From Candidatus Spongiisociaceae bacterium (GTDB lineage: Bacteria; Actinomycetota; Acidimicrobiia; Spongiisociales; Spongiisociaceae), in NCBI GenBank assembly GCA_965262915.1, contig OZ253564.1, forward strand, positions 640,001-704,000: a stretch of 64,000 nt of DNA. Direction: 5' to 3'. Below are positions 1-64,000 of the stretch, one piece after another (within the stretch, counting starts at the first letter, position 1; each line of letters starts with the position of its first letter). The position numbers and the translations under genes are program-made. The notes beneath the pieces were generated by a model that worked only from the letters and a program-made list of their open reading frames with translations, had not been told where the DNA came from and did no database searches.

Positions 1-1141
1 AGCGTCCTAAAGAATTGTCGTTCGGTCCCTCGTCGCAGTAATAGAATTCCCCCCCCGGGTTGGTCACGCCTTCGACATCCCAACGGGGCATAATGGTCAT
101 GCCCCAGCCTCCCCTTCCGAGTTCATGAGCATCCTGCCCGAGTTGGTGCCACTCGTCGCAGGATTCTTCCACATCCGCGTAGATAACCCAAGTATTGGTC
201 GACCCCGGAGCGTCATAGGTTCCAGTGTCCCACCACCCTCTAACAGGTGCGCAGTGCTGCACCCCTTCCACTACTTTCTGCCAGGCGCCGCCCCGTGCGT
301 AGAAGTCTCCGGGCTGGCTCATAGGGCAGTTCTCCACTATGGGATCGTGAAGCGAGAACCCCAGCCCTCCGAGCTGTTGGTGATACCAGGACTGAACATG
401 CTCGACCGCTCGGCGGATCGCTTCGTGGCTGTCGGAGCTGAACTCCCGGTCTGCTGGCACCGCGTACAGCACCCGTACCACATGCTCCGGGTTAGGGTCG
501 ACTGCGAGAGCGCGGGTGAGGAACGTGGCCATCTGAGCCCGGTTAGTGTCCCGGTCTGGACAGTAACGGGGGGGACCACTGGTAGTGCGCCCCGAAGTTA
601 CCCCCGCCGCGGCCAAAGCATCAATGTTGGGTTCGTGGACACTCCCCCCAGTGTCGACAAACCGACCCGAACGGCCACCCGCCAGCCCGAAAGCACGAAC
701 CAGAAACGACGCCATCCGAGCGCGGGTAACCGTCTCGGTAGGACAGAAACGGGCCGGTTCGGTGGCGCAACCATCCGTCACACCCAAATCAGCCAAACGG
801 TCCACATAAGGCGCCCACCACTGCGACTCGTCCACATCGGCGAACCGTGTCGACCCCACCGGAGGCGGGTCAGTCCCATCCAGGAGGCGCACCAGCCACA
901 CAGCCATAACCCAACGCTGCACCGGAACCGTCGGACAGAACTCCCCCGGCCCACATTCCGTGCCGTCGAACACTCCGTCAGCCGCCAACCCTTCAACAGC
1001 CGACCTATGAACCCCCGCCCCCTCCACATCAGAAAACCCCTCAGACGCAGCGCCAACACCACCAGCACCCACCCCCAACACCGAACCCACCACAACCGCA
1101 ACAACCACCAACCCCAAAACACGCCGACAAGAAACCCTCAC
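1..1141 (-). CDS. Secreted S-layer homology (SLH) domain protein, runs off the window start
   Basis: Manual translation from GTG at 1141: signal peptide VRVSCRRVLGLVVVAVVVGSVLG, then FSDVEGAGVHRSAVEGLAADGVF..FCP..RWVMAVWLVR, RFADVDESQWWAPYVDRLADLGVTDGC..VTRARMASFL; homologous to the SLH region of 8298-9974. Listed ORF 125-1195(+) is its antisense shadow. Confidence 0.85.
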   Translation of the reverse strand, partial: MRVSCRRVLGLVVVAVVVGSVLGVGAGGVGAASEGFSDVEGAGVHRSAVEGLAADGVFDGTECGPGEFCPTVPVQRWVMAVWLVRLLDGTDPPPVGSTRFADVDESQWWAPYVDRLADLGVTDGCATEPARFCPTETVTRARMASFLVRAFGLAGGRSGRFVDTGGSVHEPNIDALAAAGVTSGRTTSGPPRYCPDRDTNRAQMATFLTRALAVDPNPEHVVRVLYAVPADREFSSDSHEAIRRAVEHVQSWYHQQLGGLGFSLHDPIVENCPMSQPGDFYARGGAWQKVVEGVQHCAPVRGWWDTGTYDAPGSTNTWVIYADVEESCDEWHQLGQDAHELGRGGWGMTIMPRWDVEGVTNPGGEFYYCDEGPNDNSLGR

Positions 1142-1386
1142 AACCCCATCTCCCAACCGCGGACACCCTCCCGGGGCCGGCACACTACGAACTGAACTCC
1201 GTGTTTGACCAGAACCAGGTCGCATACAGCGCCCGTGCCAGACTATACCAGATCAATACATTTTGAAGGGGCATCATAAGTACACCCTCAAAGGCAAAGG
1301 AATGCTATCTTTATGCCCTAATATATCTATCCCTTATGATGGGTTGGATAGATATCTAATTGGTGGTGTGAGACGCCTATCCTAAA

Positions 1387-1792
1387 CCTGAATCCGCCGA
1401 CTGATTCGTGGGGTGGCTGGCCGGGTGTGCCGGTGCGGTTCACCGATCAGCGTGATCGATATGAGTGGCACCCACCAACAACGACAACACCTTACGACCC
1501 GGCCGTGCTCCACCCACCCGGTCACCCAGGCGCAGTGTCCCGTCCACCAACTCTTCCAAACCCAGACGATCCATCAACGTCTCGGCAGCTAACAACCCGA
1601 CATCAGCCACCAACGACTCGTCATCGAACACCACCTCAAGGCGGTCGGTTCTCTGCGATACCCTACTCATAGGAAGTGCCTCACCGATCCAGGCCAAAAC
1701 CATTACTTCTACCGGTTATTGTCCCAGATCAGAGGGCACTGTCTACGCCAAATCCACCCACCACCAAACCAAACCCCATCGGTGGATTGAGG
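1387..1792 (-). mobile_element. Internally deleted IS1380-family remnant
   Basis: Ends CCTGAATCCGCC / GGTGGATTGAGG match the IRs of the full element at 44562-46341; ORF 1440-1703 matches its transposase N-terminus (VVFDDESLVADVGLL). Confidence 0.85.
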
Positions 1793-1799
1793 CAAAAAC

Positions 1800-1974
1800 T
1801 CTGCAGGACGACAGGGAAGTAAGCGAAGGGTAGGAACAGACCGAATCCGGTGATGAAGCTGGTCGTGTTCGCGACCGAGAACTCCCGGTTCCGAAACAGG
1901 AACAGCGGCAGGATGGGCGAAGCTACCTTCCTTTTCCTGCCTCACAAACCACACCAGCGCCACCCCTCCCACCG
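1800..1974 (-). pseudogene. MFS (EmrB/QacA-like) transporter fragment
   Basis: Minus frame reads ASPILPLFLFRNREFSVANTTSFITGFGLFL, typical of the DHA2 mid-region; clipped by IS on both sides. Confidence 0.55.
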
Positions 1975-2059
1975 TGTTGACGATCGTTGAAACTCCCCAC
2001 TCTCGATCACTGAAATTCACTCATAGTGGATGGTGCCCCGTTTCTTTGGGGGTCACTGC

Positions 2060-2260
2060 GATGATGCGGGTGGCCCCCCGGGACCGGGGGGCGGGTCTGA
2101 CCCAACTGAAATTTGGCGTGTGGATTGCCTTTGTGGGGATCTGTCGGCCTGTTCCCCCGGTCCCGGGGGCGGGGTTGTGGCTCGAAGCGGATGTGACCTT
2201 GTAGGAGCTTTAGCTTGCCAGCACCGTGAGTGTATTGTCCGCCGTTTTTGGCCGGAACCC
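2060..2260 (+). ncRNA. Putative IS110 bridge RNA, copy 1 (boundaries approximate)
   Basis: Non-coding left end holds ACTGAAATT (2105-2113) and GTGGGGA (2133-2139) matching the target, and GTAGGAGC (2201-2208) and TGAGTG (2227-2232) matching the donor junction. Confidence 0.8.
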
Positions 2261-2296
2261 CTTCTAGCAAGACGGTAGTCCACGGGGAGGTGGGTC

Positions 2297-3527
2297 GTGT
2301 CAGAGGATGGGGTTGGTGTTTTCGGTGGGGTTGATACCCATCGGGATGCCCATGTGGGGGCGGTGGTGGATAGCGCTGGTCGCCTGTTGGGTTCGGAGTC
2401 GTTCGCAGCGGAGAGAGCCGGGTATCGCCAGATGGTCGCCTGGTTCGGATCGCAGGGTCGGCTGGTTCGGGTCGGGGTGGAAGGGACAGGCAGCTACGGC
2501 GCTGGGCTGGCTCGTTATCTGACCGCAGCCGACATCGATGTGGTGGAGGTGAACCGCCCCAACCGCCAACTACGCCGCCAAAAGGGCGGGAAGTCTGACA
2601 GCGTCGACGCCGAGGGAGCAGCTCGGGCGGCTGCTAGCGGGGAGGCGGCGGCGGTTCCTAAGTCTGGTGATGGGCCGGTTGAGTGCCCTGCGGATGCTGT
2701 TGGTGGCCCGCCGCTGGGCGACCAAGGCCCGCACCCAGGCGGCTAACCAGATCCATTCTGTGATCGTTGGTGCCCCAGAGCAGGTCAAATGTCAGCTCAG
2801 GGGCCTGAACCTCAGAGTACGAGTAGCGGTTTGTGCCCGCTGGCGTCCCGGTGAAGCACAGACCACAGCCGCGTACGCGAAACGGGTTCTACGCCACCTG
2901 GCCCGCCGATACCAAACCCTCGACGCAGAGATCACCGAACTTGAGGGAGACATCCGTCGTCTCTGCGCTAGGGCGAACCCGGCGTTGTTGGCCGCCAACG
3001 GTGTGGGCCCTGACACAGCCTCGGTGCTGCTGGTCGCAGCCGGCGACAACCCCGGGCGAATGAAATCGGAACGGTCCTTCGCGGCGCTGTGCGGCACCAG
3101 TCCTGTTCAGGCATCATCGGGACAGACCATACGGCATCGTCTCAACCGGGGCGGTAACCGCCAAGCCAACAGCGCGCTGTGGCGGATCGCTACCACCCGG
3201 ATGCGCACCGACGCTGCCACCAAAGAATATGTGACCAGACGCCAGGGGGAAGGAAAGAACCGAAAAGAGATCATCCGCTGCCTCAAGCGGCACATCGCCC
3301 GAGAGATCTACCGACTACTCACCAACCCGCCCCCAACCCCGAACTGCGCCCGCCTACGCGACCAGCGTCAACATGCCGGTATCACCGTGACCCAGGCCGC
3401 CCAAGCCCTCGGAACCCACACAGCCCGCATCTCAGAACTCGAACTCGGACGGAACCACAACCACCAGCTAGCGACCCGATACCAGAGGTGGCTCCGCACC
3501 CACGAGGCGGCCCCATCACCGATTTGA
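2297..3527 (+). pseudogene. IS110 recombinase with C-terminal HTH, frameshifted near 2686
   Basis: ORFs 2297-2746 (GVDTH, GVEGTG, KSDSVDA) and 2667-3527 (ASSG..RHRLNRGGNRQAN) together equal the intact 37266-38495 protein. Confidence 0.9.
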
Positions 3528-3639
3528 CAACCGTAGGAGCATCCCCACCCTGTGACAGCAAATACCAGACGTTGAGTGGGGTCCTCTCCAAGCTGCTGAC
3601 TGAGAGATCTGGCAGCGAGGAGAGGGAGCCCCACCGCTG

Positions 3640-4949
3640 ATGTTGGCACAGGAGGAATCCGTGGAAGTACACGCGTTGAGGAAGCGAGGCTGGTCGATGT
3701 GGGCCATTGCCCGCCATGTGGGAAGAGACCGCAAAACAGTACGAGCTCACCTGTCAGGTGAGCACGTGCCGGGCCGGCGGAGGTCGGCGGAGCCGGATCC
3801 GTTCGATGTGGTCGAGGCTTATGTTGGGCAGCGGCTGGCCGAGGATCCCCATCTTTGGGCGACGGCACTGTTCGACGAAGCCAAGGGTCTGGGGTATGGG
3901 CAGAGCTATGTGACGTTTGCCCGTAAGATCCGAGTCCGGCGGCTGCGTCCGTCGTGTGCGGCGTGTGGGGGAACCCGAGGACAGCCGACCGTGGTGATCG
4001 ATCATCCGGCGGGCGAAGAATGCCAGTGGGACTGGTTGGAGTTGCGGGACACCCCGTGGGGGTCGAAGGTTTTCGTGTTGGTGGGTGTGCTGTCACATTC
4101 GGGCAGGTTCCGGGCGTGGGTGAGCTCGAGCCAGGACCAGGCGCATCTGGTGGAGGGCATCGACGCGGTGCTGCGCCGCTTCGGGGGAACCGCTAGGCGG
4201 TGGCGGGTGGATCGTATGGCCACAGTCCTGGTGCCGGGCACTGATCGGATACAGGCCTCGTTCGTGGGAGTCGCCAAGCACTATGGGGTGGGGGTCGATC
4301 CGTGTCCCCCGAGACGACCGAACCGCAAAGGCGTGGTCGAGAAAGCGATCCATTACATAGCTCAGCGGTGGTGGCGCACCGCAGCAGTGGGGACGGTGTC
4401 CGAGGCGCAGGACAGCCTCGATGAGTTCTGCGAGAGGGTTGGGGATGCCCGCCGGCGGGCCGGGGGCAGCGTTGGGGAGCTCGCCGATACGGAACCGTTG
4501 CTTCCGCTTCCTGCGATGCCGTATCCGGCGGAGGGAGTCCTGGTCCGCAAAGTGGCTGCCAACGGGCTGGTGTCGGTGCGGGGCAACCGATATTCGGTGC
4601 CGCCTTCTGTGATCGGAACCGAAGTTAGTGTCGTTGGCGGCTGGGTGACCCAATCTTCGATGTGATCTCGGCTTCTGGGCGGCTGGTTGCCACACATCGG
4701 AAGGTTCCCCGCGGTCAAGGCAGGGTGGTTCGCCTCCCCCAACACACCGCAGCCCTCCAAAAGGTCGTGCTGGCCTCGTTCACCACCGCTCGGCCCCCCA
4801 AACCGAAGCCGAACCGGCCACCATCGCAAGCGGCTCGGGCGATCGCCGCCGACATTGGGGGCGGAGTGGAACACGGTGAGCCGGTTATCGACCTTGCCGT
4901 CTACCAGCGTCACATCGACCACCAGAACCACCATCGGGGCCGGCGATGA
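3640..4949 (+). pseudogene. istA: IS21 transposase IstA, frameshift near 4630
   Basis: N-terminal HTH (AIARHVGRDRKTVR), QWDW, KGVVEK, NRYSVP; C-terminus continues in ORF 4662-4949. Confidence 0.88.
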
Positions 4950-5734
4950 GCAGAGACAGCGTCTACCAACAGTTGCGGGGACATCTCGCCTACCTCAAGC
5001 TCGCAGCAGCTGCCGAGGCGCTACCAGGCCGGCTCGAAGCAGCCCGCAGAAGAAGCATCGGCCATACCGAGTTCCTCGAAGAGTTGCTCCGAGTCGAGGA
5101 CGCGTAGCCACCGAAACGCGACGGTGGAACAGCCGGATGCGGTTCGCGAACTTCCCAACGGCCTGGCAGCTCGAAGACTACGCGTCTTCTCCGCCCAGCC
5201 CAGCATCGACCAAAAACTCGTGCGGGAACTCGCCACAGGCGCCTACCTCGCCGACGCGACCAACGTGCTGCACATACGGCCCGCCCGGTGTCGGCAAGAC
5301 CATGCTGGCGGTCATCTTGGGCCGAGCCGCGGTCGACGGCGGCCACAGGGTGTACTACACCACCGCCGCGGACCTCGCAGCCCGCTGCCCCAACAGCCGC
5401 CCTCGAAGGCCGATGGGCCGCAACCATGCGGTTCTTCTCCGGCCCAGCCGTGCTCATAGTGGATGAACTCGGCTATCTCCCCATGCCATCCGAAGACGCC
5501 GCCTCCCTGTTCCAGGTCATCTCCCGCAGATACCAGAAAGGCTCGATCATCCCCACCACCAACCGCAGCGTCGCCGCCTGGGGAGACATCTTCTCCGACA
5601 CCACAATCGCCGCTGCCATGCTCGACCGGCTCCTGCACCGCAGCGTCGTCTTCACCATCACGGGAGACAGCTACCGGCTACGCGCCTACCACGCCCAGGC
5701 CCGAAAACACCGACCGAAAGGAGGCGCCAACTAG
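4946..5734 (+). pseudogene. istB: IS21 helper ATPase IstB, several frameshifts
   Basis: GPPGVGKT Walker A, LIVDELGYLP Walker B and AMLDRLLH spread over different frames. Confidence 0.88.
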
Positions 5735-6228
5735 ACTCACCAACACACCCGGGGTGGGGAATTTCAATGATCGACTCCGGGGAATTTCAGTGATCGCCAT
5801 CATCCGCGCAGCCTCAAATATTCCGGAGACCCCGGGTTCGGAGCTGCTTGCGAATCGTTCCCCTCCCGGACCAGGGTCGCCCTCGGAGTGGCTCGGGTCC
5901 ATTCCTGTCACCAACTCTGAACAAGGCCCGACGTGCTGGCAGACTTGGTCGACGCTGATGATGTGCCCGGCTGGTTGGTGGTGTGCTAACTGTTGCGCAG
6001 TCTGAGCGTGGACGCGTCAAGGAGGCGACACTAACCATGGTTGTCGGATCACCTATGTGGCGTCTGGGAGCGAATCGCCATTCCGATCGTCAGGCGTGTG
6101 CGTATCTCCTCGGGGTCCATATCTGGCTCGCCAGCGAGCCATCCTATCACAGCTCGAACGAGGCCTCTACCACAACCACCAGCTGGCTACCCGATACCTC
6201 GAAAACGGATTTGCAAAACTTAGGGGCA

Positions 6229-7890
6229 TCGTGACCTCACCAACCTGTGGCGCCTGCAGCTCCACGATAACCGGTTGAGCGGGTCGATCCCGGCGGAACT
6301 GGGTGACCTCACCTACCTGGAGCAGTTGGGCTTGACGGACAACCGCTTGAGTGGGTCGATCCCGGCGGAGCTGGGTGACCTCACCAACCTGCAGAACGTG
6401 CGATTCGCGCTCAATTCGTTGACCGGATGCGTTCCCCTCGGGTTGCGCCATCTGCTGCGCCTTTCAAACTATTACGACGGAACCCCAGCCCATGACTTCA
6501 TCGAGGTGGACGCCAACAACGACGGCGATACCAACGACGAGGGCGATGTCCCCGGCCTGGACCTACCGTTCTGCATGCTCAGGACGCTGACGCTCAGCAA
6601 CGGGACCCTCACACCGGAGTTCGCCACCGGCACAACAACCTATACCGCCTCGGTGGGCAACGATGTGGAAACCACAGTAACTGCGACGACCCACAACACC
6701 GCTGACAGCGTGTCCATCACGAAAGGCGCGGACACCTATACAAGCGGAACCGTGGCCGAGAACACCCCCGCAGGTCTGCCCATCTGCGCTCCGGTGGCCG
6801 CCTCCGATCCCGACGTGGTCAACGGCGACACGCTTACGTACACCCCCGGACGGCGACGATGCCGCTTCCTTCGACACCGTGACCTCGTCGGGTCAGTTGC
6901 GGACCAAGACTGCTTTGGATCACGAGACCAAGCCCAGTTACTCGATGACAGTCTCAGTCCACGACGGCAAAGACCACGACGGCAACCCCGACCTCACTGC
7001 TGACGACACGATCGCCGTGACCGTCACCGTAACTGATGTGGATGAGGCCCCCGATCTGAGCGGTCCCGCAGCGGTTGCCTACGACGAGAACAACAGCGGC
7101 CCGGTCGGTTCCTACACTGCCGACGATCCTGAGGGGGCCACTATCATCTGGACCCTGGCCGGAACAGACGCTGGCAGTTTCACATTCACTGATGGCGTAC
7201 TCGAGTTCGCGGTTATCCCAGACTACGAACAGCCTGCCGATTCGAACCGGGACAACACCTATGTGGTGACTGTTCAGGCGTCGGATGGGACCAACATTCC
7301 CACCCAGACGGTGACCGTTTCGGTGATCAACGTGGACCCCCCGAACAGAGGAGGCGGAAGTGGTGGCGGCGGTGGCGGTGGGTCGGGGCTGCTCCCTCCG
7401 GGTGCTAACCAGCCGCCCGCTTTCGCCGAAGGTTCCCGAACTATGCGTACAGTGGCGGAGAACAGCCCCGCCGGGACCAACATCGGTGGACCGGTCACCG
7501 CAGAGGACCCCGAAGACGATCCCCTCACCTACAAACTGGCAGGCACCGACACCGACGTGTTCGACTTCGACACCGAAACAGGGCAGCTCAAAACCAAAGC
7601 AGCCCTGGACTACGAAACCAAGAACAGTTACAGGGTGACCGTAGAGGTGCGGGACAGCAAAGACCCCGAAGGCGAACCCGACGAGCGGCGGGACGACTCC
7701 ATCGCAGTAACCGTCAACGTCGCTAACCGAAACGACATCGGACATCTCACCCTGTCCGCACCCACACCCAGAGCCGGCCAACCCCTCCAAGCCGTGCTAG
7801 CCGACCCCGACGGTGCCACCAACGTCGCGTGGGTTTGGGAACGCTCCACCGACCGGACCACGTGGGCACCCATCCCAGACGCCACCTCGG
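6229..7890 (+). pseudogene. Inverted, internally deleted copy of the LRR-cadherin-SLH gene
   Basis: Translations (SGSIPAELGDLTYLEQLGL, PAHDFIEVDANNDGDTND, PPGANQPPAFAEGSRTMRTVAENSPAGTN) closely match segments of 9971-15313 and 8298-9974; no start or signal peptide, frameshifted, cut by IS3. Confidence 0.85.
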
Positions 7891-8349
7891 CTGCGGGTAG
7901 TCGGATGGTCCATGCGCAACGACATGGCCATCACCACACGTAAACCCGACCGGGTGATCCATCATTCGGATAGGGGAAGCCAACCCGGGTTCAAGGGGTC
8001 GTTGCAACACTGCCTTGTTGGAGGGAGTCTAGGTGTTCGGTGAGGGCCTCGGCTGGGGTCCTGTAGCCGAGAGTTTTGCGGGGTCGACCGTTGAGGGCTG
8101 CGGCGACGGCGTCGCCGAGTCGTTCTTCGCCACCCTCGAGACCGAACTCCTGGACCGGACCAGCTTCGCCAACCGGAACCAGGCCCGCTCAGCCATATTC
8201 GACTACATCGAAGGCTTCTACAACCCCCACCGGCGGCACTCCACCATCGGATACCACTCACCCACCGACTACGAAAGGAGCACCACCACCACCCCAACTA
8301 CCCTGCCGATCCCCTAACCGAAACTGTCCACAAAAGCGGGGCAACTCCA
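7891..8349 (+). mobile_element. IS3-family 3' remnant containing an IS30 right-end fragment (7984-8110)
   Basis: VVGWSM..HHSDRGSQ, AESFFATLETELL..YNPHRRHS; IR AAAAGCGGGGCAACTCCA; CCCGGGTTCAAGGGGTCGTTGCAAC at 7984 matches the IS30 end at 62172-62197. Confidence 0.85.
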
Positions 8350-9974
8350 GTTCGGGTTGGGTCGGGTTCGGGTTGGTGGGTCAGGGCCCGGTGTAGGAAG
8401 CTGGCCATTTGTGCTCGGGTGACCGCCTGGTTGGGGCAGTATTGGGGTGGGCCGGTAGTAGCGCATCCTGCGGTGATACCGGCGGCGGCGAGGGTGTCGA
8501 TGTTGGCTTCGTGGACGTTGCCTTCGATATCGTCGAACCCGGCGGGTGTTTGGGCTGGGGCCAGTTGGAACGCTCTGGTTAGGAAGCTGGCCATCTGCGC
8601 TCGGGTGACCGCCTGGTCGGGGCAGTACCGGGGCGGGCCAGTAGCACACCCGGCGGTGACGCCTAGGTCGGCGAGCTGCTCGACGTGGCGGATCCACCAC
8701 TGGCCGCCGGCGATGTCACCGAAGCGGGAAACACCTGCGACAGGGGCTTCGCCACCGAGGACACGGATCAGCCATACGGCCATCGTCCATCGGCGGATGG
8801 GATCTTGGGGACAGAACAGCCCGTCGCCGCATCCGGTATCTACAAACAGGCCGTCTGCGGCTAGCGCGTCGATAGCGGGGGCATGCACTCCTTCTGCGGC
8901 AACGTCGGAGAAAACGGTTGTGTACCCGACAGTTACCGGGTTGGGGGGTGCGGCCGCCACGGTCTTGCCCGACCCGAACGGGTCCCCGTAGGTGGCCATC
9001 ACCCGCAGCTGGTGGCCCTCGTCGTCGGTGTCGGGGGTGTACACAGCCGAGGCGGCGTCTGGGATGAGTGCCCACGTGGTCCCGTCGGTGGAGCGTTCCC
9101 AAACCCAGCCGATGTTGGTGGCACCGTCGGGGTCGACTAGTACGGCTTGGAGGGGTTGGCCGACTCTGGGTGTCGGCGCGGATAGGGTGACCCATCCGGG
9201 GTCGTCTCTGTTGGTGACCCCAATCGTTACCCGGATGGAGTCGTCCCGCCGCCTGTCGGCCTCGCCGGCAGGGTCTTTGCTGTCCCGCACCTCTACGGTG
9301 ACCGTGTAACTGTTCTCGGTTTCGTAATCCAGGGCTGCCTTGGTTTTGAGCTGACCCGTTTCGGTGTCGAGGTCGAACGATTCGGCGTCGACGCCGGCCA
9401 GCTTGTAGATGAGAGGGTCCCCTTCGGGGTCGGCGGCGCCGACTGGTCCACCAACATTGGTCCCGGCGGGGCTGTTCTCCGCCACTGTCCGCATAGTTCG
9501 GGAACCCTCAGCGAACTCGGGCGGCTCGTTAGCACCCGGCGGCAAAGGCGCAGGACCCCCACCTCCGCCGCCACCTCCACCGCCTCCTCCACCGCCGCCG
9601 CCACCGCCTCCGGTCTGCGGTGGGGATGTTGGTGGGGGTGTTGGACGTGGGGGTGTTGGTCGTGCCGGGTTCGGAACGTGGTCGGTAGTGGCGGCGGTGG
9701 CGTCCTTGGTGGGGCCCTCGGCGTCGTCGTAGGTGACAACAACTTGGAGGTAGTGGCCCCTATCCGCGGTGGTCGGCGTGTAGGAATCCCCCTCCGCGCC
9801 GGGGATCGGAGTCCAGTACTGGTTGTTCTGGGACCGTTCCCACCGCCACACCCGGCCGCGGATCTCCCCGTCGGGATCCTCGAGAACAGCCGACATCTCA
9901 ACATCCACCTCCGGGCGGGCGGGCGTCAGCGTGACCGTACCCTTCTCCTCCTGGTTGGTCACCGACACCGTCAC
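8298..9974 (-). CDS. C-terminal part of giant surface protein (cadherin-like domains, Pro/Gly linker, three SLH repeats)
   Basis: Begins mid-cadherin (TVSVTNQEE), continuous with the upstream ORF by a frameshift near 9985; VTRAQMASFL SLH motifs; last codons derive from the IS3 IR. Confidence 0.85.
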   Translation of the reverse strand: MTVSVTNQEEKGTVTLTPARPEVDVEMSAVLEDPDGEIRGRVWRWERSQNNQYWTPIPGAEGDSYTPTTADRGHYLQVVVTYDDAEGPTKDATAATTDHVPNPARPTPPRPTPPPTSPPQTGGGGGGGGGGGGGGGGGGGPAPLPPGANEPPEFAEGSRTMRTVAENSPAGTNVGGPVGAADPEGDPLIYKLAGVDAESFDLDTETGQLKTKAALDYETENSYTVTVEVRDSKDPAGEADRRRDDSIRVTIGVTNRDDPGWVTLSAPTPRVGQPLQAVLVDPDGATNIGWVWERSTDGTTWALIPDAASAVYTPDTDDEGHQLRVMATYGDPFGSGKTVAAAPPNPVTVGYTTVFSDVAAEGVHAPAIDALAADGLFVDTGCGDGLFCPQDPIRRWTMAVWLIRVLGGEAPVAGVSRFGDIAGGQWWIRHVEQLADLGVTAGCATGPPRYCPDQAVTRAQMASFLTRAFQLAPAQTPAGFDDIEGNVHEANIDTLAAAGITAGCATTGPPQYCPNQAVTRAQMASFLHRALTHQPEPDPTRTGVAPLLWTVSVRGSAG

Positions 9975-12900
9975 TGTCCGGCTGGGGGTAGGGTATACGT
10001 GCCGTCGGACGCTTCCACGATCACCACATAGATGTTGTTCCCGCCAGAGCCGGTCGGCGCTTCGTAGTCCGGTGGGCTGCTGAAGGTGAGCACACCCCCG
10101 CGGCTGATCGCGAAATCGTCCTGGTCGGCCCCCTCCAGGGTCCAGACAATGGTGGCACCCTCGGGGTCGTCCGCGGTGTAGGAAGCAACCGCGCCCCTGC
10201 TGTTCTCGTCGTAGTCAACCGCAGTCGGACCGCTCAGATCCGGTGGCTCATCGATGTTGGTGACATCGACCCGTACCCCGATGCGGTCGAACTCACCCGA
10301 CGAATCGGTAACAACCAGCATCATCGAATACGACCGCTTCCCCTCGTCGTAGTCAAGCGGCGCCTCGGTGCGTAGCTGCCCCGACAACTCGTCAATGTCG
10401 AACGCGGCCGCGTTGACACCCTCCAGCTTGTAGGTGAGCGTGTCCTCGGCGTTGTCGTCGGTGGCTTCCACCGGATCGCCAAACTCACGACCGGCAGGGG
10501 TGTTCTCCTCCACCTCCCGCCGGCCGGTCTCCGACGAGGGGAAGGACGGGGCGGTGTTGGGCGCCGACGGCGCCTCCTGCACCGCATTGGTCGACACCGC
10601 CTCAGCTGCCTTACCCGAACCCTCCCCATCGGTGTAAGAGGCCGTAACCCGAAGATAATGGTTGAGATCAGCATCCACAGGCGTGTAAGCATCCTCGGTG
10701 GCGCCCCCGATAGTCGCCCAGCCGCCACTGCCCTGCCTCCGCTCCCACACCCAGGTGACAGCTATAACCGACCCGTCAGGATCGGACAGATCCGCCCCCA
10801 ACCCGGTGCCCACCTGCGGCTGAGCCGACGACAAACGCACCACACCCGGCTCGTCCTCATTGATCACCGTAACCGTCACCGGCCGCATGGAAGTGTTCAC
10901 CCCGTCCCCAGCCTCCACCACCACGCTGTAAACGTTGTCACCACGGCCCGAATCATCAGGCGACTCGTAATCCGGTGACCTGCGGAAGCGCAGCACACCC
11001 GAATCGGACAACTCCAAATCCCCCGCATCGGTACCCGCCAGAGACAACGTCACCGGACTCCCCTCAGGATCCGAAGCCGAATACACACCCACCGGACCGG
11101 CGCCGTTCTCCACATAATCAACATCGTCGCGGCCGGACACGATCGGCGCCTCGTTGACATCGGTGACCGTCACCACCACATCCAGGCTGCCGTCCAAAGC
11201 CCGCACAGTCACCAAATACACATTGTCCTCACCCGAATCGGCAGGCAACTCGTGGTTCGGTATCTCACGGAAGCTCAACACACCGCTAGCAGAGATCTCG
11301 AAGTCGCCTGCGTCTGTTCCGGTCAGCGACCAGGTGATGTCGCCCCCTTCGGGATCGGTAGCCGTGTACCGGGCAACCTGATCGGTGCGGTTCTCCGCAT
11401 AGTCGGGGCTGGCATCACCAGTGATCACAGCCGCCTCGTTGATGTTGGTGACCGTTACTGTCACGTCCAAGGTGCCGTAACTGGTCACGTCCCGGGCCCG
11501 CACCGTCACCTCATACACGTTGTCCCGATTCGAATCGGCAGGCGACTCGTAGTTCGGTGACAGGCGGAAGCTCAACACACCACCAGCAACAGCGAAATCG
11601 CCCGCATCCGTACCCGCTAGCGACCACGTCACCGTCTCACCCTCAGGATCCGACGCCGTGTACCTGGCAACCCGGTCGGTGCGGTTCTCCGCGTAATCAG
11701 GGCTGGGGTCACCGCTGACCACAGCCGCCTCGTTGATGTTGGTGACCGTCACCGTCACAGCAAGGGTGCCGTAACTGGTCCCGTCCCGGGCCCGCACCGT
11801 CACCTCATACACGTTGTCCCGATTCGAATCGGCAGGCAACTCGTGGTTCGGTATCTCACGGAAGCTCAACACACCGCTAGCAGAGATCTCGAAGTCGCCT
11901 GCGTCTGTTCCGGTCAGCGACCAGGTGATGTCGCCCCCTTCAGGATCGGTAGCCGTGTACCTAGCAACCCGGTCGGTGCGGTTCTCCGCGTAATCAGGGC
12001 TGGCATCACCACTAATCACAGCCGCCTCGTTGATGTTGGTGACCGTTACTGTCACAGCAAGGGTGCCGTAACTGGTCACGTCCCGGGCCCGCACCGTCAC
12101 CTCATACACGTTGTCCCGATTCGAATCGGCAGGCGACTCGTAGTTCGGTGACAGGCGGAAGCTCAACACACCACCAGCAACAGCGAAATCGCCCGCATCC
12201 GTACCCGCTAGCGACCACGTCACCGTCTCACCCTCAGGATCCGACGCCGTGTACCTGGCAACCCGGCCGGTGCGGTTCTCCGCGTAATCAGGGCTGGGGT
12301 CACCGCTGACCACAGCCGCCTCGTTGATGTTGGTGACCGTCACCGTCACAGCAAGGGTGCCGTAACTGGTCCCGTCCCGGGCCCGCACCGTCACCTCATA
12401 CACGTTGTCCCGATTCGAATCGGCAGGCAACTCGTGGTTCGGTATCTCACGGAAGCTCAACACACCACTAGCAGAGATCTCGAAGTCGCCTGCGTCTGTT
12501 CCGGTCAGCGACCAGGTGATGTCGCCCCCTTCAGGATCGGTAGCCGTGTACCTAGCAACCCGGCCGGTGCGGTTCTCCGCGTAATCAGGGCTGGCACTAC
12601 CGCTGATCACAGCCGGCTCATCCACGTCGGTGACCGTTACGGTCACGTCGATCATGCCGTCAGCAGTGACGTCGGGGTTGCCGTCGAGGTCTTTGCTGTC
12701 GTGGACTGAGACTGTGACGGAGTAGTTGGGTTTGGTCTCGTGATCCAAAGCAGTCTTGGTCTGTAACTGACCCGTCGAGGTCACGATGTCGAACGATGAG
12801 GCGTCCGTTCCGCCGAGGGTGTAGGTGAGCGTGTCGTTCTCTGGGTCGTCCGCCGCTACCGGAGCACCAACGGGCCGACCTGCGGGGGTGTTCTCGGGCA

Positions 12901-15313
12901 CGGTTCGGCCTGTCTCAGAGGTGGGGAATTCGGGTGAGGTGTTCGGTGCTGTGGCGCGTGTCACCTCCACGGTGATGGTCTGCTTGGGGGTGGCGTCCGA
13001 TGAAGTGACTTCGATGGTGATCACATTTGGACCCACGTCGAGTGGTACCGATTCTCCGCTTGTATAGGTGTCCTCGTCTTTCGTGATGGACACGCTGTCA
13101 TCGGTGTTGTGGGTCGTCGCAGTTACTGTGGTTTCCATATTGTTGCCCACCGAGGCGGTATAGGTTGTTGTGCCGGTGGCGAACTTCGGTGTGAGGGTCC
13201 CGTTGCTGAGCGTCAGCGTCCTGAGCATGCAGAACGGTAGGTCCAGGCCGGGGACATCGCCGTCGTCGTTGGTATCGCCGTCGTTGTTGGCGTCCACCTC
13301 GATGAAGTCATGGGCTGGGGTGCTGTCGTAATCGTTTGAAACGCCCAGCAGATGGCGCAACCCGAGGGGAACGCATCCGGTCAACGAATTGAGCGCGAAT
13401 CGCACGTTCTGCAGGTAGGTGAGGTCACCCAGCTCCGCCGGGATCGACCCAGTCAACCGGTTGTCCTTCAAGCCCAACTGCTCCAGGTAGGTGAGGCCAC
13501 CCAGCTCCGCCGGGATCGACCCGCTCAACTGGTTGCCCGACAAGTCCAACTGCTCCAGGTAGGTGATGCCACCCAGCTCCGCCGGGATCGACCCAGTCAA
13601 CTGGTTATCGTGGAGTTGCAGGCGCCCCAGGTTGGTGAGGTCACCCAGCTCGGTCGGGATCGACCCAGTCAACTGGTTGCCCGACAAGGACAGATCTGCC
13701 AGGTTGGTGAGGCCACCCAGCTGCTCCGGGATCGGCCCACTCAACTGGTTGTCATTCAAGGACAGATAGGTCAGGTCGGTGAGGCCACCCAGCTCCGCCG
13801 GGATCGGCCCAGTCAACTGGTTATCGTGGAGTTGCAGGCGCCCCAGGTAGGTGATGCCACCCAGCTCGGTCGGGATCGACCCAGTCAACTGGTTGTCATT
13901 CAAGTACAGATAGAACAGGTTGATGAGTTTACCCAGCTCGGTCGGGATCGACCTGCTCAACAGGTTGCCCGACAAGTCCAACTGCCCCAGGTTGATGAGT
14001 TTACCCAGCTCGGTCGGGATCGGCCCGCTCAACTGGTTGCCCGACAAGGACAGATCTGTCAGGTTGGTGAGGTCACCCAGCTTGGTCGGGATCGGCCCGC
14101 TCAACTGGTTGCGGGCCATGTTAAGGGTTTCGAGGTTGGTGAGATTACCCAGCTCGGTCGGGATCGACCCGCTCAACTGGTTGTCATTCAAGGACAGATG
14201 GGTCAGGTTGGTGAGGCCATCCAGCTCCGCCGGGATCGGCCCGTTCAACTGGTTTTCCGTCAAGATCAGGGTTTCGAGGTTGGTGAGATTACCCAGCTCC
14301 GCCGGGATCGACCCGCTCAACTGGTTGTGATCCAGACCCAGATTGGTCAGGTTGGTGAGGCCATCCAGCTCCGCCGGGATCGGCCCGCTCAACTGGTTTT
14401 CCGCCAAGCCCAACAGCCTCAGGTTGGTGAGGTCACCCAGCTCCGCCGGGATCGGCCCGCTCAACTGGTTGCGGGCCATGTTAAGGGTTTCGAGGTTGGT
14501 GAGATTACCCAGCTCCGCCGGGATCGACCCGCTCAACTGGTTGGCCTGCAGACCCAGATAGGTCAGGTTGGTGAGGTCACCCAGCTTCGCCGGGATCGGC
14601 CCGCTCAACAGGTTGCCCGACAAGTCCAGATAGGTCAGGTTGGTGAGGTCACCGAGCTCCGCCGGGATCGACCCGCTCAACTGGTTATACTTCAGCCCCA
14701 AATACCTGACAAGGCCGTCGGCGTCGGTCCTCACGCCAAACCACGTGCTGAGTTCTGCAGTGGTATTCCAGTTGGTGCTGTTCAACCAACTCGTACCGTT
14801 TGTGCTGTTGTACAGGGCCACCAGCGCGGCCCGGTCCGTTTCTACCGTCCTGGTAGCGCCCTGCGCGAACCTCGTACCGTCCACGTCCAGTTCCGTACCG
14901 TCGAACGTATTGCTTGTTTGGGTACCGGAAGCAAAACTATGGAAGAGCTCTTCGTAATTCTTATCCTTGGCTGAGACGGAAGCGAGATCCCCCGACTTGT
15001 TCAGCGTGAAGGCGTCGGAGTCCGCGCCGCCCGCTTTGGTCCAGGTCAAGTCGATGGTGAGACCCGTCCAGCTATCTATAGAAGTTGAGTCGGACCAATT
15101 CAAAGTAGCAGTTCCCGCAAGGGTGTCCCGCGCTGCTAACAGCGTTTCACAATCGGCTGCCAGCCCGGGATTGTTTGTAGGGTCCCGGACCGCAACCCCA
15201 TTCGAACAGTCAGGTGTCTGAGCAAAACCCGGTGACAGTCCCAAAAACAAGCCAGCAAACACCGCGAGTGCCAGTACACGGATAGCAGGGCGCGTCACAC
15301 GACGGTACGACAC
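9971..15313 (-). CDS. Giant secreted leucine-rich-repeat / cadherin-repeat protein, N-terminal part
   Basis: Signal peptide RPAIRVLALAVFAGLFLGLSPGFAQ near 15298; about 18 24-aa LRRs (LxxLxLxxNQLSGPIPAELGxL); about 9 cadherin domains (YAENRT..DPEG..YEVTVRARD). True start 15298-15338, not 15577. Confidence 0.9.
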   Translation of the reverse strand: MSYRRVTRPAIRVLALAVFAGLFLGLSPGFAQTPDCSNGVAVRDPTNNPGLAADCETLLAARDTLAGTATLNWSDSTSIDSWTGLTIDLTWTKAGGADSDAFTLNKSGDLASVSAKDKNYEELFHSFASGTQTSNTFDGTELDVDGTRFAQGATRTVETDRAALVALYNSTNGTSWLNSTNWNTTAELSTWFGVRTDADGLVRYLGLKYNQLSGSIPAELGDLTNLTYLDLSGNLLSGPIPAKLGDLTNLTYLGLQANQLSGSIPAELGNLTNLETLNMARNQLSGPIPAELGDLTNLRLLGLAENQLSGPIPAELDGLTNLTNLGLDHNQLSGSIPAELGNLTNLETLILTENQLNGPIPAELDGLTNLTHLSLNDNQLSGSIPTELGNLTNLETLNMARNQLSGPIPTKLGDLTNLTDLSLSGNQLSGPIPTELGKLINLGQLDLSGNLLSRSIPTELGKLINLFYLYLNDNQLTGSIPTELGGITYLGRLQLHDNQLTGPIPAELGGLTDLTYLSLNDNQLSGPIPEQLGGLTNLADLSLSGNQLTGSIPTELGDLTNLGRLQLHDNQLTGSIPAELGGITYLEQLDLSGNQLSGSIPAELGGLTYLEQLGLKDNRLTGSIPAELGDLTYLQNVRFALNSLTGCVPLGLRHLLGVSNDYDSTPAHDFIEVDANNDGDTNDDGDVPGLDLPFCMLRTLTLSNGTLTPKFATGTTTYTASVGNNMETTVTATTHNTDDSVSITKDEDTYTSGESVPLDVGPNVITIEVTSSDATPKQTITVEVTRATAPNTSPEFPTSETGRTVPENTPAGRPVGAPVAADDPENDTLTYTLGGTDASSFDIVTSTGQLQTKTALDHETKPNYSVTVSVHDSKDLDGNPDVTADGMIDVTVTVTDVDEPAVISGSASPDYAENRTGRVARYTATDPEGGDITWSLTGTDAGDFEISASGVLSFREIPNHELPADSNRDNVYEVTVRARDGTSYGTLAVTVTVTNINEAAVVSGDPSPDYAENRTGRVARYTASDPEGETVTWSLAGTDAGDFAVAGGVLSFRLSPNYESPADSNRDNVYEVTVRARDVTSYGTLAVTVTVTNINEAAVISGDASPDYAENRTDRVARYTATDPEGGDITWSLTGTDAGDFEISASGVLSFREIPNHELPADSNRDNVYEVTVRARDGTSYGTLAVTVTVTNINEAAVVSGDPSPDYAENRTDRVARYTASDPEGETVTWSLAGTDAGDFAVAGGVLSFRLSPNYESPADSNRDNVYEVTVRARDVTSYGTLDVTVTVTNINEAAVITGDASPDYAENRTDQVARYTATDPEGGDITWSLTGTDAGDFEISASGVLSFREIPNHELPADSGEDNVYLVTVRALDGSLDVVVTVTDVNEAPIVSGRDDVDYVENGAGPVGVYSASDPEGSPVTLSLAGTDAGDLELSDSGVLRFRRSPDYESPDDSGRGDNVYSVVVEAGDGVNTSMRPVTVTVINEDEPGVVRLSSAQPQVGTGLGADLSDPDGSVIAVTWVWERRQGSGGWATIGGATEDAYTPVDADLNHYLRVTASYTDGEGSGKAAEAVSTNAVQEAPSAPNTAPSFPSSETGRREVEENTPAGREFGDPVEATDDNAEDTLTYKLEGVNAAAFDIDELSGQLRTEAPLDYDEGKRSYSMMLVVTDSSGEFDRIGVRVDVTNIDEPPDLSGPTAVDYDENSRGAVASYTADDPEGATIVWTLEGADQDDFAISRGGVLTFSSPPDYEAPTGSGGNNIYVVIVEASDGTYTLPPAGQ
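11150..12640 (-). repeat. Near-identical intragenic cadherin repeats, A-B-A-B-A with 591-bp period
   Basis: Identical shadow ORFs start at 11252, 11843 and 12434. Confidence 0.9.
13380..14705 (-). repeat. 72-bp tandem LRR-coding repeats (about 18 units)
   Basis: CCCAGCTC(C/G)G(C/T)CGGGATCG(A/G)CCC(G/A)(C/G)TCAACTGGTT recurs every 72 bp. Confidence 0.95.
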
Positions 15314-15316
15314 TGC

Positions 15317-15332
15317 GGGGGGGGGGGGGGGG
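15317..15332 (-). repeat. G16/C16 homopolymer at the 5' end of the surface-protein gene
   Basis: 16 consecutive G; the ATG at 15338 is one base out of frame with the gene. Confidence 0.85.
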
Positions 15333-15768
15333 AGACATGAACGGTCACGAGGTTCTCCGTGGCTGTAGTACGGCACCGTTGGTGTAGGGAGGTTGTGCCC
15401 GTCGGGCAGGTGTGGCTGTTTGAGGGGTATCGAAGAGGTGGGAGGGGGTGGCGGGGATGGTCTCTGGTCGTCGCTGGTATTTGGTGCTGATGGTTTCCGG
15501 TGTGAGCCGACACCGCGATAGCGAACCGTAGCCCGGGGTGTTATCGACTGTCGGGGTTGTCGGGTCGGGGTAGTCAACAGCAGCCGGATCTGAGAGTTCG
15601 GGTTGCTCGTGCACGTTGGTAACCGTCGGGATCATCCCGACGCTGTCGCGTTGGTGTCTGCGTTTGGAGGCACTCGACTCGCCACGATGAGGGTGGCAGC
15701 AGAACCGGCTCCGGTCTTTTCGAATCGACTTGCACGACTGTTGCCTCCCCGGTCAGGTCCATGTTTGC

Positions 15769-17201
15769 GGCTCATCGGATTTCAGTGGGGAGTGACCGAT
15801 GGGAGTAGGTCCCAGTTGGGTTTCCCCGCGTAGAGAAGGGCGCGGATTCGGTAGTTCGCGAAGTTGCGGAACCCGAACGCTGCTCGTTTGATCCGTTTGA
15901 TGAGGTTGTTGAGGGCTTCGGTGGGTCCGTTGGTTACCTTCGAGATGTGCCAGTTGGTGATCTGGGGGGTCCAGCGGGCGATGGTACGACCCAGCTTGTT
16001 GATCTCGGGTGGGCAGGATTCGTGTTGGAGGTCGTCTGCGAGCTGGAGGGTGTATCGGAGAGCAAGGACCGGACTCTCGATCCCGTAGATGCCTCGTACC
16101 GTCTCTTTCGCGTGCCAGGCTGTGCGCACTTCCCCGTAGGGGTCACCAGCATCGAGGAGACCACGCAGCCGTATTTGACCCCGGTCGCTGATCCTCTCAT
16201 GCGCAGCGGTTAGGAGCCGCCGTATCCGATACAGCGGGTCATCCTTGCGGCCTCGATGCCCGAGGGTTTCGTTTTGGACTCTTCGTCGTACCTCGTCGAG
16301 ACGCTGGTTGGCGAGGCGGATGACGTGGAACGGGTCCGCTACCTGCAGCGCGTGCGGCAGCACCCTGTCATACGCCTTCCGATACGAACCGGACATGTCC
16401 AACACCGCCCAGCGGATAGCCTCACACCATTCGGTGGGTTGTGACCGGAACCAGGCTGCGGCGCTTTCTGCTGTTCTACCAGGGACTATGTCGATCAGCT
16501 GGTGGCCGCCAACGTCGACGACAGAGGTGCACCAGACTTTGGTACGCCAACGGCCCCGACGCCAGAACAACGTCTCGTCCACTCCCACAGCTTCGACGGT
16601 CCCGACCCGATCGGTGTCTGCTTCCAGCAGCGCTTCGCCCCAGCGGCCAACCTCTTTGTTCACCGTATGCCAATCACAACCAAGTTCTGCGGCGACCTCG
16701 TCGACCGAACGGCCCCGCCCACCCACCTGGATGGTCACCCACCGGGCCGCTCGGGATGTCAACAACGCCCGTTGGGGACCAATCTTGGGGTCTTGTTCGA
16801 TGAACGATCTGAGCGCACAGTCGGGGTTCGGACATGTCCAGCGCCGTTTCCGCCACCGCAGCCGCACAGGCCGGCCGAACGCCGGTAAATCCACCAACAC
16901 AACCGTCCGATAGCCCTTCGACCACACCGACCCGCCACAGGACTCACACAACGGCCGGGGCTTGCGGGACCGGATCACCACCTCCAACGGTGCCTCCTCG
17001 CCCGGGTCGTTGATCCCTACCAGATCAACCTCACCTAGGCCTACCAACTTCTCGCACATGCGCGTAGGATCAGCTTCCACAGGGGTCCTCCTGCCTCGGA
17101 TGTCATTACCAACACCCGATTATGGAGGACCCCTCCTCACTTCTGGTGGATTCCAACTCCCCCTGGCAGATCCCCTACTCCCCACTCATTTCCGAAGAGC
17201 C
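15769..17201 (-). mobile_element. Complete ISL3-family element
   Basis: IRs GGCTCATCGGATTTCAGTGGGG / CCCCACTCATTTCCGAAGAGCC; 8-bp TSD ATGTTTGC (15761-15768, 17202-17209). Confidence 0.95.
15782..17080 (-). CDS. ISL3 transposase (intact)
   Basis: Zn finger CxxC..C, GVDET, LDMS, DPFHV, TNGPTEALNNLIKRIKRAAFGFRN. Confidence 0.95.
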   Translation of the reverse strand: MEADPTRMCEKLVGLGEVDLVGINDPGEEAPLEVVIRSRKPRPLCESCGGSVWSKGYRTVVLVDLPAFGRPVRLRWRKRRWTCPNPDCALRSFIEQDPKIGPQRALLTSRAARWVTIQVGGRGRSVDEVAAELGCDWHTVNKEVGRWGEALLEADTDRVGTVEAVGVDETLFWRRGRWRTKVWCTSVVDVGGHQLIDIVPGRTAESAAAWFRSQPTEWCEAIRWAVLDMSGSYRKAYDRVLPHALQVADPFHVIRLANQRLDEVRRRVQNETLGHRGRKDDPLYRIRRLLTAAHERISDRGQIRLRGLLDAGDPYGEVRTAWHAKETVRGIYGIESPVLALRYTLQLADDLQHESCPPEINKLGRTIARWTPQITNWHISKVTNGPTEALNNLIKRIKRAAFGFRNFANYRIRALLYAGKPNWDLLPSVTPH

Positions 17202-17701
17202 ATGTTTGCGAGGCCGGTGACATACTGATCGGCTCATGAAATCTGTGAGCAGATTACCAAAAGGGAAGGCTGGTTACTGCATCAAATAAGGCAGACAGAT
17301 TCTTGTGCTAACAACAAGCAGACCTATGTCTTAGTGAAGCTGTGCCGAGAACACTCATACTTGTAAAACGACCGGGGGGTCTATCAAATCGAACAGTGGT
17401 TGTGCACACCCGTATAGACATAATATGTCTTGTGCTACTCGCTAGTAGGCCTATCCCATATGTCGGGTGGCTAGAACGCTTCGTGGCATAATCAGATCCG
17501 CCAGATCCGTCCCCGACGTCCCTCCAGCGGAAGGGTGCTCCGCTGCACGGTCTTCCATGTCGGGAGGGCTAGCTGACACTGGCGTAGCCTCGCCAAACCT
17601 GCCCCTCCGAAGAACCAGGGCTTTAGACTTGGTGAACGGAAAGCACCCGGCCATCCTGCAAAGGGTCCGCCGCCGGTGCCCGGAACCCGACACGAGGACT
17701 C

Positions 17702-17874
17702 ATGAACATGCTGCGCGTACCGATGATCATCCTGGCCGTTCTTTATCTTGCCTTCTCGGTATTCACCGCAGGGGTGGGGGCCTTCGCCGACGGTGGCACG
17801 ATCCCCGAGCGTATCCTCATAAGCCTCATCCACCCCACAGCCGCCACCTGCTCCTCATGGCGGTCTCCTTTTCG
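17702..17874 (+). pseudogene. Small membrane protein, 5' half (interrupted by composite transposon)
   Basis: MNMLRVPMIILAVLYLAFSVFTAGVGAFADGG with upstream GAGG; hydrophobic continuation resumes after the TSD at 23459. Confidence 0.65.
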
Positions 17875-18195
17875 GGCTCTTCGGAAATGGCTGGGGAGTC
17901 GGTGATCCACAAGAGGTGACGAGGGGCTCCTTCATAATCGGATTTCAGCAAACAACCTCTCCGAGGCAGGAGGCCCCCCTGGTGGGGGGTGATCCTACGC
18001 GTATGTACGAGTTGCTGGTGGGTCTGGGCGCGGTAGAACTGGTCGGGACCGAAGACGGTGATGGGTGGCTGGGGGTGGTGATACGCAGCTGTATGCCCCG
18101 GCCGGTGGGTGAAGCGTGTGGTGGAGGTCGGTGTGGTCCAAGGGTGAGGGGACGGTGGTGAGCGTCCACCCAAGCCGGTCAACCTCAGACTGTAA

Positions 18196-19857
18196 CTACG
18201 GGGTTTCCGTATGTTGATCCGTCGGATCGCAGAAAGGCCAGCCATAGCGATCGAGCATTAGCCTGTCGAGCTCCTTGCTAAGCTTTGGGCCGGCAAGCCG
18301 TGAAGTCTCGGGCTCCAACGCTGTATACACCTCGAGCAGTGTACAACGGACCATATTCCCAGTCTCGGTTGGATCGATATTGACTGTGGCTGAGGAGATC
18401 AGGTTGGTAACCGACGCGATGGGTGAATGCCGGTCAACCTGGGTAAGTCGCGCGTTGGTGAGGAGGGTCATGGTCAGCCCGATCCCTAGGCACATGGCAA
18501 GACCGATCGTCAGGACTCTGTTAACCGTGTTGGAACGGAACAAACCGAGGATCAGGACCAGCACACCGATGATTATGAATGACCAACCCGTTTGAGTAAG
18601 TAGGGTATCACGCCAGCCGTGATCGATGCGGCTCGTCTGTATCCACCGAGACAGCGAAATCAACAACGTCGATAACGCAACGATCGTAGTACCAAAGAGC
18701 CCGAGTATGATACCGAGACGAATCCTTGTGGATGAGACAGAGGCCGCTGGATGGACCTGTTGGTCGCCGGCTGGTTGAATCACGGTATTCCCAGCCTGGG
18801 ATGTGGCCGCCACGGCCGCTAGTATCGTTACGGCTACGATAGCCGCTAGGAGTAAGACCAAGAACGAGTTAGCAATCAGGTCCCACATACCGAACTCAGG
18901 GCCATACTTCCGAACGAGGCCCGAGACAAGCGACCATCCCGCTGGCGGTGTGGCACTGAAGGCTCTTACCGGTAGCACTTCGATGATGTCCTGCGACAGG
19001 CTGATATCCGTCCCGACGTAGCACGGTTCCCGGCTACAGCGTGTAGCGATCTCAATACGGGTAGGTACGAAGACCGCCAGGAAGCCGACGCTAAGAGCAG
19101 ACCACCGACGTACAGCGGCGCTACGAAGTAGGCTCCGAACTGACATACACGACGCTGCTGCACGGGCGACTATAAAAGTCGCTGCCAATGGTACCGCGAT
19201 ATAGACGAGGTCATAGTAACTAGCAGCGATCGCGCCTAACAGTGCCATCCCAACTAGCTCGTACCATGTCAGTGAACGCGGCTGCATATCGATATCACGA
19301 GCGACTAGTAACGCGACAAGAAATATGAACCCGACTGCAGTAATAAACACGAATGAAAAGTGTACCAGAGGTCCTGAGCGGCCATTAGCTACGAGCACAA
19401 CACCTAGGACCAATGGGTAGAGTACTGTAGCGGGTGAATTGAGATGTAACCCGGATGATCGTGCTAAAACAGCGACAACGTTAGTACAGATATAGGCCAG
19501 TATGAGGACTGCTAGAATCCGGAAAACACCCATGACCACATGTGGTGATAGCCGGGTCGCCTCTGCGACTTCAAACGCGAATCCGGTCAATAGTCCTTCA
19601 ACTAGCCGTCCCAGCGGTCTGAAGTTTCCGCGGTTCAGATAGCTGTCAGTACTATCGTACGCGTAATGAATGGCATTGAGCCATTCATCGCGTTCGAAGT
19701 AAGCGGCTTTGTAGATGGTCAGGCGTTCATCCAAGTGGAAGGCGAATCCAGCAAGAGGCGCTGTGACCAAGAGTGCGGGGGCTACTTTCCAGAGCCGTAG
19801 GTCTAGTATACGCCCTAAAGTCATAGATAATGAGTATAGCGTATCAAGCTGTCGCAA
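18196..19857 (-). CDS. Polytopic membrane protein of unknown function (possibly GT-C-like glycosyltransferase)
   Basis: 553-aa ORF with about 11-13 hydrophobic segments and an early loop with DE..GNFRPLGR; visibly lower GC than flanks. Confidence 0.7.
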   Translation of the reverse strand: MRQLDTLYSLSMTLGRILDLRLWKVAPALLVTAPLAGFAFHLDERLTIYKAAYFERDEWLNAIHYAYDSTDSYLNRGNFRPLGRLVEGLLTGFAFEVAEATRLSPHVVMGVFRILAVLILAYICTNVVAVLARSSGLHLNSPATVLYPLVLGVVLVANGRSGPLVHFSFVFITAVGFIFLVALLVARDIDMQPRSLTWYELVGMALLGAIAASYYDLVYIAVPLAATFIVARAAASCMSVRSLLRSAAVRRWSALSVGFLAVFVPTRIEIATRCSREPCYVGTDISLSQDIIEVLPVRAFSATPPAGWSLVSGLVRKYGPEFGMWDLIANSFLVLLLAAIVAVTILAAVAATSQAGNTVIQPAGDQQVHPAASVSSTRIRLGIILGLFGTTIVALSTLLISLSRWIQTSRIDHGWRDTLLTQTGWSFIIIGVLVLILGLFRSNTVNRVLTIGLAMCLGIGLTMTLLTNARLTQVDRHSPIASVTNLISSATVNIDPTETGNMVRCTLLEVYTALEPETSRLAGPKLSKELDRLMLDRYGWPFCDPTDQHTETP

Positions 19858-20197
19858 TAGCGGATTGCGTTTTCGGCGGTGCTTCGTGTTGGAGTTGGGG
19901 TCGTAGTGATGGTGGGGGGTGTAAATGCTTGAGGACGATATGGCGGTCTCCGATTTGTAGGAACAATGGAAGGCTCGGCTGATCGGCCCAGCGGGTTCGG
20001 TCGGTAAACCAGCAAGACGGCCAGCTCAGAGAACTAATCCCGGTTGGAGCGCCGAGAAGCCGTCAGGGCCAACACAGCCGGCGTGCTTCTACGCTCGATT
20101 CCGTTCCGGACTCCACTAGAAGCAACCGGCAAGGCGCTCGCGTGGGATCGGGTACGCGAGATCCGCGAGGTATCGACACTGTCTGGAGGCGATTACC

Positions 20198-20541
20198 GGC
20201 TGATTGGATGTCAGTGAGGAGTGGCGGTGGGGAGTAGGTCCCAGTTGGGTTTCCCCGCGTAGAGAAGGGCCCGAGTTCGGTAGTTCGCCAAGTGACGGAA
20301 CCCGAACGCTGTTCGTTTGATTCGAGTCGTTTGATCAGGTTGTTGAGGGCTTCGGTGCGTCCGTTCGTGACTCAGGACAGATGCCAGTTGCTGATCTGGG
20401 TGGACCACCGACCGATGGTACGACCAGGTTGGTTCACCTCGGGTGGGCAGGATTGGTCCTGGAGATCTTGAGATAGGCGGGTGGTGGATTCGACCGCGAG
20501 GGCAGCGTCGGCGATGTGGTAGAGACCTCGGACGGTTTCCT
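20198..20541 (-). mobile_element. Degenerate ISL3 3' fragment
   Basis: RIKRTAFGFRHLANYRTRALLYAGKPNWDLL and a decayed IR GGCTGATTGGATGTCAGTGAGG. Confidence 0.8.
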
Positions 20542-20549
20542 GGCTCTTC

Positions 20550-22027
20550 GATGCTCCTATGGTTGTCAAGTCGGTGATGGGGCCGGTTGGTGGGTTAGGA
20601 GCCAGGTCTGGTATTGGCTGGCGAGTTGGTGGTTGTGGTCTCGGCCGCGTTCGAGTGCGGAGATGCGGCTGGGGTGGGTTCCGAGCTGTTGGGCGGCCTG
20701 GGTGAGGGTGATGTTGGCGTGTTGACGTCGGCGGCGGAGCCGGGCGCAGTTCGGGGTTGGTGGCGGGTTGGTCAGCAGTCGGTAGATCTGTGGGGCGATG
20801 TGCCGCTTGAGGCAGCGGATGATCTCTTTTCGGTTCTTTGCTTCCCCCTGGCGCCGTGCCACGTATTGGTTGGTGGCTGCGTCGGTGCGCATCCGGGTGG
20901 TAGCGCATCGGCCAGAGCGCGCTGTTGGCTTGGCGGTTACCTCCCCGGTTGAGACGATGCCGGATGGTCTGCCCGGATGATGCCTGGACGGGGCTGGCGC
21001 CACACAGCGCAGCGAAGGACCGTTCTGATTTCATCCGCCCGGGGTTGTCGCCGGCAGCGACTAGCAGGGCGGCAGCGGTGTCAGGGCCCACACCTTTGGT
21101 GGCTAACAGAGCCGGGTTAGCCTCGGCGCAGAGGCGACGGATCTCGATCTTGAGTTCTGCGATTTCTGTGTCGAGGGCTTGGTATCGGCGGGCCAGGTAG
21201 CGTAGAGCCATCTTCGCATACGCCGCAGTGGTCTGTTCGGGTCCGGGACGCCAGCGGGCACAGACCCGGACCCGAGCCTTGAGCTTGAGACCTCTGAGCT
21301 GGCGTTTTAGCGGCTCAGGTGCGGTAACGGTCACAGAATGTATCTGGTTAGCGGCCTGGGTGCGGGCCTTGGTAGCCGAGCGGCGGGCCACCACCAGCAT
21401 CCGTATGCACTCAACGGGGCCCACACCAGATTTGGGAACAGCCGTAGCTTGACCGCTGGCAGCCGCCCGAGCTGCCCCCTCGGCGTCGACACTGTCGGTC
21501 TTGCCGCCCCGCTGGCGGCGTAACTGCCGGTTCGGCCGGTTCACCTCTACCACCTCGACGCCCGCTGCGGTCAGATAACGGGCGAGGCCGGCGCCGTAGC
21601 TGCCAGTGCCCTCCACCCCCACCCGGCTAACGCGACCCTGTGACCGCAACCAGTCTTCGAGTTGCTCATAGCCGACTCGATCAGCTCCCAACGGTGCCGT
21701 TCCCAGCACTCGACCGGCGCCATCAACCACCGCCGCAACATGGGTATCACGATGGGTATCAACCCCACCGAACACAACCCGACCATCTTCTCCCATGACA
21801 CCTTCCTCCTCTGCGGGATAGAATCATTTCCGATCCCCGGACCCGGCAAGCGGTGGACAGGCCACTCACGGTGGTGGAAGATCAAAGCTCCTATAAGGTC
21901 ACATCCGCCCCGGGTCAGGGGGTTACGCCCTAGGCCGGGGACAGGCCGACAGATCGATGAAAAGGCACAAAGCCAGATTTCAGTTGGGTCAGACCCGTCC
22001 CAGCCCAGGAACCTTCTAAGTATGAGT
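20550..22027 (-). mobile_element. IS110-family element, copy 2
   Basis: Same ends as copy 1; recombinase 20566-21796 frameshifted near 20910. Confidence 0.92.
21835..22010 (-). ncRNA. Putative IS110 bridge RNA, copy 2 (boundaries approximate)
   Basis: Guides ACTGAAATC (21976-21984) and TCATCG (21955-21960); donor guides ATAGGAGC and TGAGTG. Confidence 0.8.
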
Positions 22028-23458
22028 GGATTTCAGTGGGGAGTGACGGTGGCGAGGAGGTCCCAGTTGGGTTTCCCGGCGTAGAGAAGGGCGCGGATTC
22101 GGTAGTTCGCGAAGTTGCGAAACCCGAACGCTGCTCGTTTGATCCGCTTTATGAGGTTGTTGAGGGCTTCGGTGGGTCCGTTGGTTACCTCGGGTGATGT
22201 GCCAGTTGGTGATCTGGGGGGTCCAGCGGGCGATGGTGCGACCCAACTTGTTGATCTCGGGTGGGCAGGATTCGTGTTGGAGGCCGTCTGCGAGTTGGAG
22301 GGTGTACCGGAGAGCAAGGGCGGGACTGTCGATCCCGTAGATGCCCCGTACCGTTTCCTTCGCGTGCCAGGCGGTGCGCACTTCGCCGTGGGGGTCACCG
22401 GCATCGAGGAGACCACGCAGCCGGGTTTGACCGCGGTCGCTGATCCTCTCATGCGCAGCGGTGAGGAGCCGCCGTATCCGATACAGCGGGTCATCCTTGC
22501 GGCCTCGATGCCCGAGGGTTTCGTTCTGGGTGCGGCGTCGTACCTCGTCGAGTCGCTGGTTGGCTAGGCGGATGACGTGGAACGGGTCCGCTACCTGCAG
22601 AGCGTGCGGTAACACCCTGTCATACGCCTTCCGATACGAACCGGACATGTCCAACACCGCCCAGCGGATCCCGTCGAGCCACTCGGGGGGCTGGGATCGG
22701 AACCACGAAGCTGCGCTATCAGCCGTTCTACCAGGGACTATGTCGATCAGCTGGTGGCCTCCCACGTCGACGACAGAGGTGCACCACTGCTTGGTTCGCC
22801 ACCGGCCTTTCCGCCAGAACAACGCTTCTTGTCGATGCCCACAGCTTGGACCTCGCCTATCCGATCGGTGTCGGCCCCCAGGAGTGCATCGCCCCAGCGG
22901 ACGACCTCGTTGTTCACCGTATGCCAATCACAACCCAACTCCGCGGCGACCTCGTCGACCGAACGGCCCCGCCCACCCACCTGGACGGTCACCCACCGGG
23001 CCGCTCTCGATGTCAACAACGCCCGTTGGGGACCAATCGTGGGGTCTTGTTCGATGAACGATCTGATCTCACACCCCGAGTTCGGACACGTCCACCGGCG
23101 TTTCCGCCACCGCAGCCGAACCGGACGGCCGAACGCCGGTAAATCCACCAACACCACACTCCGATAGCCCTTCGACCACACCGGGCCGCCACATGCCACA
23201 CACAACGGGCGGGGCTTGCGGGACCCGATCACCACCTCCAACGGTGCACCCTCGCCCGAGTCGTTGATCCCTACCAGATCAACGTCGCCCAGGCCTACCA
23301 ACAACTCGCACATGCGCGTAGGATCACCCCCCACCAGGGGGGCCTCCTGCCTCGGATGTCTTTTCTCAGCACCCGATTATGGAGGACCCCCCATCACTTC
23401 TGGTGGATTACCGCTCCCCCTGGCAGATCCCCTACTCCCCACTCATTTCCGAAGAGCC

Positions 23459-23658
23459 CCTTTTCGAAGCCTATTTCAACGGGGCGTCGAAAGTTCACCC
23501 TGGTGTTGCTGGTGGTCGCCATCGCTGCAGACCTTGTGCTCGCCATACTGATAGGCCTGGATGTGGTAAAAGGTGATTGGCCCCTACCGCTGGCCTTCGC
23601 GGTCATCCCCGTCATCGGGATCGCCTACCTAGCAGCGCCAGGCGCCAAAACCACCTGA
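23459..23658 (+). pseudogene. Small membrane protein, 3' half
   Basis: FSKPISTGRRKFTLVLLVVAIAADLVLAILIG..WPLPLAFAVIPVIGIAYL begins at the TSD. Confidence 0.65.
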
Positions 23659-24153
23659 GAAGCGCTCAGCCGCCAACACTTCAAAGGATTGGGGGTTGAT
23701 AGGGGCCCGTCTAGCCGAAGCCATGCCAAACCCTCCCAAGAGCGCCTCGCAGCGGAAGGGTCGTCCGTTGCCACCGGCGACGCACAGCCAGGTAACCGGC
23801 TGTGGCAGTAGCAGTTGACTGGTGGAGTCCCACGGCTAGTACCACTCTCCGGCGGGACAGCATCCGAAATCAGCCTCCGAGAGGGCCGCCAACTCGGCGC
23901 CGAAACGGAGCATTATCCCGAGTTAAGGCCCGGTTAATGTTGGAGGTCGGAATGACCGAGCGGCGCCTCGAGGAACTCGCAGCGGTCCGCCGACGCCCTG
24001 AAGGCAGCCCGTCGGCGACGGTATGAGGCCCTCTCCGCCGCTGTCGCTGCCGACCATCCCCAGCCTGCCGTCGCAGCTGCGGCCGGTATGCCACCGCCGC
24101 AGGCCATACCATCGAGGTCGGCGACCTCTGGCGGCCCGCTCTCGGATACCGTC

Positions 24154-26643
24154 CTATGACGAGCTCTGGTCTTGCTGGTGGCGCCGGTGCGTGTCCTCGA
24201 TGGCGACGTCAAGATCGTTCCACATGCGCTCCACCATCGAGCGCATCCGCATGTTCTGGTAGGCGCCCCAGACCGTCATGGCGGGCGGCACGACCAGGAT
24301 GGAGACGATCAGCGCGTAGATGATCGTGATCGCCGCCGTGATGCCGAACTGCTCGAATGACTGCAGCGGTGACAGCGTCAGCACCGCGAACCCGAGCGCT
24401 GTCGTCAGCGCTGAGCCGAGCAGAGCCGAGCCGGTGGTGGCGAGCGTCCGGATCGCCGCCGTCTCCGGGTTGCGCTGCCTGGCGAAGTGTTCCCGGTAGC
24501 GATGGATTATGTGGATCGTGTAGTCCACGCCGATACCGATCGACAGCGCCGTGGTGATCGAGGTGATGATCGTGTAGGGAATGCCCAGCAGCGTCATCGT
24601 GCCCAGCACCCAGACGAGGACGAGCACTATCGGTCCCACCGCGATGAACCCCAGCACGGGCTGGCGCAGCGTTATCCAAAAGAAGATCGTGAGGATGCCG
24701 AGGGCTGCCGCGATCGTGGCGAGGATCGCCTCTGTCTGTCGATCCCGTATCTCGTCGGAGGCCGTGAGCGTGATGATGTCCTGCGAGGTCATCGCGATGG
24801 CGTCGTCGTCGCCGAACCAGAGCCCGTCAATGTCCTCTACCATCCGCTCGGTTCGCTCACGATCGCCCGAGAGGGCCCGGAACTGGAGCAGCGTGGTGTC
24901 GATGCCGTCCCGGTCCTGGACCAGAACCCGGGCCACGGCTTCGGGATCGGTGGCGGCGAGCGCGTCAAGGAACTTCTGAATCAGCGCAGGATCGAGATGC
25001 AGTCCCGTTGTCGCCTCCTCGAACAGCCGATCGAGTTCGGGGTCGTACCTGTCACCCGGCTTGCCGTCGTCTGTGGTCCAGTCGAGCACGAGCAGAGAGA
25101 GCGAAGCCTCCATCGCGCCATCCGCGGCCCGTGGCCGGGTTAGGTCGTCCTCAAACGCCTCCGTAATGTCGAACAGGTTCTGGAGGGTGCGTGTCTCTGT
25201 CACCTCTGCCTTGACCAGGACGCTGACAACTTCCGTTGAGCCTCCGACCGCCGCATCGAGCGAATTCAGATCCTTGAGCAAGTTCCCGTCCCTGGGCAGG
25301 ACGTCGCGGATAGTGAATTCGGTGGTGATCCGCGAGGCCGCGAACCCGAACCCGACCGTCACCGCAACCACCACAAAGAGGTAGGGCGCCGGCCTCCGCG
25401 TGACGGATGTCCCCAGCCTTTCCGCTAGCCGGTGGATGCCCGGGATCGCATTCGCGATCGGACGAGGAGGAGGAAGCGGTCCGCGGGCCTCTCGACGCCC
25501 GTCGATGATTGTTCGCACGGCTGGGACCAGCGTCAGCATCACGATCAGGCTCAACCCGACGCCAAGCCCCGCCACCACGCCGAAGTCCCCGATCGCCGAG
25601 ATCGGCGAGAGCAGGCTCGCCAGGAAACTTACGATCGTGGTGGCAGCGGCCAGCGCCAGCGGGATGATGACGTTCCGCAGCCCCGCCACCACCGCGACCG
25701 CCACCGGCTCGCCGGCTATCCGCTGCTCCCGGTAGTGCGACACCGCCTGGATCGAATAGTCCACCGCGAGGCCTATCAGGATGAGCGGCACCGTTGACGT
25801 GAGCGCGTTCGGTGGGCCGATCAGACCCAAGGCGCCCGGACCGAGCCAGCTCTCCGCCCCGACGGTCCAGATCAGCGCGAGTACGAGCCCCGTCAGCGTG
25901 AGCAGCAGGTCCGAGAGCGTGCGCATGAACAGCAGCGTCAGCAACGCGATCACCAGCAGCGCCAGCCCCATCAGCGGCAGCACCCCGGGGCCCGTGGCCT
26001 CCTGATACTCCTCTTCAATAACCGCGAGCGACACGCTACGCACGCTCAGCGGGCCCTCGTCCGCCTCCGCCAAGTCGTTGATCGCCAGCTGCGCGTCGTT
26101 AACGGCCTCGTCGCCGGTGTCGCGCAGCCGGATGGTGGCGACCGTGATCGTCGTGCCATCCGTGTCCGTTCCGGTCATCATGTCGAGCACCGTTCGCGCC
26201 GGCTGCAGCTCCGGGGTGGCCCGGACATGGTCAAGCACCGCATCGATCTGCTCCTGCGCGACCGAGTCGAAGTCGGTCACCTGAAGCAGGGGTTTCATCA
26301 GCAACGTAGGGGCGGCGACTGCGTCGACGGGCGGCAGGAGCTCCCCTACACCCGGGGTGCTAACGATGCGGCCGAGCAAGCCGTCCATCTGGGCTAGTCC
26401 ATCGGGCGTGAGCACTTCCCCACGGAAGACGAGCGTTACCACGACGACATCGGAGTGCCCGAAGAGGGTCTCGATCTCCTCCAACGCCTTCGCGACGGCG
26501 CTATCCCGGGGAAGGAACGCCTCGTTCTCCGCCACCGGCGCCCGCTGCGTAACCCCAGCAGCCAACATCAGTGTCACGATCGCGACAGCGACAAGCGTGA
26601 CCCACGGGCGCACCGTCACCAGCCAACTCAACCGGTCAAGCAC
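24154..26643 (-). CDS. MMPL/RND-family transporter
   Basis: 829 aa in two repeats, with GLAVDYSIQ and GIGVDYTIHIIHRY TM4/TM10 motifs and GSALTTALGF. Confidence 0.92.
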   Translation of the reverse strand: MLDRLSWLVTVRPWVTLVAVAIVTLMLAAGVTQRAPVAENEAFLPRDSAVAKALEEIETLFGHSDVVVVTLVFRGEVLTPDGLAQMDGLLGRIVSTPGVGELLPPVDAVAAPTLLMKPLLQVTDFDSVAQEQIDAVLDHVRATPELQPARTVLDMMTGTDTDGTTITVATIRLRDTGDEAVNDAQLAINDLAEADEGPLSVRSVSLAVIEEEYQEATGPGVLPLMGLALLVIALLTLLFMRTLSDLLLTLTGLVLALIWTVGAESWLGPGALGLIGPPNALTSTVPLILIGLAVDYSIQAVSHYREQRIAGEPVAVAVVAGLRNVIIPLALAAATTIVSFLASLLSPISAIGDFGVVAGLGVGLSLIVMLTLVPAVRTIIDGRREARGPLPPPRPIANAIPGIHRLAERLGTSVTRRPAPYLFVVVAVTVGFGFAASRITTEFTIRDVLPRDGNLLKDLNSLDAAVGGSTEVVSVLVKAEVTETRTLQNLFDITEAFEDDLTRPRAADGAMEASLSLLVLDWTTDDGKPGDRYDPELDRLFEEATTGLHLDPALIQKFLDALAATDPEAVARVLVQDRDGIDTTLLQFRALSGDRERTERMVEDIDGLWFGDDDAIAMTSQDIITLTASDEIRDRQTEAILATIAAALGILTIFFWITLRQPVLGFIAVGPIVLVLVWVLGTMTLLGIPYTIITSITTALSIGIGVDYTIHIIHRYREHFARQRNPETAAIRTLATTGSALLGSALTTALGFAVLTLSPLQSFEQFGITAAITIIYALIVSILVVPPAMTVWGAYQNMRMRSMVERMWNDLDVAIEDTHRRHQQDQSSS

Positions 26644-27454
26644 CCTACTTATGGCACACCACCCTCACTACGCCCACGGGGGGCGGCAGGCGATACCGGA
26701 CAGAGACCGGCCATGGCTGCTCCCCACCCTCGGTTCCCCCTCGCTTCACGGCCCGACGCAGTCACAAGCTCTGGTACGCCCCCCACACGACCATCGCCAC
26801 GGCACTACGAGCACGGCTGCGATCAGCGCGTACACGATCGTGATCGCTGTCACCAGGCCGAACTGCTGGAACGGCATCAATGGGCCTGGAAACGTTCAAC
26901 AGGTCGGTGGCCTGGGCCACGTCCACCAGCGGCAGGTCCTAGCGGCGTCGCCCGGCCGCCACCCAGGACCGCACCTCGCTGATCGGCGAACTGACCGTGG
27001 CCAGGACCCGCTGGTTGAACCTCGGAGACACCCCGCCCATCCGTGAACCCCCGTCCATTGTGAGATCCTCCTGTTGAGATCCCCCACCGGCAGGAACTAT
27101 ATAGGCAACTCGACGGGCTGCTGCCCGGCTCCGGCCTTCACAGGGCGTCGAGGTCTGGGTTCCGGCGGCCTTCGGGATGACAAACCGGTCCGGTCCCCGG
27201 GTCCTGGTGTGGTTACCTGACAGCATCAGAATTCGCCTGCAGCCGCGACGGCGGCGTTTGGCTGGTGAACGCGGACGGTACCGATCAACTACAACTCAGC
27301 CGGTTCCATGATCTCAGTGTCCTCCGGGTTCCCCTGCTGTCCGACCTGGGTGTGCCAACGGAGATCGCTGCGCGTCACGGGAACGGCGAGATCTGCAAAC
27401 AGCGGTCCAGATCCTCCCAGAACTGCTCTACGTTTCTACATTGTTGCCTAGATA

Positions 27455-27511
27455 CTCAATTGAAACTATAGTTTTAACTATACCCTATGACTAAAGTCAA
27501 GTTTCAGTTGA
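27455..27511 (+). promoter_or_regulatory. Inverted-repeat operator/promoter upstream of abiEi
   Basis: CTCAATTGAAACT..AGTTTCAGTTGAG (12/13 match) in an AT-rich stretch; AbiEi proteins are known to autoregulate through promoter inverted repeats. Confidence 0.65.
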
Positions 27512-27517
27512 GGACAA

Positions 27518-28111
27518 GTGCCTACCGACCGCCAAGACCTCCATAGAGCGCTATTCCAGCTTGCCGTAACGCAGGCGGGCTACTTCACCGCTGCACAGGC
27601 GCGAGAGATCGGCTATTCCTACCAAGCGCAGCACTACCACACCCAGCGGGGTAACTGGGTGCGAGTCGATCGTGGCCTCTATCGGCTCTTCGTGTGGCCG
27701 GTAGGCGTGCATGACGACCTGGTTCGCTGGACGCTGTGGGCTGGGGAGGAAGCGGTCGTTTCCCACGAGACCGCACTGAACGTTCACGAGATCGGCGAGT
27801 TCAACCCGGCTCGGGTCCACCTGACTGCACCGAGGGGCTTCTCCAAGCGCGCGGTTGGTGTGGTGATCCATACGGCCGCGCTGGATCGAGTGGACATCGA
27901 GGAACGAGAAGGGTTTCGAGTGACGAAGCCGCTCCGGACACTGATCGACGTCGCTGCTGTCGGCGTCGACGGCGACCAGCTTGACCGTGCGATCGAGGAG
28001 GCTCGGGATCTCGGCGTGCTCACGTCCCGTCAGCTCCGCGAACGAGCCGAGGCCGTGGACGTCAAAGCCGCGCTGCGCATCGAGCAGTCTCTCGGGAGGC
28101 TCGGTCTCTGA
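27518..28111 (+). CDS. abiEi: Type IV TA antitoxin, AbiEi family
   Basis: QAGYFTAAQA..WVRVDRGLYRL, VVSHETAL, VTKPLRTLID. Confidence 0.88.
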   Translation: MPTDRQDLHRALFQLAVTQAGYFTAAQAREIGYSYQAQHYHTQRGNWVRVDRGLYRLFVWPVGVHDDLVRWTLWAGEEAVVSHETALNVHEIGEFNPARVHLTAPRGFSKRAVGVVIHTAALDRVDIEEREGFRVTKPLRTLIDVAAVGVDGDQLDRAIEEARDLGVLTSRQLRERAEAVDVKAALRIEQSLGRLGL

Positions 28112-28971
28112 TGCGCTACCGAAGCCCGGCAGCACTGCGCATGGCGCTCGGACAGCTCCTCCGTAACAAGTCCCAGGAGTCCGGCATCAGCGTTGAGCGG
28201 CTTCGCCGACGGGTGATGTATGAGCGAATCGTTGTCCGCCTGGACTTGGCCGAGCCGGATACGTGGGTAGTGAAAGGGGGCCTTGCCCTCGACGTTCGGC
28301 TGGGTGGTCGGGCACGAGCATCTATGGACCTCGATCTTGGCCTCCGAGAAGACGCCATAGAAGGTGACCGCCTCCGGGGCCGGCTCATCGAAGCACTAGA
28401 GACCGACCCGGACGACGATTGGTTCACCTTCGCCGTCGGGCCCACCCAACGACTCCAACCCGACCAGGCAAGGCGGGCGACATGGAGGTACAGCGTCCAG
28501 TCCACTCTGGGAGGCAGACAGTTCGACACCCTCAAGCTAGACGTTGCGCCAAGAGTCGAGGAACTGAAGCCGACAGAACGGGTGCCCTTGCGCAACGCGC
28601 TTGCCTTCGCCGGAGTCCGGTCTCGGACAGTGGAGTTGATCGATGTCAACCGGCACGCGGCAGAGAAGCTCCATGCCATGACCCGTACCTACGGCAACCG
28701 ACCGAGCACTCGGGTACGAGATCTCGTCGACCTCGTTCTGCTTCTCGAGAACGACTACCTGGACGACGATGGTTGTCGTGCAGCGATCCAGACCACTTTC
28801 GAACAACTCGGCACCCACGAGCTTCCAAGCGAGTTGAGTGGTCCGCCGTCTGCATGGACAGACACCTACGTGTCGCTCGTCGCCGACCTTGATATCGAGG
28901 CCGACTCGCTACCCGACGCCTTCAACCTCATCCGGTCCTGGTGGACCCGGCTCGACCTAGGGGGGAACTGA
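28111..28971 (+). CDS. abiEii: Type IV TA nucleotidyltransferase toxin, AbiEii family
   Basis: WVVKGG, RASMDLD, AEKLHA, STRVRDLVDL; TGATG coupling to abiEi. Confidence 0.9.
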   Translation: MRYRSPAALRMALGQLLRNKSQESGISVERLRRRVMYERIVVRLDLAEPDTWVVKGGLALDVRLGGRARASMDLDLGLREDAIEGDRLRGRLIEALETDPDDDWFTFAVGPTQRLQPDQARRATWRYSVQSTLGGRQFDTLKLDVAPRVEELKPTERVPLRNALAFAGVRSRTVELIDVNRHAAEKLHAMTRTYGNRPSTRVRDLVDLVLLLENDYLDDDGCRAAIQTTFEQLGTHELPSELSGPPSAWTDTYVSLVADLDIEADSLPDAFNLIRSWWTRLDLGGN

Positions 28972-28972
28972 C

Positions 28973-30466
28973 ATGGCCGACAAGAAGGCGGCCGCCAAGA
29001 TCAGACCTCATGCGAAGCTCTCAACTGTCGTCAAGGCCGCCCGCGATGCCATGCGCAAGGACGCCGGCCTGAGCGGCGATCTCGATCGGATTCCGCAACT
29101 TGCGTGGCTGCTGTTCCTCAAGGCCTTCGATGTCCTGGAGCAGAACCGCGAGATCAGCGACGCTGAGTTCCGACCAGCCATCGATGCGCCGTATCGCTGG
29201 CGTGATTGGGCTGCTGACCCGAACGGCCGGACCGGAAACTCGCTTATCTCCTTCATAGAGACAGAGTTCACCGATGATCGGCGGGAACGCCGGCCGGGGC
29301 TACTGCCGTACCTCCGGGATCTCGCCGGGACAGGAAGCCACGATCCCCGCGCTGTCCTGAGCGCGGTCTTCAAGGAGACCAACAACCGAATGTTCTCGGG
29401 CTATCTGCTTCGCGTCGTCGTCAACAACCTCAACGAGATCGACTTTGCGTCGTCCGGCGACATCTACACGATGGCTCATCTCTATGAATCGATGCTGCGA
29501 GACATGCGCGATGCCGCTGGTGGCGCAGGCGACTTCTACACGCCCCGGCCGGTCATTCGCTTCATGGTGCAGCAGATCGCTCCCCAACTCGGTGAGGTGA
29601 TCCTCGATCCAGCTTGCGGTACCGGAGGCTTTCTGATCGAAGCCCTGGAAAACCTCCGCCCCAGCGTCGAAACGACAGAGGAGCTCCGAAGACTCCACGA
29701 GAACCTACGAGGCGTTGAGAAGAATTCACTCCCGTACCTCCTCGGGATGATGAACATGCTCCTCCGCGGGGTAGGTCAGCCGAATCTGATCCGAGGCGAC
29801 GCGTTGGCCAAGCCGATCACAGAGATCAGCCACGCTGATCAAGTTGACGTCGTCATCACCAATCCCCCGTTCGGTGGTATAGAGGAGAAGACCATCCAGA
29901 ACAACTTCCCGGCCGACAGGCAGACGGCGAGGACAGAGTGGCTTTTCATCCAGCTCGTGGTTCGACAACTGAAGGATCGTGGCCGGTGCGCGATTGTGGT
30001 GCCGGATAGGGTGCTCTTCGGAGATGGCGTCGGTGCCCGCATCAAGGAGCACCTCTTGACAGAGTGCGATCTGCACACCGTTGTCAGGTTGCCCGATGGC
30101 GTACTCGAGCCCTACACGGCTATCCCGTCCAACCTGCTGTTCTTCGAGAAGACCGGGCGAACGAAGGATGTCTGGTTCTACGAGATTCCCCCACCCCAGG
30201 GACGAAAGAAGTACTCGAAGACCAAACCGATGAGGTTCGAGGAGTTCGACAGATGCTGTGCTTGGTGGAATAGCAGGGTCGAGGATGAGCTCGCGTGGCG
30301 AGTACCGATCGAGTCGATCGAATCGACGAACTTCAATCTGGATGTCAGGAACCCGAACCAGCCGCATGATCTCGCTCATCGTCCGCCGGCGGAACTGCTC
30401 GGAGAGCTCATAGAAGTAGAGTCAGAAATCCTTCTGCTCCTGAAGGATCTCGAACAGGGGATCTAG
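28973..30466 (+). CDS. hsdM: Type I R-M N6-adenine methyltransferase subunit
   Basis: GDFYTPR, ILDPACGTGGFL, TNPPFGG. Confidence 0.95.
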   Translation: MADKKAAAKIRPHAKLSTVVKAARDAMRKDAGLSGDLDRIPQLAWLLFLKAFDVLEQNREISDAEFRPAIDAPYRWRDWAADPNGRTGNSLISFIETEFTDDRRERRPGLLPYLRDLAGTGSHDPRAVLSAVFKETNNRMFSGYLLRVVVNNLNEIDFASSGDIYTMAHLYESMLRDMRDAAGGAGDFYTPRPVIRFMVQQIAPQLGEVILDPACGTGGFLIEALENLRPSVETTEELRRLHENLRGVEKNSLPYLLGMMNMLLRGVGQPNLIRGDALAKPITEISHADQVDVVITNPPFGGIEEKTIQNNFPADRQTARTEWLFIQLVVRQLKDRGRCAIVVPDRVLFGDGVGARIKEHLLTECDLHTVVRLPDGVLEPYTAIPSNLLFFEKTGRTKDVWFYEIPPPQGRKKYSKTKPMRFEEFDRCCAWWNSRVEDELAWRVPIESIESTNFNLDVRNPNQPHDLAHRPPAELLGELIEVESEILLLLKDLEQGI

Positions 30467-30468
30467 GC

Positions 30469-31644
30469 GTGGGCGTAGGAGACCGACCGGTCCGCGAAGT
30501 TCTCACCCTCGACCTCGACCCGGTCCAGGTCGAAGCGACCGCCGGCTACCCGCTGGCGGGTGTGCACAGCTTCGGACGCGGGCTGTTCCAGAAGAATGAT
30601 CTTCGAGGGTCCGACACAAGCTACAAGAAGCTGCATCGTCTACGAAGAGGTCATCTGGTGGTGGGCAAGATGAGAGCCTTCACGGGAGCGGTCGCTGTCG
30701 TACCTCCCGAGTTCGATGGGTTTCACCTATCTCCCGAGTTCCTGACCTTCTCATGCCGAGACGGGAAACTCGACGAGGTATTCCTCTCACACTTGTGTGC
30801 CTGGCCCGACTTCTGGCAGCGGCTCGCGTCCTCATCTAGGGGACTCGGCGCTCTTCGCGGGCAGGTCCACTCCGCGCGGTTTCTCGAGACCCGGCTTCCG
30901 ATTCCAGATATCGATAGCCAGCGCAAGGTTGGCCAAACACTGACCCTTCGCAGACAGCAGGTCGAGGCTTTGGATGCGAGTGGCAAGCGGGCAACGGAGC
31001 TGAGCGAGGCTGCAACTGTCGCTCTTGCGTGCAGGCGTGATCTCTCCAAGTCGGAGAAGATGGCAAGAGGTTGGACGAAGGTCCCGCTGCGCCTTCTGAT
31101 GGAGCAAGTTGCTCACCCGGTCTCGGTCGATCCGACGGAGACATATCCAAACCTCGGTCTCTACAGCTTTGGCCGAGGCGTCTTTCGGAAGGAACCGATC
31201 GAGGGCTCCCGGACCTCGGCCACGACGCTGAATCGCGTCAGCGCCGGGCAGTTCATCTACTCCAAGAAGTCCGCTTTCGAAGGCGCCTTCGCTCACGTTC
31301 CCACCGAGTCCGACGGCTTCTTCGTGTCCGGCGAATTCCCGACGTTCCAGACTCACGCCGATCAACTGGATGCGCGCTGGCTGGCGACCTATATGCGATC
31401 GGAGTCGAACTGGACGGAACTTGGCACTACGAGCAAGGACCGCAGCCGGCGCCGACAACGAGTGCATGTCGACTCCGTCCTGGACTTCAGGATCTGGAAA
31501 CCGCCACTCGCGGAGCAGCGCCAAGTCTGGCGGAAAGTTCAGATCCTCACCCTTCATCGGAAACTGCGAGTTGAGGTAGAACCAGTTGTCGCGGCGCTCT
31601 GGCTATCGATACTCAACGAGCTTGTGACCGTACCGACCGCGTAG
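30469..31644 (+). CDS. hsdS: Type I R-M specificity subunit
   Basis: Two TRD halves ending LPIPDIDSQRKV and KPPLAEQRQV; directly follows hsdM. Confidence 0.85.
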   Translation: MGVGDRPVREVLTLDLDPVQVEATAGYPLAGVHSFGRGLFQKNDLRGSDTSYKKLHRLRRGHLVVGKMRAFTGAVAVVPPEFDGFHLSPEFLTFSCRDGKLDEVFLSHLCAWPDFWQRLASSSRGLGALRGQVHSARFLETRLPIPDIDSQRKVGQTLTLRRQQVEALDASGKRATELSEAATVALACRRDLSKSEKMARGWTKVPLRLLMEQVAHPVSVDPTETYPNLGLYSFGRGVFRKEPIEGSRTSATTLNRVSAGQFIYSKKSAFEGAFAHVPTESDGFFVSGEFPTFQTHADQLDARWLATYMRSESNWTELGTTSKDRSRRRQRVHVDSVLDFRIWKPPLAEQRQVWRKVQILTLHRKLRVEVEPVVAALWLSILNELVTVPTA

Positions 31645-31779
31645 CCGGCGCATGGTCAGGCGCACGAGGAGGTCGCGCAGACCCCGCGGCGTGTAGCTCA
31701 CAGGCATCATAGGTGGCGCCGGAGCCCACGACCCACAGTTTCCCTAGTAGTCGGGAGGCCGAGCGTTGCGCCTCGGCGG

Positions 31780-31995
31780 TCAGCTGATCAGCGATAGCAC
31801 AACGTCGGGTGTCGTCGATGCGTTGTAAACGGTGAGGTCGGAGAGCTTGACGCGGCGGCGGTTGCCCACCCGACGATGCGGTATGTTGCCTTCATCTAGG
31901 TGTCTCACGAGATACGGCCTGGAAACGTTCAACAGGTCGGTGGCCTGGGCCACGTCCACCAGAGGCAGGTCCTGGCGCCGGCGCCCGGCCGCCAC
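31780..31995 (-). pseudogene. Excisionase-like HTH fragment fused to a copy of the aminotransferase 5' end
   Basis: [30 protein letters not shown] preceded by [17 protein letters not shown], identical to the 42929-44122 N-terminus. Confidence 0.7.
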
Positions 31996-32221
31996 CGAGG
32001 ACCGTAACTCGCTGATCGGCGAGCTGACCGTGGCCAGGACCCGCTGAACCTCGGAGACACCCCCCCCATCCGTGAACCCCCGTCCGTTGCGAACCTTGCC
32101 GGCGTCCCACGACAGCAGGAACTACATGGGCAACTCGACGGGCTGCTGCCCGGTTCCGGCCCTCACAGGGCGTGAGGTCAGGGTGTTCCGGCGCCCTTCG
32201 GAGCGATCAACCGGTCGGGTC

Positions 32222-32605
32222 GCTTGGGCTGGAGTGGAAGCGGTTGTATCCCACGAGACCGCACTGGAGGTTCACCGAATTCGAGTGACGACACCGCTGC
32301 GGACACCGGTCGATGTCGCTGCTGTCGGCGTCGACGGCGACCAGCTTGACCGTGCGATCGAGGAGGCTCGCGATCTCGGTGTGCTCACGCCCCGTCAGCT
32401 CCGCGAACGAGCCGAGGCAGCGGACATCAAAGCCGCGCTGCGCATCGAGCAGTCTCTCGGGAGGCTCGGCCTCTGATGCGCTACCGAAGCCCGGCAGCAC
32501 TGCACATGGCGCTTGGACAGTGCCTTCTCAACGAGTCCCGGGACTCCGGTTATCAGCCTTTATCGGCTTCGCCAGCCGGCGATGTATGAGCGAATCGGCT
32601 GTCGA
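32222..32605 (+). pseudogene. Decayed duplicate of abiEi 3' half and abiEii start
   Basis: Near-identical to about 27736-28240, with an internal deletion. Confidence 0.85.
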
Positions 32606-32836
32606 TGCCCCGGTCAAGCACACCGTGGAACTGCAACGGGCTGACCACCGGGTGGTGAGGGCCCTTCGTTGCGGCCCTCGAGGCGGGAGCGATCCAGGTG
32701 TCGATTGCGGACGCTGCAAGATGGACAGTTACCCGCGTCCGGAAACGCTTGAGCCGGTACCGCCAAGACGAGCGGTAGGACCGTTATAAAGGGAGGCGCG
32801 CCCTCGCCGACCTCTAGCAGCCGTGCGTCGGCAGGT

Positions 32837-33248
32837 TCAGACGGAGAAGGTGAAACGGCCGGCAAAGTCGACCGTTAACACTCCCTTACAGATGATATCC
32901 CTACCGATCAGCACGTCGAAAAAAGGGGAGCCGGATCCAAAGGCAGTCACTTGGTGGTCCGGGATACCGATGTGCTGTGAACCGAACTGCAGCAAGAGAT
33001 CTACGAGGTACTGGTTAGCGACGGCGGTACCGGTGGCCCCCACTACTTGCATCTTGCCGGTGGGCTGCAACCCCAGGAAGGACGTCACCCCCTCAGAGAT
33101 GCACGTCGCGTCGGCGCCGGTGTCTACAAGGCCCGAGAACACCCTTGCCTCGCCTTGAGGCTGCTGCTCTAGCGTTCCGCCCGGTAGGGACGGCTACCTG
33201 GAGCAAGATACCGACGGTTGGGTCGTACTCGCCGCTAAGACACGGCAT
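32837..33248 (-). CDS. Clan AA (retropepsin-like) aspartic protease, apparent frameshift near the 5' end
   Basis: GLVDTGADATCIS and VLIGRDII motifs; ATG at 33248 (MPCLSGEYDP) overlaps the upstream gene but is one base out of frame. Confidence 0.8.
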
Positions 33249-33489
33249 GGGAGAACCATCCCAGATCTACAGGCCGGTCGGTGACCTCCTGTACCGAGTA
33301 ACAGTCCTCCGGGTAGAGATTGACTCCCGCCAGGTGAGCATCCCGCGCGGTGTCAAACGCGGCGGTGAGCGCGCCATCGTGAAGGAGCGCCCACTGGTTC
33401 GCGTGAGTTCTTATCAGACCGGGAAGCAAAGCCACGAAGGCCTCGTAGTTACGGTCCACTTCCTTCTGAGCTTCTGTCTTCGTCACCAT
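33235..33489 (-). CDS. Small DUF5678-like protein
   Basis: NYEAF..LLPGL..HANQWALLHDG..FDTARDA..G pattern; overlaps the protease start. Confidence 0.65.
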   Translation of the reverse strand: MVTKTEAQKEVDRNYEAFVALLPGLIRTHANQWALLHDGALTAAFDTARDAHLAGVNLYPEDCYSVQEVTDRPVDLGWFSHAVS

Positions 33490-33784
33490 TTTCCTCTAGT
33501 ACCCCTCGGTCGGTGAGGGCCGCCACCCTACTACGGCGCCCGAGGTACGTTTCGGCCCCACCTCGGCGGTGTTCGGGTCAAGTCCATCTTCTGTCGAGCC
33601 TAACCGGCTGTAGCTCGGGCCGGGATCAGCTAGCCGGGCAGCCCCGGCCTTTTCTGCATGGTGGCGCTCCACGCCCCGCCGCCCCCCTGCGCTCCCAGGC
33701 AACCCCACCAATGCCCGCCAGCAGCCCGACCCGGAACCCGAACCGGAAGCACTTGATGTCAGCTGTCACCGGTCTTCCTTACCG

Positions 33785-34126
33785 TCATCGATCTCCTCGG
33801 CGAAGAGGAAATCCCCATGGACGGTAGACCCTGTGCCAGACGACTCGCTCAGAGCTTCGATGTCGACGCATTCCGACTGGCCTGCAGTCATCGCCAGTCT
33901 CTTGAAGGATCGATCGTCCCTTACCACCTAGCGAACTTAGCAGCGCCTCTCTGGACTGATCGGCGTCCTTAGCACCCAAGACGTGGACGACCTGCTCAAG
34001 GTAGGCCAGACGTTCCGCATTGCGAGCGTTCATCCGAGCCCCACCAGCCCAAAGATGCATGGACCGCTCACTAACACCGAACAGGCGTCTCAGCTGATCC
34101 CAGGTCAGACCTGATTGGTTCTTCAA
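33785..34126 (-). pseudogene. XRE-type HTH protein remnant
   Basis: SGLTWDQLRRLFGVSERSMHLWAGGARM. Confidence 0.6.
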
Positions 34127-34368
34127 CCGACGGACCCGTGACGCCGCAAGCGGCTTGGGATGCGGATCGCCCTTGAGGCTTCGAACAAGTGAACCATTCG
34201 AAGATGTGGATGCATCCGTCGCGACGCGAGCAGCTACGTATTCCCACGAACCATCGAAGACTGCCCACGCCAGGCGGCACCGCGGTTGAGTCAGGTCCGG
34301 GGGGTCGGTGTACGGGTCGCGCGGAACGCATCGGACCGTCGCCGCCGACCACTGCGGGGATGGGCCCG

Positions 34369-34800
34369 CTACGACCTTCGTCGTTGACGCCGCCGCCTAT
34401 GCCCCTTGCGGTGCGGTCTGGACCCGTTGTTCACGAACGCGCCGACCAAGAGCAGGAGTACGGCGATCAGGAGGACTCCCAGCATTATGGGTATCGCCGC
34501 CAACGCCGAGATGACGAGCCCGGCGACGGCCCACTCCCGTCCCTCCTTCGCGCCCCGGGCGCCGTGGAGCCCCGCCCAGGACAGCGACGCCCCCACCAGG
34601 ATCAGGATCACGCACCACGTCACCGGCTGCCCTGACGCCAGGAACCTCACCAGGTTCGACCAGGTCCACCCGTGGCTGAACCACCAGGCGGTCTGCAGCG
34701 CCGCGGCGGCTAGGGCGACGACGAAGCCCGCTACGGGTAGGGTGCCCGACCAACCGGGATGCGGTCGGTAGACCTCTAGATATTCTCGTGTAGCCATCAC
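34369..34800 (-). CDS. Small membrane protein (paralogue of 52434-52862)
   Basis: Three or four hydrophobic segments; GGAGAGG upstream; conserved duplicate. Confidence 0.7.
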   Translation of the reverse strand: MMATREYLEVYRPHPGWSGTLPVAGFVVALAAAALQTAWWFSHGWTWSNLVRFLASGQPVTWCVILILVGASLSWAGLHGARGAKEGREWAVAGLVISALAAIPIMLGVLLIAVLLLLVGAFVNNGSRPHRKGHRRRRQRRRS

Positions 34801-34952
34801 ACACCTCTCCTGCGGGTGCGGTATCCATATCTGTGTGATTCCAACTGTATGGGGTGGGTGTGACAGATCGCCGCGGCAAGGTCTGCCGATCCTCCCGATA
34901 TGCTCCCCCCGGTACTAGCGGATGGCCCCGAGCAACGGGCCGGGCGCCACGG

Positions 34953-35276
34953 CTACGGGTGGAGACGGACTGGACGGGGAGGGGGCCCGTTCCAGCCTCG
35001 CGCCACCAGCTCGGAGAGCTTGAGGCCCGCGTCGGAGGCCGATGCGGGCAGCCGCCGAGCAGTGGTCACTCCGGTCACTTCGCGGCGCAGAACCAAACCA
35101 CAGTCAGCCCCGAGGTAGTCGATCAACTCCGGATGATGCGAGCAGATCACCGCCTGTGAAGGTGTCTCCTCGCAGAGGTCGACCAACTCCATCAGCCATG
35201 GCCGGAGTTCGGCAAGAGCCACGTAATTGTCGGCCTCGTCGAGAAACTACAGGATTCCGTTTCCGTTCTGTCCTAG
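34953..35276 (-). pseudogene. ABC/AAA_21-type ATPase, C-terminal part
   Basis: FLDEADNYV (Walker B), ICSHHPELID; joins 39606-40449 at CTAG. Confidence 0.8.
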
Positions 35277-35959
35277 GGCCTATTGACACTGCGTAGGGCT
35301 TCGGTTATCAGCACGAAGGTGATGAACCCGATGTAGATCACGTTGAGTTTGTCGTAGCGGGAGAAGATACGGCGGTATCGGTTCAGCCAGCGGAACAGTC
35401 GCTCTACCTGGTTGCGTCTCTTGTACATCTGTCGGTTGTAGTCCCACGGTGTTTTGCGGTTGCTCTTGGGAGGAACCACCGGGGTGTAGCCGAGTTCGAG
35501 CGCGAGTCGTCGTGTCTCGTCGCCTTCATAGGCACGGTCCATCACCAAGAACCGCTCGTCGGGTTGGGGACCCCCTTTTTTGTGGGGTGCCGGTACCGTC
35601 GGGATGGACCTTGACGATTGTGGAGTCGATCCCGACGGCTTCGGTGTTGAGGTTTATGGTCCCTTCTTGGGCTAACCCCTTCAGTATCCGGTCTAGGACT
35701 CCGTTTCGGGTCCAGCGGTTCATCCGCTTATAGATGGTGTACCACTTACCGAACCGCGGTGGGCGTCCCCGCCATTTTGCAGCCGTGTTCCGCCACATAG
35801 AGGAACGCGTTGAGCATGTCAAGGTTTGATATCTTGACGTTGCCGCGCTGTGTCGGGAATAGATGAACGATACGGTCGTATTGTTCTTGCGTAACCGTCA
35901 TACATAGATTATATCGAAATCTACCAAAAAACGCGAGCGTCGGATAGCGTCAACAGGCC
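35277..35959 (-). mobile_element. IS5-family element, internally deleted
   Basis: IRs GGCCTATTGACACT / AGCGTCAACAGGCC flanked by CTAG; IDSTIVKVH, MDRAYEGD, YKRRNQVERLF. Confidence 0.88.
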
Positions 35960-36140
35960 CTAGATCAACGTCGCCCAAGCCTACCAGCATCTCGCACATG
36001 CGCGCAGGGGTCAGCTTCCACAGGGATCCTCCCGACTCGGATGTCGTTGCTTTAAACCTGAGTATCGAGGACCCCTGTTCACTCCTGGTGGATTACGACC
36101 CCCTGACACATCCCCCTACTCCCGATCCACTCACCAAGGG
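35960..36140 (-). mobile_element. ISL3 5'-end remnant
   Basis: Homologous to 17021-17190 (EADPARMCEMLVGLGDVDL); breaks at CTAG and continues at 39609. Confidence 0.8.
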
Positions 36141-36192
36141 ACTGTTACGGTGACTGCACCATCACACGCCTCGCGCCTTTGCTGGGAGCCCC

Positions 36193-37023
36193 ATGGCCAT
36201 TCTGTTAGCTGCCCTGACTTCTGTCTTCTACGGGGTGTTTGACTTCGCCGGTGGGATGGCCACCCGTCGTGCCTCTGTGTTTGCCGTTGTTTTTTGGTCC
36301 AATGTCATGGGTCTGGCACTTTCGGGTTTTATTGCGTTCGTTTACCATCAGGTGTTCGGGGCCACCGTCACTCTCTCCGACCTGGCCTGGGGAGCATTGA
36401 GCGGCGTAGCCGCGGTCGCCGGGGTGGTCGCCTACTACGAGGGGTTGGCAAAGGGCCAGATGGCGGTGGTTGCTCCGGTATCGGCCGTCACCCTGGCATT
36501 GGTCCCTCTCCTGTTTGGGTTCCTGACCGGAGAACGCTACGACTTGTTGGCGTGGATAGGGGTTGTGATTGCCGCCCCTGCCCTGTGGCTGACCGTTGCG
36601 ACTCCGACCCGTGAAGACCGTCCGGGGAAGGCGATTTACGGTCTCGCAGCCGGTTTGGGCTTCTCGTTGATGTTCATCGGCCTCGCGCAAGTCTCAAGCG
36701 ACGCCGGAATGTGGACGTTGATTCCCTTCAAGTGCGCCAGCGTCGCCGTAGCAGGTGTCCTGATCAAAGTGCGGGGAATTCCGCTCGGCCTGCCAAGGAA
36801 GAATCTCCTTTTGGCGTTCGCTGCCGGGGGTTCAGTGTTGGCCAACCTCACCTACCTGCTGGCGGTGCGATTCGGGCCACTGGGACTTGTGGCGGTTGCG
36901 TCGTCCCTCTACCCGGCTGTGGTAGTCGTTATGGCCTTCTTGGTCTATAAAGAAAAAGCTCCTCCCCAACGCATCGCAGGCCTCGTGCTATCCCTAGTAG
37001 CCCTGTCCCTGATCGCCCTTTGA
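36193..37023 (+). CDS. EamA/DMT-family transporter
   Basis: Ten hydrophobic segments; GQMAVVAPVSA, SSLYPAVVV..YKEK. Confidence 0.9.
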   Translation: MAILLAALTSVFYGVFDFAGGMATRRASVFAVVFWSNVMGLALSGFIAFVYHQVFGATVTLSDLAWGALSGVAAVAGVVAYYEGLAKGQMAVVAPVSAVTLALVPLLFGFLTGERYDLLAWIGVVIAAPALWLTVATPTREDRPGKAIYGLAAGLGFSLMFIGLAQVSSDAGMWTLIPFKCASVAVAGVLIKVRGIPLGLPRKNLLLAFAAGGSVLANLTYLLAVRFGPLGLVAVASSLYPAVVVVMAFLVYKEKAPPQRIAGLVLSLVALSLIAL

Positions 37024-37265
37024 GCTAGTTGGACTGTCGGGGCGGGATTCGAGTTCCACCTTGTCGAGCGTGTCCCTCAACTGGTGGTGGGCTATCACGC
37101 GGTAATGGGGCTCATCGCGTTTTAGTGGGGTGTGACGGTGGCGAGTGGGTCCCAGTTGGGTTTCCCCGCGTACAGGAGTGCCCGGATTAGGTAGTTCGCG
37201 AAGTTGCGGAACCCGAAGGCTGCTCGTTTGATGCGTTTGATGGCTCATCGATGCTCCTATGGTTG

Positions 37266-38495
37266 TCAAATCGATGATGGGGCGGTTTGGTGGGTGTGCA
37301 GCCAGTTCTGGTATCGGGTGGCGAGGTGGTGGTTGTGGTCTCGGCCGTGTTCGAGTGCTGAGATGCGATTGGGGTGGGTTCCGACGGCTTGGGCGGTCTG
37401 GGTGAGGGTGATGCCGCGTTGTTGGCGTCGGGTGCGTAGGCGGGCGCAGTTCGGGGTTGGGTGCGGGTTGGTGAGGAGCCGGTAGATTTCTCGGGCGATG
37501 TGCCGCTTGAGGCAGCGGATGATCTCCTTTTTCTTCTTGCCCTCGGCCTTGCGTCGTGCCACGTAGGCTTTGGTGGCGGCGTCGGTGCGCATCCGGGTGG
37601 TAGCGATCCGCCATAGCGCGTTGTTGGCTTGGCGGTTGCCGCCCCGGTTGAGACGATGCCGAAGGGTTCGTCCTGATGACGCCTGGACGGGGCTGGCGCC
37701 GCACAGCGCCGCGAAAGACCGTTCCGATTTCATTCGCTTGGGGTTGTCGCCGGCGGCGACCAACAACGCGGCGGCTGTGTCAGGACCGACACCTTCTGTG
37801 GCCAGCAGGGCCGGGTTGGCCTGGGCGCAGAGACGCCGGATCTCGGCTTCGAGTTGGGCGATCTCTACGTCGAGGGCCTGATACCGGCGGGCCAAATGCT
37901 GTAGGGCACGCTTCGCATACGCGGTGGTGGTGTGGTCTGTGCCGGGTCGGAACCGGGCACAGGTTTTGACCCGTGCTTTGAGATTCATGCCCTTTAGCTG
38001 GTGTTTTAGCGGCTCGGGAGCTGTTACGACCAGCGCATGTATCTGGTTAGCGGCCTGGGTGCGGGCCTTGACCGCGGAGCGGCGCACCACCCACAGCATC
38101 CGTATGCACTCGACCGGGCCCACACCGGACTTGGGAACCGCGGTTGCTTCGCCCGAGGCAGCTGCCCGAGCTGCCGCCTCGGCGTCGACGCTGTCGGTCT
38201 TGCCGCCCTTCTGGCGGCGTAGTTGGCGGTTGGGGCGGTTGACCTCCACCACCTCGATGTTCATCTCGGTCAGGTAACGGGCCAGGCCGGCGCCGTAACT
38301 ACCCGTTCCTTCCACCCCAACCCGAACCAACTGTCCCCGCGACTCGAACCAGGTGACCATTCGCCGATAACCGGATTCCTCCACCGCGAAAGACTCCGAT
38401 CCCAGTACCCGCCCGACGCCATCCACCACCGCTGCTACGTGGACGTCCCGATGGGTGTCAACCCCACCGTAGATAATCTGGTCTGCTTCTCCCAT
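37266..38495 (-). CDS. IS110 bridge recombinase with C-terminal XRE-like HTH
   Basis: DEDD (GVDTH, GVEGT, KTDSVD), ASSG serine loop, then LRTRRQQRGITLTQTAQAVGTHPNRISALEHG. Confidence 0.95.
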   Translation of the reverse strand: MGEADQIIYGGVDTHRDVHVAAVVDGVGRVLGSESFAVEESGYRRMVTWFESRGQLVRVGVEGTGSYGAGLARYLTEMNIEVVEVNRPNRQLRRQKGGKTDSVDAEAAARAAASGEATAVPKSGVGPVECIRMLWVVRRSAVKARTQAANQIHALVVTAPEPLKHQLKGMNLKARVKTCARFRPGTDHTTTAYAKRALQHLARRYQALDVEIAQLEAEIRRLCAQANPALLATEGVGPDTAAALLVAAGDNPKRMKSERSFAALCGASPVQASSGRTLRHRLNRGGNRQANNALWRIATTRMRTDAATKAYVARRKAEGKKKKEIIRCLKRHIAREIYRLLTNPHPTPNCARLRTRRQQRGITLTQTAQAVGTHPNRISALEHGRDHNHHLATRYQNWLHTHQTAPSSI

Positions 38496-38529
38496 GATGC
38501 TCTTCTCCTCTAGGGGATAGAATCATTTC

Positions 38530-38710
38530 CGATCCCCGGACCCGTGTGCGGTTGGACAGGCCACTCACGGTGGAGAAGTTGAAGGCTCCTATTAGGTCAC
38601 ATCCGCCCCGGGTCAGGGGGTTACGCCCCAGGCCGGGAACGGGCCGACAGATCGATGAAAAGGCACAAGGCCAGATTTCAGTTGGGTCAGACCCGTCCCA
38701 GCCCAGGAAC
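38530..38710 (-). ncRNA. Putative IS110 bridge RNA, copy 3 (boundaries approximate)
   Basis: Guides ACTGAAATC (38674-38682) and TCATCG (38653-38658); donor guides ATAGGAGC and TGAGTG. Confidence 0.8.
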
Positions 38711-39605
38711 CCTCCAATTATGAGTGGATTTCAGTGGGGAGTGACCGATGCGAGGAGGTCCCAGTTGGGTTTCCCCGCATATAGGAGTGCCCGGATTAGG
38801 TAGTTCGCGAAGTTGCGGAACCCGAACGCGATGCGTTTGATCCGCTTTATGAGGTTGTTGAGGGCTTCGGTGGGTCCGTTGGTTACCTTCGAGATGTGCC
38901 AGATGGTGATCTGGGGGGTCCAGCGGCCGATGGTGCGGCCCAGCTTGTTGATCTCGGGTGGGCATGATTCGTCCTGGAGGTCGTCTGCAAGCTGGAGGGT
39001 GTATCGGATAGCCAGGGCGGGGCTGTCGATCTCGTAGATGCCTCGGACGGTTTCCTTGGCGTGCCAGGCGGTGCGGACTTCTCCGTGGGGGTCACCGGCT
39101 TCGAGGAGACCACGCAGGCGGGTCTGACCGCGGTGGCTGATCCGTTCGTGGGCGGTGGTCAGTAGCCGCCGTATGCGATAAAGGGGGTCTGGTTTCCGGC
39201 CTCTGTGTCCGAGGGTTTCGTTCTGGACCCTTGCGTACTTCGTCGAGTCGCTGGTTAGCTAGGCGGATGACGTGGAACGGGTCTGCTACCTGCAGAGCGT
39301 TCGGCAGCACCCGGTCATAGGCCCGTTCGATACGGGCCCGACATGTCCAACACAGCCCGGCGGATCCCGTCGCGCCACTCCACCGGTTGTGATCGGAACC
39401 ACCCGGCGGCGCTCTCGGCACGTCCAGCGGCGCTTCCGCTAACAGAGACGAACCGGCCGGCCGAACGCAGGCAAATCCACCAACACCACGCTCCGATATC
39501 CCTTGGACCACACCCCTCCGCCACAGGCCTCACAGACCGGACGGGCCTTACGGGAGCGGATCACCACCTCCAACGGACCCTCACTGCCCGCGTTGATGAT
39601 CCCGA

Positions 39606-40449
39606 CTAGTTGGAGCAGCGCGTACAGTACGACCAGGGTCTGCTGCCCGTCCTAGAGACGCAACCTGCAGTGCCCCCCGTTCCGAGAGCGTCCGCCACCG
39701 TGGGCGACGAAGTCGAGCAACATTGCCCGCGTGTCCAGCCCGGCCTGCCGGAGGTGGACATCGTGGAAGCCGTCGACAGAAGGCCGTAGAGCCTCGACAT
39801 GGGCCCGGGCCAACCGGGGGTTCTCCTGGACGGCGTGGCGATACCAGTCCACGAAGTTGCCCGCGTATCGATCGACGAGCCTGGCTTCCCCGGTCGACTC
39901 GGCGCGCAGTCCCGCCGGACGGATGGTGCAGACCACCGTGTCCCGGATCGTATCCATGAACGCCGTGAGGCGGGTGTTACCCGGTTGCGGCACGACGCGG
40001 GCCAGAGCGGACTCGCTCCGGTCAGCCTTGTAGACCGGCCCTTCGGAGCCGTCGTCACGGAAGAGCCTCACCTCGCCGAGATCGAATCGGAACAACGTAG
40101 TCCCAATTCCGACGAGGCTCTCCTCGATGATGCGGGAACGCTTACCGCCCTCATCGTGCTCGATGTCGAGCCGGTAGATGAAGGACTCGCCGCCGATCCC
40201 GGCCTGAACCTCGAACACCTGGTTACGTCTCGCCTGCCAACGTGTGAGGGTGGACGGATGGAAGGCGACCCGATCGTCGATCTTGATCTCGCCCGCCAGC
40301 AACTTGCGGAGCGCGAAAATCACATCGGGGACGGACGTCTTGCCCACACCGTTTCCGCCGAGAAGCAGGACGGTGTTCTGCAACCTCAGATCGAACTCGA
40401 CCAGGCACTTGTAGTTGTGGATGTAGATCCGCTCGAACACGGGTGCCAT
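39606..40449 (-). pseudogene. ABC/AAA_21-type ATPase, N-terminal part
   Basis: IYIHNYKCL..LLGGNGVGKTS Walker A; DGQQTLVVLYALL signature remnant. Confidence 0.85.
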
Positions 40450-40684
40450 GGTACCCGCCACCCCGAGTACCACTCCGGAGAGCCGGGGATCGAAGGGCCG
40501 GACGGACGGCCGGAACGGCGCTCACCGGCTTCGGGTTGTCGGCCCGGCGCCGTCCGCTCACCCGGACGGTTCGTCGGACCATCCCTCCTGGTTGCGGATC
40601 ATCTCCCGGAGATAGGCGGGCACCCGTTTGGGGCGCATGGTCTCGTGGTCGACGATGACCTGCACCTGGCGTCCCTCCACCAGC

Positions 40685-41327
40685 GTCTCGCTTGTTCTGC
40701 GGTTGCTAGGTCGCTTGCGTTGGGTGGTTCGGAGAGTTGCGCAAGGGTTTCTTCGGTGCTTGAGAGTTGGCCGAGGGCGGTTGCGACGGCCTGTTCCGCG
40801 CTTGCCAGGTCACTCGCGCTCGGTGGTTCCGAGAGCCGCGCCAACGCCTGCTCGGCACTCGTCACCTGCGACTCCGCGGACTCGATCGACTGTCTCGCGG
40901 AGGCGACCTCGGATGCCGCGGCGGTGGCCAGAAGCGCGTCGAGCCGCAGTTGGGCGAGGCGAAGCTGCACCTCAGCCGTCTCGATCCGCCGCTGCGCGTC
41001 CGAGTCATCCAGCGCCGCCAGCGTGTCGCCGGCCTTCACGGCTTCGCCGGTCTCGACGGCGACCGAGACGACGGTGCCCTCAGCCTCGAAGTTGAGGTCG
41101 GCGCTGCGCTCGGCTACCGCCGAGCCGGACAGGTCCACCGTGGTGCTCAGTTGACCGGTCGTGGCCTCGACTCGTTCCGGCTCGGCCACGACGACGGACT
41201 CGTCCGGCTGGAGGAACAGGAAGACGCCGATCCCTGCCCCGACAACCAATACGGCGACAATCGGGAGCAGCCAACCCCTCCTAGAGCGCCGCCCTCGAAT
41301 CAAGGCATCGATGTCTACATCACTCAT
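40685..41327 (-). pseudogene. Efflux RND periplasmic adaptor (HlyD-like), truncated
   Basis: N-terminal TM, EGTVVSVAVETGEAVKAGDTLAALD lipoyl half, coiled-coil repeats; C-terminus missing. Confidence 0.75.
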
Positions 41328-41997
41328 GTCGACCTCTCATTCTCCGGAGGGTCAGGCGAGCGACGCTCACCTGGAAAGGGAGGGGCACAGGAGCATTCAT
41401 GAGCTCCCACACTGGTGTAGGTCGGGTGTGTGGCACAGCCGGTGGCTGTGGCCGGGTCGCCTGCCATCGTTGTTTCGGTCTCATATCAAACTCTCCCCTC
41501 CTGCCTGATCCCGCCTGACAGAGACGGATCCGCTTCCACTCCTATGCCTTTCGGCGCCGCGCCGCTGTACGGGATCAGTGAGGCTTCTCTTCGATGGCGG
41601 AGGCAAGGGCGTCCGGTTGCTCATGGGTGACCGTCCGTCTTCCACAAAGTCTTCGAGGACCTCCTCGAAGACCCCATCCTGCCGCACGATCCCTCTCGTC
41701 CGGTCGCCTGCCGTCCGGTATCGGCCCCGGCGGCGGCGCCGGAATGGCAGAACCGTTGACACAGCTACCCGGATGATGATCCGGCACGGAACTTCTGCGT
41801 TCATGTGTGGTCATGTAGCGATCATCTTGCAGCTCGAACCTGTGAATTCCCTGAGAAGAACCTGAGAACTTACCGAGGATTGCGAGACCGGCCCCCCGGG
41901 GCCTTCGTCAGTGGCCCCCCGGGGAAACAGCAGCCCAGGCCGACCGTCGGAGGAGGTGACAGTGATGGGACCGTTCTCCGCCGCGCACACGCATCCT

Positions 41998-42920
41998 TCA
42001 CGAGAGCGCTGTTCGTAGATCCGCGAGGAAGGAGGCTCTGGGCACCTCCCGGACCACCCCGGCGTTGGGAGGCCGTCCGCCGGAGCCTCCCCAGTCGGTG
42101 CTCTGCACGCCCCGGGCTGGTCCGGCGCCCCGGGTCAGCACCTCGACAAATGCGGGCGATGTCGAGGCTATCGAGGGGTTCAGCGCCACCGCCATGGCGA
42201 TCGGGTCGGGCAGGTCGAGGCCGGCCAGACCGGTATTGCGGGCGTAGGCATCCACTACTGCCTGGCAGTCCACCGCCACCTCCGCGTACGGGGTGCCGAT
42301 GGACCGCAGGTCGGCCGCCTCCTCAGGGGAGAACGTGGCCGACGCGACCGAGATGTCCCACCCGACGATGGTCTTGGGCATCGGCGCCCGCACCACGATG
42401 GCGGCCGCTTCGGGATCCGCCCAGAAGTTGTCTCGGCCAGCGGGGTCACGTTGCCGTGTCCCGCCCCGGTACCGCCCATGATGTAGCAATGGCCGACCGC
42501 CCCGGCCAGCTCCGGCGCCCGGGTGAGAGCCAAGGCCACGTTGGTGAGCGGTCCTAGCGTCACCAGGTCGATCTCTCCGGGCCGGGCCAGGAAGGTGTCG
42601 ATGAGCACGTCCACCGCGTGCCCGCCGGCCGGGGTGCGGCCCCGGACCGGCAGCCCGATGTCGCCCATCCCGTCGTGGCCGTGGACGTCCTGGGCGGTGG
42701 TCAGGTCCTGGACCAGCGGCCCGGCTTCTCCGGCGTGGACCGGCACCGCTTTCCCGGACAGCTCAACGACGTAGAGAGCGTTCTGGACGGCCTGGTCGAT
42801 GCCCACGTTGCCTGCGACCACCGTGATGGCGGCCACCTCGATGTCGGGGTGGCGCAGCGCCATCATCAGGGCCACGGCGTCGTCGGAGGCGGTGTCGGTG
42901 TCGATGACGAGGCTGTGCAT
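41998..42920 (-). CDS. Nucleoside hydrolase (IU-NH family), frameshift near 42440
   Basis: IDTDTASDDAVAL, VHGHDGMGD, TLGPLTNVA, NFWADPEAA, LPDPIAMA. Confidence 0.88.
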
Positions 42921-42928
42921 CGGATGGT

Positions 42929-44122
42929 TCAGAGGCCGGAGGCGCTCTCGTTGAGACGCCGGGCCAGTGCGGGGATGTCCCCGTCCTCGAGGTTGGCGAA
43001 GGCCAGCCGCAGGTAGCGGTCCTGGTCGGCCCCGAACATCTCCCCGGCCAGCGCCAGCACCGCGTGCTCGTCGAACAGCCGGCGGGCCACCCGGAGGCCG
43101 GGCACTCCCTCGAACGGGTGGCGCACGTAGGCGAAGTAGGCCCCCGCTGATACCACCTCGTAGGAGCTGCCCTGCATCGACTCGCCGAACTGCTGTACCC
43201 GGCGGTTCATGGTCGTCCGGTTGGCGGCCACCCAGCCGTCGAGGTGCCCGAGCCCGTACAGGGCGGCCTCCTGCCCTATCCGGCTGGGGCAGATGGTGAG
43301 GCAGTCGGCCACCTTGTCCACCTCGAGGAGCAGCTCTGGGGAGGCGGCCATGGCCCCCACCCGGTAGCCGGGGATGGAGTAGACCTTGGAGAAGCTCTGG
43401 ATCTGGATCACCGACCGGTCCCAGCGGGGATCCCGGAACAGGTCGTGGGCCGGGGCGGTGGTGTCCCGGAAGTCACGGTAGGTCTCGTCGACGATCAGGT
43501 GGATGCCTGCCTCGGCGGCCAGCCGGGCGAAGGCCGAGATGAGCTCCGGGGGATACACCCGGCCGGTCGGGTTGTTGGGGGTCACCAGCACGATCGCCCT
43601 GGTGCGAGCGTCCAGCAACGCCGCGGCGTCCTCCACCGACGGGAGCATCCCCGCCGAACACTCCAGGTAGGCGGCCTGTATCCCGAACATGGAGAGCCAC
43701 ATGTCGTAGTTGAAGTAGTAGGGGACCGGCATGATGACCTCGTCGCCCGGTTCGCACAGCACCGACACCGCGAGGCAGAAGGCCTGGTTGGCGCCCGCGG
43801 TGACCGCCACTTGCTCGTGGCGTATTTCGGCCCGGTAGGCGGCCGAGAGCTCGGCGGCCAGGGCCGACCGGAGGGGCATCTCGCCCAGCACCGGCCCGTA
43901 GCGGGACACGGTGGCCTGGTCCAGGCGCGACACATGGTCGATCAGACCCCGCTCCGGGGGGTAGCCGGGAGCGGCCTGGGCCACGTCCACCAGCGGCAGG
44001 TCCTGACGCCGTCGCCCGGCCGCCACCCAGGAACGCACCTCGCTGATCGGCGAACTGACCGTTGCCAGGATCCGGTGGTTGAACCTCGGAGACACCCCGC
44101 CCATCCGTGAACCCCCGTCCAT
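42929..44122 (-). CDS. Class I/II PLP-dependent aminotransferase
   Basis: VTPNNPTG, IVDETY, SFSKVYSIPGYRVG. Confidence 0.93.
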   Translation of the reverse strand: MDGGSRMGGVSPRFNHRILATVSSPISEVRSWVAAGRRRQDLPLVDVAQAAPGYPPERGLIDHVSRLDQATVSRYGPVLGEMPLRSALAAELSAAYRAEIRHEQVAVTAGANQAFCLAVSVLCEPGDEVIMPVPYYFNYDMWLSMFGIQAAYLECSAGMLPSVEDAAALLDARTRAIVLVTPNNPTGRVYPPELISAFARLAAEAGIHLIVDETYRDFRDTTAPAHDLFRDPRWDRSVIQIQSFSKVYSIPGYRVGAMAASPELLLEVDKVADCLTICPSRIGQEAALYGLGHLDGWVAANRTTMNRRVQQFGESMQGSSYEVVSAGAYFAYVRHPFEGVPGLRVARRLFDEHAVLALAGEMFGADQDRYLRLAFANLEDGDIPALARRLNESASGL

Positions 44123-44331
44123 TGTGAGATCCCCCCTGTTCAGATCCCCACCAGCAGGAACTATATAGGCAATCGACGGCCTGCTGCCCGGCTCAGGCCT
44201 TCACAGGGTTCCGAGGTCCGGGTTCCGGCGGCCCTCGGAGCGATCAACTGGTTCGGTCCCTGGGTCTCGGTGTATTACTTAACAGCATCAGAATCGCCTG
44301 CCGCCGCCGCCGGCGGGGTTTTGGCTGATGA

Positions 44332-44560
44332 GGCGCCAAGTCTGGCGGAAAGTTCAGATGCTCACCCGTCATCGGAAGCTGCGAACAGGGGTAGCACCGG
44401 TTGTGGCGGCGCTCTGGCTATCGATACTCAACGAGCTGTTCGCCGCACCGACCGTATAGCCGGGGCGTGGCCGGACGCACAAGGCGTCGCGCACGCCACA
44501 CGGGGTGTACCCCCAGGCGTTGTAGGTGGCGCCGAGGTCCAAGCCCAACAGTTCCCCTAA
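44332..44560 (+). pseudogene. Duplicate of the hsdS 3' end and downstream DNA
   Basis: Aligns with about 31517-31745 (GCGCCAAGTCTGGCGGAAAGTTCAGAT..TGGCTATCGATACTCAACGAGCT). Confidence 0.85.
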
Positions 44561-44561
44561 G

Positions 44562-46341
44562 CCTGAATCCACCGACGGCCTCCCCGGGGGGTGGTCCGGG
44601 TGCGGTTGGTGGGGGGTTGAGGGGTTGGAGCTGGTTGGTGTCGGGAACTTTTGGGGGTGTGGTGCGTGTGGTTTGGTGGGTTAGATCATGTTGGAGGCTG
44701 GTTGGGGTTGTTTCTGGCGTGTGTGGCTGGGGTTTGGGTGGTTGGTTATGGTTGTGGGGGGTGTGTGGGGCCGGGTTAGCAGAGTTGGGGCAGCGCCCGG
44801 AGGTTAGTGAGGGTGGTTAGGTAGGTGCCGGCCCAGGGCCATCGGGCGGGTAGACGCACGAGGCGGCGTCCGCTGTGGTTGACGACCCGTCCAGGGAGCC
44901 CGAACAGTCGGGTACGGATTGTGCGTCCACAGACCAACCGCCCAGCCCGATGCGTTCCGCCGAGGAGGCCTATATGGCGGTAGAGGTTATGGGCCAGAGC
45001 GGCGCACAGCAGCCAGGCGGCGTTAGCTGCGAAGACGCCGGAGGGTAGGTGGGCGAGACCCCCGGAGTCTTTGAGGTCGCGGATGGCGAGTTCGCATGTG
45101 GCGTGGCGGCGGTGGTACCGGTCGGCTTCGACCACGGCCGTCCCGTTGTTGTCCTTCCGCGGGTTGTCACCGATCTCTGTAGCTGGCAGTTCGGCCACTT
45201 CGGTGTCTTGTCCGGCCCGGGGTTGGTGGTGCTGGTCGGCTTCTGCCGTGGCTAGGTCCAGGTTGGTGACGAAGGTGTGGTGACGCCAGTCGGGGAACAA
45301 CTCGGCTTGGGAACCGAGCAGGCGGGTGCGGCGCACCACGAGACGAACCCTGCGTTTCTGCGACCGTTTCCGGGGGTTGGTCATCTCCAGGACGGTTTCC
45401 GCGACCTGTGCCTGGCCGCCTTCGGGATAGGCGATGGGGACCCACGCGTCTTTGTCGATATTGTTGATCAGTGTCCTGACCTTGTCGTTCACCTGGCAGG
45501 TGATCGACCAGCCCACCCCGAGTTTGTCGAGGGCGGCCAACATGGCATAGGACCAGAACCCTGAATCGGCCCGCACGCTCACCGGGCCCCTGGCCCCGGC
45601 CCGTCGCACACGCCGGATCGTCTCCCCGACGAAATGGACCACACCCCTCTGCGATGCTCCTGCACGCAGACGGGCACCGACCACCTCCCCCGTATCGGCT
45701 CGGAACGCCAACAGAGGGTGATAACCCAACTCTTTGGTGTAGCCGTAAGCGGCCCCTTGTTTGGTCTTGCCCGACACCGCACAGATCGTCGAGTCCACAT
45801 CAACGGTCACCGCACCATTGGAGGGACCGGCACCCGCCCGCCACGCCCGGCCCAGCGCCGAGGTCAACACCTTCTCCAACTGGCGTACATGACCCCAGGT
45901 GAACGAACGCAGGAAGGTTCCCACCGTGGACGGGGCCATCACCGCATGGGGCAACACCCGGTCGGTGGAACCCGCCCGGAGCCGACCCACATGGTCAATA
46001 TGGGAGCCGCCCACCAGCATCGCAGCTACCACCGTGCACACCTTACGACCCGGATTCGCTCCACCCACCCGGCCACCCAGGCACACCGTCCGATCCACCA
46101 AATCTTCCAAACCCAGCCGGTCCATCAACGTCCCGGCTACCAGCAGCCCCGCGTCGGCCACCAACCCCTCATCGTCGAAAACCACCTCATACCGGTCGAT
46201 ATTCTGCAATACTTCACTCACAGGAAGTGCCTCCTGACTCCGGGCCAATAACCTTGTTTCGTATCGCTATTGTCCCAGATCAGAGGCACTTTCCGCGTCT
46301 ATCCACCCCCAACCACAGGATATCTACCAGGTGGATTCAGG
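44562..46341 (-). mobile_element. Complete IS1380-family element
   Basis: IRs CCTGAATCCACC / GGTGGATTCAGG; CTAAG duplicated on both sides. Confidence 0.93.
44776..46248 (-). CDS. IS1380 transposase
   Basis: VDVDST, GYHPLLAF, VRADSGF, CELAIRDLK..LPSGVFAANAAW. Confidence 0.93.
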   Translation of the reverse strand: MARSQEALPVSEVLQNIDRYEVVFDDEGLVADAGLLVAGTLMDRLGLEDLVDRTVCLGGRVGGANPGRKVCTVVAAMLVGGSHIDHVGRLRAGSTDRVLPHAVMAPSTVGTFLRSFTWGHVRQLEKVLTSALGRAWRAGAGPSNGAVTVDVDSTICAVSGKTKQGAAYGYTKELGYHPLLAFRADTGEVVGARLRAGASQRGVVHFVGETIRRVRRAGARGPVSVRADSGFWSYAMLAALDKLGVGWSITCQVNDKVRTLINNIDKDAWVPIAYPEGGQAQVAETVLEMTNPRKRSQKRRVRLVVRRTRLLGSQAELFPDWRHHTFVTNLDLATAEADQHHQPRAGQDTEVAELPATEIGDNPRKDNNGTAVVEADRYHRRHATCELAIRDLKDSGGLAHLPSGVFAANAAWLLCAALAHNLYRHIGLLGGTHRAGRLVCGRTIRTRLFGLPGRVVNHSGRRLVRLPARWPWAGTYLTTLTNLRALPQLC

Positions 46342-46739
46342 CTAAGTGGGGTCTTCGCGACCACCCCTGACCAGGGGTAATGGTAGGGGTCCCACGAGCC
46401 TGTCACCTCCTCAACCGGAATCTGTCACCTTGTATCACCAACTGCGAATCGAACGGCTTAGCCGGGCGTGGCCCTCGTCGCTCACTTGGATTCCCCCACC
46501 CGCCGGACACCAACTCGGTCGTCTCCAGCCGACATCCAGGCTCGTAACAGATTAGGGACCATGTGGAACCGGTCCAGGACATGGCGGGTGTCGGGCAGAT
46601 ACTGCGCGATAGCGGCCTGATAGGAACGTGACCCGTCCGACACGACTATCTCCACCCGCTGGCACCAGCGTTGCCCGTGTTCGCGTAAGAACCTGCTCAG
46701 AGACGTGTTGGTGGGGCCTGGGCACTATCCTCACATGCC

Positions 46740-47138
46740 ATGCCTGTGAAAGTTGTCGGTGTAGGAACGTTGGACGGCTACCGCATCTGGGTCCGCTTCG
46801 ACGACGGAACATCCGGCGACATCGACCTAGCGCATCTGGCTGAAATGCCCATGCACAAACCGTGGCATGACCCAGCCGTGTTCGCGACGGTCCGGGTCGG
46901 CCCATACGGGCACTCTGTGATCTGGTACACGCCGCCGGTCGATGTTGATCTGGTCGCCCACTGGCTGTACACCGAAATAACAGGCGTGACGATGCCGGAG
47001 TTGATGGAACGGCAGGGCATCAAACCGCCGGGTCGTTTCACGCACTGGCAGATCAAACAGTGGGAAAGGTGGTGGCGTCTCCTACGGCACCTACGCCGTG
47101 GAAGACGCCAGCCACGCTCAGCAGGTGACCATGGTTGA
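46740..47138 (+). CDS. DUF2442-family protein (putative antitoxin)
   Basis: VVGVGTLDGYRIWVRFDDGTSGDIDL..F..V..SVIW..DL..WLY. Confidence 0.8.
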   Translation: MPVKVVGVGTLDGYRIWVRFDDGTSGDIDLAHLAEMPMHKPWHDPAVFATVRVGPYGHSVIWYTPPVDVDLVAHWLYTEITGVTMPELMERQGIKPPGRFTHWQIKQWERWWRLLRHLRRGRRQPRSAGDHG

Positions 47139-47385
47139 GCTAGACCGCTTGCGCGACGGGGACATCCGAATATGTATGTTCGTGGACCACCCCCCGCCGC
47201 ACATACACGCATACCAAGCGGAGCACGAGCTGGAGGTAGACATCAAAACCTTCTCCACCAAAGGGAGAATGCCTAAGACGCGAGCAGCGCGAGTGGTCAG
47301 CTATGTAAGAGAGGATCAGCAGGCTCTTCTAGATGCCTGGGACTCGCTCGCTCGGGGAGTCACCCCATCTCGACTGGACCGCTGA
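47131..47385 (+). CDS. DUF4160-family protein (putative toxin)
   Basis: IRICMFVDHPPPHIHAY..G.MP..LLDAW. Confidence 0.8.
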   Translation: MVELDRLRDGDIRICMFVDHPPPHIHAYQAEHELEVDIKTFSTKGRMPKTRAARVVSYVREDQQALLDAWDSLARGVTPSRLDR

Positions 47386-47742
47386 ACCTGCCACCACCAC
47401 CCCGCAACCACCGCCACACACCAGCCAATTCCACCCCGAACACCCCGAAATAGGCCAGAATCCCCACCAACATCCCTAACCCGCGAACTCAACACCCCAC
47501 AACACGCGAAGACCCCGTTGTGGGATGTTCGCCACCATCCCTGACCTGCGGTGATACGACCATGCCCACGGGGACTTCCACATTAACAGTGGGGGGACTT
47601 CCACATTCGGCAGCCAGCCTCCACCCTCCGCCCGCGGGTCGTTCCCGCGTCCGGTGGTGTAGTCTGCGTGATAGGCGACCCGTCCGGCGAGACTAGTGTG
47701 CCTGTCCCTTCGGTACGCCGATTGGAAGGGAGGAGAGAGCGC

Positions 47743-48123
47743 ATGGTCGCAGCAACTACATCAAACCCCGACGTAGACGTGTACACCGACCGGGACGGCC
47801 GGCGTTACGTAGTCGACGGTCGCCTACCCCCCGGCGACATGAAGTACGTGACCCGTGTCAAGCCCCTCCGGGGGCTTCGCTTATGGGTCGAGTTCCGTGA
47901 CGGAACCAGCGGCGTCGCCGACCTGTCGGAAATATCGGCCGCGTCGCACCTCGCGGCGGCCCTGTGGTCGGACCGGGAATACTTCGAGACGGTTCATGCA
48001 CTCGACGGCGGCGGCGTCTCCTGGGAAGACGAACGCTACGACATGAGCCCTCTCGTGCTTTACATGCTGGTCACCGGCAAACCTTTAGACGAAGTATGCC
48101 CACAGGTCAGATACCTCGACTGA
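47743..48123 (+). CDS. DUF2442-family protein
   Basis: VTRVKPLRGLRLWVEFRDGTSGVADL..YFETV..GVSW..DMSPLVLY; AGGAG upstream. Confidence 0.8.
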   Translation: MVAATTSNPDVDVYTDRDGRRYVVDGRLPPGDMKYVTRVKPLRGLRLWVEFRDGTSGVADLSEISAASHLAAALWSDREYFETVHALDGGGVSWEDERYDMSPLVLYMLVTGKPLDEVCPQVRYLD

Positions 48124-48124
48124 C

Positions 48125-48399
48125 ATGCCCAGGCTGTCCACGTTCTATGGCATCGCCATCTACATGTATTACAGCGAACCCCATCTGCAGCCCCACTTCC
48201 AAGCCGTCCACGCCGGTAAGGAGATAACTGTAAGAGTCGCGGATATGAACCTTCTTGCCGGCGGCGTAGGGGCCATTTCGACACGACTGCATGGAAACGG
48301 GTACAGAAGTGGGGATGGCTACACCAAGCGGAGCTGTTTGACCGTTGGGAGACTAGGAGCCGGGGAGGGGAGCTCCCCCCGATAGCTCCCCTCCGGTAA
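48125..48399 (+). CDS. DUF4160-family protein, frameshifted near 48270-48300
   Basis: MPRLSTFYGIAIYMYYSEPHLQPHF then, in another frame, VQKWGWLHQAELFDRWE..PIAPLR*. Confidence 0.8.
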
Positions 48400-48841
48400 G
48401 AACCGCTCGTGATGCCATTCACCTGCCTCCTGCTCCGGGCCGTTTCACCACAACCACCCCGAACACCGCCACAACCGGCTCTAAGACCCCCGAAACCACC
48501 CAAAACCCCGACCGAACCCCCTAACCCGCGAACTCAACACCCCACAACACGCGAAGACCCCCTGGTGGGGTCTTCGCGACCACCCCTGACCAGGACCTTA
48601 GCCAACAGCCAGGGGAGGACGTCACCTGCAGGGACACGACTACGTCACCTCACCTCAGTGGCTGAGAAGGCGGCGAGGCTAGCCCGGTACGGCTAGTTTG
48701 CTGATCGTCAGCGGCGCCAGTTGGCATCAATTGCCAGATGGGCATGGAGCGGCGGCGGAAGCGTCACGGCTGCCGCTGAGCAAGGGAGTTAGAAGTGATC
48801 GAAGTAGGTGACCCGAGGTCAGATGGCGACCTTCCTGCACC

Positions 48842-49114
48842 GTGCGGGCGTTCAGTGACATGAAGGAGCATTATCACTGTGTCCACACCTTCGGCAAGGA
48901 CAAGGTTGTCGGTGCACGTTGCTGGAGCAAGCATGGCCGTCCCGACCTAGCCCTGCGGCATCGCCGCAACAAGGAGGAGTTTCGTGAGATGTTGGTCAGG
49001 TGGGGGACCGTGCGATGCGAAGGCAATTGCTCTGACTTCACGCGGTGGAAGGAGATACCGGCGTGGAGGGTCATATGGCTGGAAGCTCCTCGTCCAGTGG
49101 ACGGTGGGCAATGA
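48842..49114 (+). CDS. Hypothetical protein
   Basis: 90-aa ORF inside cassette 3; no recognised motif. Confidence 0.3.
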   Translation: MRAFSDMKEHYHCVHTFGKDKVVGARCWSKHGRPDLALRHRRNKEEFREMLVRWGTVRCEGNCSDFTRWKEIPAWRVIWLEAPRPVDGGQ

Positions 49115-49262
49115 AGCGGCTACTCGCCACGGCCGGAGTGGTGTGAGTGCTGGTGGGTTCTGCTCCCCCGGTAGGGGGCGGGCGGCCCTAGAGCGATCCG
49201 TTAGACAGACTGTTGACGTGTCAGTCCCGCTACTGAGGGAACGTGGGAACAGCGTGGTTGCC

Positions 49263-50614
49263 GAGGCTGCGCGAAAACGTGGGTTTTGGCTGTGCTGGCG
49301 CTCGGTGTGGGGTCATGTTACGAGGATTCCTCGGGCGGCGTAATTGTCGTAGTTGGTGAACCCGTGGGCGACGCGTCGTAGGACTTGTAGGAGGTTGTTG
49401 ATCCCTTCGATGGGTCCGTTGGATACCCGTCGTCGGGTGGTGTGGTAGGCCAAGATCTGTTCTCCCCATGCGATGATGGTGTCCACAACTTGGTGGTATT
49501 CGGGTATCTGTCCGGTGGCGTAGAGATCGGCGAACCGTCCTAGGGCCTGGTTGGCCCCGTCGAGGTCTTCGGCTTCGTAGAGCTGGTAGAGCTCTTGGAG
49601 CGCGTCCCACGCGGTTCGGAGACGGGGATGGGCGTCGAAGATCCGGTCGAGATGGCTCTGGTGGGCGTCTGTGAGATGATCGGCCCGCCGCAGCAGGGTG
49701 AAGCGGGCTCGGAACAGGTCAGGTTCGAACGTTGGGGGACGCTGATCGGGGTCGCGGCGCTGGAGCTCTCTTCGCACGAGGGTGAGGCCTTGGGTGAACC
49801 AGCGGGCGACGTGAAAGCGGTCCAACACATGGCGGGCACCGGGAAGGTATTGCGCGATGGCAGCTTGGTATGAGCGGGACCCATCGCTGACAACTATCTC
49901 CACCTGCCGGCACCACCAGACCCCTTGATCCCTGAAGAACCTGGACAGGGACCCTTTCGTGCGGCCTGGGATCATCGCTAAGATCTTGCCGCTCTCACCG
50001 CAGACGATCACGGTCACATACCGATGCCGGCGCCGTATCGACGTTTCGTCGACCAACAGCACACGACACGGACGGGCCCGGCGACGCTTCGCCACCACAG
50101 CCGCCTCCGCTCTCACCAGGCCCATGATCCGATGCCACCCCACTCCGTGGTGACGGGACGCTGCCCGAATCGACATCACCCTCGCATCTGCCACTAGGCG
50201 GCGGGCGAACCGGCGGGTAAGCCCACCGGCGAACTGGTCGTGGTCCTGGAGGTGGCGCTCCCCGCAGTTCGAACATTCGAATCGGCGACGCCTCCACACC
50301 AGCGTTGCACGGCGGCCGCTCACCCCAAGATCACGAACCCTCTTCGGTCTCCTGTCCCACACCCGAAAGCAGCGGAACCCGCAATGGCGGCACCTCGACC
50401 ACTCCCGGGTTGATTCCACCTCCACCTCGAGGCGGTCAACAGAATCGACCCCCACCCCCCTCACGCGAACACCCCACAGGTGCAAACGAACAGACATAAC
50501 ATCAGACATCGAGGCCTCCCTGGACCGGCGAGCTAGTACTTCACCGATTCCAGCGAGGCCTCACCCCCATTCCAAGGATTTCACCCCACCCAACCCACGT
50601 TTCCGCGCAGGGCC
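49263..50614 (-). mobile_element. Complete ISL3-family element (second type)
   Basis: 23-bp imperfect IRs (..CTGCGCG(A/G)AAACGTGGGTT); 8-bp TSD TGGTTGCC. Confidence 0.93.
49313..50509 (-). CDS. ISL3 transposase
   Basis: CRHCG..CSNC, LVDETS, LDRFHV, SNGPIEGINN..AHGFTN. Confidence 0.93.
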   Translation of the reverse strand: MSDVMSVRLHLWGVRVRGVGVDSVDRLEVEVESTREWSRCRHCGFRCFRVWDRRPKRVRDLGVSGRRATLVWRRRRFECSNCGERHLQDHDQFAGGLTRRFARRLVADARVMSIRAASRHHGVGWHRIMGLVRAEAAVVAKRRRARPCRVLLVDETSIRRRHRYVTVIVCGESGKILAMIPGRTKGSLSRFFRDQGVWWCRQVEIVVSDGSRSYQAAIAQYLPGARHVLDRFHVARWFTQGLTLVRRELQRRDPDQRPPTFEPDLFRARFTLLRRADHLTDAHQSHLDRIFDAHPRLRTAWDALQELYQLYEAEDLDGANQALGRFADLYATGQIPEYHQVVDTIIAWGEQILAYHTTRRRVSNGPIEGINNLLQVLRRVAHGFTNYDNYAARGILVT

Positions 50615-50657
50615 TGGTTGCCTCTACCCTGATCACAGAGCCTTGGAATCGTCGTGC

Positions 50658-52088
50658 ATGAGTAGTACTAGTGATTCCACAAAGCTCGGCACGTTGCTAC
50701 GTGAATGGACTGATTCGGAGTTCTGTGGCGATCTGGACCGTGTATTGAGCTCGATTCCTCGCTTGCTGAATCTGCCGAGCTATAACTTCCGTCATGGCTT
50801 GTGCCCAGCCCTGCAGTCCTTGGATAGTCGTATAGCGGGGATCGGTTTGCACAATCTGGAGTGGCACGGCGGAATCCCTCGCATGCCGCTCGCGCCATCG
50901 TTCGAATCGATCAGTAGGCCCCTTGAGCATGTGGCATACAGTCTCAGCGTATCTGACTCACCGCGGCGGCTGATGTCATATCAGGTGGCAGCAGGCGCAG
51001 GAAGCCATCTTGAGCAATGTGTGAAGAGGGTCCCAGAGGCGCCTCAGCGAACGCCGTTAGGGGGACTCGTACAGCCGAGCCAAGGTCGAGTCATCAGCAT
51101 CCTTGGGGAGAGGCTCAGCCGTTCTATCCGTGAGTACGCCCGTTTCGCCAACATGCCAAAGCACGTATTGGCGGATGGACACAACGAGGAATCACCGATC
51201 AGCTTCATCGTGGCCGTCAGGTCGTACTTTGTGTCTCGTGCCCTCGGTGCCCGTGTTCTGGAGAAACTCGGAATCCTCGATGACCTCGCAGCTCAGACCC
51301 AGGACGCGGCCCGGTTTGGCCGATTTGACACGGATAGCGACACAGCGGATCCCGTAACTTACCTGCGGGATACGGGTCCGGCCGAAGCAGTAACTGTCCG
51401 ACCTATCGACGTTCGCGCCCTCCCCGACTTCGGAGACTGGTTGGAGAACCTTCGGTCACCCACACGAATAGCGGTTTTCGCAGCGATACAGCGACTGGCC
51501 GACGCCTACGGCGACGAGTTGGCTGGCCCACATGTTGTGCCTTGAGGAAGAAGGGCGTTTCTCTTGAGGCCCGAAACGCCAGCCCATACGTTATCAGTCG
51601 TATTCTCCCAGCTATGGGGGGACCAGGCGGTCCTCCTGTTCGGCGTGAACGACTGGGACATGGAGAAGCGACCCCTGAAACATATGCGCATGGCTATGAG
51701 GCGACGCCGTCAGGCAGCACGCTCAAGGGGAAGGACGGTCACGTTGTCCGACCTGATCGGCCATCTCAACAAGGAGACGCAGATCGAGTTCGATGCGGCT
51801 ACGGCCTACGCAGCAGCAGTCTCTATCGGATACCAAGAGCGGCAGATAAGCCAGGCACGGAGGCTGATACAGGTTGACTTGGACTTCATAGACAAGATGC
51901 CGACGAACGTAACCGACTCAACGCCAGACGATGACAACCCGGCCTACTACCACAGAAGAGCCTTGGCCTCGCTCAGGCTAGGCCCCGACATGCTGGCAAA
52001 CCTCCCGTACGAAGAACGCGTCCCCTTGGTACCGGTGCACCAGCGTGTACCTCCAAAGGCATGGGAGACGTGGCTGCAACGCGACTGA
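50658..52088 (+). pseudogene. Unknown protein fused to a RelE/Gp49-like toxin domain, frameshifted at 51540-51620
   Basis: FGDWLENL..AAIQRL..GDELAGPHVVP, then EAR..SRIL and AVLLFG in successive frames. Confidence 0.5.
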
Positions 52089-52433
52089 ATTAGGCGCTCG
52101 GACCAGATACGCAAAGTGATAATCGGGCAGCCTCACCAACCCAACGCCCGGGCCAGTCCACACCCACCCAGAACCGCCCCCTAGACCATCATCGGCGACC
52201 CACCACGCTGAACACACCCGAACACCCCTGAAACAGGCCAAAGATCCCGCCAACACCCCTAACCCGCGAACTCAACACCCCACAACACGCGAAGACCCCT
52301 AAGTAGGGGCTGGAGCCCATAGGGGTCTTGGCGACCGGCATCGTCCTGGCAGTCCTGACCTAACCCGTACTAGCGGCGAACGGTGGTCACGCGTCGGCAG
52401 GGTCGCTGGCCGTGTCGCCGTCCGGATGCAGCG

Positions 52434-52862
52434 CTAGCGGATCCTTCGTCGCCTGTGGTGCCCGGCTCTCCTGTGCCGTCCCCTCCCGCTGCCCACGAAC
52501 GCGTCGATCAGGAGCAGGAGTACGGCGATCAGGAGGACTCCCAGCATTATGGGTATCGCCGCCACCATCGAGATCGTCAGTCCGGCGACGGCCCACTCGC
52601 GGCCCTCCCCGCCGTCCCGGACGCTGCGGAGCCCCGCCCAGGATAGCGACGCCCCCACCAGGATCAGGATCACGCACCACGTCACCGGCTGCCCTGACGC
52701 CAGGAACCTCACCAGGTTCGACCAGGTCCACCCGTGGCTGAACCACCAGGCGGTCTGCAGCGTCGCGGCGGCCAAGGCGACGACGAAGCCCGCTACGGGT
52801 AGGGTGCCCGACCAACCGGGATGCGGTCGGTAGACCTCTAGATATTCTCGTGTAGTCATCAC
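52434..52862 (-). CDS. Small membrane protein (paralogue of 34369-34800)
   Basis: Highly similar protein and upstream DNA. Confidence 0.7.
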   Translation of the reverse strand: MMTTREYLEVYRPHPGWSGTLPVAGFVVALAAATLQTAWWFSHGWTWSNLVRFLASGQPVTWCVILILVGASLSWAGLRSVRDGGEGREWAVAGLTISMVAAIPIMLGVLLIAVLLLLIDAFVGSGRGRHRRAGHHRRRRIR

Positions 52863-53473
52863 ACACCTCCCCTGCGGGCGCGGTGTCCATATCTGTGTGA
52901 CTCCAAATGTATGGGGTGGGTGTGACAGATCGCCGTGGCATGGTCTGGAGTTGCCCCGCTTTTTCGGACACTTCGCGATTTGTTATCCACAGGGTGGTTG
53001 GGGACTCGGCTCGTAGTCTACGGGTGAGTGGTATCCGATGGCTGAGTGCCACCGGTGGGGTTGTAGAAACCTTCGATGTAGTCGAAGACGGCGGAGCGGG
53101 CCTGGTTCCGGGTGGCGAAGCTGGTCCGGTCCAGGAGTTCGGTCTCGAGGGTGGCGAAGAACGACTCGGCTACCGCGTTGTCGTAAGCGTCGCCTCGTCG
53201 TCCCATCGATACTGCGATGCCGGCTTGGGCACAGCGGGCCCCGAACGCCCCCGAGGTGGGTTGGGAACCCCTATCCGAATGATGGATCACCCTCTCCGGC
53301 CGTCGGCGTGCGATGGCCATGTCCAAAGCGTCGGTGACCAGCGGTGTAGCCATGTCATCTCGCATGGACCATCCAACGACCCGCCGTGACCAGACATCGA
53401 TCACAACCGCGAGGTACCCGAACCCTGCTCCCGTCGGGACATACGTTATGTCCGATACCCAGGTTCGGTCTGG

Positions 53474-55418
53474 CCGGAGTTTGGCGGGTGCGTGGGGGTT
53501 TGGTTATGGGGGAGGCCGCTGACCTGGGGTTTTGCGGTGTTGGGTACCGTTTGGGTAGGGATTTGTAGGGGCGACATATGGTTGGTTGGCCGGGCTGTTA
53601 GTGGTATTATCCTGGGGTATGTTCGTGAAGACGACCCGCCGCCGCAGGGGCGACAAGGTGTACGAGTATTTGTCTTTGGTGGAGTCCGTCCGCGACGGCC
53701 CGAAGGTCGGGCATCGGACCCTTCTGCGCCTGGGGGAGGTGACCGCTTTACGCGAGTCGGGCCAGCTGGAGCGGATCGTGGCCGCCCTGGAACGTCATCT
53801 ACGACGCGAACGGGTCGATGTCGGGGCGTTGGCGGCTGAAGGGGCGCCCGGGGTGGGGGCGGTAGCGGCGGTGTGGGCGGTGTGGCAGCGGTTGGGCCTT
53901 GGGGAGTGGTTCGCTGCGGTCGGCGCCGTACGGGGCGCGAAGGCCCTGGAGCATGCGGTGTTCGCGATGGTGGCGAACCGGCTGGTGGCGCCGTGCTCGA
54001 AGCGGCGGCTGGTCGAGTGGGCGGCTTGTGATGTGGTGATGCCCGATGGCTGGTCGGCTCCGTCGCTTGACCAGTACTACCGGGCTTTGGATGCGGTAGC
54101 CGCCGCCAAAGACGGAACCGAAATGCATCTGTATGCGCGGTTGTGCGACTTGACGAACCTGGACCTGAGGCTGGTGTGCTACGACGTCGCCTCCACGTAT
54201 TTCGAGGGTTCGACCCGTCCCTCTGAGCGGTTCCCCTCCCGCGCGTTCGGGTACTCGCGGGACCATCGCGCGGATCGGCCCCAGATAATGATCGGCCTGT
54301 TATGCACCTCCGATGGGATCCCTATCGCCCATCGGGTGTTTTCGGGGAACACCAACGACGCCACCACCCTGCCGGCCGTGTTGGGCGACCTCGCGGAGCG
54401 GTTCGCGGTGGGCCGGATCTGTGTAGTCGCCGACCGTGGCCTGATCTCGGCAGCCAACATCGACGTGGTCGCCGAAGCCGGGTTCGACCACCTATTAGCC
54501 ACGAAGCTGCGCCGCGACCGCATCAGCACCGAAGCCCTTGCGGCCATCGAGGACGACACCGCCTGGGTCGACATCGCCCAGCTGTGCTGCCGCGCCGCCG
54601 ATATCTGCCTCGACGACGGGACCCGCGCGGTTGTGGTCGAGTCCGACGCCCGCGCCCGCCGAGACGACGCCCGCACAGCGCAGATCGTCGCCACCGCCGA
54701 GGCCAAGCTCCCGGCGTTGGAGCACCGCGTCCGCGCCGGGCGGCTGAAGGACTCCGCCAAAATAGGGGCAGCCGCCCAGCGCATCCTCGCCTCCGGCGGC
54801 GCGGGGCGGCTCTTCGACACAGAGATCGGAGCGGGCCGGTTCCTCTACCACTACAACGAAGACGCCCACGCATACGAAGAACTCCTCGCCGGTCGCTACG
54901 TGCTAGCTACCAGCCTCACACCCAACCAAGCTGACACCGCCCAAGTCGTGGACTACTACCGCCAACTGCAAGCAGTCGAAGCCCGCTTCCGGGTCGTCGG
55001 AGACTTCCTACGGCTCCGCCCGGTGCGGCACTGGACCGAACAACGAGTCCGCGGCCACGTCGCTGTCTGCGTCTACGCCACCCTAATCGAGACCCTCATC
55101 AACCACGCCCTCGTAGCAGCCGACGTCCGCGACTCCGACCTCGGCGACCAACACCTCACCGCCGCCCGAGCCCTGCGCGACCTCAACCGCATCCGCCGCC
55201 ACCAACTCACAGCCAACAGTCGCCGAATCCATCTCACCACCCGCCGAACCCCCCTACAAAACCGAACCCTCACCGCCATCGGAGCAGACACCCGCACCTG
55301 GGACAAAGCCACCATTACCTGACCCCATCACCAGCCCCCACACCGCCCATGTAGTGGAAACACCCCACCCCCAAACCCCCCTGACCAGGCAAAACGCGAA
55401 ACACCCGCCAAATTCGGG
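53474..55418 (+). mobile_element. Complete IS1634-family element
   Basis: IRs CCGGAGTTTGGCGGGTG / CACCCGCCAAATTCGGG; 5-bp TSD TCTGG. Confidence 0.92.
53619..55322 (+). CDS. IS1634 transposase
   Basis: YDVASTYFEG, GYSRDHRAD, VADRGL, VEARFR..LRPVRHW..RVRGHV. Confidence 0.92.
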   Translation: MFVKTTRRRRGDKVYEYLSLVESVRDGPKVGHRTLLRLGEVTALRESGQLERIVAALERHLRRERVDVGALAAEGAPGVGAVAAVWAVWQRLGLGEWFAAVGAVRGAKALEHAVFAMVANRLVAPCSKRRLVEWAACDVVMPDGWSAPSLDQYYRALDAVAAAKDGTEMHLYARLCDLTNLDLRLVCYDVASTYFEGSTRPSERFPSRAFGYSRDHRADRPQIMIGLLCTSDGIPIAHRVFSGNTNDATTLPAVLGDLAERFAVGRICVVADRGLISAANIDVVAEAGFDHLLATKLRRDRISTEALAAIEDDTAWVDIAQLCCRAADICLDDGTRAVVVESDARARRDDARTAQIVATAEAKLPALEHRVRAGRLKDSAKIGAAAQRILASGGAGRLFDTEIGAGRFLYHYNEDAHAYEELLAGRYVLATSLTPNQADTAQVVDYYRQLQAVEARFRVVGDFLRLRPVRHWTEQRVRGHVAVCVYATLIETLINHALVAADVRDSDLGDQHLTAARALRDLNRIRRHQLTANSRRIHLTTRRTPLQNRTLTAIGADTRTWDKATIT

Positions 55419-55809
55419 TCTGGTCCGTCAGCTGTGAACTCTCTTCGTACCAGATCAGGTGCCGCCGCCTGGGCGGGATTCTGCCTGGTAGTAGCTATCT
55501 TGCGGCGGCGGTGAACACCCTGGATACGGGCCTGGCGTATGAGACGGGCTACCCGCTTGCGGCCCACACATACACCCTCGAAGCTCAGTTCGGCGTGAAT
55601 GCGGGGAGCACCATAGGTGCCCCGTGACCGGCTGTGGATATCGACGATCCGGTTCCGCAGTGACCGATCAGCGTGTTCGCGGGCGGATGGGCTGCGGCGG
55701 AGCCATGCGTAGTAGCCGCTGGCCGACCACACCCAGCAGGCTGCACATGCGCCGCACGGAATGGGAGGCCTGGTTGGCTTTCACGAACCCATGAGACCTG
55801 CGTTACGCA

Positions 55810-56358
55810 CTAAGGGCGAGTTGCGCTTAGCCGCTCAATTAGTCCAGCTATATGACCGCGCATCTCTGTCCCCAGACGACTGTCGACCCCGGCCAAACGG
55901 CGTATGAGGGTGGCAGGATCCACCAGCCCTTCATCCATTAGAGCAGCGCAGTACTCCCGGTCCTTCAGGCGATAGGCAATAGCCTTGGATATCCATAGGT
56001 CATGTATGTCAAGGCACCATGCCACTACACAGTTGGTGCTTGGTGTCTCGTATCTGACGAGACGCTTCTGCCAGCCTTGAGGGAGAACAGCCGTGGTCTC
56101 GATGACCCCCTGCGCGTAGTATCCGAAGGTCGTATGGAACATCGACCCTTCGCCGATGGAACCATCGATCAAGTCAGCCTTTTGTTCGTGGGGATCGTCT
56201 AACGCAGCAATGTCCGTTTCCACGGATAGGGCCGCTACCGGCGGGAGAGGCCCAGGGATCGACGCGTAAAGGGCTTGACTGTCAATCACCAAGACTTCTT
56301 TCTCGCCCAAGATTGCGCCAGAAGCCCGGATAGCGTGATCGAACGCCTGCCGGTTCAG
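55810..56358 (-). CDS. DUF6036-like nucleotidyltransferase (putative toxin)
   Basis: FDHAIRAS..VLVIDSQAL..SVETD..IGEGSMFHTTFGYYAQGV..LPQGW..SK..R.KD; coupled start would be CTG. Confidence 0.7.
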   Translation of the reverse strand: MNRQAFDHAIRASGAILGEKEVLVIDSQALYASIPGPLPPVAALSVETDIAALDDPHEQKADLIDGSIGEGSMFHTTFGYYAQGVIETTAVLPQGWQKRLVRYETPSTNCVVAWCLDIHDLWISKAIAYRLKDREYCAALMDEGLVDPATLIRRLAGVDSRLGTEMRGHIAGLIERLSATRP

Positions 56359-56702
56359 GCTGCACCAATGAACGGGTTGGAGGCGCCTACGCGCCGGGTA
56401 GCCCTGAACGCCCGGTAAACATCAGCGCGACGGACGGGAGAGAGTATCCCGCCGAAGGGGGTGACCTGCCGAAGGTCTTGGCCGTGGACGCTGGGGTCGA
56501 GCATGCGTGCGACGATCTGGCGGATCGAGCCCTGGATGATCCGCTCCCATTCGTCTAGGAGCGGCAACGCATGCGGATTGGCTGACCGCATCCGGGCAAT
56601 GTTCCGTCGGGTGATCTCGGCAATTTCCCTTCTGCCGAGGGATACCAGTTCCTCTGCTATAGCGGTATGCAAGAACAGGCTCCGCTCCTGATCGCGGGTC
56701 AC
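56355..56702 (-). CDS. Putative antitoxin partner of DUF6036
   Basis: RSLFLHTAIAEEL..EWERII..LRQVTPFGGIL..R pattern; overlaps the downstream gene by 4 nt. Confidence 0.65.
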   Translation of the reverse strand: MTRDQERSLFLHTAIAEELVSLGRREIAEITRRNIARMRSANPHALPLLDEWERIIQGSIRQIVARMLDPSVHGQDLRQVTPFGGILSPVRRADVYRAFRATRRVGASNPFIGAA

Positions 56703-57159
56703 AGGCTCCTCTCCTGATCGCGGGTTATTTTCTCAGTATATCGCGGTCATGTGGGGACACACCGGCGCGCAGTCACAAACCGATGACCCGCAACGAGTTT
56801 CTAACGACCGGACTCACCGAAGGGCCAGCGCCCACCACCCTCGGCGCTCCCCTGGTGGCCCGGCCACAGCGCGGTCAGGTCCCCACGCTCCCGGCCGTGT
56901 CTAGGGGCCAACTGACTCCCCGGTAACCGTCACTGCCAATTTCGTGCATCCTGCCTCTAACCGATGCATCCATCACCACACTCGGACGGAACGCGTCAAA
57001 GATGTAATCATCGTCGTATGGCCCAAGACCTCCTAGACGGAACCATCTGGGGTGACTTCGCCGTGATCGCCCGCCTCGAAGCAACTGTAGTAGTGCTGTG
57101 GGGCGGTGAACACTTCGCGCCTGTCCGTCACCGCACAATCAAAGACACAATCAAAAACT

Positions 57160-57325
57160 GCGCCCACCATCATCAACACCGTAGGACCCGGATTCGCGTC
57201 ACCCACCCGGTCGCCCAACCGCAGGGTGGGATCCACCTACTCTTCTAACCCACGACGATCCATCAACGTTGCGGCTGGCGGCAACCCCGCGTCGGATACC
57301 AGCAGCGCATCATCGAAAACCACCC
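57160..57325 (-). mobile_element. IS1380 transposase 5' fragment
   Basis: VVFDDALLVSDAGL..LRLGDRVGDANPG with an internal stop. Confidence 0.7.
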
Positions 57326-57408
57326 CAAGGAGTCAATACTGCGGCGAGGCTCCACCGGGTCCGTTTGGTCGGCATAGCGCCAGGGTAGGCGTACGATTCT
57401 GAGGTGTT

Positions 57409-57813
57409 ATGGACCGTGAACAGCGCCCGGTGTCGAATGTGGACCAGATTGCTGGTTTGTTACTGGAAGGGAGGAATGCTTTTCGTGTTCGTGAGGCGGT
57501 TGCATTTCGGAATGGTCGCGGCGAGCGGCGGGTGAGTTGGTGGGCTCATCGGGCGGAGTTGGATGTGCTCCGGGAACATGCTGGGGGATTGAAGTCGAGT
57601 GTGAGCGCTGTGGTGCGGCAGTGGTGGCTGGACGGTCTGCCGTTGTTAATAGATACTTCGGTGATGTTGGGGGATTCTGGGGGTTGGACGGTTTATGTTC
57701 ATCATTTACCGCGGTTCTTGCCTCGTGCTAGAGGTACGCCTCGTGGGGAGTGGGTGGAGTGGCCGTTGCCAGAGGGGGTGTTGGACTTGGAGACAGGCCC
57801 TTCGGGCAGGTAG
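57409..57813 (+). CDS. Hypothetical protein
   Basis: 134-aa ORF, ATG preceded by GAGGTG. Confidence 0.55.
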   Translation: MDREQRPVSNVDQIAGLLLEGRNAFRVREAVAFRNGRGERRVSWWAHRAELDVLREHAGGLKSSVSAVVRQWWLDGLPLLIDTSVMLGDSGGWTVYVHHLPRFLPRARGTPRGEWVEWPLPEGVLDLETGPSGR

Positions 57814-57989
57814 CACCCACCGCCCGTTTAGGGATGGCTGTCGGATACCCATGCTGTGAGGGGTGGATGGGGTGTAACAGAAAGACCCGGGGGATGGCGT
57901 GTGTTACGGGTTGTTTGGTTGTTGTCACTCGCGTGTAGGGTTTTATATTTTCGGCTGTCGGATAGGTCTGTTACGTGTTACAGATCCCC

Positions 57990-59589
57990 CCCCCAGGGGG
58001 GTCCCTGTCTTGTTGTCAAGCGGCTTGGGGCAGGTTTTCGGACTTGTCGGGGTTGGTAGGGGGTTCGGTTCTTGAGCATGGCGAGGATGATGTTGGGGCG
58101 GCGGCGGGCGACGCAGACGACGGCGGCGTTGTGGCGTTTGCCCTCGGCTCGTTTACGCAAGTAGTAGGCGCGGGCGTCGGGATCGTGTCGGGTAGCGACG
58201 AACGCGGCGATGAACATAGCGTTTTTTTGGGCGGTGGTTACCGCCCCTGGGCCGTCGGGTGGTACTGGTGCGGCCTGATTGCCAGTCGACGGGGGCGAGG
58301 CCAGCTGTATGCGGCTAGACGGCGTGGGTTGGCGAAACGGTTGGGGTCGCCGATCTCAGCGAGGGTGCGGGCGCCGGTGCGGGGCCCGCACCCGCACATT
58401 GTGTTGAGGACTTGTTCGGAGGGGATGCTCCAGGAACGCCTACGCGATGTCGGCCTCGAGTTGGTCTCGGCGCCCGGTGATACGGTCCAAGTCGGCTGCG
58501 AGGTCACCAATTGGTTCGCACCAGGTGGCTTCGGCGACCACGGTGACGGTCTGAGCGGCCAGGGCAGCCCAGATGGCGTCAGCGACGCTTGGGGCTGAGC
58601 GGCCCGAGCGTTTAGCGATCAACCTCCGGATACGGGCCTTGCCGGCGTTGCGCAACGCGGTGGGCGTCGACCATTTTATGAGCACAGTTCGCAGTCCAGG
58701 CACGGACACGAGTTTGTCTCCTATGGCACGTTCGAGAGCTGGGGAAACGGCTAAGCCTGAATCCACCGATGGGGAGGGCGCAGCGGACATGGGGATATGG
58801 TGGAAATGCCTCCTGATCTGCGGCGATAGCTATTGGTAAGGATGGTTCGGTCCTGGGAAGAGGAACAACTTCCTGTGAGTGGTGGATCCCGGAGATCGCC
58901 CTGGTCAGGATTGGTTTTCGGAACATGAATCGGTGGATTCAGGCTAAGAGGGCGTCTCTCAGGCGGTTCGCGGCTCTGGTGGCGTCCCCAGCCAGGTCTG
59001 TGTCCCGCCCGTTGAGGATACGCAGACGGGCCAATAGCTCGTCGGTGACGCTGGTCCATGTCAGCCGGTCCGGCGTTACGCCGAGCGTAATAAGCCAAGA
59101 CCTGGGCGTCTTTAGGATCGGTCTTGGCCGCGCCGGCGTAGAGGTCCGCGGCCCGACGCATCACCAGACCCGACACATAGGCCACCGGGATCCCGCACTC
59201 GGCCGCCACAGTCAAGGCCAACACAGCCGCAGACGAGGTCGTATCGACCACCAGCGCCGGGTGGCCATGTGTAGCCGCCTCGTCGATGACCTGCCGGATG
59301 TCCGCCTCGTCGTTGGTAACCGGCCGGAAAAACAGCGCCTCGCCACGAGCCGACACCGCACAGACGAAATGTTTGCCCTTGGCGATGTCCACACCAACGA
59401 ACACCTCGGCTGGCTGGGAACGATCTTGCACTCCAAGATTCCTCTCTGTCGGAGCGTATTCATCCGCTGCTCGCAGGTACCAACGCCTCAACCACATCTG
59501 CGAACCAGCCCCACAACTTCGGTGCATGTCCCCCTCAGAGATCGCAGGCACCCAACCACGGCGGGTGACATCACCCCCCAGGCCATCTC
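57990..59589 (-). mobile_element. Decayed IS110-family element of a different type
   Basis: VGVDIAKGKH, KTDPKDA, AEIGDPNRF..LAAY, YYLRKRAEGKRH in several frames; TTGACA near the right end; left end abuts IS3. Confidence 0.82.
58756..58943. mobile_element. 188-bp MITE with IS1380 ends
   Basis: CCTGAATCCACCGAT / ATCGGTGGATTCAGG with CTAAG TSD, inserted in the IS110 gene. Confidence 0.88.
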
Positions 59590-59925
59590 TGAACCGTACC
59601 GGGTTTCCCGGAGAGTGTTTTACTTGACACCAGCTACCTGGGCTGGGGTGTGCTCTTGATGGTAGTTGGCCTCCTTTTCTGTGGGTCGGATGTCTCCGAT
59701 GGGTTCCAAGAGCCGGCGGTGGTTGAACCAGTCGACGTATTCGAGGGTGGCGTACTCGAGGTGGTCGAGGTCCTTCCAGGGAGCGCGTTTGTGGATGAGT
59801 TCTGTCTTGTACAGACCGACGACGGATTCGGCGAGGGCGTTATCGTACGAATCCCCAACCGAGCCGACCGATGGTTCGATACCGACCTCCGCCAAGCGGT
59901 TGATGTATCGAATGGACAAATATTG

Positions 59926-62879
<2,954 letters not shown>

Positions 62880-63214
62880 TCATTCGCCCGCCGCAACTCT
62901 CGGTTCTCCCGGCGCAACTCCTTCAACTCCGCCAGCTGATCCGAGCTCAGTCCAGGGCGCACACCCTGATCCGTCTCAGCCCGCCGTACCCACTTGCGTA
63001 GCGTCTCGGACGAACACCCGAACTTCTCCGCTCCCGAACAGATAGCCGCCCACCCAAAGCGGTGCTCCCCCCGATGCTCCAACACCATCCGGACAGCACG
63101 CTCCCGCACCTCCGGCGAATACATCATCAGTCTTCCCATGACTCCATTATCTCCCAACTAATCGAGTCTCCGGAAAACCCGGTGCGGTTCAAACATCTGG
63201 CAGGGATATAAGGT

Positions 63215-63610
63215 GTGGGGTCGGACCGGGGCGCCCTTCCTGCTCTTCAGCTGGTGGGTTTCTGGTGGCCAGCCCTCCGAACCGGACAAGCAACTTCGGC
63301 TGCACCCGGCTCTCTATGTGTCCACACCAATACTGGTTCAGCCTTGGTCTGCATCACACGTACCCGCCACCCGGCCTCCTGGAAGGTCGGGCCACAGCGC
63401 GTCGGGATTTTCGCCAGCCACCTCCGTGATCAGCACTTCGGCTACGAACACACTCGATGCCTTCGCCATGCGACCGGCTTTCCCGGCCCCGGACTACTAC
63501 AGGTCCTTCACCCATTCTATCGGCATCAGCCGACAACGGGCCTCACCTGCCGGCCGACAGGCACCGGCGGGACGGTTCCCACGTTCGGTTCCCAACCGAT
63601 TAACAGCGTC
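63215..63610 (-). ncRNA. 5'-truncated ORF-less group II intron
   Basis: Reverse complement has domain V GAGAGCCGGGTGCAGCCGAAGTTGCTTGTCCGGTTC and end CCGACCCCAC; homologous to about 61250-61672. Confidence 0.85.
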
Positions 63611-63630
63611 GTCTTTTCGGCGGGCCGGGC

Positions 63631-64000
63631 TCAGCCGGGAGGCCGTCTAGGGGATGCTAGTTTGATGCCGGCTCGGATTCGGGTTACTTTGCCTTCAACA
63701 CGTGCGGTTTGTGATGGTCCGTATTGGTTGGTGAGGAAGCGTTGAAGGTTTCGAGTCGGGAGGGGCTCGACCCCGTTTGCTTGACACCATCCGCCGTAGG
63801 AGACGATGAACGCGGCGGTGGGGGTGGCCGCGTCGGAGTCCTGGATGATGCAATTTCTTGCCCACTGGTGGATGGTGTCTACCGGTTGTGGGTGGTTGCC
63901 ATGAGAACCCGACACCGGACCGGCGGTTGCGGTCGCTGGTGGGGTGGTTGTGTGCTGTTGCTGTTGTGCCGCTTGTTCGGTGGAGAGGAGTTGGCCGGTT
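63631..64000 (-). CDS. C-terminus of a probable phage/plasmid primase-helicase (winged-helix tail); start beyond the window
   Basis: DTIHQWARNCI..SYGGWCQANGVEPL..R.RAGIKL resembles the D5/P4 primase C-terminal domain. Confidence 0.55.
   Translation of the reverse strand, partial: TGQLLSTEQAAQQQQHTTTPPATATAGPVSGSHGNHPQPVDTIHQWARNCIIQDSDAATPTAAFIVSYGGWCQANGVEPLPTRNLQRFLTNQYGPSQTARVEGKVTRIRAGIKLASPRRPPG

Follow-up and report, generated by a model that had tools for sequence, protein, structure and literature searches.

The locus raises the question of why three insertion sequences of one family sit in the ends of other insertion sequences, and whether words in their own non-coding left ends account for the sites they occupy. 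The window, i.e. the whole stretch of 64,000 nt that was analysed and within which the copy coordinates are given, contains copy 1 on the forward strand (2018–3543) and copies 2 and 3 on the reverse strand (20550–22028 and 37250–38726). Judged from the sequence, and with a probability of roughly 0.9, all three are IS110-family insertion sequences with a putative bridge-RNA-steered recombinase, belonging to a lineage that lives in other mobile elements. Their guides clearly match the ends of the jumping genes that host them, a natural example of a mechanism known since 2024, and the agreement between guides and sites is far above chance. Both the mechanism and its natural redirection have already been published, and what is added here is some new natural-history detail.

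The original prediction had listed the guide and flank motifs of the three copies, and each was found where claimed in all of them. Its account of the copies stood for sites and guides and needs two corrections, the first being that an intact transposase (409 aa, 37266–38495) is present only in copy 3. This protein matched the Pfam profiles DEDD_Tnp_IS110 (PF01548, 1.2e-23) and Transposase_20 (PF02371, 1.7e-19), exceeded the 140-bit cut-off of the NCBIfam model 'IS110 family RNA-guided transposase' (transpos_IS110, 4e-62), and was aligned by phmmer with the IS621 transposase (8wt6) at an E-value of 9.5e-12. The alignment spans GxDT, EGTG and KTDxVDA, with the D/E/D/D motifs aligned and an SSG stretch facing ESGSS of IS621; recombinases of this family combine an N-terminal RuvC-like DEDD domain with a C-terminal Tnp domain that bears the catalytic serine, and these motifs agree with that plan. 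S241 is named in the available part of the IS621 structure paper (Hiraizumi et al. 2024, PMC11208158). The non-coding left end extends 231–279 nt ahead of the start codon and the right end approximately 15–35 nt past the stop, and the element ends, CACTCATA.. and ..TAGGAGCATC, show no inverted repetition, which is the layout of the IS110 group.

Copy 1, recognised by Pfam and motif positions and assigned to clade 1, guide class B1, begins at 2018 with the left end CACTCATAG and closes with the right end GTAGGAGCATC at 3533–3543. Its transposase is frameshifted near residue 125–130, yielding one ORF with the DEDD_Tnp_IS110 profile (2297–2746) and a second with Transposase_20 and HTH_31 (2667–3527). 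The host is an IS21 element, the limits of which were set from three copies in the genome. The outer 43 nt of its left inverted repeat (1975–2017, forward strand), opening with TGTTGACGATC at 1975, are severed from the remainder (3544–5803, forward strand), which carries an istA-like ORF (3640–4665; PF00665 (rve) and Mu-transpos_C_2) and an istB-like ORF (4687–5466; PF01695, IstB). The word GATCAnTGAAAnTCCCCA is present twice at each IS21 end, and repeats of this type are presumably IstA binding motifs. Of the two repeats of about 18 bp in the left inverted repeat, copy 1 lies in the inner one, 43 nt into the element, while the right inverted repeat holds two empty near-targets (5756–5768 and 5779–5791).

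The left flank of copy 1 reads gatcACTGAAATT (2009–2017) and the right flank CCCCACCC. Folds and the flank match place a predicted target-binding loop at 2105–2139 (forward strand), consisting of the LTG ACTGAAATT (2105–2113), a small capping hairpin and the RTG GTGGGGA (2133–2139), and these guides match the flanks at ACTGAAATT (2009–2017) and CCCCAC (3543–3548). Similarly, the match to the element ends places a predicted donor-binding loop at 2201–2232 (forward strand), in which the LDG GTAGGAGC (2201–2208) is identical to the right end (3533–3540) and the RDG TGAGTG (2227–2232) is complementary to the left end CACTCA (2018–2023). The second correction concerns the site of copy 1, which is 15 nt long, so that LTG and RTG overlap by 1 nt instead of 2, and this register, one base off compared to the other classes, was counted against the main reading.

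Copies 2 and 3 belong to class A, sublineages A2 and A1, respectively. In copy 2, whose transposase is frameshifted near residue 296, the guides are the LTG (21976–21984), the RTG TCATCGA (21954–21960), the LDG ATAGGAGC (21887–21894) and the RDG (21863–21868), and the flanks read ccccACTGAAATC and CGAAGAGCC. The surrounding ISL3-a element (20542–23458, reverse strand) was delimited by its inverted tips, CGAAGAGCC on the right (20542–20550) and GGCTCTTCG on the left (23450–23458), and by Pfam, with DDE_Tnp_ISL3 (PF01610) at 3.7e-37 and Zn_ribbon_ISL3 and HTH_Tnp_ISL3 on an upstream ORF; the word GGCTCTTCG we take to be typical of ISL3 ends. Copy 2 sits 9 nt from the right tip, right after the stop codon of the ISL3 transposase. 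Copy 3 has its LTG at 38674–38682, its RTG at 38652–38658, its LDG at 38585–38592 and its RDG at 38562–38567, with flanks ccccACTGAAATC and CGATGAGCC, the latter being the adjoining ISL3-a right tip (37242–37250, reverse strand). Beyond this tip lies another piece of an ISL3 transposase 3' end. The flanks of 17 ISL3 copies differ beyond GAGCC.

Unconstrained folds of the three left ends gave two stem-loops with the guides flanking internal loops (z = −2.3, −2.1 and −3.4), and in their alignment the differences fell at guide positions, within a conserved scaffold. Stem-loop 1 was recovered by RNAalifold in 9 left ends of 7 classes, and the same two stems appeared in eight of the nine when the guides were held unpaired. 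The two-stem structure paired 83.3% of 400 cells compared to 36–55% when slid by 1–3 columns, a comparison in which it has an advantage over the slid controls, being taken from one of the aligned sequences. Both sides had changed in 14 of 45 pairs, and the paired share or covariation score was reached by none of 500 shuffles. The proposal that the guides lie in internal loops of a conserved fold was borne out, with LTG and LDG on the 5' side and RTG and RDG on the 3' side, and the two-loop left ends agree with the protein profiles in identifying the elements as IS110 with bridge RNAs, the RNA being a predicted one. A search of the window against Rfam 15 at the gathering score returned only ALIL and a group II intron, which would tell against the main reading only if Rfam holds a bridge RNA family. 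A bridge RNA would be transcribed from a promoter that circularisation restores and would be required for recombination. Among the assembled contigs of RNA-labelled runs, some in X4 (38544–38686) and X1 (38563–38724) cover the left end only, and contigs of this kind carry no information on starts, ends or levels.

The donor guides were also found to co-vary with the element ends, as had been predicted. In the 11 elements read, the LDG, (A/G)TAGGAGC, is identical to the right end apart from one mismatch in L034, and the two co-vary at two positions: LDG and right end are G/G in B1 and B2 and A/A in the other 9 of 11, and ATAGAAGC/ATAGAAGC in L033. The reverse complement of the RDG contains CACTCA, the left end of the element. 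Two features were counted against the main reading, namely that pairing of the donor guide with the right end stops at a mismatch after only 8 nt, and that target and donor have only the second core base in common in classes C, E, F and G (AC vs TC). The right junction is constant (..GCA-TC-), whereas the left junction is TC in A, B1 and B2 and AC in C, D, E, F and G. Variation of the first core base is tolerated by IS621, according to the part of the structure paper available (PMC11208158).

The closest known system is IS621 of E. coli with its bridge RNA (Durrant et al. 2024, PMC11208160; Hiraizumi et al. 2024, PMC11208158), and the comparison draws on the available portions of these two reports. 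IS621 likewise has a recombinase with DEDD and Tnp domains, a bridge RNA encoded ahead of the gene and comprising a target loop and a donor loop (predicted for the present elements), LTG and LDG in top-strand sense with RTG and RDG complementary, and insertion into repeated DNA. Similarly shared are the left guide of 7+2 nt with the core at positions 8–9, a nearly invariant second core base (C in the present elements), and the ability of the RTG and the RDG to base-pair with the incoming core (PMC11208158). The IS621 core, however, is CT in both target and donor, whereas here the donor has TC and the target TC or AC, leaving the second base C alone common in most classes. Unlike in IS621, the RTG always starts with the donor core TC, from a conserved GAUCUG, and the transposase, of low identity to that of IS621, has an extra C-terminal HTH (Pfam HTH_31). 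Finally, IS621 targets REP sequences, while the present lineage targets the ends of other IS.

Across the whole genome, 34 clade-1 left ends in about 10 guide classes were compared with their flanks. The LTG matched the left flank at 9/9 positions in 24 of them, at 8/9 in four and at 7 or fewer in six, and among the 25 with a readable right flank the RTG matched at 6/6 in 18, 5/6 in six and 2/6 in one. In the seven classes with both flanks, cognate guides and sites agreed at 104 of 105 positions; derangements of these classes gave a mean of 51.2 and a maximum of 61, and the observed total occurred in 1 of 5040 permutations. The per-copy matches and the class-level permutation both uphold the claimed covariation of guides with host IS ends. 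Copies with these guides at unrelated sites, which the original prediction had regarded as counter-evidence, amount to one of 17 class-A copies, a full-length one (genome 3663633–3665110) matching its own guides at 5/9 and 2/6; this copy and the six left ends at 7 or fewer were counted against the main reading.

The agreement is not confined to this genome. The scaffold of loop 1 recurs in 113 or more stretches across public genomes, and the LTG word (at least 8/9) is present no more than 175 nt upstream for 41 out of 53 distinct guide pairs, compared to 2.7% of non-cognate pairings. Class-A guides at ACTGAAATC|..|CGATGAGC also occur in a single further genome record (L117).

A possible explanation for the class-A matches is that a single old insertion into one ISL3 created an ISL3::IS110 composite, which the ISL3 transposase then spread, so that the matching junctions would be copies of one event with little bearing on RNA guidance. 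Class A has 16 left and 17 right junctions and occupies 16–17 of about 18 ISL3-a right ends, as composite spread would give, and the 9-nt ISL3 tip is retained outside the IS110. However, the same ISL3 3'-end variants bear either A1- or A2-type elements, only 81% identical to each other, which indicates independent insertions, and the A1 copies are 99.3–99.9% identical to one another though their host ISL3 ends differ. One intact ISL3-a target is still empty, and insertion splits the inverted repeat of about 26 bp, detaching its 9-nt tip, which would hinder ISL3 transposition. Such hitch-hiking also leaves the six other classes with different sites and the data from other species unexplained, and we consider it improbable. 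Still further from likely, to the point of being hardly credible, is that the guide-like words are old insertion-site footprints or sub-terminal repeats recognised by a protein. The left-end fold of ISx, an IS110 of clade 2, is as stable as its shuffles (z = 0.05), as this explanation would have it, but in clade 1 the words stand at fixed positions in a conserved, covarying two-stem fold, follow the strand rule of IS621 (LTG in the same sense as the left half-site, RTG the reverse complement of the right), and accompany proteins homologous to the structurally solved RNA-guided IS621 recombinase; moreover, the covariation of guides and sites extends to the 53 guide pairs of other species.

The sequence itself shows the anatomy, the predicted fold, the covariation, the occupancy and the homology to IS621. 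Guidance by RNA is the preferred reading, and we infer both that the bridge RNA is produced and that it guides the recombinase. A DEDD/serine recombinase would be steered by a bridge RNA of approximately 170–230 nt transcribed from the non-coding left end. In loop 1, the 9-nt LTG would copy the left half-site and the core in top-strand sense, and the RTG would be complementary to the core TC and 5 nt of the right half-site, while the donor guides of loop 2 would read the joined ends ..(A/G)TAGGAGCA-TC-(C)ACTCATA... With site and joined ends read in this way, insertion would take place into a word of 14–15 nt, which in the clade-1 lineage would always lie within another mobile element. For copies 2 and 3 (class A) this word would be ACTGAAA-TC-GATGA, located 9 nt into the right inverted repeat of a single ISL3 subfamily, and for copy 1 (class B1) it would be (A)CTGAAAT-TC-CCCAC in the inner repeat of the IS21 left end. 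Within this genome, sister classes would reach a second ISL3 subfamily via three different words, as well as another IS110 at its tip, a third IS110 in the 3' coding part of its transposase gene, and a further repeat. Retargeting would have occurred repeatedly, in part through changes confined to a single half-guide and in part through swapping of whole left-end modules between co-resident lineages.

The predicted residence of the lineage in the termini of other IS was confirmed, and such a habit has precedents. Muller et al. reportedly described IS1383 in the inverted repeats of IS1384 in 2001, and Partridge & Hall are said to have described IS4321/IS5075 in the terminal repeats of Tn21-family transposons in 2003. 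These elements, likewise of the IS110/IS1111 family, would occupy one fixed position and orientation in the terminal inverted repeat of another element, but as single IS–host pairings, with IS4321/IS5075 belonging to the IS1111 group, whereas the present IS110-group lineage comprises about 10 guide classes within a single genome and has several hosts, including other IS110. The seekRNA pair ISEc11/ISXne4 (Siddiquee et al. 2024, PMC11187229) represents, as far as the available part of that report goes, the same phenomenon as the proposed retargeting. It concerns two elements of the IS1111 type in different hosts, with a seekRNA usually downstream of the gene, in contrast to classes co-resident in one chromosome, and neither half-guide sharing nor a register shift is among the features described in that part.

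A direct switch from ISL3 to IS21 by one LTG base plus the RTG, as originally proposed, is partly supported: the shared LTG core with differing RTGs held, but the directness of the switch was not borne out, A and B1 not being sisters. Classes A, B1, B2 and H have the common LTG xxTGAAATx with unrelated RTGs, and a relative (L042), located at an IS21-like end, pairs the class-A LTG ACTGAAATC with an RTG of the IS21 type, both of which favour the idea; identical LTGs with several different RTGs also recur in other species, and pairs of this kind are common. A single C→U in the class-A LTG may have given CUGAAAU-UU, which would read the IS21 site one register off with a U·G wobble on the core C. 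On the other hand, in the left-end tree as well as in the transposase tree the classes closest to copy 1 are B2, aimed at a different ISL3 subfamily, and F. The targeting of IS21 ends is the more widespread state among relatives; a switch may have run in either direction, and any order of the evolutionary steps is inferred.

A first step to a host sharing the left half-site ACTGAAAT, which ISL3-a and IS21 ends have in common, could have occurred by half-match recombination, since one arm plus core suffices for in-vitro insertion by IS621 (Xie et al. 2026, bioRxiv 10.64898/2026.08.31.748434). The available part of that preprint deals with in-vitro IS621 reactions and re-analysed editing data, in which LT-only events are not separable, and the evolution of natural guides lies outside its subject there. 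Half-match recombination would also be consistent with the tandem left-end heads that are present in one relative.

Instead of point mutations, retargeting may have relied mainly on exchange of left-end modules between co-resident IS110 lineages by homologous recombination, for which we see slightly less than an even chance. A1 and A2 are 94% and 88% identical in left-end windows and only 70–85% in the transposase body, a pattern that makes module exchange at least as likely as point mutation, although stronger purifying selection on the RNA could also produce it. The left-end tree joins A1 and A2 as sisters, with B and F together, while the body tree groups A1 with F, then B, and leaves A2 outside, both trees being midpoint-rooted and read without support values. 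Some copies combine A1-type and A2-type left-end segments. Guides nevertheless differ between classes with a common left-end type (B1/B2 and C/E), which calls for point changes inside the loops as well.

The sites of the other classes lie in the second ISL3 subfamily, another IS110 tip, a third IS110 transposase gene and one further repeat, and intact perfect targets are left for B2 (six), C (three) and E (two). One unoccupied element of the second ISL3 subfamily, ISz, lies in the window (49266–50610, reverse strand; transposase 49313–50509), with intact targets for class C at 49270–49283 and 50594–50607 (1 mismatch), for E at 49312–49325 and for B2 at 50572–50585. The second IS110 clade, ISx, in turn inserts into ATAGGAGC, the word that clade 1 would need for donor recognition.

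The three stretches described in the original prediction as IS110-family elements were borne out as such by Pfam, NCBIfam and the IS621 match of copy 3, and all of the motifs it had listed were found at the coordinates that it gave. The source genome is a single contig of 5.06 Mb with a G+C content of 64.4%, in which the window spans G000:C1:640001-704000. Copy 1 (2018-3543, + strand) and copy 2 (20550-22028, - strand) have frameshifted transposases, and copy 3 (37250-38726, - strand) encodes an intact 409-aa protein (ORF 37266-38495) with the Pfam domains DEDD_Tnp_IS110 and Transposase_20 and a C-terminal HTH, which matched the NCBIfam model 'IS110 family RNA-guided transposase' (4e-62) and the solved IS621 transposase (E 9.5e-12). 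When the left ends of the three copies were aligned, the differences coincided with the guide positions, while the scaffold around them was conserved. Copies 2 and 3 are hosted by an ISL3-family element and are inserted 9 nt inside its right tip, CGA(A/T)GAGCC, immediately 3' of the transposase stop codon. The host of copy 1 is an IS21-family element (1975-2017 and 3544-5803), which it enters 43 nt from the left extremity, in the inner of the two ~18-bp repeats, GATCAnTGAAAnTCCCCA, of that end.

The surroundings of these elements are rich in mobile DNA. The ISL3 hosting copy 3 is adjoined by a second ISL3 transposase 3'-end fragment (37150-37241 and 38727-38850, containing IKRIKRAAFGFRNFANY) as if one ISL3 had inserted into another; a left tip of the host copy was looked for up to position 41500 of the window and not found. 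The left inverted repeat of ISL3-a, the subfamily hosting class A (23430-23458, CCCCACTCATTTCCGAAGAGCC), includes CACTCAT, with which the IS110 left end also begins (its first 7 nt), a coincidence that may be due to chance. Rfam searches of the window returned a group II intron domain (61574-61672, + strand, 47.2 bits) and an ALIL pseudoknot (62742-62861, - strand, 72.7 bits), close to fragments of IS30-like transposases (59985-62187).

A BLAST search of the genome with the three copies yielded 48 merged loci, comprising full copies and fragments, 34 of which have a left end with a readable loop 1, the predicted target-binding loop of the bridge RNA. These fell into classes according to their left and right target guides (LTG and RTG, the latter given as reverse complement): A (ACTGAAATC/CGATGA, 17 left ends), B1 (ACTGAAATT/CCCCAC, two), B2 (GGTGAAATC/CCTTGG, two), C (CGCGAAAAC/CGTGGG, four), D (CCGGGAAAC/CCGGGG, one), E (CCTCGTAAC/CATGAC, one) and F (AAAGAACAC/CAACGC, three), with classes G, H and I represented by four truncated left ends together. 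The LTG matched the left flank at 9/9 positions in 24 of the 34 left ends, at 8/9 in four and at 7 or fewer in six. Among these six are one full class A copy (see below) and the second B1 copy and second B2-type left end (2806494), which scored 7/9 each; the others are truncated left ends of old insertions, located at IS21-like ends that have diverged. Of 25 readable right flanks, 18 matched the RTG at 6/6 positions, six at 5/6 and one at 2/6. With one representative per class, the cognate guides and sites scored 104/105, compared to a mean of 51.2 and a maximum of 61 for derangements, and among all 5040 permutations the identity permutation was the only one to reach 104. The covariation of guides and targets, first proposed from three copies, thus extends to the whole genome, and we regard it as real and well supported, adding moderately interesting detail. 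The donor guides covary with the right end at two positions.

The layout of the lineage to which the three copies belong (clade 1) can be read alongside that of IS621. Every right end closes with (A/G)TAGGAGCA-TC and every left end opens with (C)ACTCATA, so that the circle junction, in which the joined ends form the donor, would read GGAGCATC(C)ACTCATA. The reverse complement of the RTG always begins with TC, from a conserved GAUCUG, followed by five site-specific bases, and the LTG consists of 7 nt plus the core; classes A and B2 have TC as their core, classes C to G have AC. These cores are borne out by the empty sites ACTGAAATCGATGA, CGCGAAAACGTGGG, GGTGAAATCCTTGG and CCTCGTAACATGAC. In most classes only the second core base (C) is common to donor and target, which is in line with the near-invariance of the second core base of IS621 described in the accessible text of PMC11208158. 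The reverse complement of the right donor guide (RDG) reaches into the target core, reading AAC-ACTCA in classes C and E and AAC-CACTCA in class D, in agreement with the RDG pairing to the incoming target core reported in the same portion of that source. The site of copy 1, ACTGAAATTCCCCAC, is 15 nt long and its junctions fit a TC core with CTGAAAT as left half; its LTG may be read in a register shifted onward by one base, CUGAAAU-UU, in which the C would be met by a U.G wobble; in every class, the donor loop has the same UU opposite its TC core.

Unconstrained folding of the left ends gave two stem-loops, with the LTG and RTG flanking the first internal loop and the left and right donor guides (LDG and RDG) in the second. 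Across nine left ends from seven guide classes, RNAalifold recovered stem-loop 1 and, on the MAFFT alignment, missed stem-loop 2, pairing the donor-guide letters among themselves instead. When the guides were constrained to be unpaired, the same two stems formed in eight of the nine. Since RNAalifold missed stem-loop 2, the constrained fold of copy 2 was projected onto the nine-left-end alignment; 83.3% of cells were paired in the resulting structure as against 36-55% after sliding, a control biased in its favour because the structure was drawn from one of the aligned sequences. Two-sided changes occurred at 14 of its 45 pairs, and 0 of 500 shuffles matched its paired share or its covariation score. 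The unconstrained folds and the comparison of left ends place the guides in internal loops of a conserved predicted fold, as had been anticipated. At the Rfam gathering score, no bridge-RNA match was obtained in the window. The four RNA-labelled runs all consist of assembled contigs, and cover is absent over most of copy 3's element. Left-end-only contigs occur in X4 (38544-38686, 2 differences) and in X1 (38563-38724, 10 differences, for which reason it is assigned to a related copy, and where the 'RNA' label is a guess); neither a transcript nor its ends and level can be read from such contigs. A joint in X3 and X4 that goes back 1598 links the homologous ISL3 3'-end stretches flanking copy 3 and is uninformative on excision.

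Class A occupies the ends of ISL3-a at 16 left and 17 right junctions, with one target empty. The same ISL3 3'-end variants carry either A1-type (copy 3) or A2-type (copy 2) elements, and identity between A1 and A2 is 81%, as against 99.3-99.9% within A1; the junctions are therefore not copies of a single event. A second ISL3 subfamily hosts classes C (in both tips), B2 and E; one of its copies, empty and with four intact targets, lies in the window at ~49266-50610. Two of the three class F copies (F1 and F3) interrupt a different IS110-family transposase gene in its 3' coding part, where a Transposase_20 domain (2.6e-23) extends up to the junction, and class G lies 4 nt inside the tip of ISx, a second IS110 clade. 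Clade 1 would be pictured as having radiated into ~10 guide classes, nearly all on other mobile elements: IS21, a pair of ISL3 subfamilies and two further IS110 clades.

Class D is positioned in a repeat, and the D copy itself lies in a relative that is only 76% identical. An IS30-family tip was rejected as the class D target, an IS30-like gene being present within ~1 kb at only 5/9 sites of the repeat; the IS30-family element considered (NCBIfam IS30 1.6e-73 for its transposase, L013:815-2212) interrupts a copy of class B2 type. A third IS110-family transposase gene has left a degenerate remnant in the window (58090-58180, - strand, containing YYLRKRAEGKRHNAAVV). This remnant is a homologue of the gene in which class F sits at other loci; at the position of the class F site it reads caaacgccacaacgcc and so differs from the class F target word. 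Outside the window, at genome positions 1432928-1433021, a B1-like left-end fragment ends exactly after ACTGAAAT of the LTG; the sequence adjoining it, AGTGATCGCCATCA, resembles an inverted IS21 right tip.

The original prediction held that a single lineage had switched between ISL3 and IS21 by point mutation of its guides. The sharing of half-guides fits such a path: classes A, B1, B2 and H have TGAAAT in common in the LTG and carry unrelated RTGs, H and G share an RTG and differ in the LTG, a relative (L042) has, at an IS21-like end, the class A LTG together with an RTG of IS21 type, and in other species a single LTG is paired with up to four RTGs. The direct route between copies 2 and 3 and copy 1 is less well served by the trees (FastTree, midpoint roots, read by topology without support values), in which the nearest relatives of copy 1 are B2 and F, not class A, and in which A1 is placed differently by the left ends and by the transposase bodies. 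This disagreement makes exchange of modules a serious alternative to the point-mutation path. In the relative G021, two to seven tandem 51-nt left-end heads precede a complete element (L032:1195-1560, - strand as printed; L019 and L039); each runs from ACTCATA through the LTG word, CCTTGTAAC, with which it ends, and has the LTG-coding DNA of the previous head as its left flank. Both the shared half-guides and these tandem heads fit switching of one half at a time, whereby host switches would proceed by one half-guide per step via sites with one half-site in common. The pattern also fits the half-match activity of IS621 reported in the accessible text of bioRxiv 10.64898/2026.08.31.748434.

A full A2 copy (genome 3663633-3665110, L010) occupies the site AAAGAAC-CC-ACCGC, which its own guides match at only 5/9 and 2/6 positions and the class F guides at 12/14; a paralogous empty site is found at L014:720-750. 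As donor ends and donor guides are common to all classes of clade 1, the bridge RNA of any class could place the circle of any other, which would account for a class A copy at a class-F-like site. We infer guidance in trans by a class F RNA as the simplest explanation.

The second clade, ISx, encodes a 406-aa IS110-family protein (Pfam 4.4e-35, NCBIfam 1.7e-54), uses CT as its core, carries a loop 1 of its own, and is found at L006:295-1806 (genome 287295-288806) and at genome positions 3638532-3640037, 4420442-4421947 and 290128-291615. It comprises three guide classes, each matching its own flanks, and these matches constitute the support for the ISx guides; the whole left end folds no better than shuffles (z = 0.05). 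The three ISx-a copies, from at least two independent events, are inserted at AAGGCTCCT|CTATCA, the bottom strand of the stretch encoding the clade 1 donor guide (GATAG|GAGCC). ISx-b lies inside 7-bp tandem repeats, (CTG(G/A)CAC)n. On its left, ISx-c is flanked by a clade 1 right end in reverse complement, and its right flank differs from the remainder of that end; the locus is rearranged, so the left junction alone was used. The flanks of ISx-a and ISx-c thus indicate that clade 2 targets a word that clade 1 must carry twice. This word, ATAGGAGC, would be indispensable to clade 1 because it is required at the right end (LD) and in the LDG-encoding DNA, and its targeting by ISx guide classes would amount to hyperparasitism on sequence fixed by the bridge-RNA mechanism; conversely, class G of clade 1 occupies the ISx tip.

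Jointly, the radiation onto mobile elements, the hyperparasitism by ISx, the placement in trans and the half-guide switches may form a 'food web' within one chromosome, a reading to which we give roughly even odds (about 0.5). Insertion of IS110/IS1111 elements into other transposons' inverted repeats has reportedly been described before. Bridge RNAs and large-scale covariation of guides and targets are described in the accessible portion of PMC11208160, and natural redirection between related IS in that of PMC11187229. In the literature, we found no account of a multi-class radiation over several IS families in one genome, of an IS110 aimed at the donor word of another IS110 or at guide-coding DNA, or of natural trans-guidance, though such cases may be contained in the large target tables that accompany Durrant 2024 and Siddiquee 2024; a term search of the accessible text of bioRxiv 10.64898/2026.08.14.744561 returned neither such a network nor targeting of guide-coding DNA. 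The mechanism being already known, the value of the findings lies in natural history and as a test bed: ~10 related natural bridge RNAs on one scaffold, with cognate 14-15-nt sites both empty and filled in the same chromosome, make a ready specificity panel. The rule that only the second core base is shared, the register shift of copy 1 with its U.G wobble and the frequent pairing of the same LTG with different RTGs bear on off-target rules for bridge-recombinase editors. The near-saturation of one ISL3 family suggests that IS110 may curb other IS through split inverted repeats. Guidance in trans across lineages and the targeting of one IS110's donor word by another would, should they be confirmed, be new points on competition among RNA-guided transposons.

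Beyond this genome, left-end-like DNA was present in 13 of 61 related genomes, G000 included, and 20 of 30 among the matches listed had a readable loop 1, 16 of these 20 being from relatives. The loop 1 scaffold was found in at least 113 stretches in public genomes of Actinomycetota and Dehalococcoidia, and the LTG word (8/9 or better) was present within 175 nt upstream for 41 of 53 distinct guide pairs, compared to 2.7% of non-cognate pairings. In another genome (L117), class A guides occur at the same ISL3-type junction. A further public record (L115) with the same scaffold has the LTG CGAGATTTC, an RTG with the reverse complement CGAAGA and the left flank CGAGATTTC|CACTCATA, and its target looks like a further ISL3-tip-like site with a different inner half.

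Follow-up and report, generated by a model that had tools for sequence, protein, structure and literature searches.

The window, i.e., the whole stretch of 64,000 nucleotides that was analysed, carries at 46348-52299 an array of three head-to-tail units which have in common a left end as well as an identical right end of 43 bp, with the outer 12 bp of these ends forming inverted repeats (Table 1). The gaps between units are exactly 5 bp long, GTTGT and CTGGT, and TAAGT is seen on both outer sides of the array. These features, along with a left-end-like motif at 52322, had been described in an earlier note on this DNA, and all of them are present as described. A left-end 25-mer occurs exactly at both 46348 and 48567, with zero occurrences expected (100 shuffles), and the right-end 43-mer is found as three exact copies, ending at 47516, 48561, and 52299, again with zero expected. 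Unit 2 possesses instead a variant left end, starting at 47522 and 80% identical to the 25-mer of units 1 and 3, and this variant is also possessed by two elements located at 1.597 Mb, E3 and E4. At a unit border, 5 bp are enclosed by inverted arms of 11-12 bp, and the left end itself folds as a hairpin, the stem of which covaries between two subfamilies (GGGGT..ACCCC versus GGGATG..CATCCC). Outside of their ends, the only similarity among the units is a short, ISL3-related stretch shared by units 1 and 3. The motif at 52322 lies 17 nt from the right TAAGT, that is, without abutting it.

Table 1. Features of the array and of its immediate flanks (positions within the window)
Feature	Coordinates	Strand	Remarks
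TAAGT, left copy of whole-array 5-bp target-site duplication	46343..46347		
Unit 1, non-autonomous, 1169 bp	46348..47516	+	Left end from 46348; right-end 43-mer 47474-47516
ISL3-type transposase gene fragment, unit 1	46556..46722	-	72% identity to 49804-49970
DUF2442 gene, 132 aa, unit 1 cargo	46740..47138	+	Antitoxin-like partner; Pfam E 7.5e-8
DUF4160 gene, 95 aa, unit 1 cargo	47098..47385	+	Toxin-like partner; Pfam E 1.1e-10
Spacer GTTGT, 5 bp	47517..47521		Reverse complement ACAAC; read as probable relic duplication of an earlier tRNA site
Unit 2, 1040 bp	47522..48561	+	Variant left end GGGATGTTCGCC..., standard right end
DUF2442 gene, 151 aa, unit 2 cargo	47668..48123	+	Pfam E 2.6e-7
DUF4160-like gene, 86 aa, unit 2 cargo	48125..48385	+	Pfam E 2.8e-5, profile positions 1-41/65
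Spacer CTGGT, 5 bp	48562..48566		Reverse complement ACCAG = discriminator A, then CCA, then G
Unit 3, 3733 bp (2373 bp minus ISL3 copy and its duplication)	48567..52299	+	
Secondary ISL3 insertion, unit 3	49263..50614	-	Transposase 49313-50509 (Pfam)
481-codon ORF, unit 3, family unassigned	50643..52088	+	In-frame TGA 51543-51545
TAAGT, right copy of target-site duplication	52300..52304		
Left-end-like 15-mer GGGGTCTTGGCGACC	52322..52336	+	Relic or chance; precedes a paralogous gene family

The cargo differs from unit to unit. Pfam agrees with the description of units 1 and 2 as each carrying a DUF2442/DUF4160 pair, both pairs consisting of adjacent genes that score above cut-off, with DUF2442 first in order. 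A DUF4160/DUF2442 pair appears as dhiTA in a table of type II toxin-antitoxins (PMC8198452), and the pairs of units 1 and 2 display this same arrangement of two adjacent genes bearing the two domains, with their toxin-antitoxin role being putative, i.e., as judged from sequence. A RelE/Gp49-like fusion that had been proposed for unit 3 was not confirmed. The ORF at 50643-52088 has no Pfam match at E <= 0.01, and when read through its TGA as X it has a sole, irrelevant match at E <= 1 (E 0.31).

The same ends recur well outside of the window. In the genome carrying the window (G000), an nhmmer search gives 21 left ends (E <= 0.01) along with 13 right ends, and elements of this genome share those ends while differing in cargo. 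Ends are present in 13 of the 41 genomes searched, G000 included, or 12 of 40 without it. As seen per genus, again leaving out G000, the counts are 6/7 for g1 and 6/8 for g7, versus 0/16 among genomes of other families, and further arrays with these ends exist in two genera. Elements F2 and F4 have ends that match those of units 1-3. Elements of the family are 1-26 kb in size with cargo, have ends that begin with GGGG or GGGA, and possess a terminal inverted repeat of only 12-14 bp; their cargo genes face both ways, each with its own upstream region. Matching 5-bp duplications are found in G000 around element A (TTGGT/TTGGT), around E2 and likewise around the E3-E4 pair (GCCGT/GCCGT), around the 26-kb G composite (GGAGC/GGAGC), and, as GCTGT three times, at the F locus. 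In other genomes such duplications are TTCGT, seen four times, and ACCGT and AGTGT, seen twice each. GCCGA/GCCGA lies around a 4.8-kb element, the transposase of which is just 33% identical. Right-to-left junctions measure exactly 5 bp in 16 of 21 cases, with the remaining five being 7-21 bp or ambiguous, and all eight of the 5-bp junctions of G000 are head to tail.

It had been noted that no cognate transposase is visible for these ends. That stands within the window, where a transposase profile search has no match, but fails genome-wide, as G000 contains elsewhere three intact autonomous copies. The autonomous copies carry, ~200 bp inside the right end, a conserved gene pair, encoding a 596-aa DDE transposase with a probable Tn5-like fold along with a 317-aa protein with a recombinase fold, and E2, F1, and F3 retain C-terminal remnants of the transposase gene beside their right ends. 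The units of the window, possessing as they do the autonomous element's ends, no transposase, and TAAGT flanks, are non-autonomous derivatives. They are, that is, transposase-less, cargo-carrying copies belonging to an undescribed transposon family of Acidimicrobiia, and their earlier description as cassettes that are mobile but non-autonomous, sharing ends and differing in cargo, is borne out. A search of the genome and its relatives, which had been proposed as a check, did turn up the ends with other cargo and an autonomous element.

Across 17 sequences, five residues of the 596-aa protein do not vary (D213, D336, E511, Y504, and R507), and the motif YAGRNPVEG, i.e., Y-(2)-R-(3)-E, is what we take to be the IS4 signature. 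The stretch from the second D to the E holds a zinc-finger-like CPQC...CC insert. The top fold match is a weak one, to the Tn5 transposase (1muh; E 2.7e-3, probability 0.99, TM 0.30/0.38). The protein falls below every Pfam and NCBIfam cut-off, with DDE_Tnp_1_6 at 23.4 bits versus 25.1; sub-threshold matches include as well DDE_Tnp_1 and models of IS1182 and IS5, with NCBIfam IS models far under their cut-offs. These features, and the position of its gene, lead us to regard the 596-aa protein as the probable enzyme for moving these ends. Identity among the autonomous copies is 72-84%, and they thus show no sign of recent activity. Neither transposition of a unit, nor a circle, nor an empty site was seen, and the contig joints at unit borders were unusable (sides of less than ~33 nt, inside repeats).

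The 317-aa partner, as modelled (pLDDT 70.8), has the two-domain fold of a tyrosine recombinase, with Foldseek returning XerA (5hxy; E 1.3e-5), Cre, and XerH at a probability of 1.0, though it has no Pfam match. In 16 of 17 sequences there is no Tyr in the 51-52 residues which follow RxTWL, and the single Tyr is not conserved; the first catalytic arginine, in addition, aligns with a leucine in what is a weak hhalign alignment. The gene pair is retained down to 35% transposase identity (L049). At one tRNA-associated locus, L050, no recombinase-like gene was detected, so the 317-aa protein is not needed to explain targeting. Its role perhaps is one of end binding or regulation.

What most arrays have in common is their location. 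The terminal right end lies directly against a tRNA gene, at its 3' end, with a single orientation and a single register. Particularly, the right end lies 3 nt past the tRNA end as called by ARAGORN, meaning that the duplication consists of the discriminator base plus 4 nt. This register is seen in G000 at tRNA-Met, tRNA-Arg, and tRNA-Glu, and in other genomes at tRNA-Met (L033, L045), tRNA-Leu (L030, L047), tRNA-Thr (L050), and tRNA-Lys (L056). Two loci deviate, with 9 nt (L029, tRNA-Met) and 10 nt (L049, tRNA-Val) between tRNA and right end, gaps of more than 5 nt which make the register inexact there. Among the 20 loci found by transposase similarity, a convergent tRNA lies no more than ~400 bp from the end of the transposase gene in 13; the other seven have no tRNA within ~400 bp, some of them being inner array members or fragments. 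The spacers tell of the same register: ACAGC, ACGGC, and GCTCC equal the discriminator plus 4 nt of the adjoining tRNA-Met, tRNA-Glu, and tRNA-Arg, respectively. In G006, the spacer 5-mer ACGAA is the discriminator plus 4 nt of a tRNA-Leu, and the spacer ACCGT matches ACGGT after tRNA-Val(tac), which is where that array ends.

We therefore favor, with a probability of about three in four, a family of DDE transposons residing at tRNA 3' ends, of which the window array is a relocated composite of three non-autonomous members. Starting from what is directly observed, i.e., ends, duplications, tRNA register, gene pair, folds, and cargo, the proposed sequence of events runs as follows. An element would insert one-way at the 3' end of a tRNA gene, right end facing the tRNA, and in doing so would duplicate 5 bp, the discriminator and the next 4 nt. 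As the tRNA gene and the target are left intact, later elements could re-use the same 5 bp, giving rise to a head-to-tail array in which the newest member is closest to the tRNA and in which spacers are of 5 bp because insertion was repeatedly at one tRNA site. The outermost left and right ends might then act together, with the array moving as a composite and retaining its old spacers as relics; that arrays move in this manner is something we infer. The window array would have been mobilised in trans, and TAAGT, where it landed, is not a tRNA site. GTTGT and CTGGT, the spacers within the array, probably are relics of earlier tRNA sites, and ACAAC, the reverse complement of GTTGT, is found after a tRNA-Met in L029.

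The window has no tRNAs, and the right flank of the array is without a tRNA-like T arm. Nor is there a tRNA next to element B, the right end of which is at 537249, and the flank of element A merely resembles a tRNA 3' end, one called by neither ARAGORN nor Rfam. As the window array is away from any tRNA, its present site would require a putative off-target or second pathway. These locations are what keeps alive a second explanation, which is the one originally proposed, that newcomers insert into the 5 bp abutting the left end of a resident, with a tRNA serving solely as first landing site. IS30, for instance, targets its own inverted repeats. Spacers of exactly 5 bp and junctions that are all head to tail would be expected from end-targeting, and the covarying hairpin of the left end could serve as its recognition element. 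Re-use of a tRNA site, however, explains every equal-spacer pattern too, and the register in which arrays terminate at tRNAs is fixed, with spacer 5-mers that equal the discriminator plus 4 nt of the adjoining tRNA gene. No equal-spacer array was found that grew at a tRNA-less site, and the non-abutting position of the left-end-like motif to the right of the window array is not what end-targeting would give. Repeated insertion at tRNA 3' ends that regenerate their target thus explains the arrays better, the insertions presumably adjoining the tRNA rather than left ends, and end-targeting is left as an improbable second choice.

Less probable still, indeed rather remote, is site-specific recombination, whereby circular cassettes would integrate at a core in which 5 bp join a right end to a left end, with inverted arms of 11-12 bp on the two sides of a spacer, similar to lox, dif, or attC. 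The enzyme would come either from the element, as its recombinase-like protein, or from the host, as Xer or an integrase, in the manner of integrons or IMEXs. The junction does resemble a recombinase core site, the autonomous elements do encode a protein with a tyrosine-recombinase fold, tRNA genes, which are classic integrase targets, are used, and equal-spacer arrays look like tandem integration at one att site. Tyrosine-recombinase strand exchange requires identical overlap regions, however, and here the duplication is just 5 bp, with a 5-mer that varies by site. The partner protein lacks a tyrosine in the tail that would hold the nucleophile in those 16 of 17 sequences and seemingly also the first catalytic arginine (the weak alignment with leucine), targets such as that of element A are without arm-like sequences, a conserved DDE transposase sits beside the right end in all intact copies, and the window is without a PF00589 match. 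As to the array being instead a local ancient triplication, or else decayed remnants of ordinary ISs around genes unrelated to the ends, the absence from the window of a transposase for these ends and the local richness in IS elements fit, but this is hardly credible because the ends, with differing cargo, are found again in 12/40 other genomes and, within G000, at more than 30 places, the units share little besides those ends, and matching 5-bp duplications flank whole elements.

The proposed tRNA-end transposons resemble several known systems in part. Tn7 and Tn7-like elements share site and orientation specificity beside an intact conserved gene, a right end at the target, a 5-bp duplication, and defence-rich cargo, with some Tn7-like transposons having tRNA attachment sites along with defence cargo (PMC8649781; bioRxiv 10.1101/2021.02.06.429022). 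The present family differs in using a single enzyme of probable Tn5-like fold and many tRNA genes (Met, Arg, Glu, Leu, Thr, Lys, Val), and, as tandem arrays are common, in showing no sign of target immunity. Six candidate ORFs are present in F2, a 5-kb autonomous element, two of them of 64 and 63 aa, and a scan of the four that have at least 160 aa revealed no rve (TnsB), AAA+ (TnsC), or TniQ/TnsD. Of these four, the ORF of 206 aa matches DUF2442, that of 596 aa has a sub-threshold match to DDE_Tnp_1_6, and those of 160 aa and 317 aa are without a Pfam match. The IS1202 'dif hunters' (ISAjo2; PMC10132070) also are DDE elements without Tn7-type targeting proteins. They sit 5 bp from a conserved site of the chromosome, with both this distance and their orientation being fixed, and make 5-bp duplications. 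Those elements, however, are described there as 1.5 kb, cargo-free, and targeting Xer sites, with TGT/ACA ends and transposases modelled on TnsB of Tn7, versus here a probable Tn5-like fold, GGGG/GGGA ends, 1-26 kb with cargo, and a tRNA 3' target.

With the IS4/Tn5 superfamily the present family appears to share the DDE triad and the Y-(2)-R-(3)-E motif, and its best structural match is the Tn5 transposase, but it reaches no family cut-off and differs in its zinc-finger-like insert, recombinase-fold partner, site specificity, and 5-bp duplication. Tn3-derived MICs and TIMEs (PMC4337579), as well as MITEs, similarly have short common ends around unrelated passengers and are mobilised in trans by a related autonomous element; the present elements differ in transposase family, in being site-specific, and in forming ordered head-to-tail arrays. 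Ends starting with GGGG plus a 5-bp target duplication are seen in the Tn3 family too and had been taken to suggest Tn3-type chemistry. Tn3-family transposases are of ~1000 aa and act on inverted repeats of ~38 bp. A Tn3-type enzyme was rejected, the protein here being 596 aa with no Tn3 Pfam match and Tn5 as best fold match, and the terminal repeat being 12-14 bp.

Integrons, including sedentary chromosomal integrons, share a one-orientation array of small cassettes, a repeated imperfect palindrome, and richness in toxin-antitoxin genes. The present arrays instead have no IntI and probably no attI/attC recombination, and their cassettes are bounded by transposon ends and 5-bp duplications which, matching as they do at non-homologous targets, do not fit an attC x attI exchange. 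PF00589 has 31 matches in G000, none of them within 640001-704000, and there is no Pfam integrase among the window ORFs scanned. The window array is integron-like in outcome, probably not in mechanism. Of the earlier comparison with integrons the stockpiling survives, as the arrays of this family do accumulate toxin-antitoxin-like and defence genes. No active integrase was found. Tandem genomic islands at tRNA genes, as formed by tyrosine integrases, also land at tRNA 3' ends and accrete in tandem while regenerating their site. Such islands duplicate an att core of 15-50 bp, versus only 5 bp here, along with a recombinase-like protein that is without its tyrosine and a DDE enzyme that is present.

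More tentatively, and at somewhat less than even odds, this could be a new IS4/Tn5-like family which recognises tRNA 3' ends generally, in the discriminator register and without Tn7-type machinery, its partner being an exapted tyrosine recombinase that is catalytically dead. If so, then survival of the target would allow integron-like arrays of toxin-antitoxin and defence cassettes to build up at tRNA genes, arrays that are themselves transposable, and the partner might have begun as an integrase of tRNA sites that has been kept as a DNA-binding adaptor.

Certain smaller observations pertain to the surroundings and to later changes. A wider figure for the family is 1341 clusters. The region is rich in ISs (IS1380-like, ISL3, IS110, and IS4-like elements), with the end of the IS1380-like IS reaching ~46343, beside the left TAAGT. 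A motif at 37109 that had been likened to both the right end and an ISL3 inverted repeat is indeed right-end-like, but the gene adjoining it is of the IS110 family rather than ISL3. The ISL3 copy inside of unit 3 was correctly recognised as having its own inverted repeats and duplication, the latter being the 8-bp TGGTTGCC at 49255-62 and 50615-22. This insertion is missing from the contigs of four of four other runs (joint 49254->50615), and the in-frame TGA further along in that same unit is TGG in three of those four (51545 A>G).

The array in the window consists of three abutting units with common ends, exact spacers and TAAGT flanks, all as the earlier note had claimed and all seen within 46200-52500. 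The left-end 25-mer is exact at 46348 and 48567 (0 expected, 100 shuffles), the left end of unit 2 is a variant that is 80% identical to that 25-mer, and the right-end 43-mer has three exact occurrences in the array (0 expected). The outermost 12 bp of the unit termini are inverted repeats. The spacers between units are GTTGT and CTGGT, that is, ACAAC and ACCAG in reverse complement, with ACAAC occurring also 3' of a tRNA-Met in another genome (G001) and ACCAG reading as discriminator, CCA, G. The window itself possesses no tRNA genes, Rfam gives no match at gathering score over 45500-53000, and the right flank of the array is repetitive sequence. At 47570-47607, immediately internal to the left-end variant of unit 2, GGGGACTTCCACATT is present as two exact direct repeats of 15 bp, 23 bp apart, which could represent a binding site or operator, and the first copy is found as well upstream of cargo in E3 and E4, elements found elsewhere in the source genome.

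The earlier note had proposed a search for these ends in the rest of the genome and in relatives, and that search yields further arrays, variable cargo and autonomous copies (Table). In the source genome (G000; 5.06 Mb, 64% G+C; the window corresponds to C1:640001-704000), nhmmer profiles of the ends identify 21 left ends (E <= 0.01) and 13 right ends, with a second right-end type revealing that the right end contains an 11-bp box twice, in direct orientation and with the copies about 26 bp apart. By all-against-all BLASTN, the ends are common to elements whose cargo is unrelated, with only a few cargo pieces shared at 99%, i.e., A with F0 and unit 2 with the G locus. The ends are carried by 13 of 41 genomes searched, G000 included, and by genus, leaving G000 out, by 6 of 7 in g1 and 6 of 8 in g7; none are seen among 16 genomes of other families. 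Exact 5-bp junctions occur in 5 of the 29 genomes of family Spongiisociaceae, again with G000 included, versus 0 for a control pattern.

Table. Elements and arrays with the common ends in the source genome (G000), with the equal 5-mers flanking them
Feature	Location	Flanking 5-mer	Arrangement
Unit 1	window 46348-47516		head-to-tail with units 2 and 3
Unit 2	window 47522-48561		head-to-tail with units 1 and 3
Unit 3	window 48567-52299		head-to-tail with units 1 and 2
Window array		TAAGT	units 1-3
Element A	476-479 kb	TTGGT	single element
Array E	1.596-1.604 Mb	GCCGT	5-mer flanks E2 and also the E3-E4 pair
Array F	1.661-1.690 Mb		
Array G	4.155-4.182 Mb	GGAGC	5-mer flanks a 26-kb block
Solo ends	537 kb, 767 kb		

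Equal 5-mers flank both single elements and multi-element blocks. The order at the F locus is GCTGT [F0~F-1] TGCGT F1 TCTGT F2 GCTGT F3 TGCGT F4 GCTGT. In other genomes, three elements display TTCGT at 4/4 positions, and ACCGT/ACCGT as well as AGTGT/AGTGT are also seen, as is GCCGA/GCCGA about a lone 4.8-kb element with 13-bp inverted repeats (locus L050). Right-to-left junctions are exactly 5 bp in 16 of 21 cases, the other five being 7-21 bp or, because the right terminus is degenerate, ambiguous.

In most arrays the last right end borders on the 3' end of a tRNA gene found on the opposite strand, lying 3 nt past the tRNA end as called by ARAGORN (exceptions are loci L049, tRNA-Val, 10 nt, and L029, 9 nt), and the 5-bp duplication thus corresponds to the discriminator plus 4 nt. 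As C follows the discriminator in 48 of the 50 tRNA genes of G000 (AC in 22/50), nearly all spacers therefore end in GT. Targets in G000 are tRNA-Met, tRNA-Arg(cct) and tRNA-Glu(ttc), and in other genomes tRNA-Met, Leu, Thr and Lys, plus the tRNA-Val at L049. Similarity to the transposase gave 20 loci (15 from genomes, 5 from metagenomes), and at 13 of these a convergent tRNA lies no more than about 400 bp from where the transposase gene ends; the chance of such adjacency is well under 1% given approximately 50 tRNA genes in 5 Mb. Element A has its right end against GCGGGTTCAACTCCCGCAGGAGGCACCA (L014:2200-2302, G000 ~476200-476301), a flank resembling T arm, acceptor stem and CCA in which ARAGORN calls no tRNA or tmRNA and Rfam finds nothing at E <= 0.01; this may be a tRNA fragment. 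With regard to an empty tRNA-Met site, the sequence flanking the F array on its left (L010:14800-15600) is unmatched in the seven other genomes of the genus.

Insertion in this register would spare both the tRNA gene and the 5-bp target and, because these would be left intact, a next element could re-use the same site. Repeated use of one tRNA site would line elements up head to tail, with the same 5-bp spacer between them. Where spacers differ, this would fit blocks built at one tRNA and later moved as composites via their outermost ends. Such tRNA assembly along with composite movement could have produced each of the F, E and G loci, no coincidence being needed. The window array, by this same combination of assembly and movement, is probably a block assembled at a tRNA and then moved as a composite, its tRNA-less present site being the weakest point. 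Insertion aimed at resident ends, which was the initial model, was demoted once the tRNA register of the right ends was seen. Mimicry of a tRNA T arm by the left end was considered as well and dropped, the likeness by eye being weak.

The earlier note saw no cognate transposase, which holds for the window, where a profile search finds none, but not for the genome, which elsewhere has three intact copies of the proposed enzyme. These three, the only intact copies found upon profile search of G000, are in F2 (4967 bp), F4 (13.7 kb) and the tRNA-proximal part of G, each possessing about 200 bp inside the right end a conserved gene pair, with order 315-317 aa and then 576-600 aa. The same search finds C-terminal transposase remnants adjoining the right ends of the non-autonomous E2, F1 and F3, and at least these three thus are deletion derivatives. 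In G006, a different genome, the transposase gene that is closest to tRNA-Val ends at residue 445, leading directly into the tRNA gene (L054:7001-8434), and the right end appears to have been deleted.

The 596-aa protein, the proposed transposase, has 26 relatives in a word-indexed search and 1341 clusters at E <= 0.001 in a profile search. It reaches no family cut-off, DDE_Tnp_1_6 giving 23.4 bits vs 25.1 and IS1182 and IS5 models scoring far under theirs. Invariant in 17 transposase sequences are D213, D336, E511, Y504 and R507, with a CPQC...CC insert found between the second D and the E. Sequence profile search of the Protein Data Bank gives no useful match, and the predicted structure (pLDDT 71) best matches Tn5 transposase (1muh; E 2.7e-3, probability 0.99, TM 0.30/0.38).

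The 317-aa partner has no Pfam match, and by sequence profile matches in the Protein Data Bank only the XerC-like 4a8e (E 0.37). Its model (pLDDT 70.8) matches XerA, Cre and XerH at probability 1.0 (best E 1.3e-5), and hhalign of the partner gives a weak match (probability 0.5) to a genuine Xer protein of G000. As 16 of 17 partner sequences lack a tyrosine after the conserved RxTWL motif, the partner cannot recombine DNA in the manner usual for tyrosine recombinases. Both genes are retained in L049, where the transposase is only 35% identical, and the partner is missing from L050, whose transposase is 33% identical; a role for the partner as target selector is weakened by that absence. The predicted complex of the two proteins scores 0.02, which favours neither association nor its absence.

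Among known systems, the closest analogues in behaviour are Tn7-like elements and the IS1202 'dif hunters', the latter as portrayed in PMC10132070. By fold the 596-aa enzyme is nearest to Tn5, and in outcome there is likeness to integrons and tRNA islands. Membership among integrons, Tn3 or Tn7 fails on each family's defining enzymes, so that the earlier note's Tn3-type reading falls and its description as integron-like survives for outcome but not for enzyme. In the literature searched, with supplements, subscription journals and ISfinder outside its scope, no published description of this family was found. Transposition directed to a site beside an essential gene has been known chiefly for Tn7-like elements, whose targeting depends on multiple dedicated proteins or on a CRISPR guide. 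In the present family one enzyme of Tn5 fold, alone or together with a small partner, seems to insert in exact register at a wide range of different tRNA genes. If confirmed, this would provide safe-site insertion by a compact system of proteins only and, besides integrons and integrase islands, a second route by which bacteria gather toxin-antitoxin and defence genes into ordered mobile arrays. More than 1300 unannotated protein clusters also acquire a family name and a putative function.

As cargo, the window array has by Pfam two DUF2442 plus DUF4160 pairs; Pfam also confirms an ISL3 transposase there. The DUF2442/DUF4160 pair is listed as the type II system dhiTA in a table of PMC8198452. 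Cargo of the family otherwise includes three DUF433 proteins (in F1 neighbouring a DUF5615 match that is weak and below threshold, E 0.0017), a DUF6036/AbiEii-like nucleotidyltransferase, an Eco57I/TaqI_C methylase adjoining an SNF2/PLD helicase, an MmeI-family enzyme, a Fic protein and, in L050, an RCC1-repeat protein. The autonomous F4 (L009:4717-13967, G000 1665717-1674967) carries a defence-like block, i.e., a 1203-aa Eco57I/TaqI_C methylase, a 1065-aa SNF2 helicase with PLD nuclease domain, and a 664-aa family-less protein.

Unit 3 has as cargo a single frame of 481 codons, interrupted at 51543-45 by an in-frame TGA. It had been labelled RelE/Gp49-like, a label that finds no support, as the frame has no Pfam match at E <= 0.01 and, read through with X, a sole, irrelevant one (E 0.31). 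Contigs from four runs, of four studies, were compared with the window, and in three of the four the TGA reads TGG (51545); the gene is broken only in G000 and its closest sample. The ISL3 copy in unit 3 is bounded by inverted repeats of its own and by a duplication of 8 bp, TGGTTGCC (49255-50622 including duplications). It is precisely absent, including one copy of that duplication, from unit 3 in contigs of all four other runs (joint 49254->50615, 8 nt shared), which suggests that the insertion is recent or polymorphic.

Contigs of one of these runs, X8, span both inner junctions, and the window array thus exists there as well. No usable sign of excision or of the single-unit circles that the earlier note had proposed looking for is seen in contigs of the four runs; contig joints 47518->48567, 46367->48564 and 48562->47473 were discarded as such evidence, their sides being 22-33 nt within repeated ends. 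No RNA data are recorded among sequencing runs listed for the window sequence.

Certain further end-like sequences may be described. At L010:12155 (G000 1687155), the F0 right end is fused to left-end position 21 (…CCCC|TGACCAGG), which looks like a deletion across a common CCCC, removing the spacer and the start of the next element. Within the window, GGGCTCATCGCGTTTTAGTGGGGTGTGA at 37109-37140 resembles the reverse complement of the right end and may be a relic of a further family member. It had been taken to be an ISL3 inverted repeat; the adjoining gene, at 37266-38495 (-), belongs to the IS110 family, encoding a transposase with a C-terminal HTH. A gene at 52387-53052 (-), which has no Pfam match, comes after the left-end-like 15-mer at 52322; copies of this gene are found at window 34423-34885 (92%) and, beyond the window, at G000 711116-711414 (77%). 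Lastly, an IS1380-like IS at 44776-46343, with a 490-aa DDE_Tnp_1_4 transposase (-), ends ...GGATTCAGGCT directly against the left duplication of the window array, and eleven other G000 copies have this same terminus, followed by TAG, AAG or AAA.
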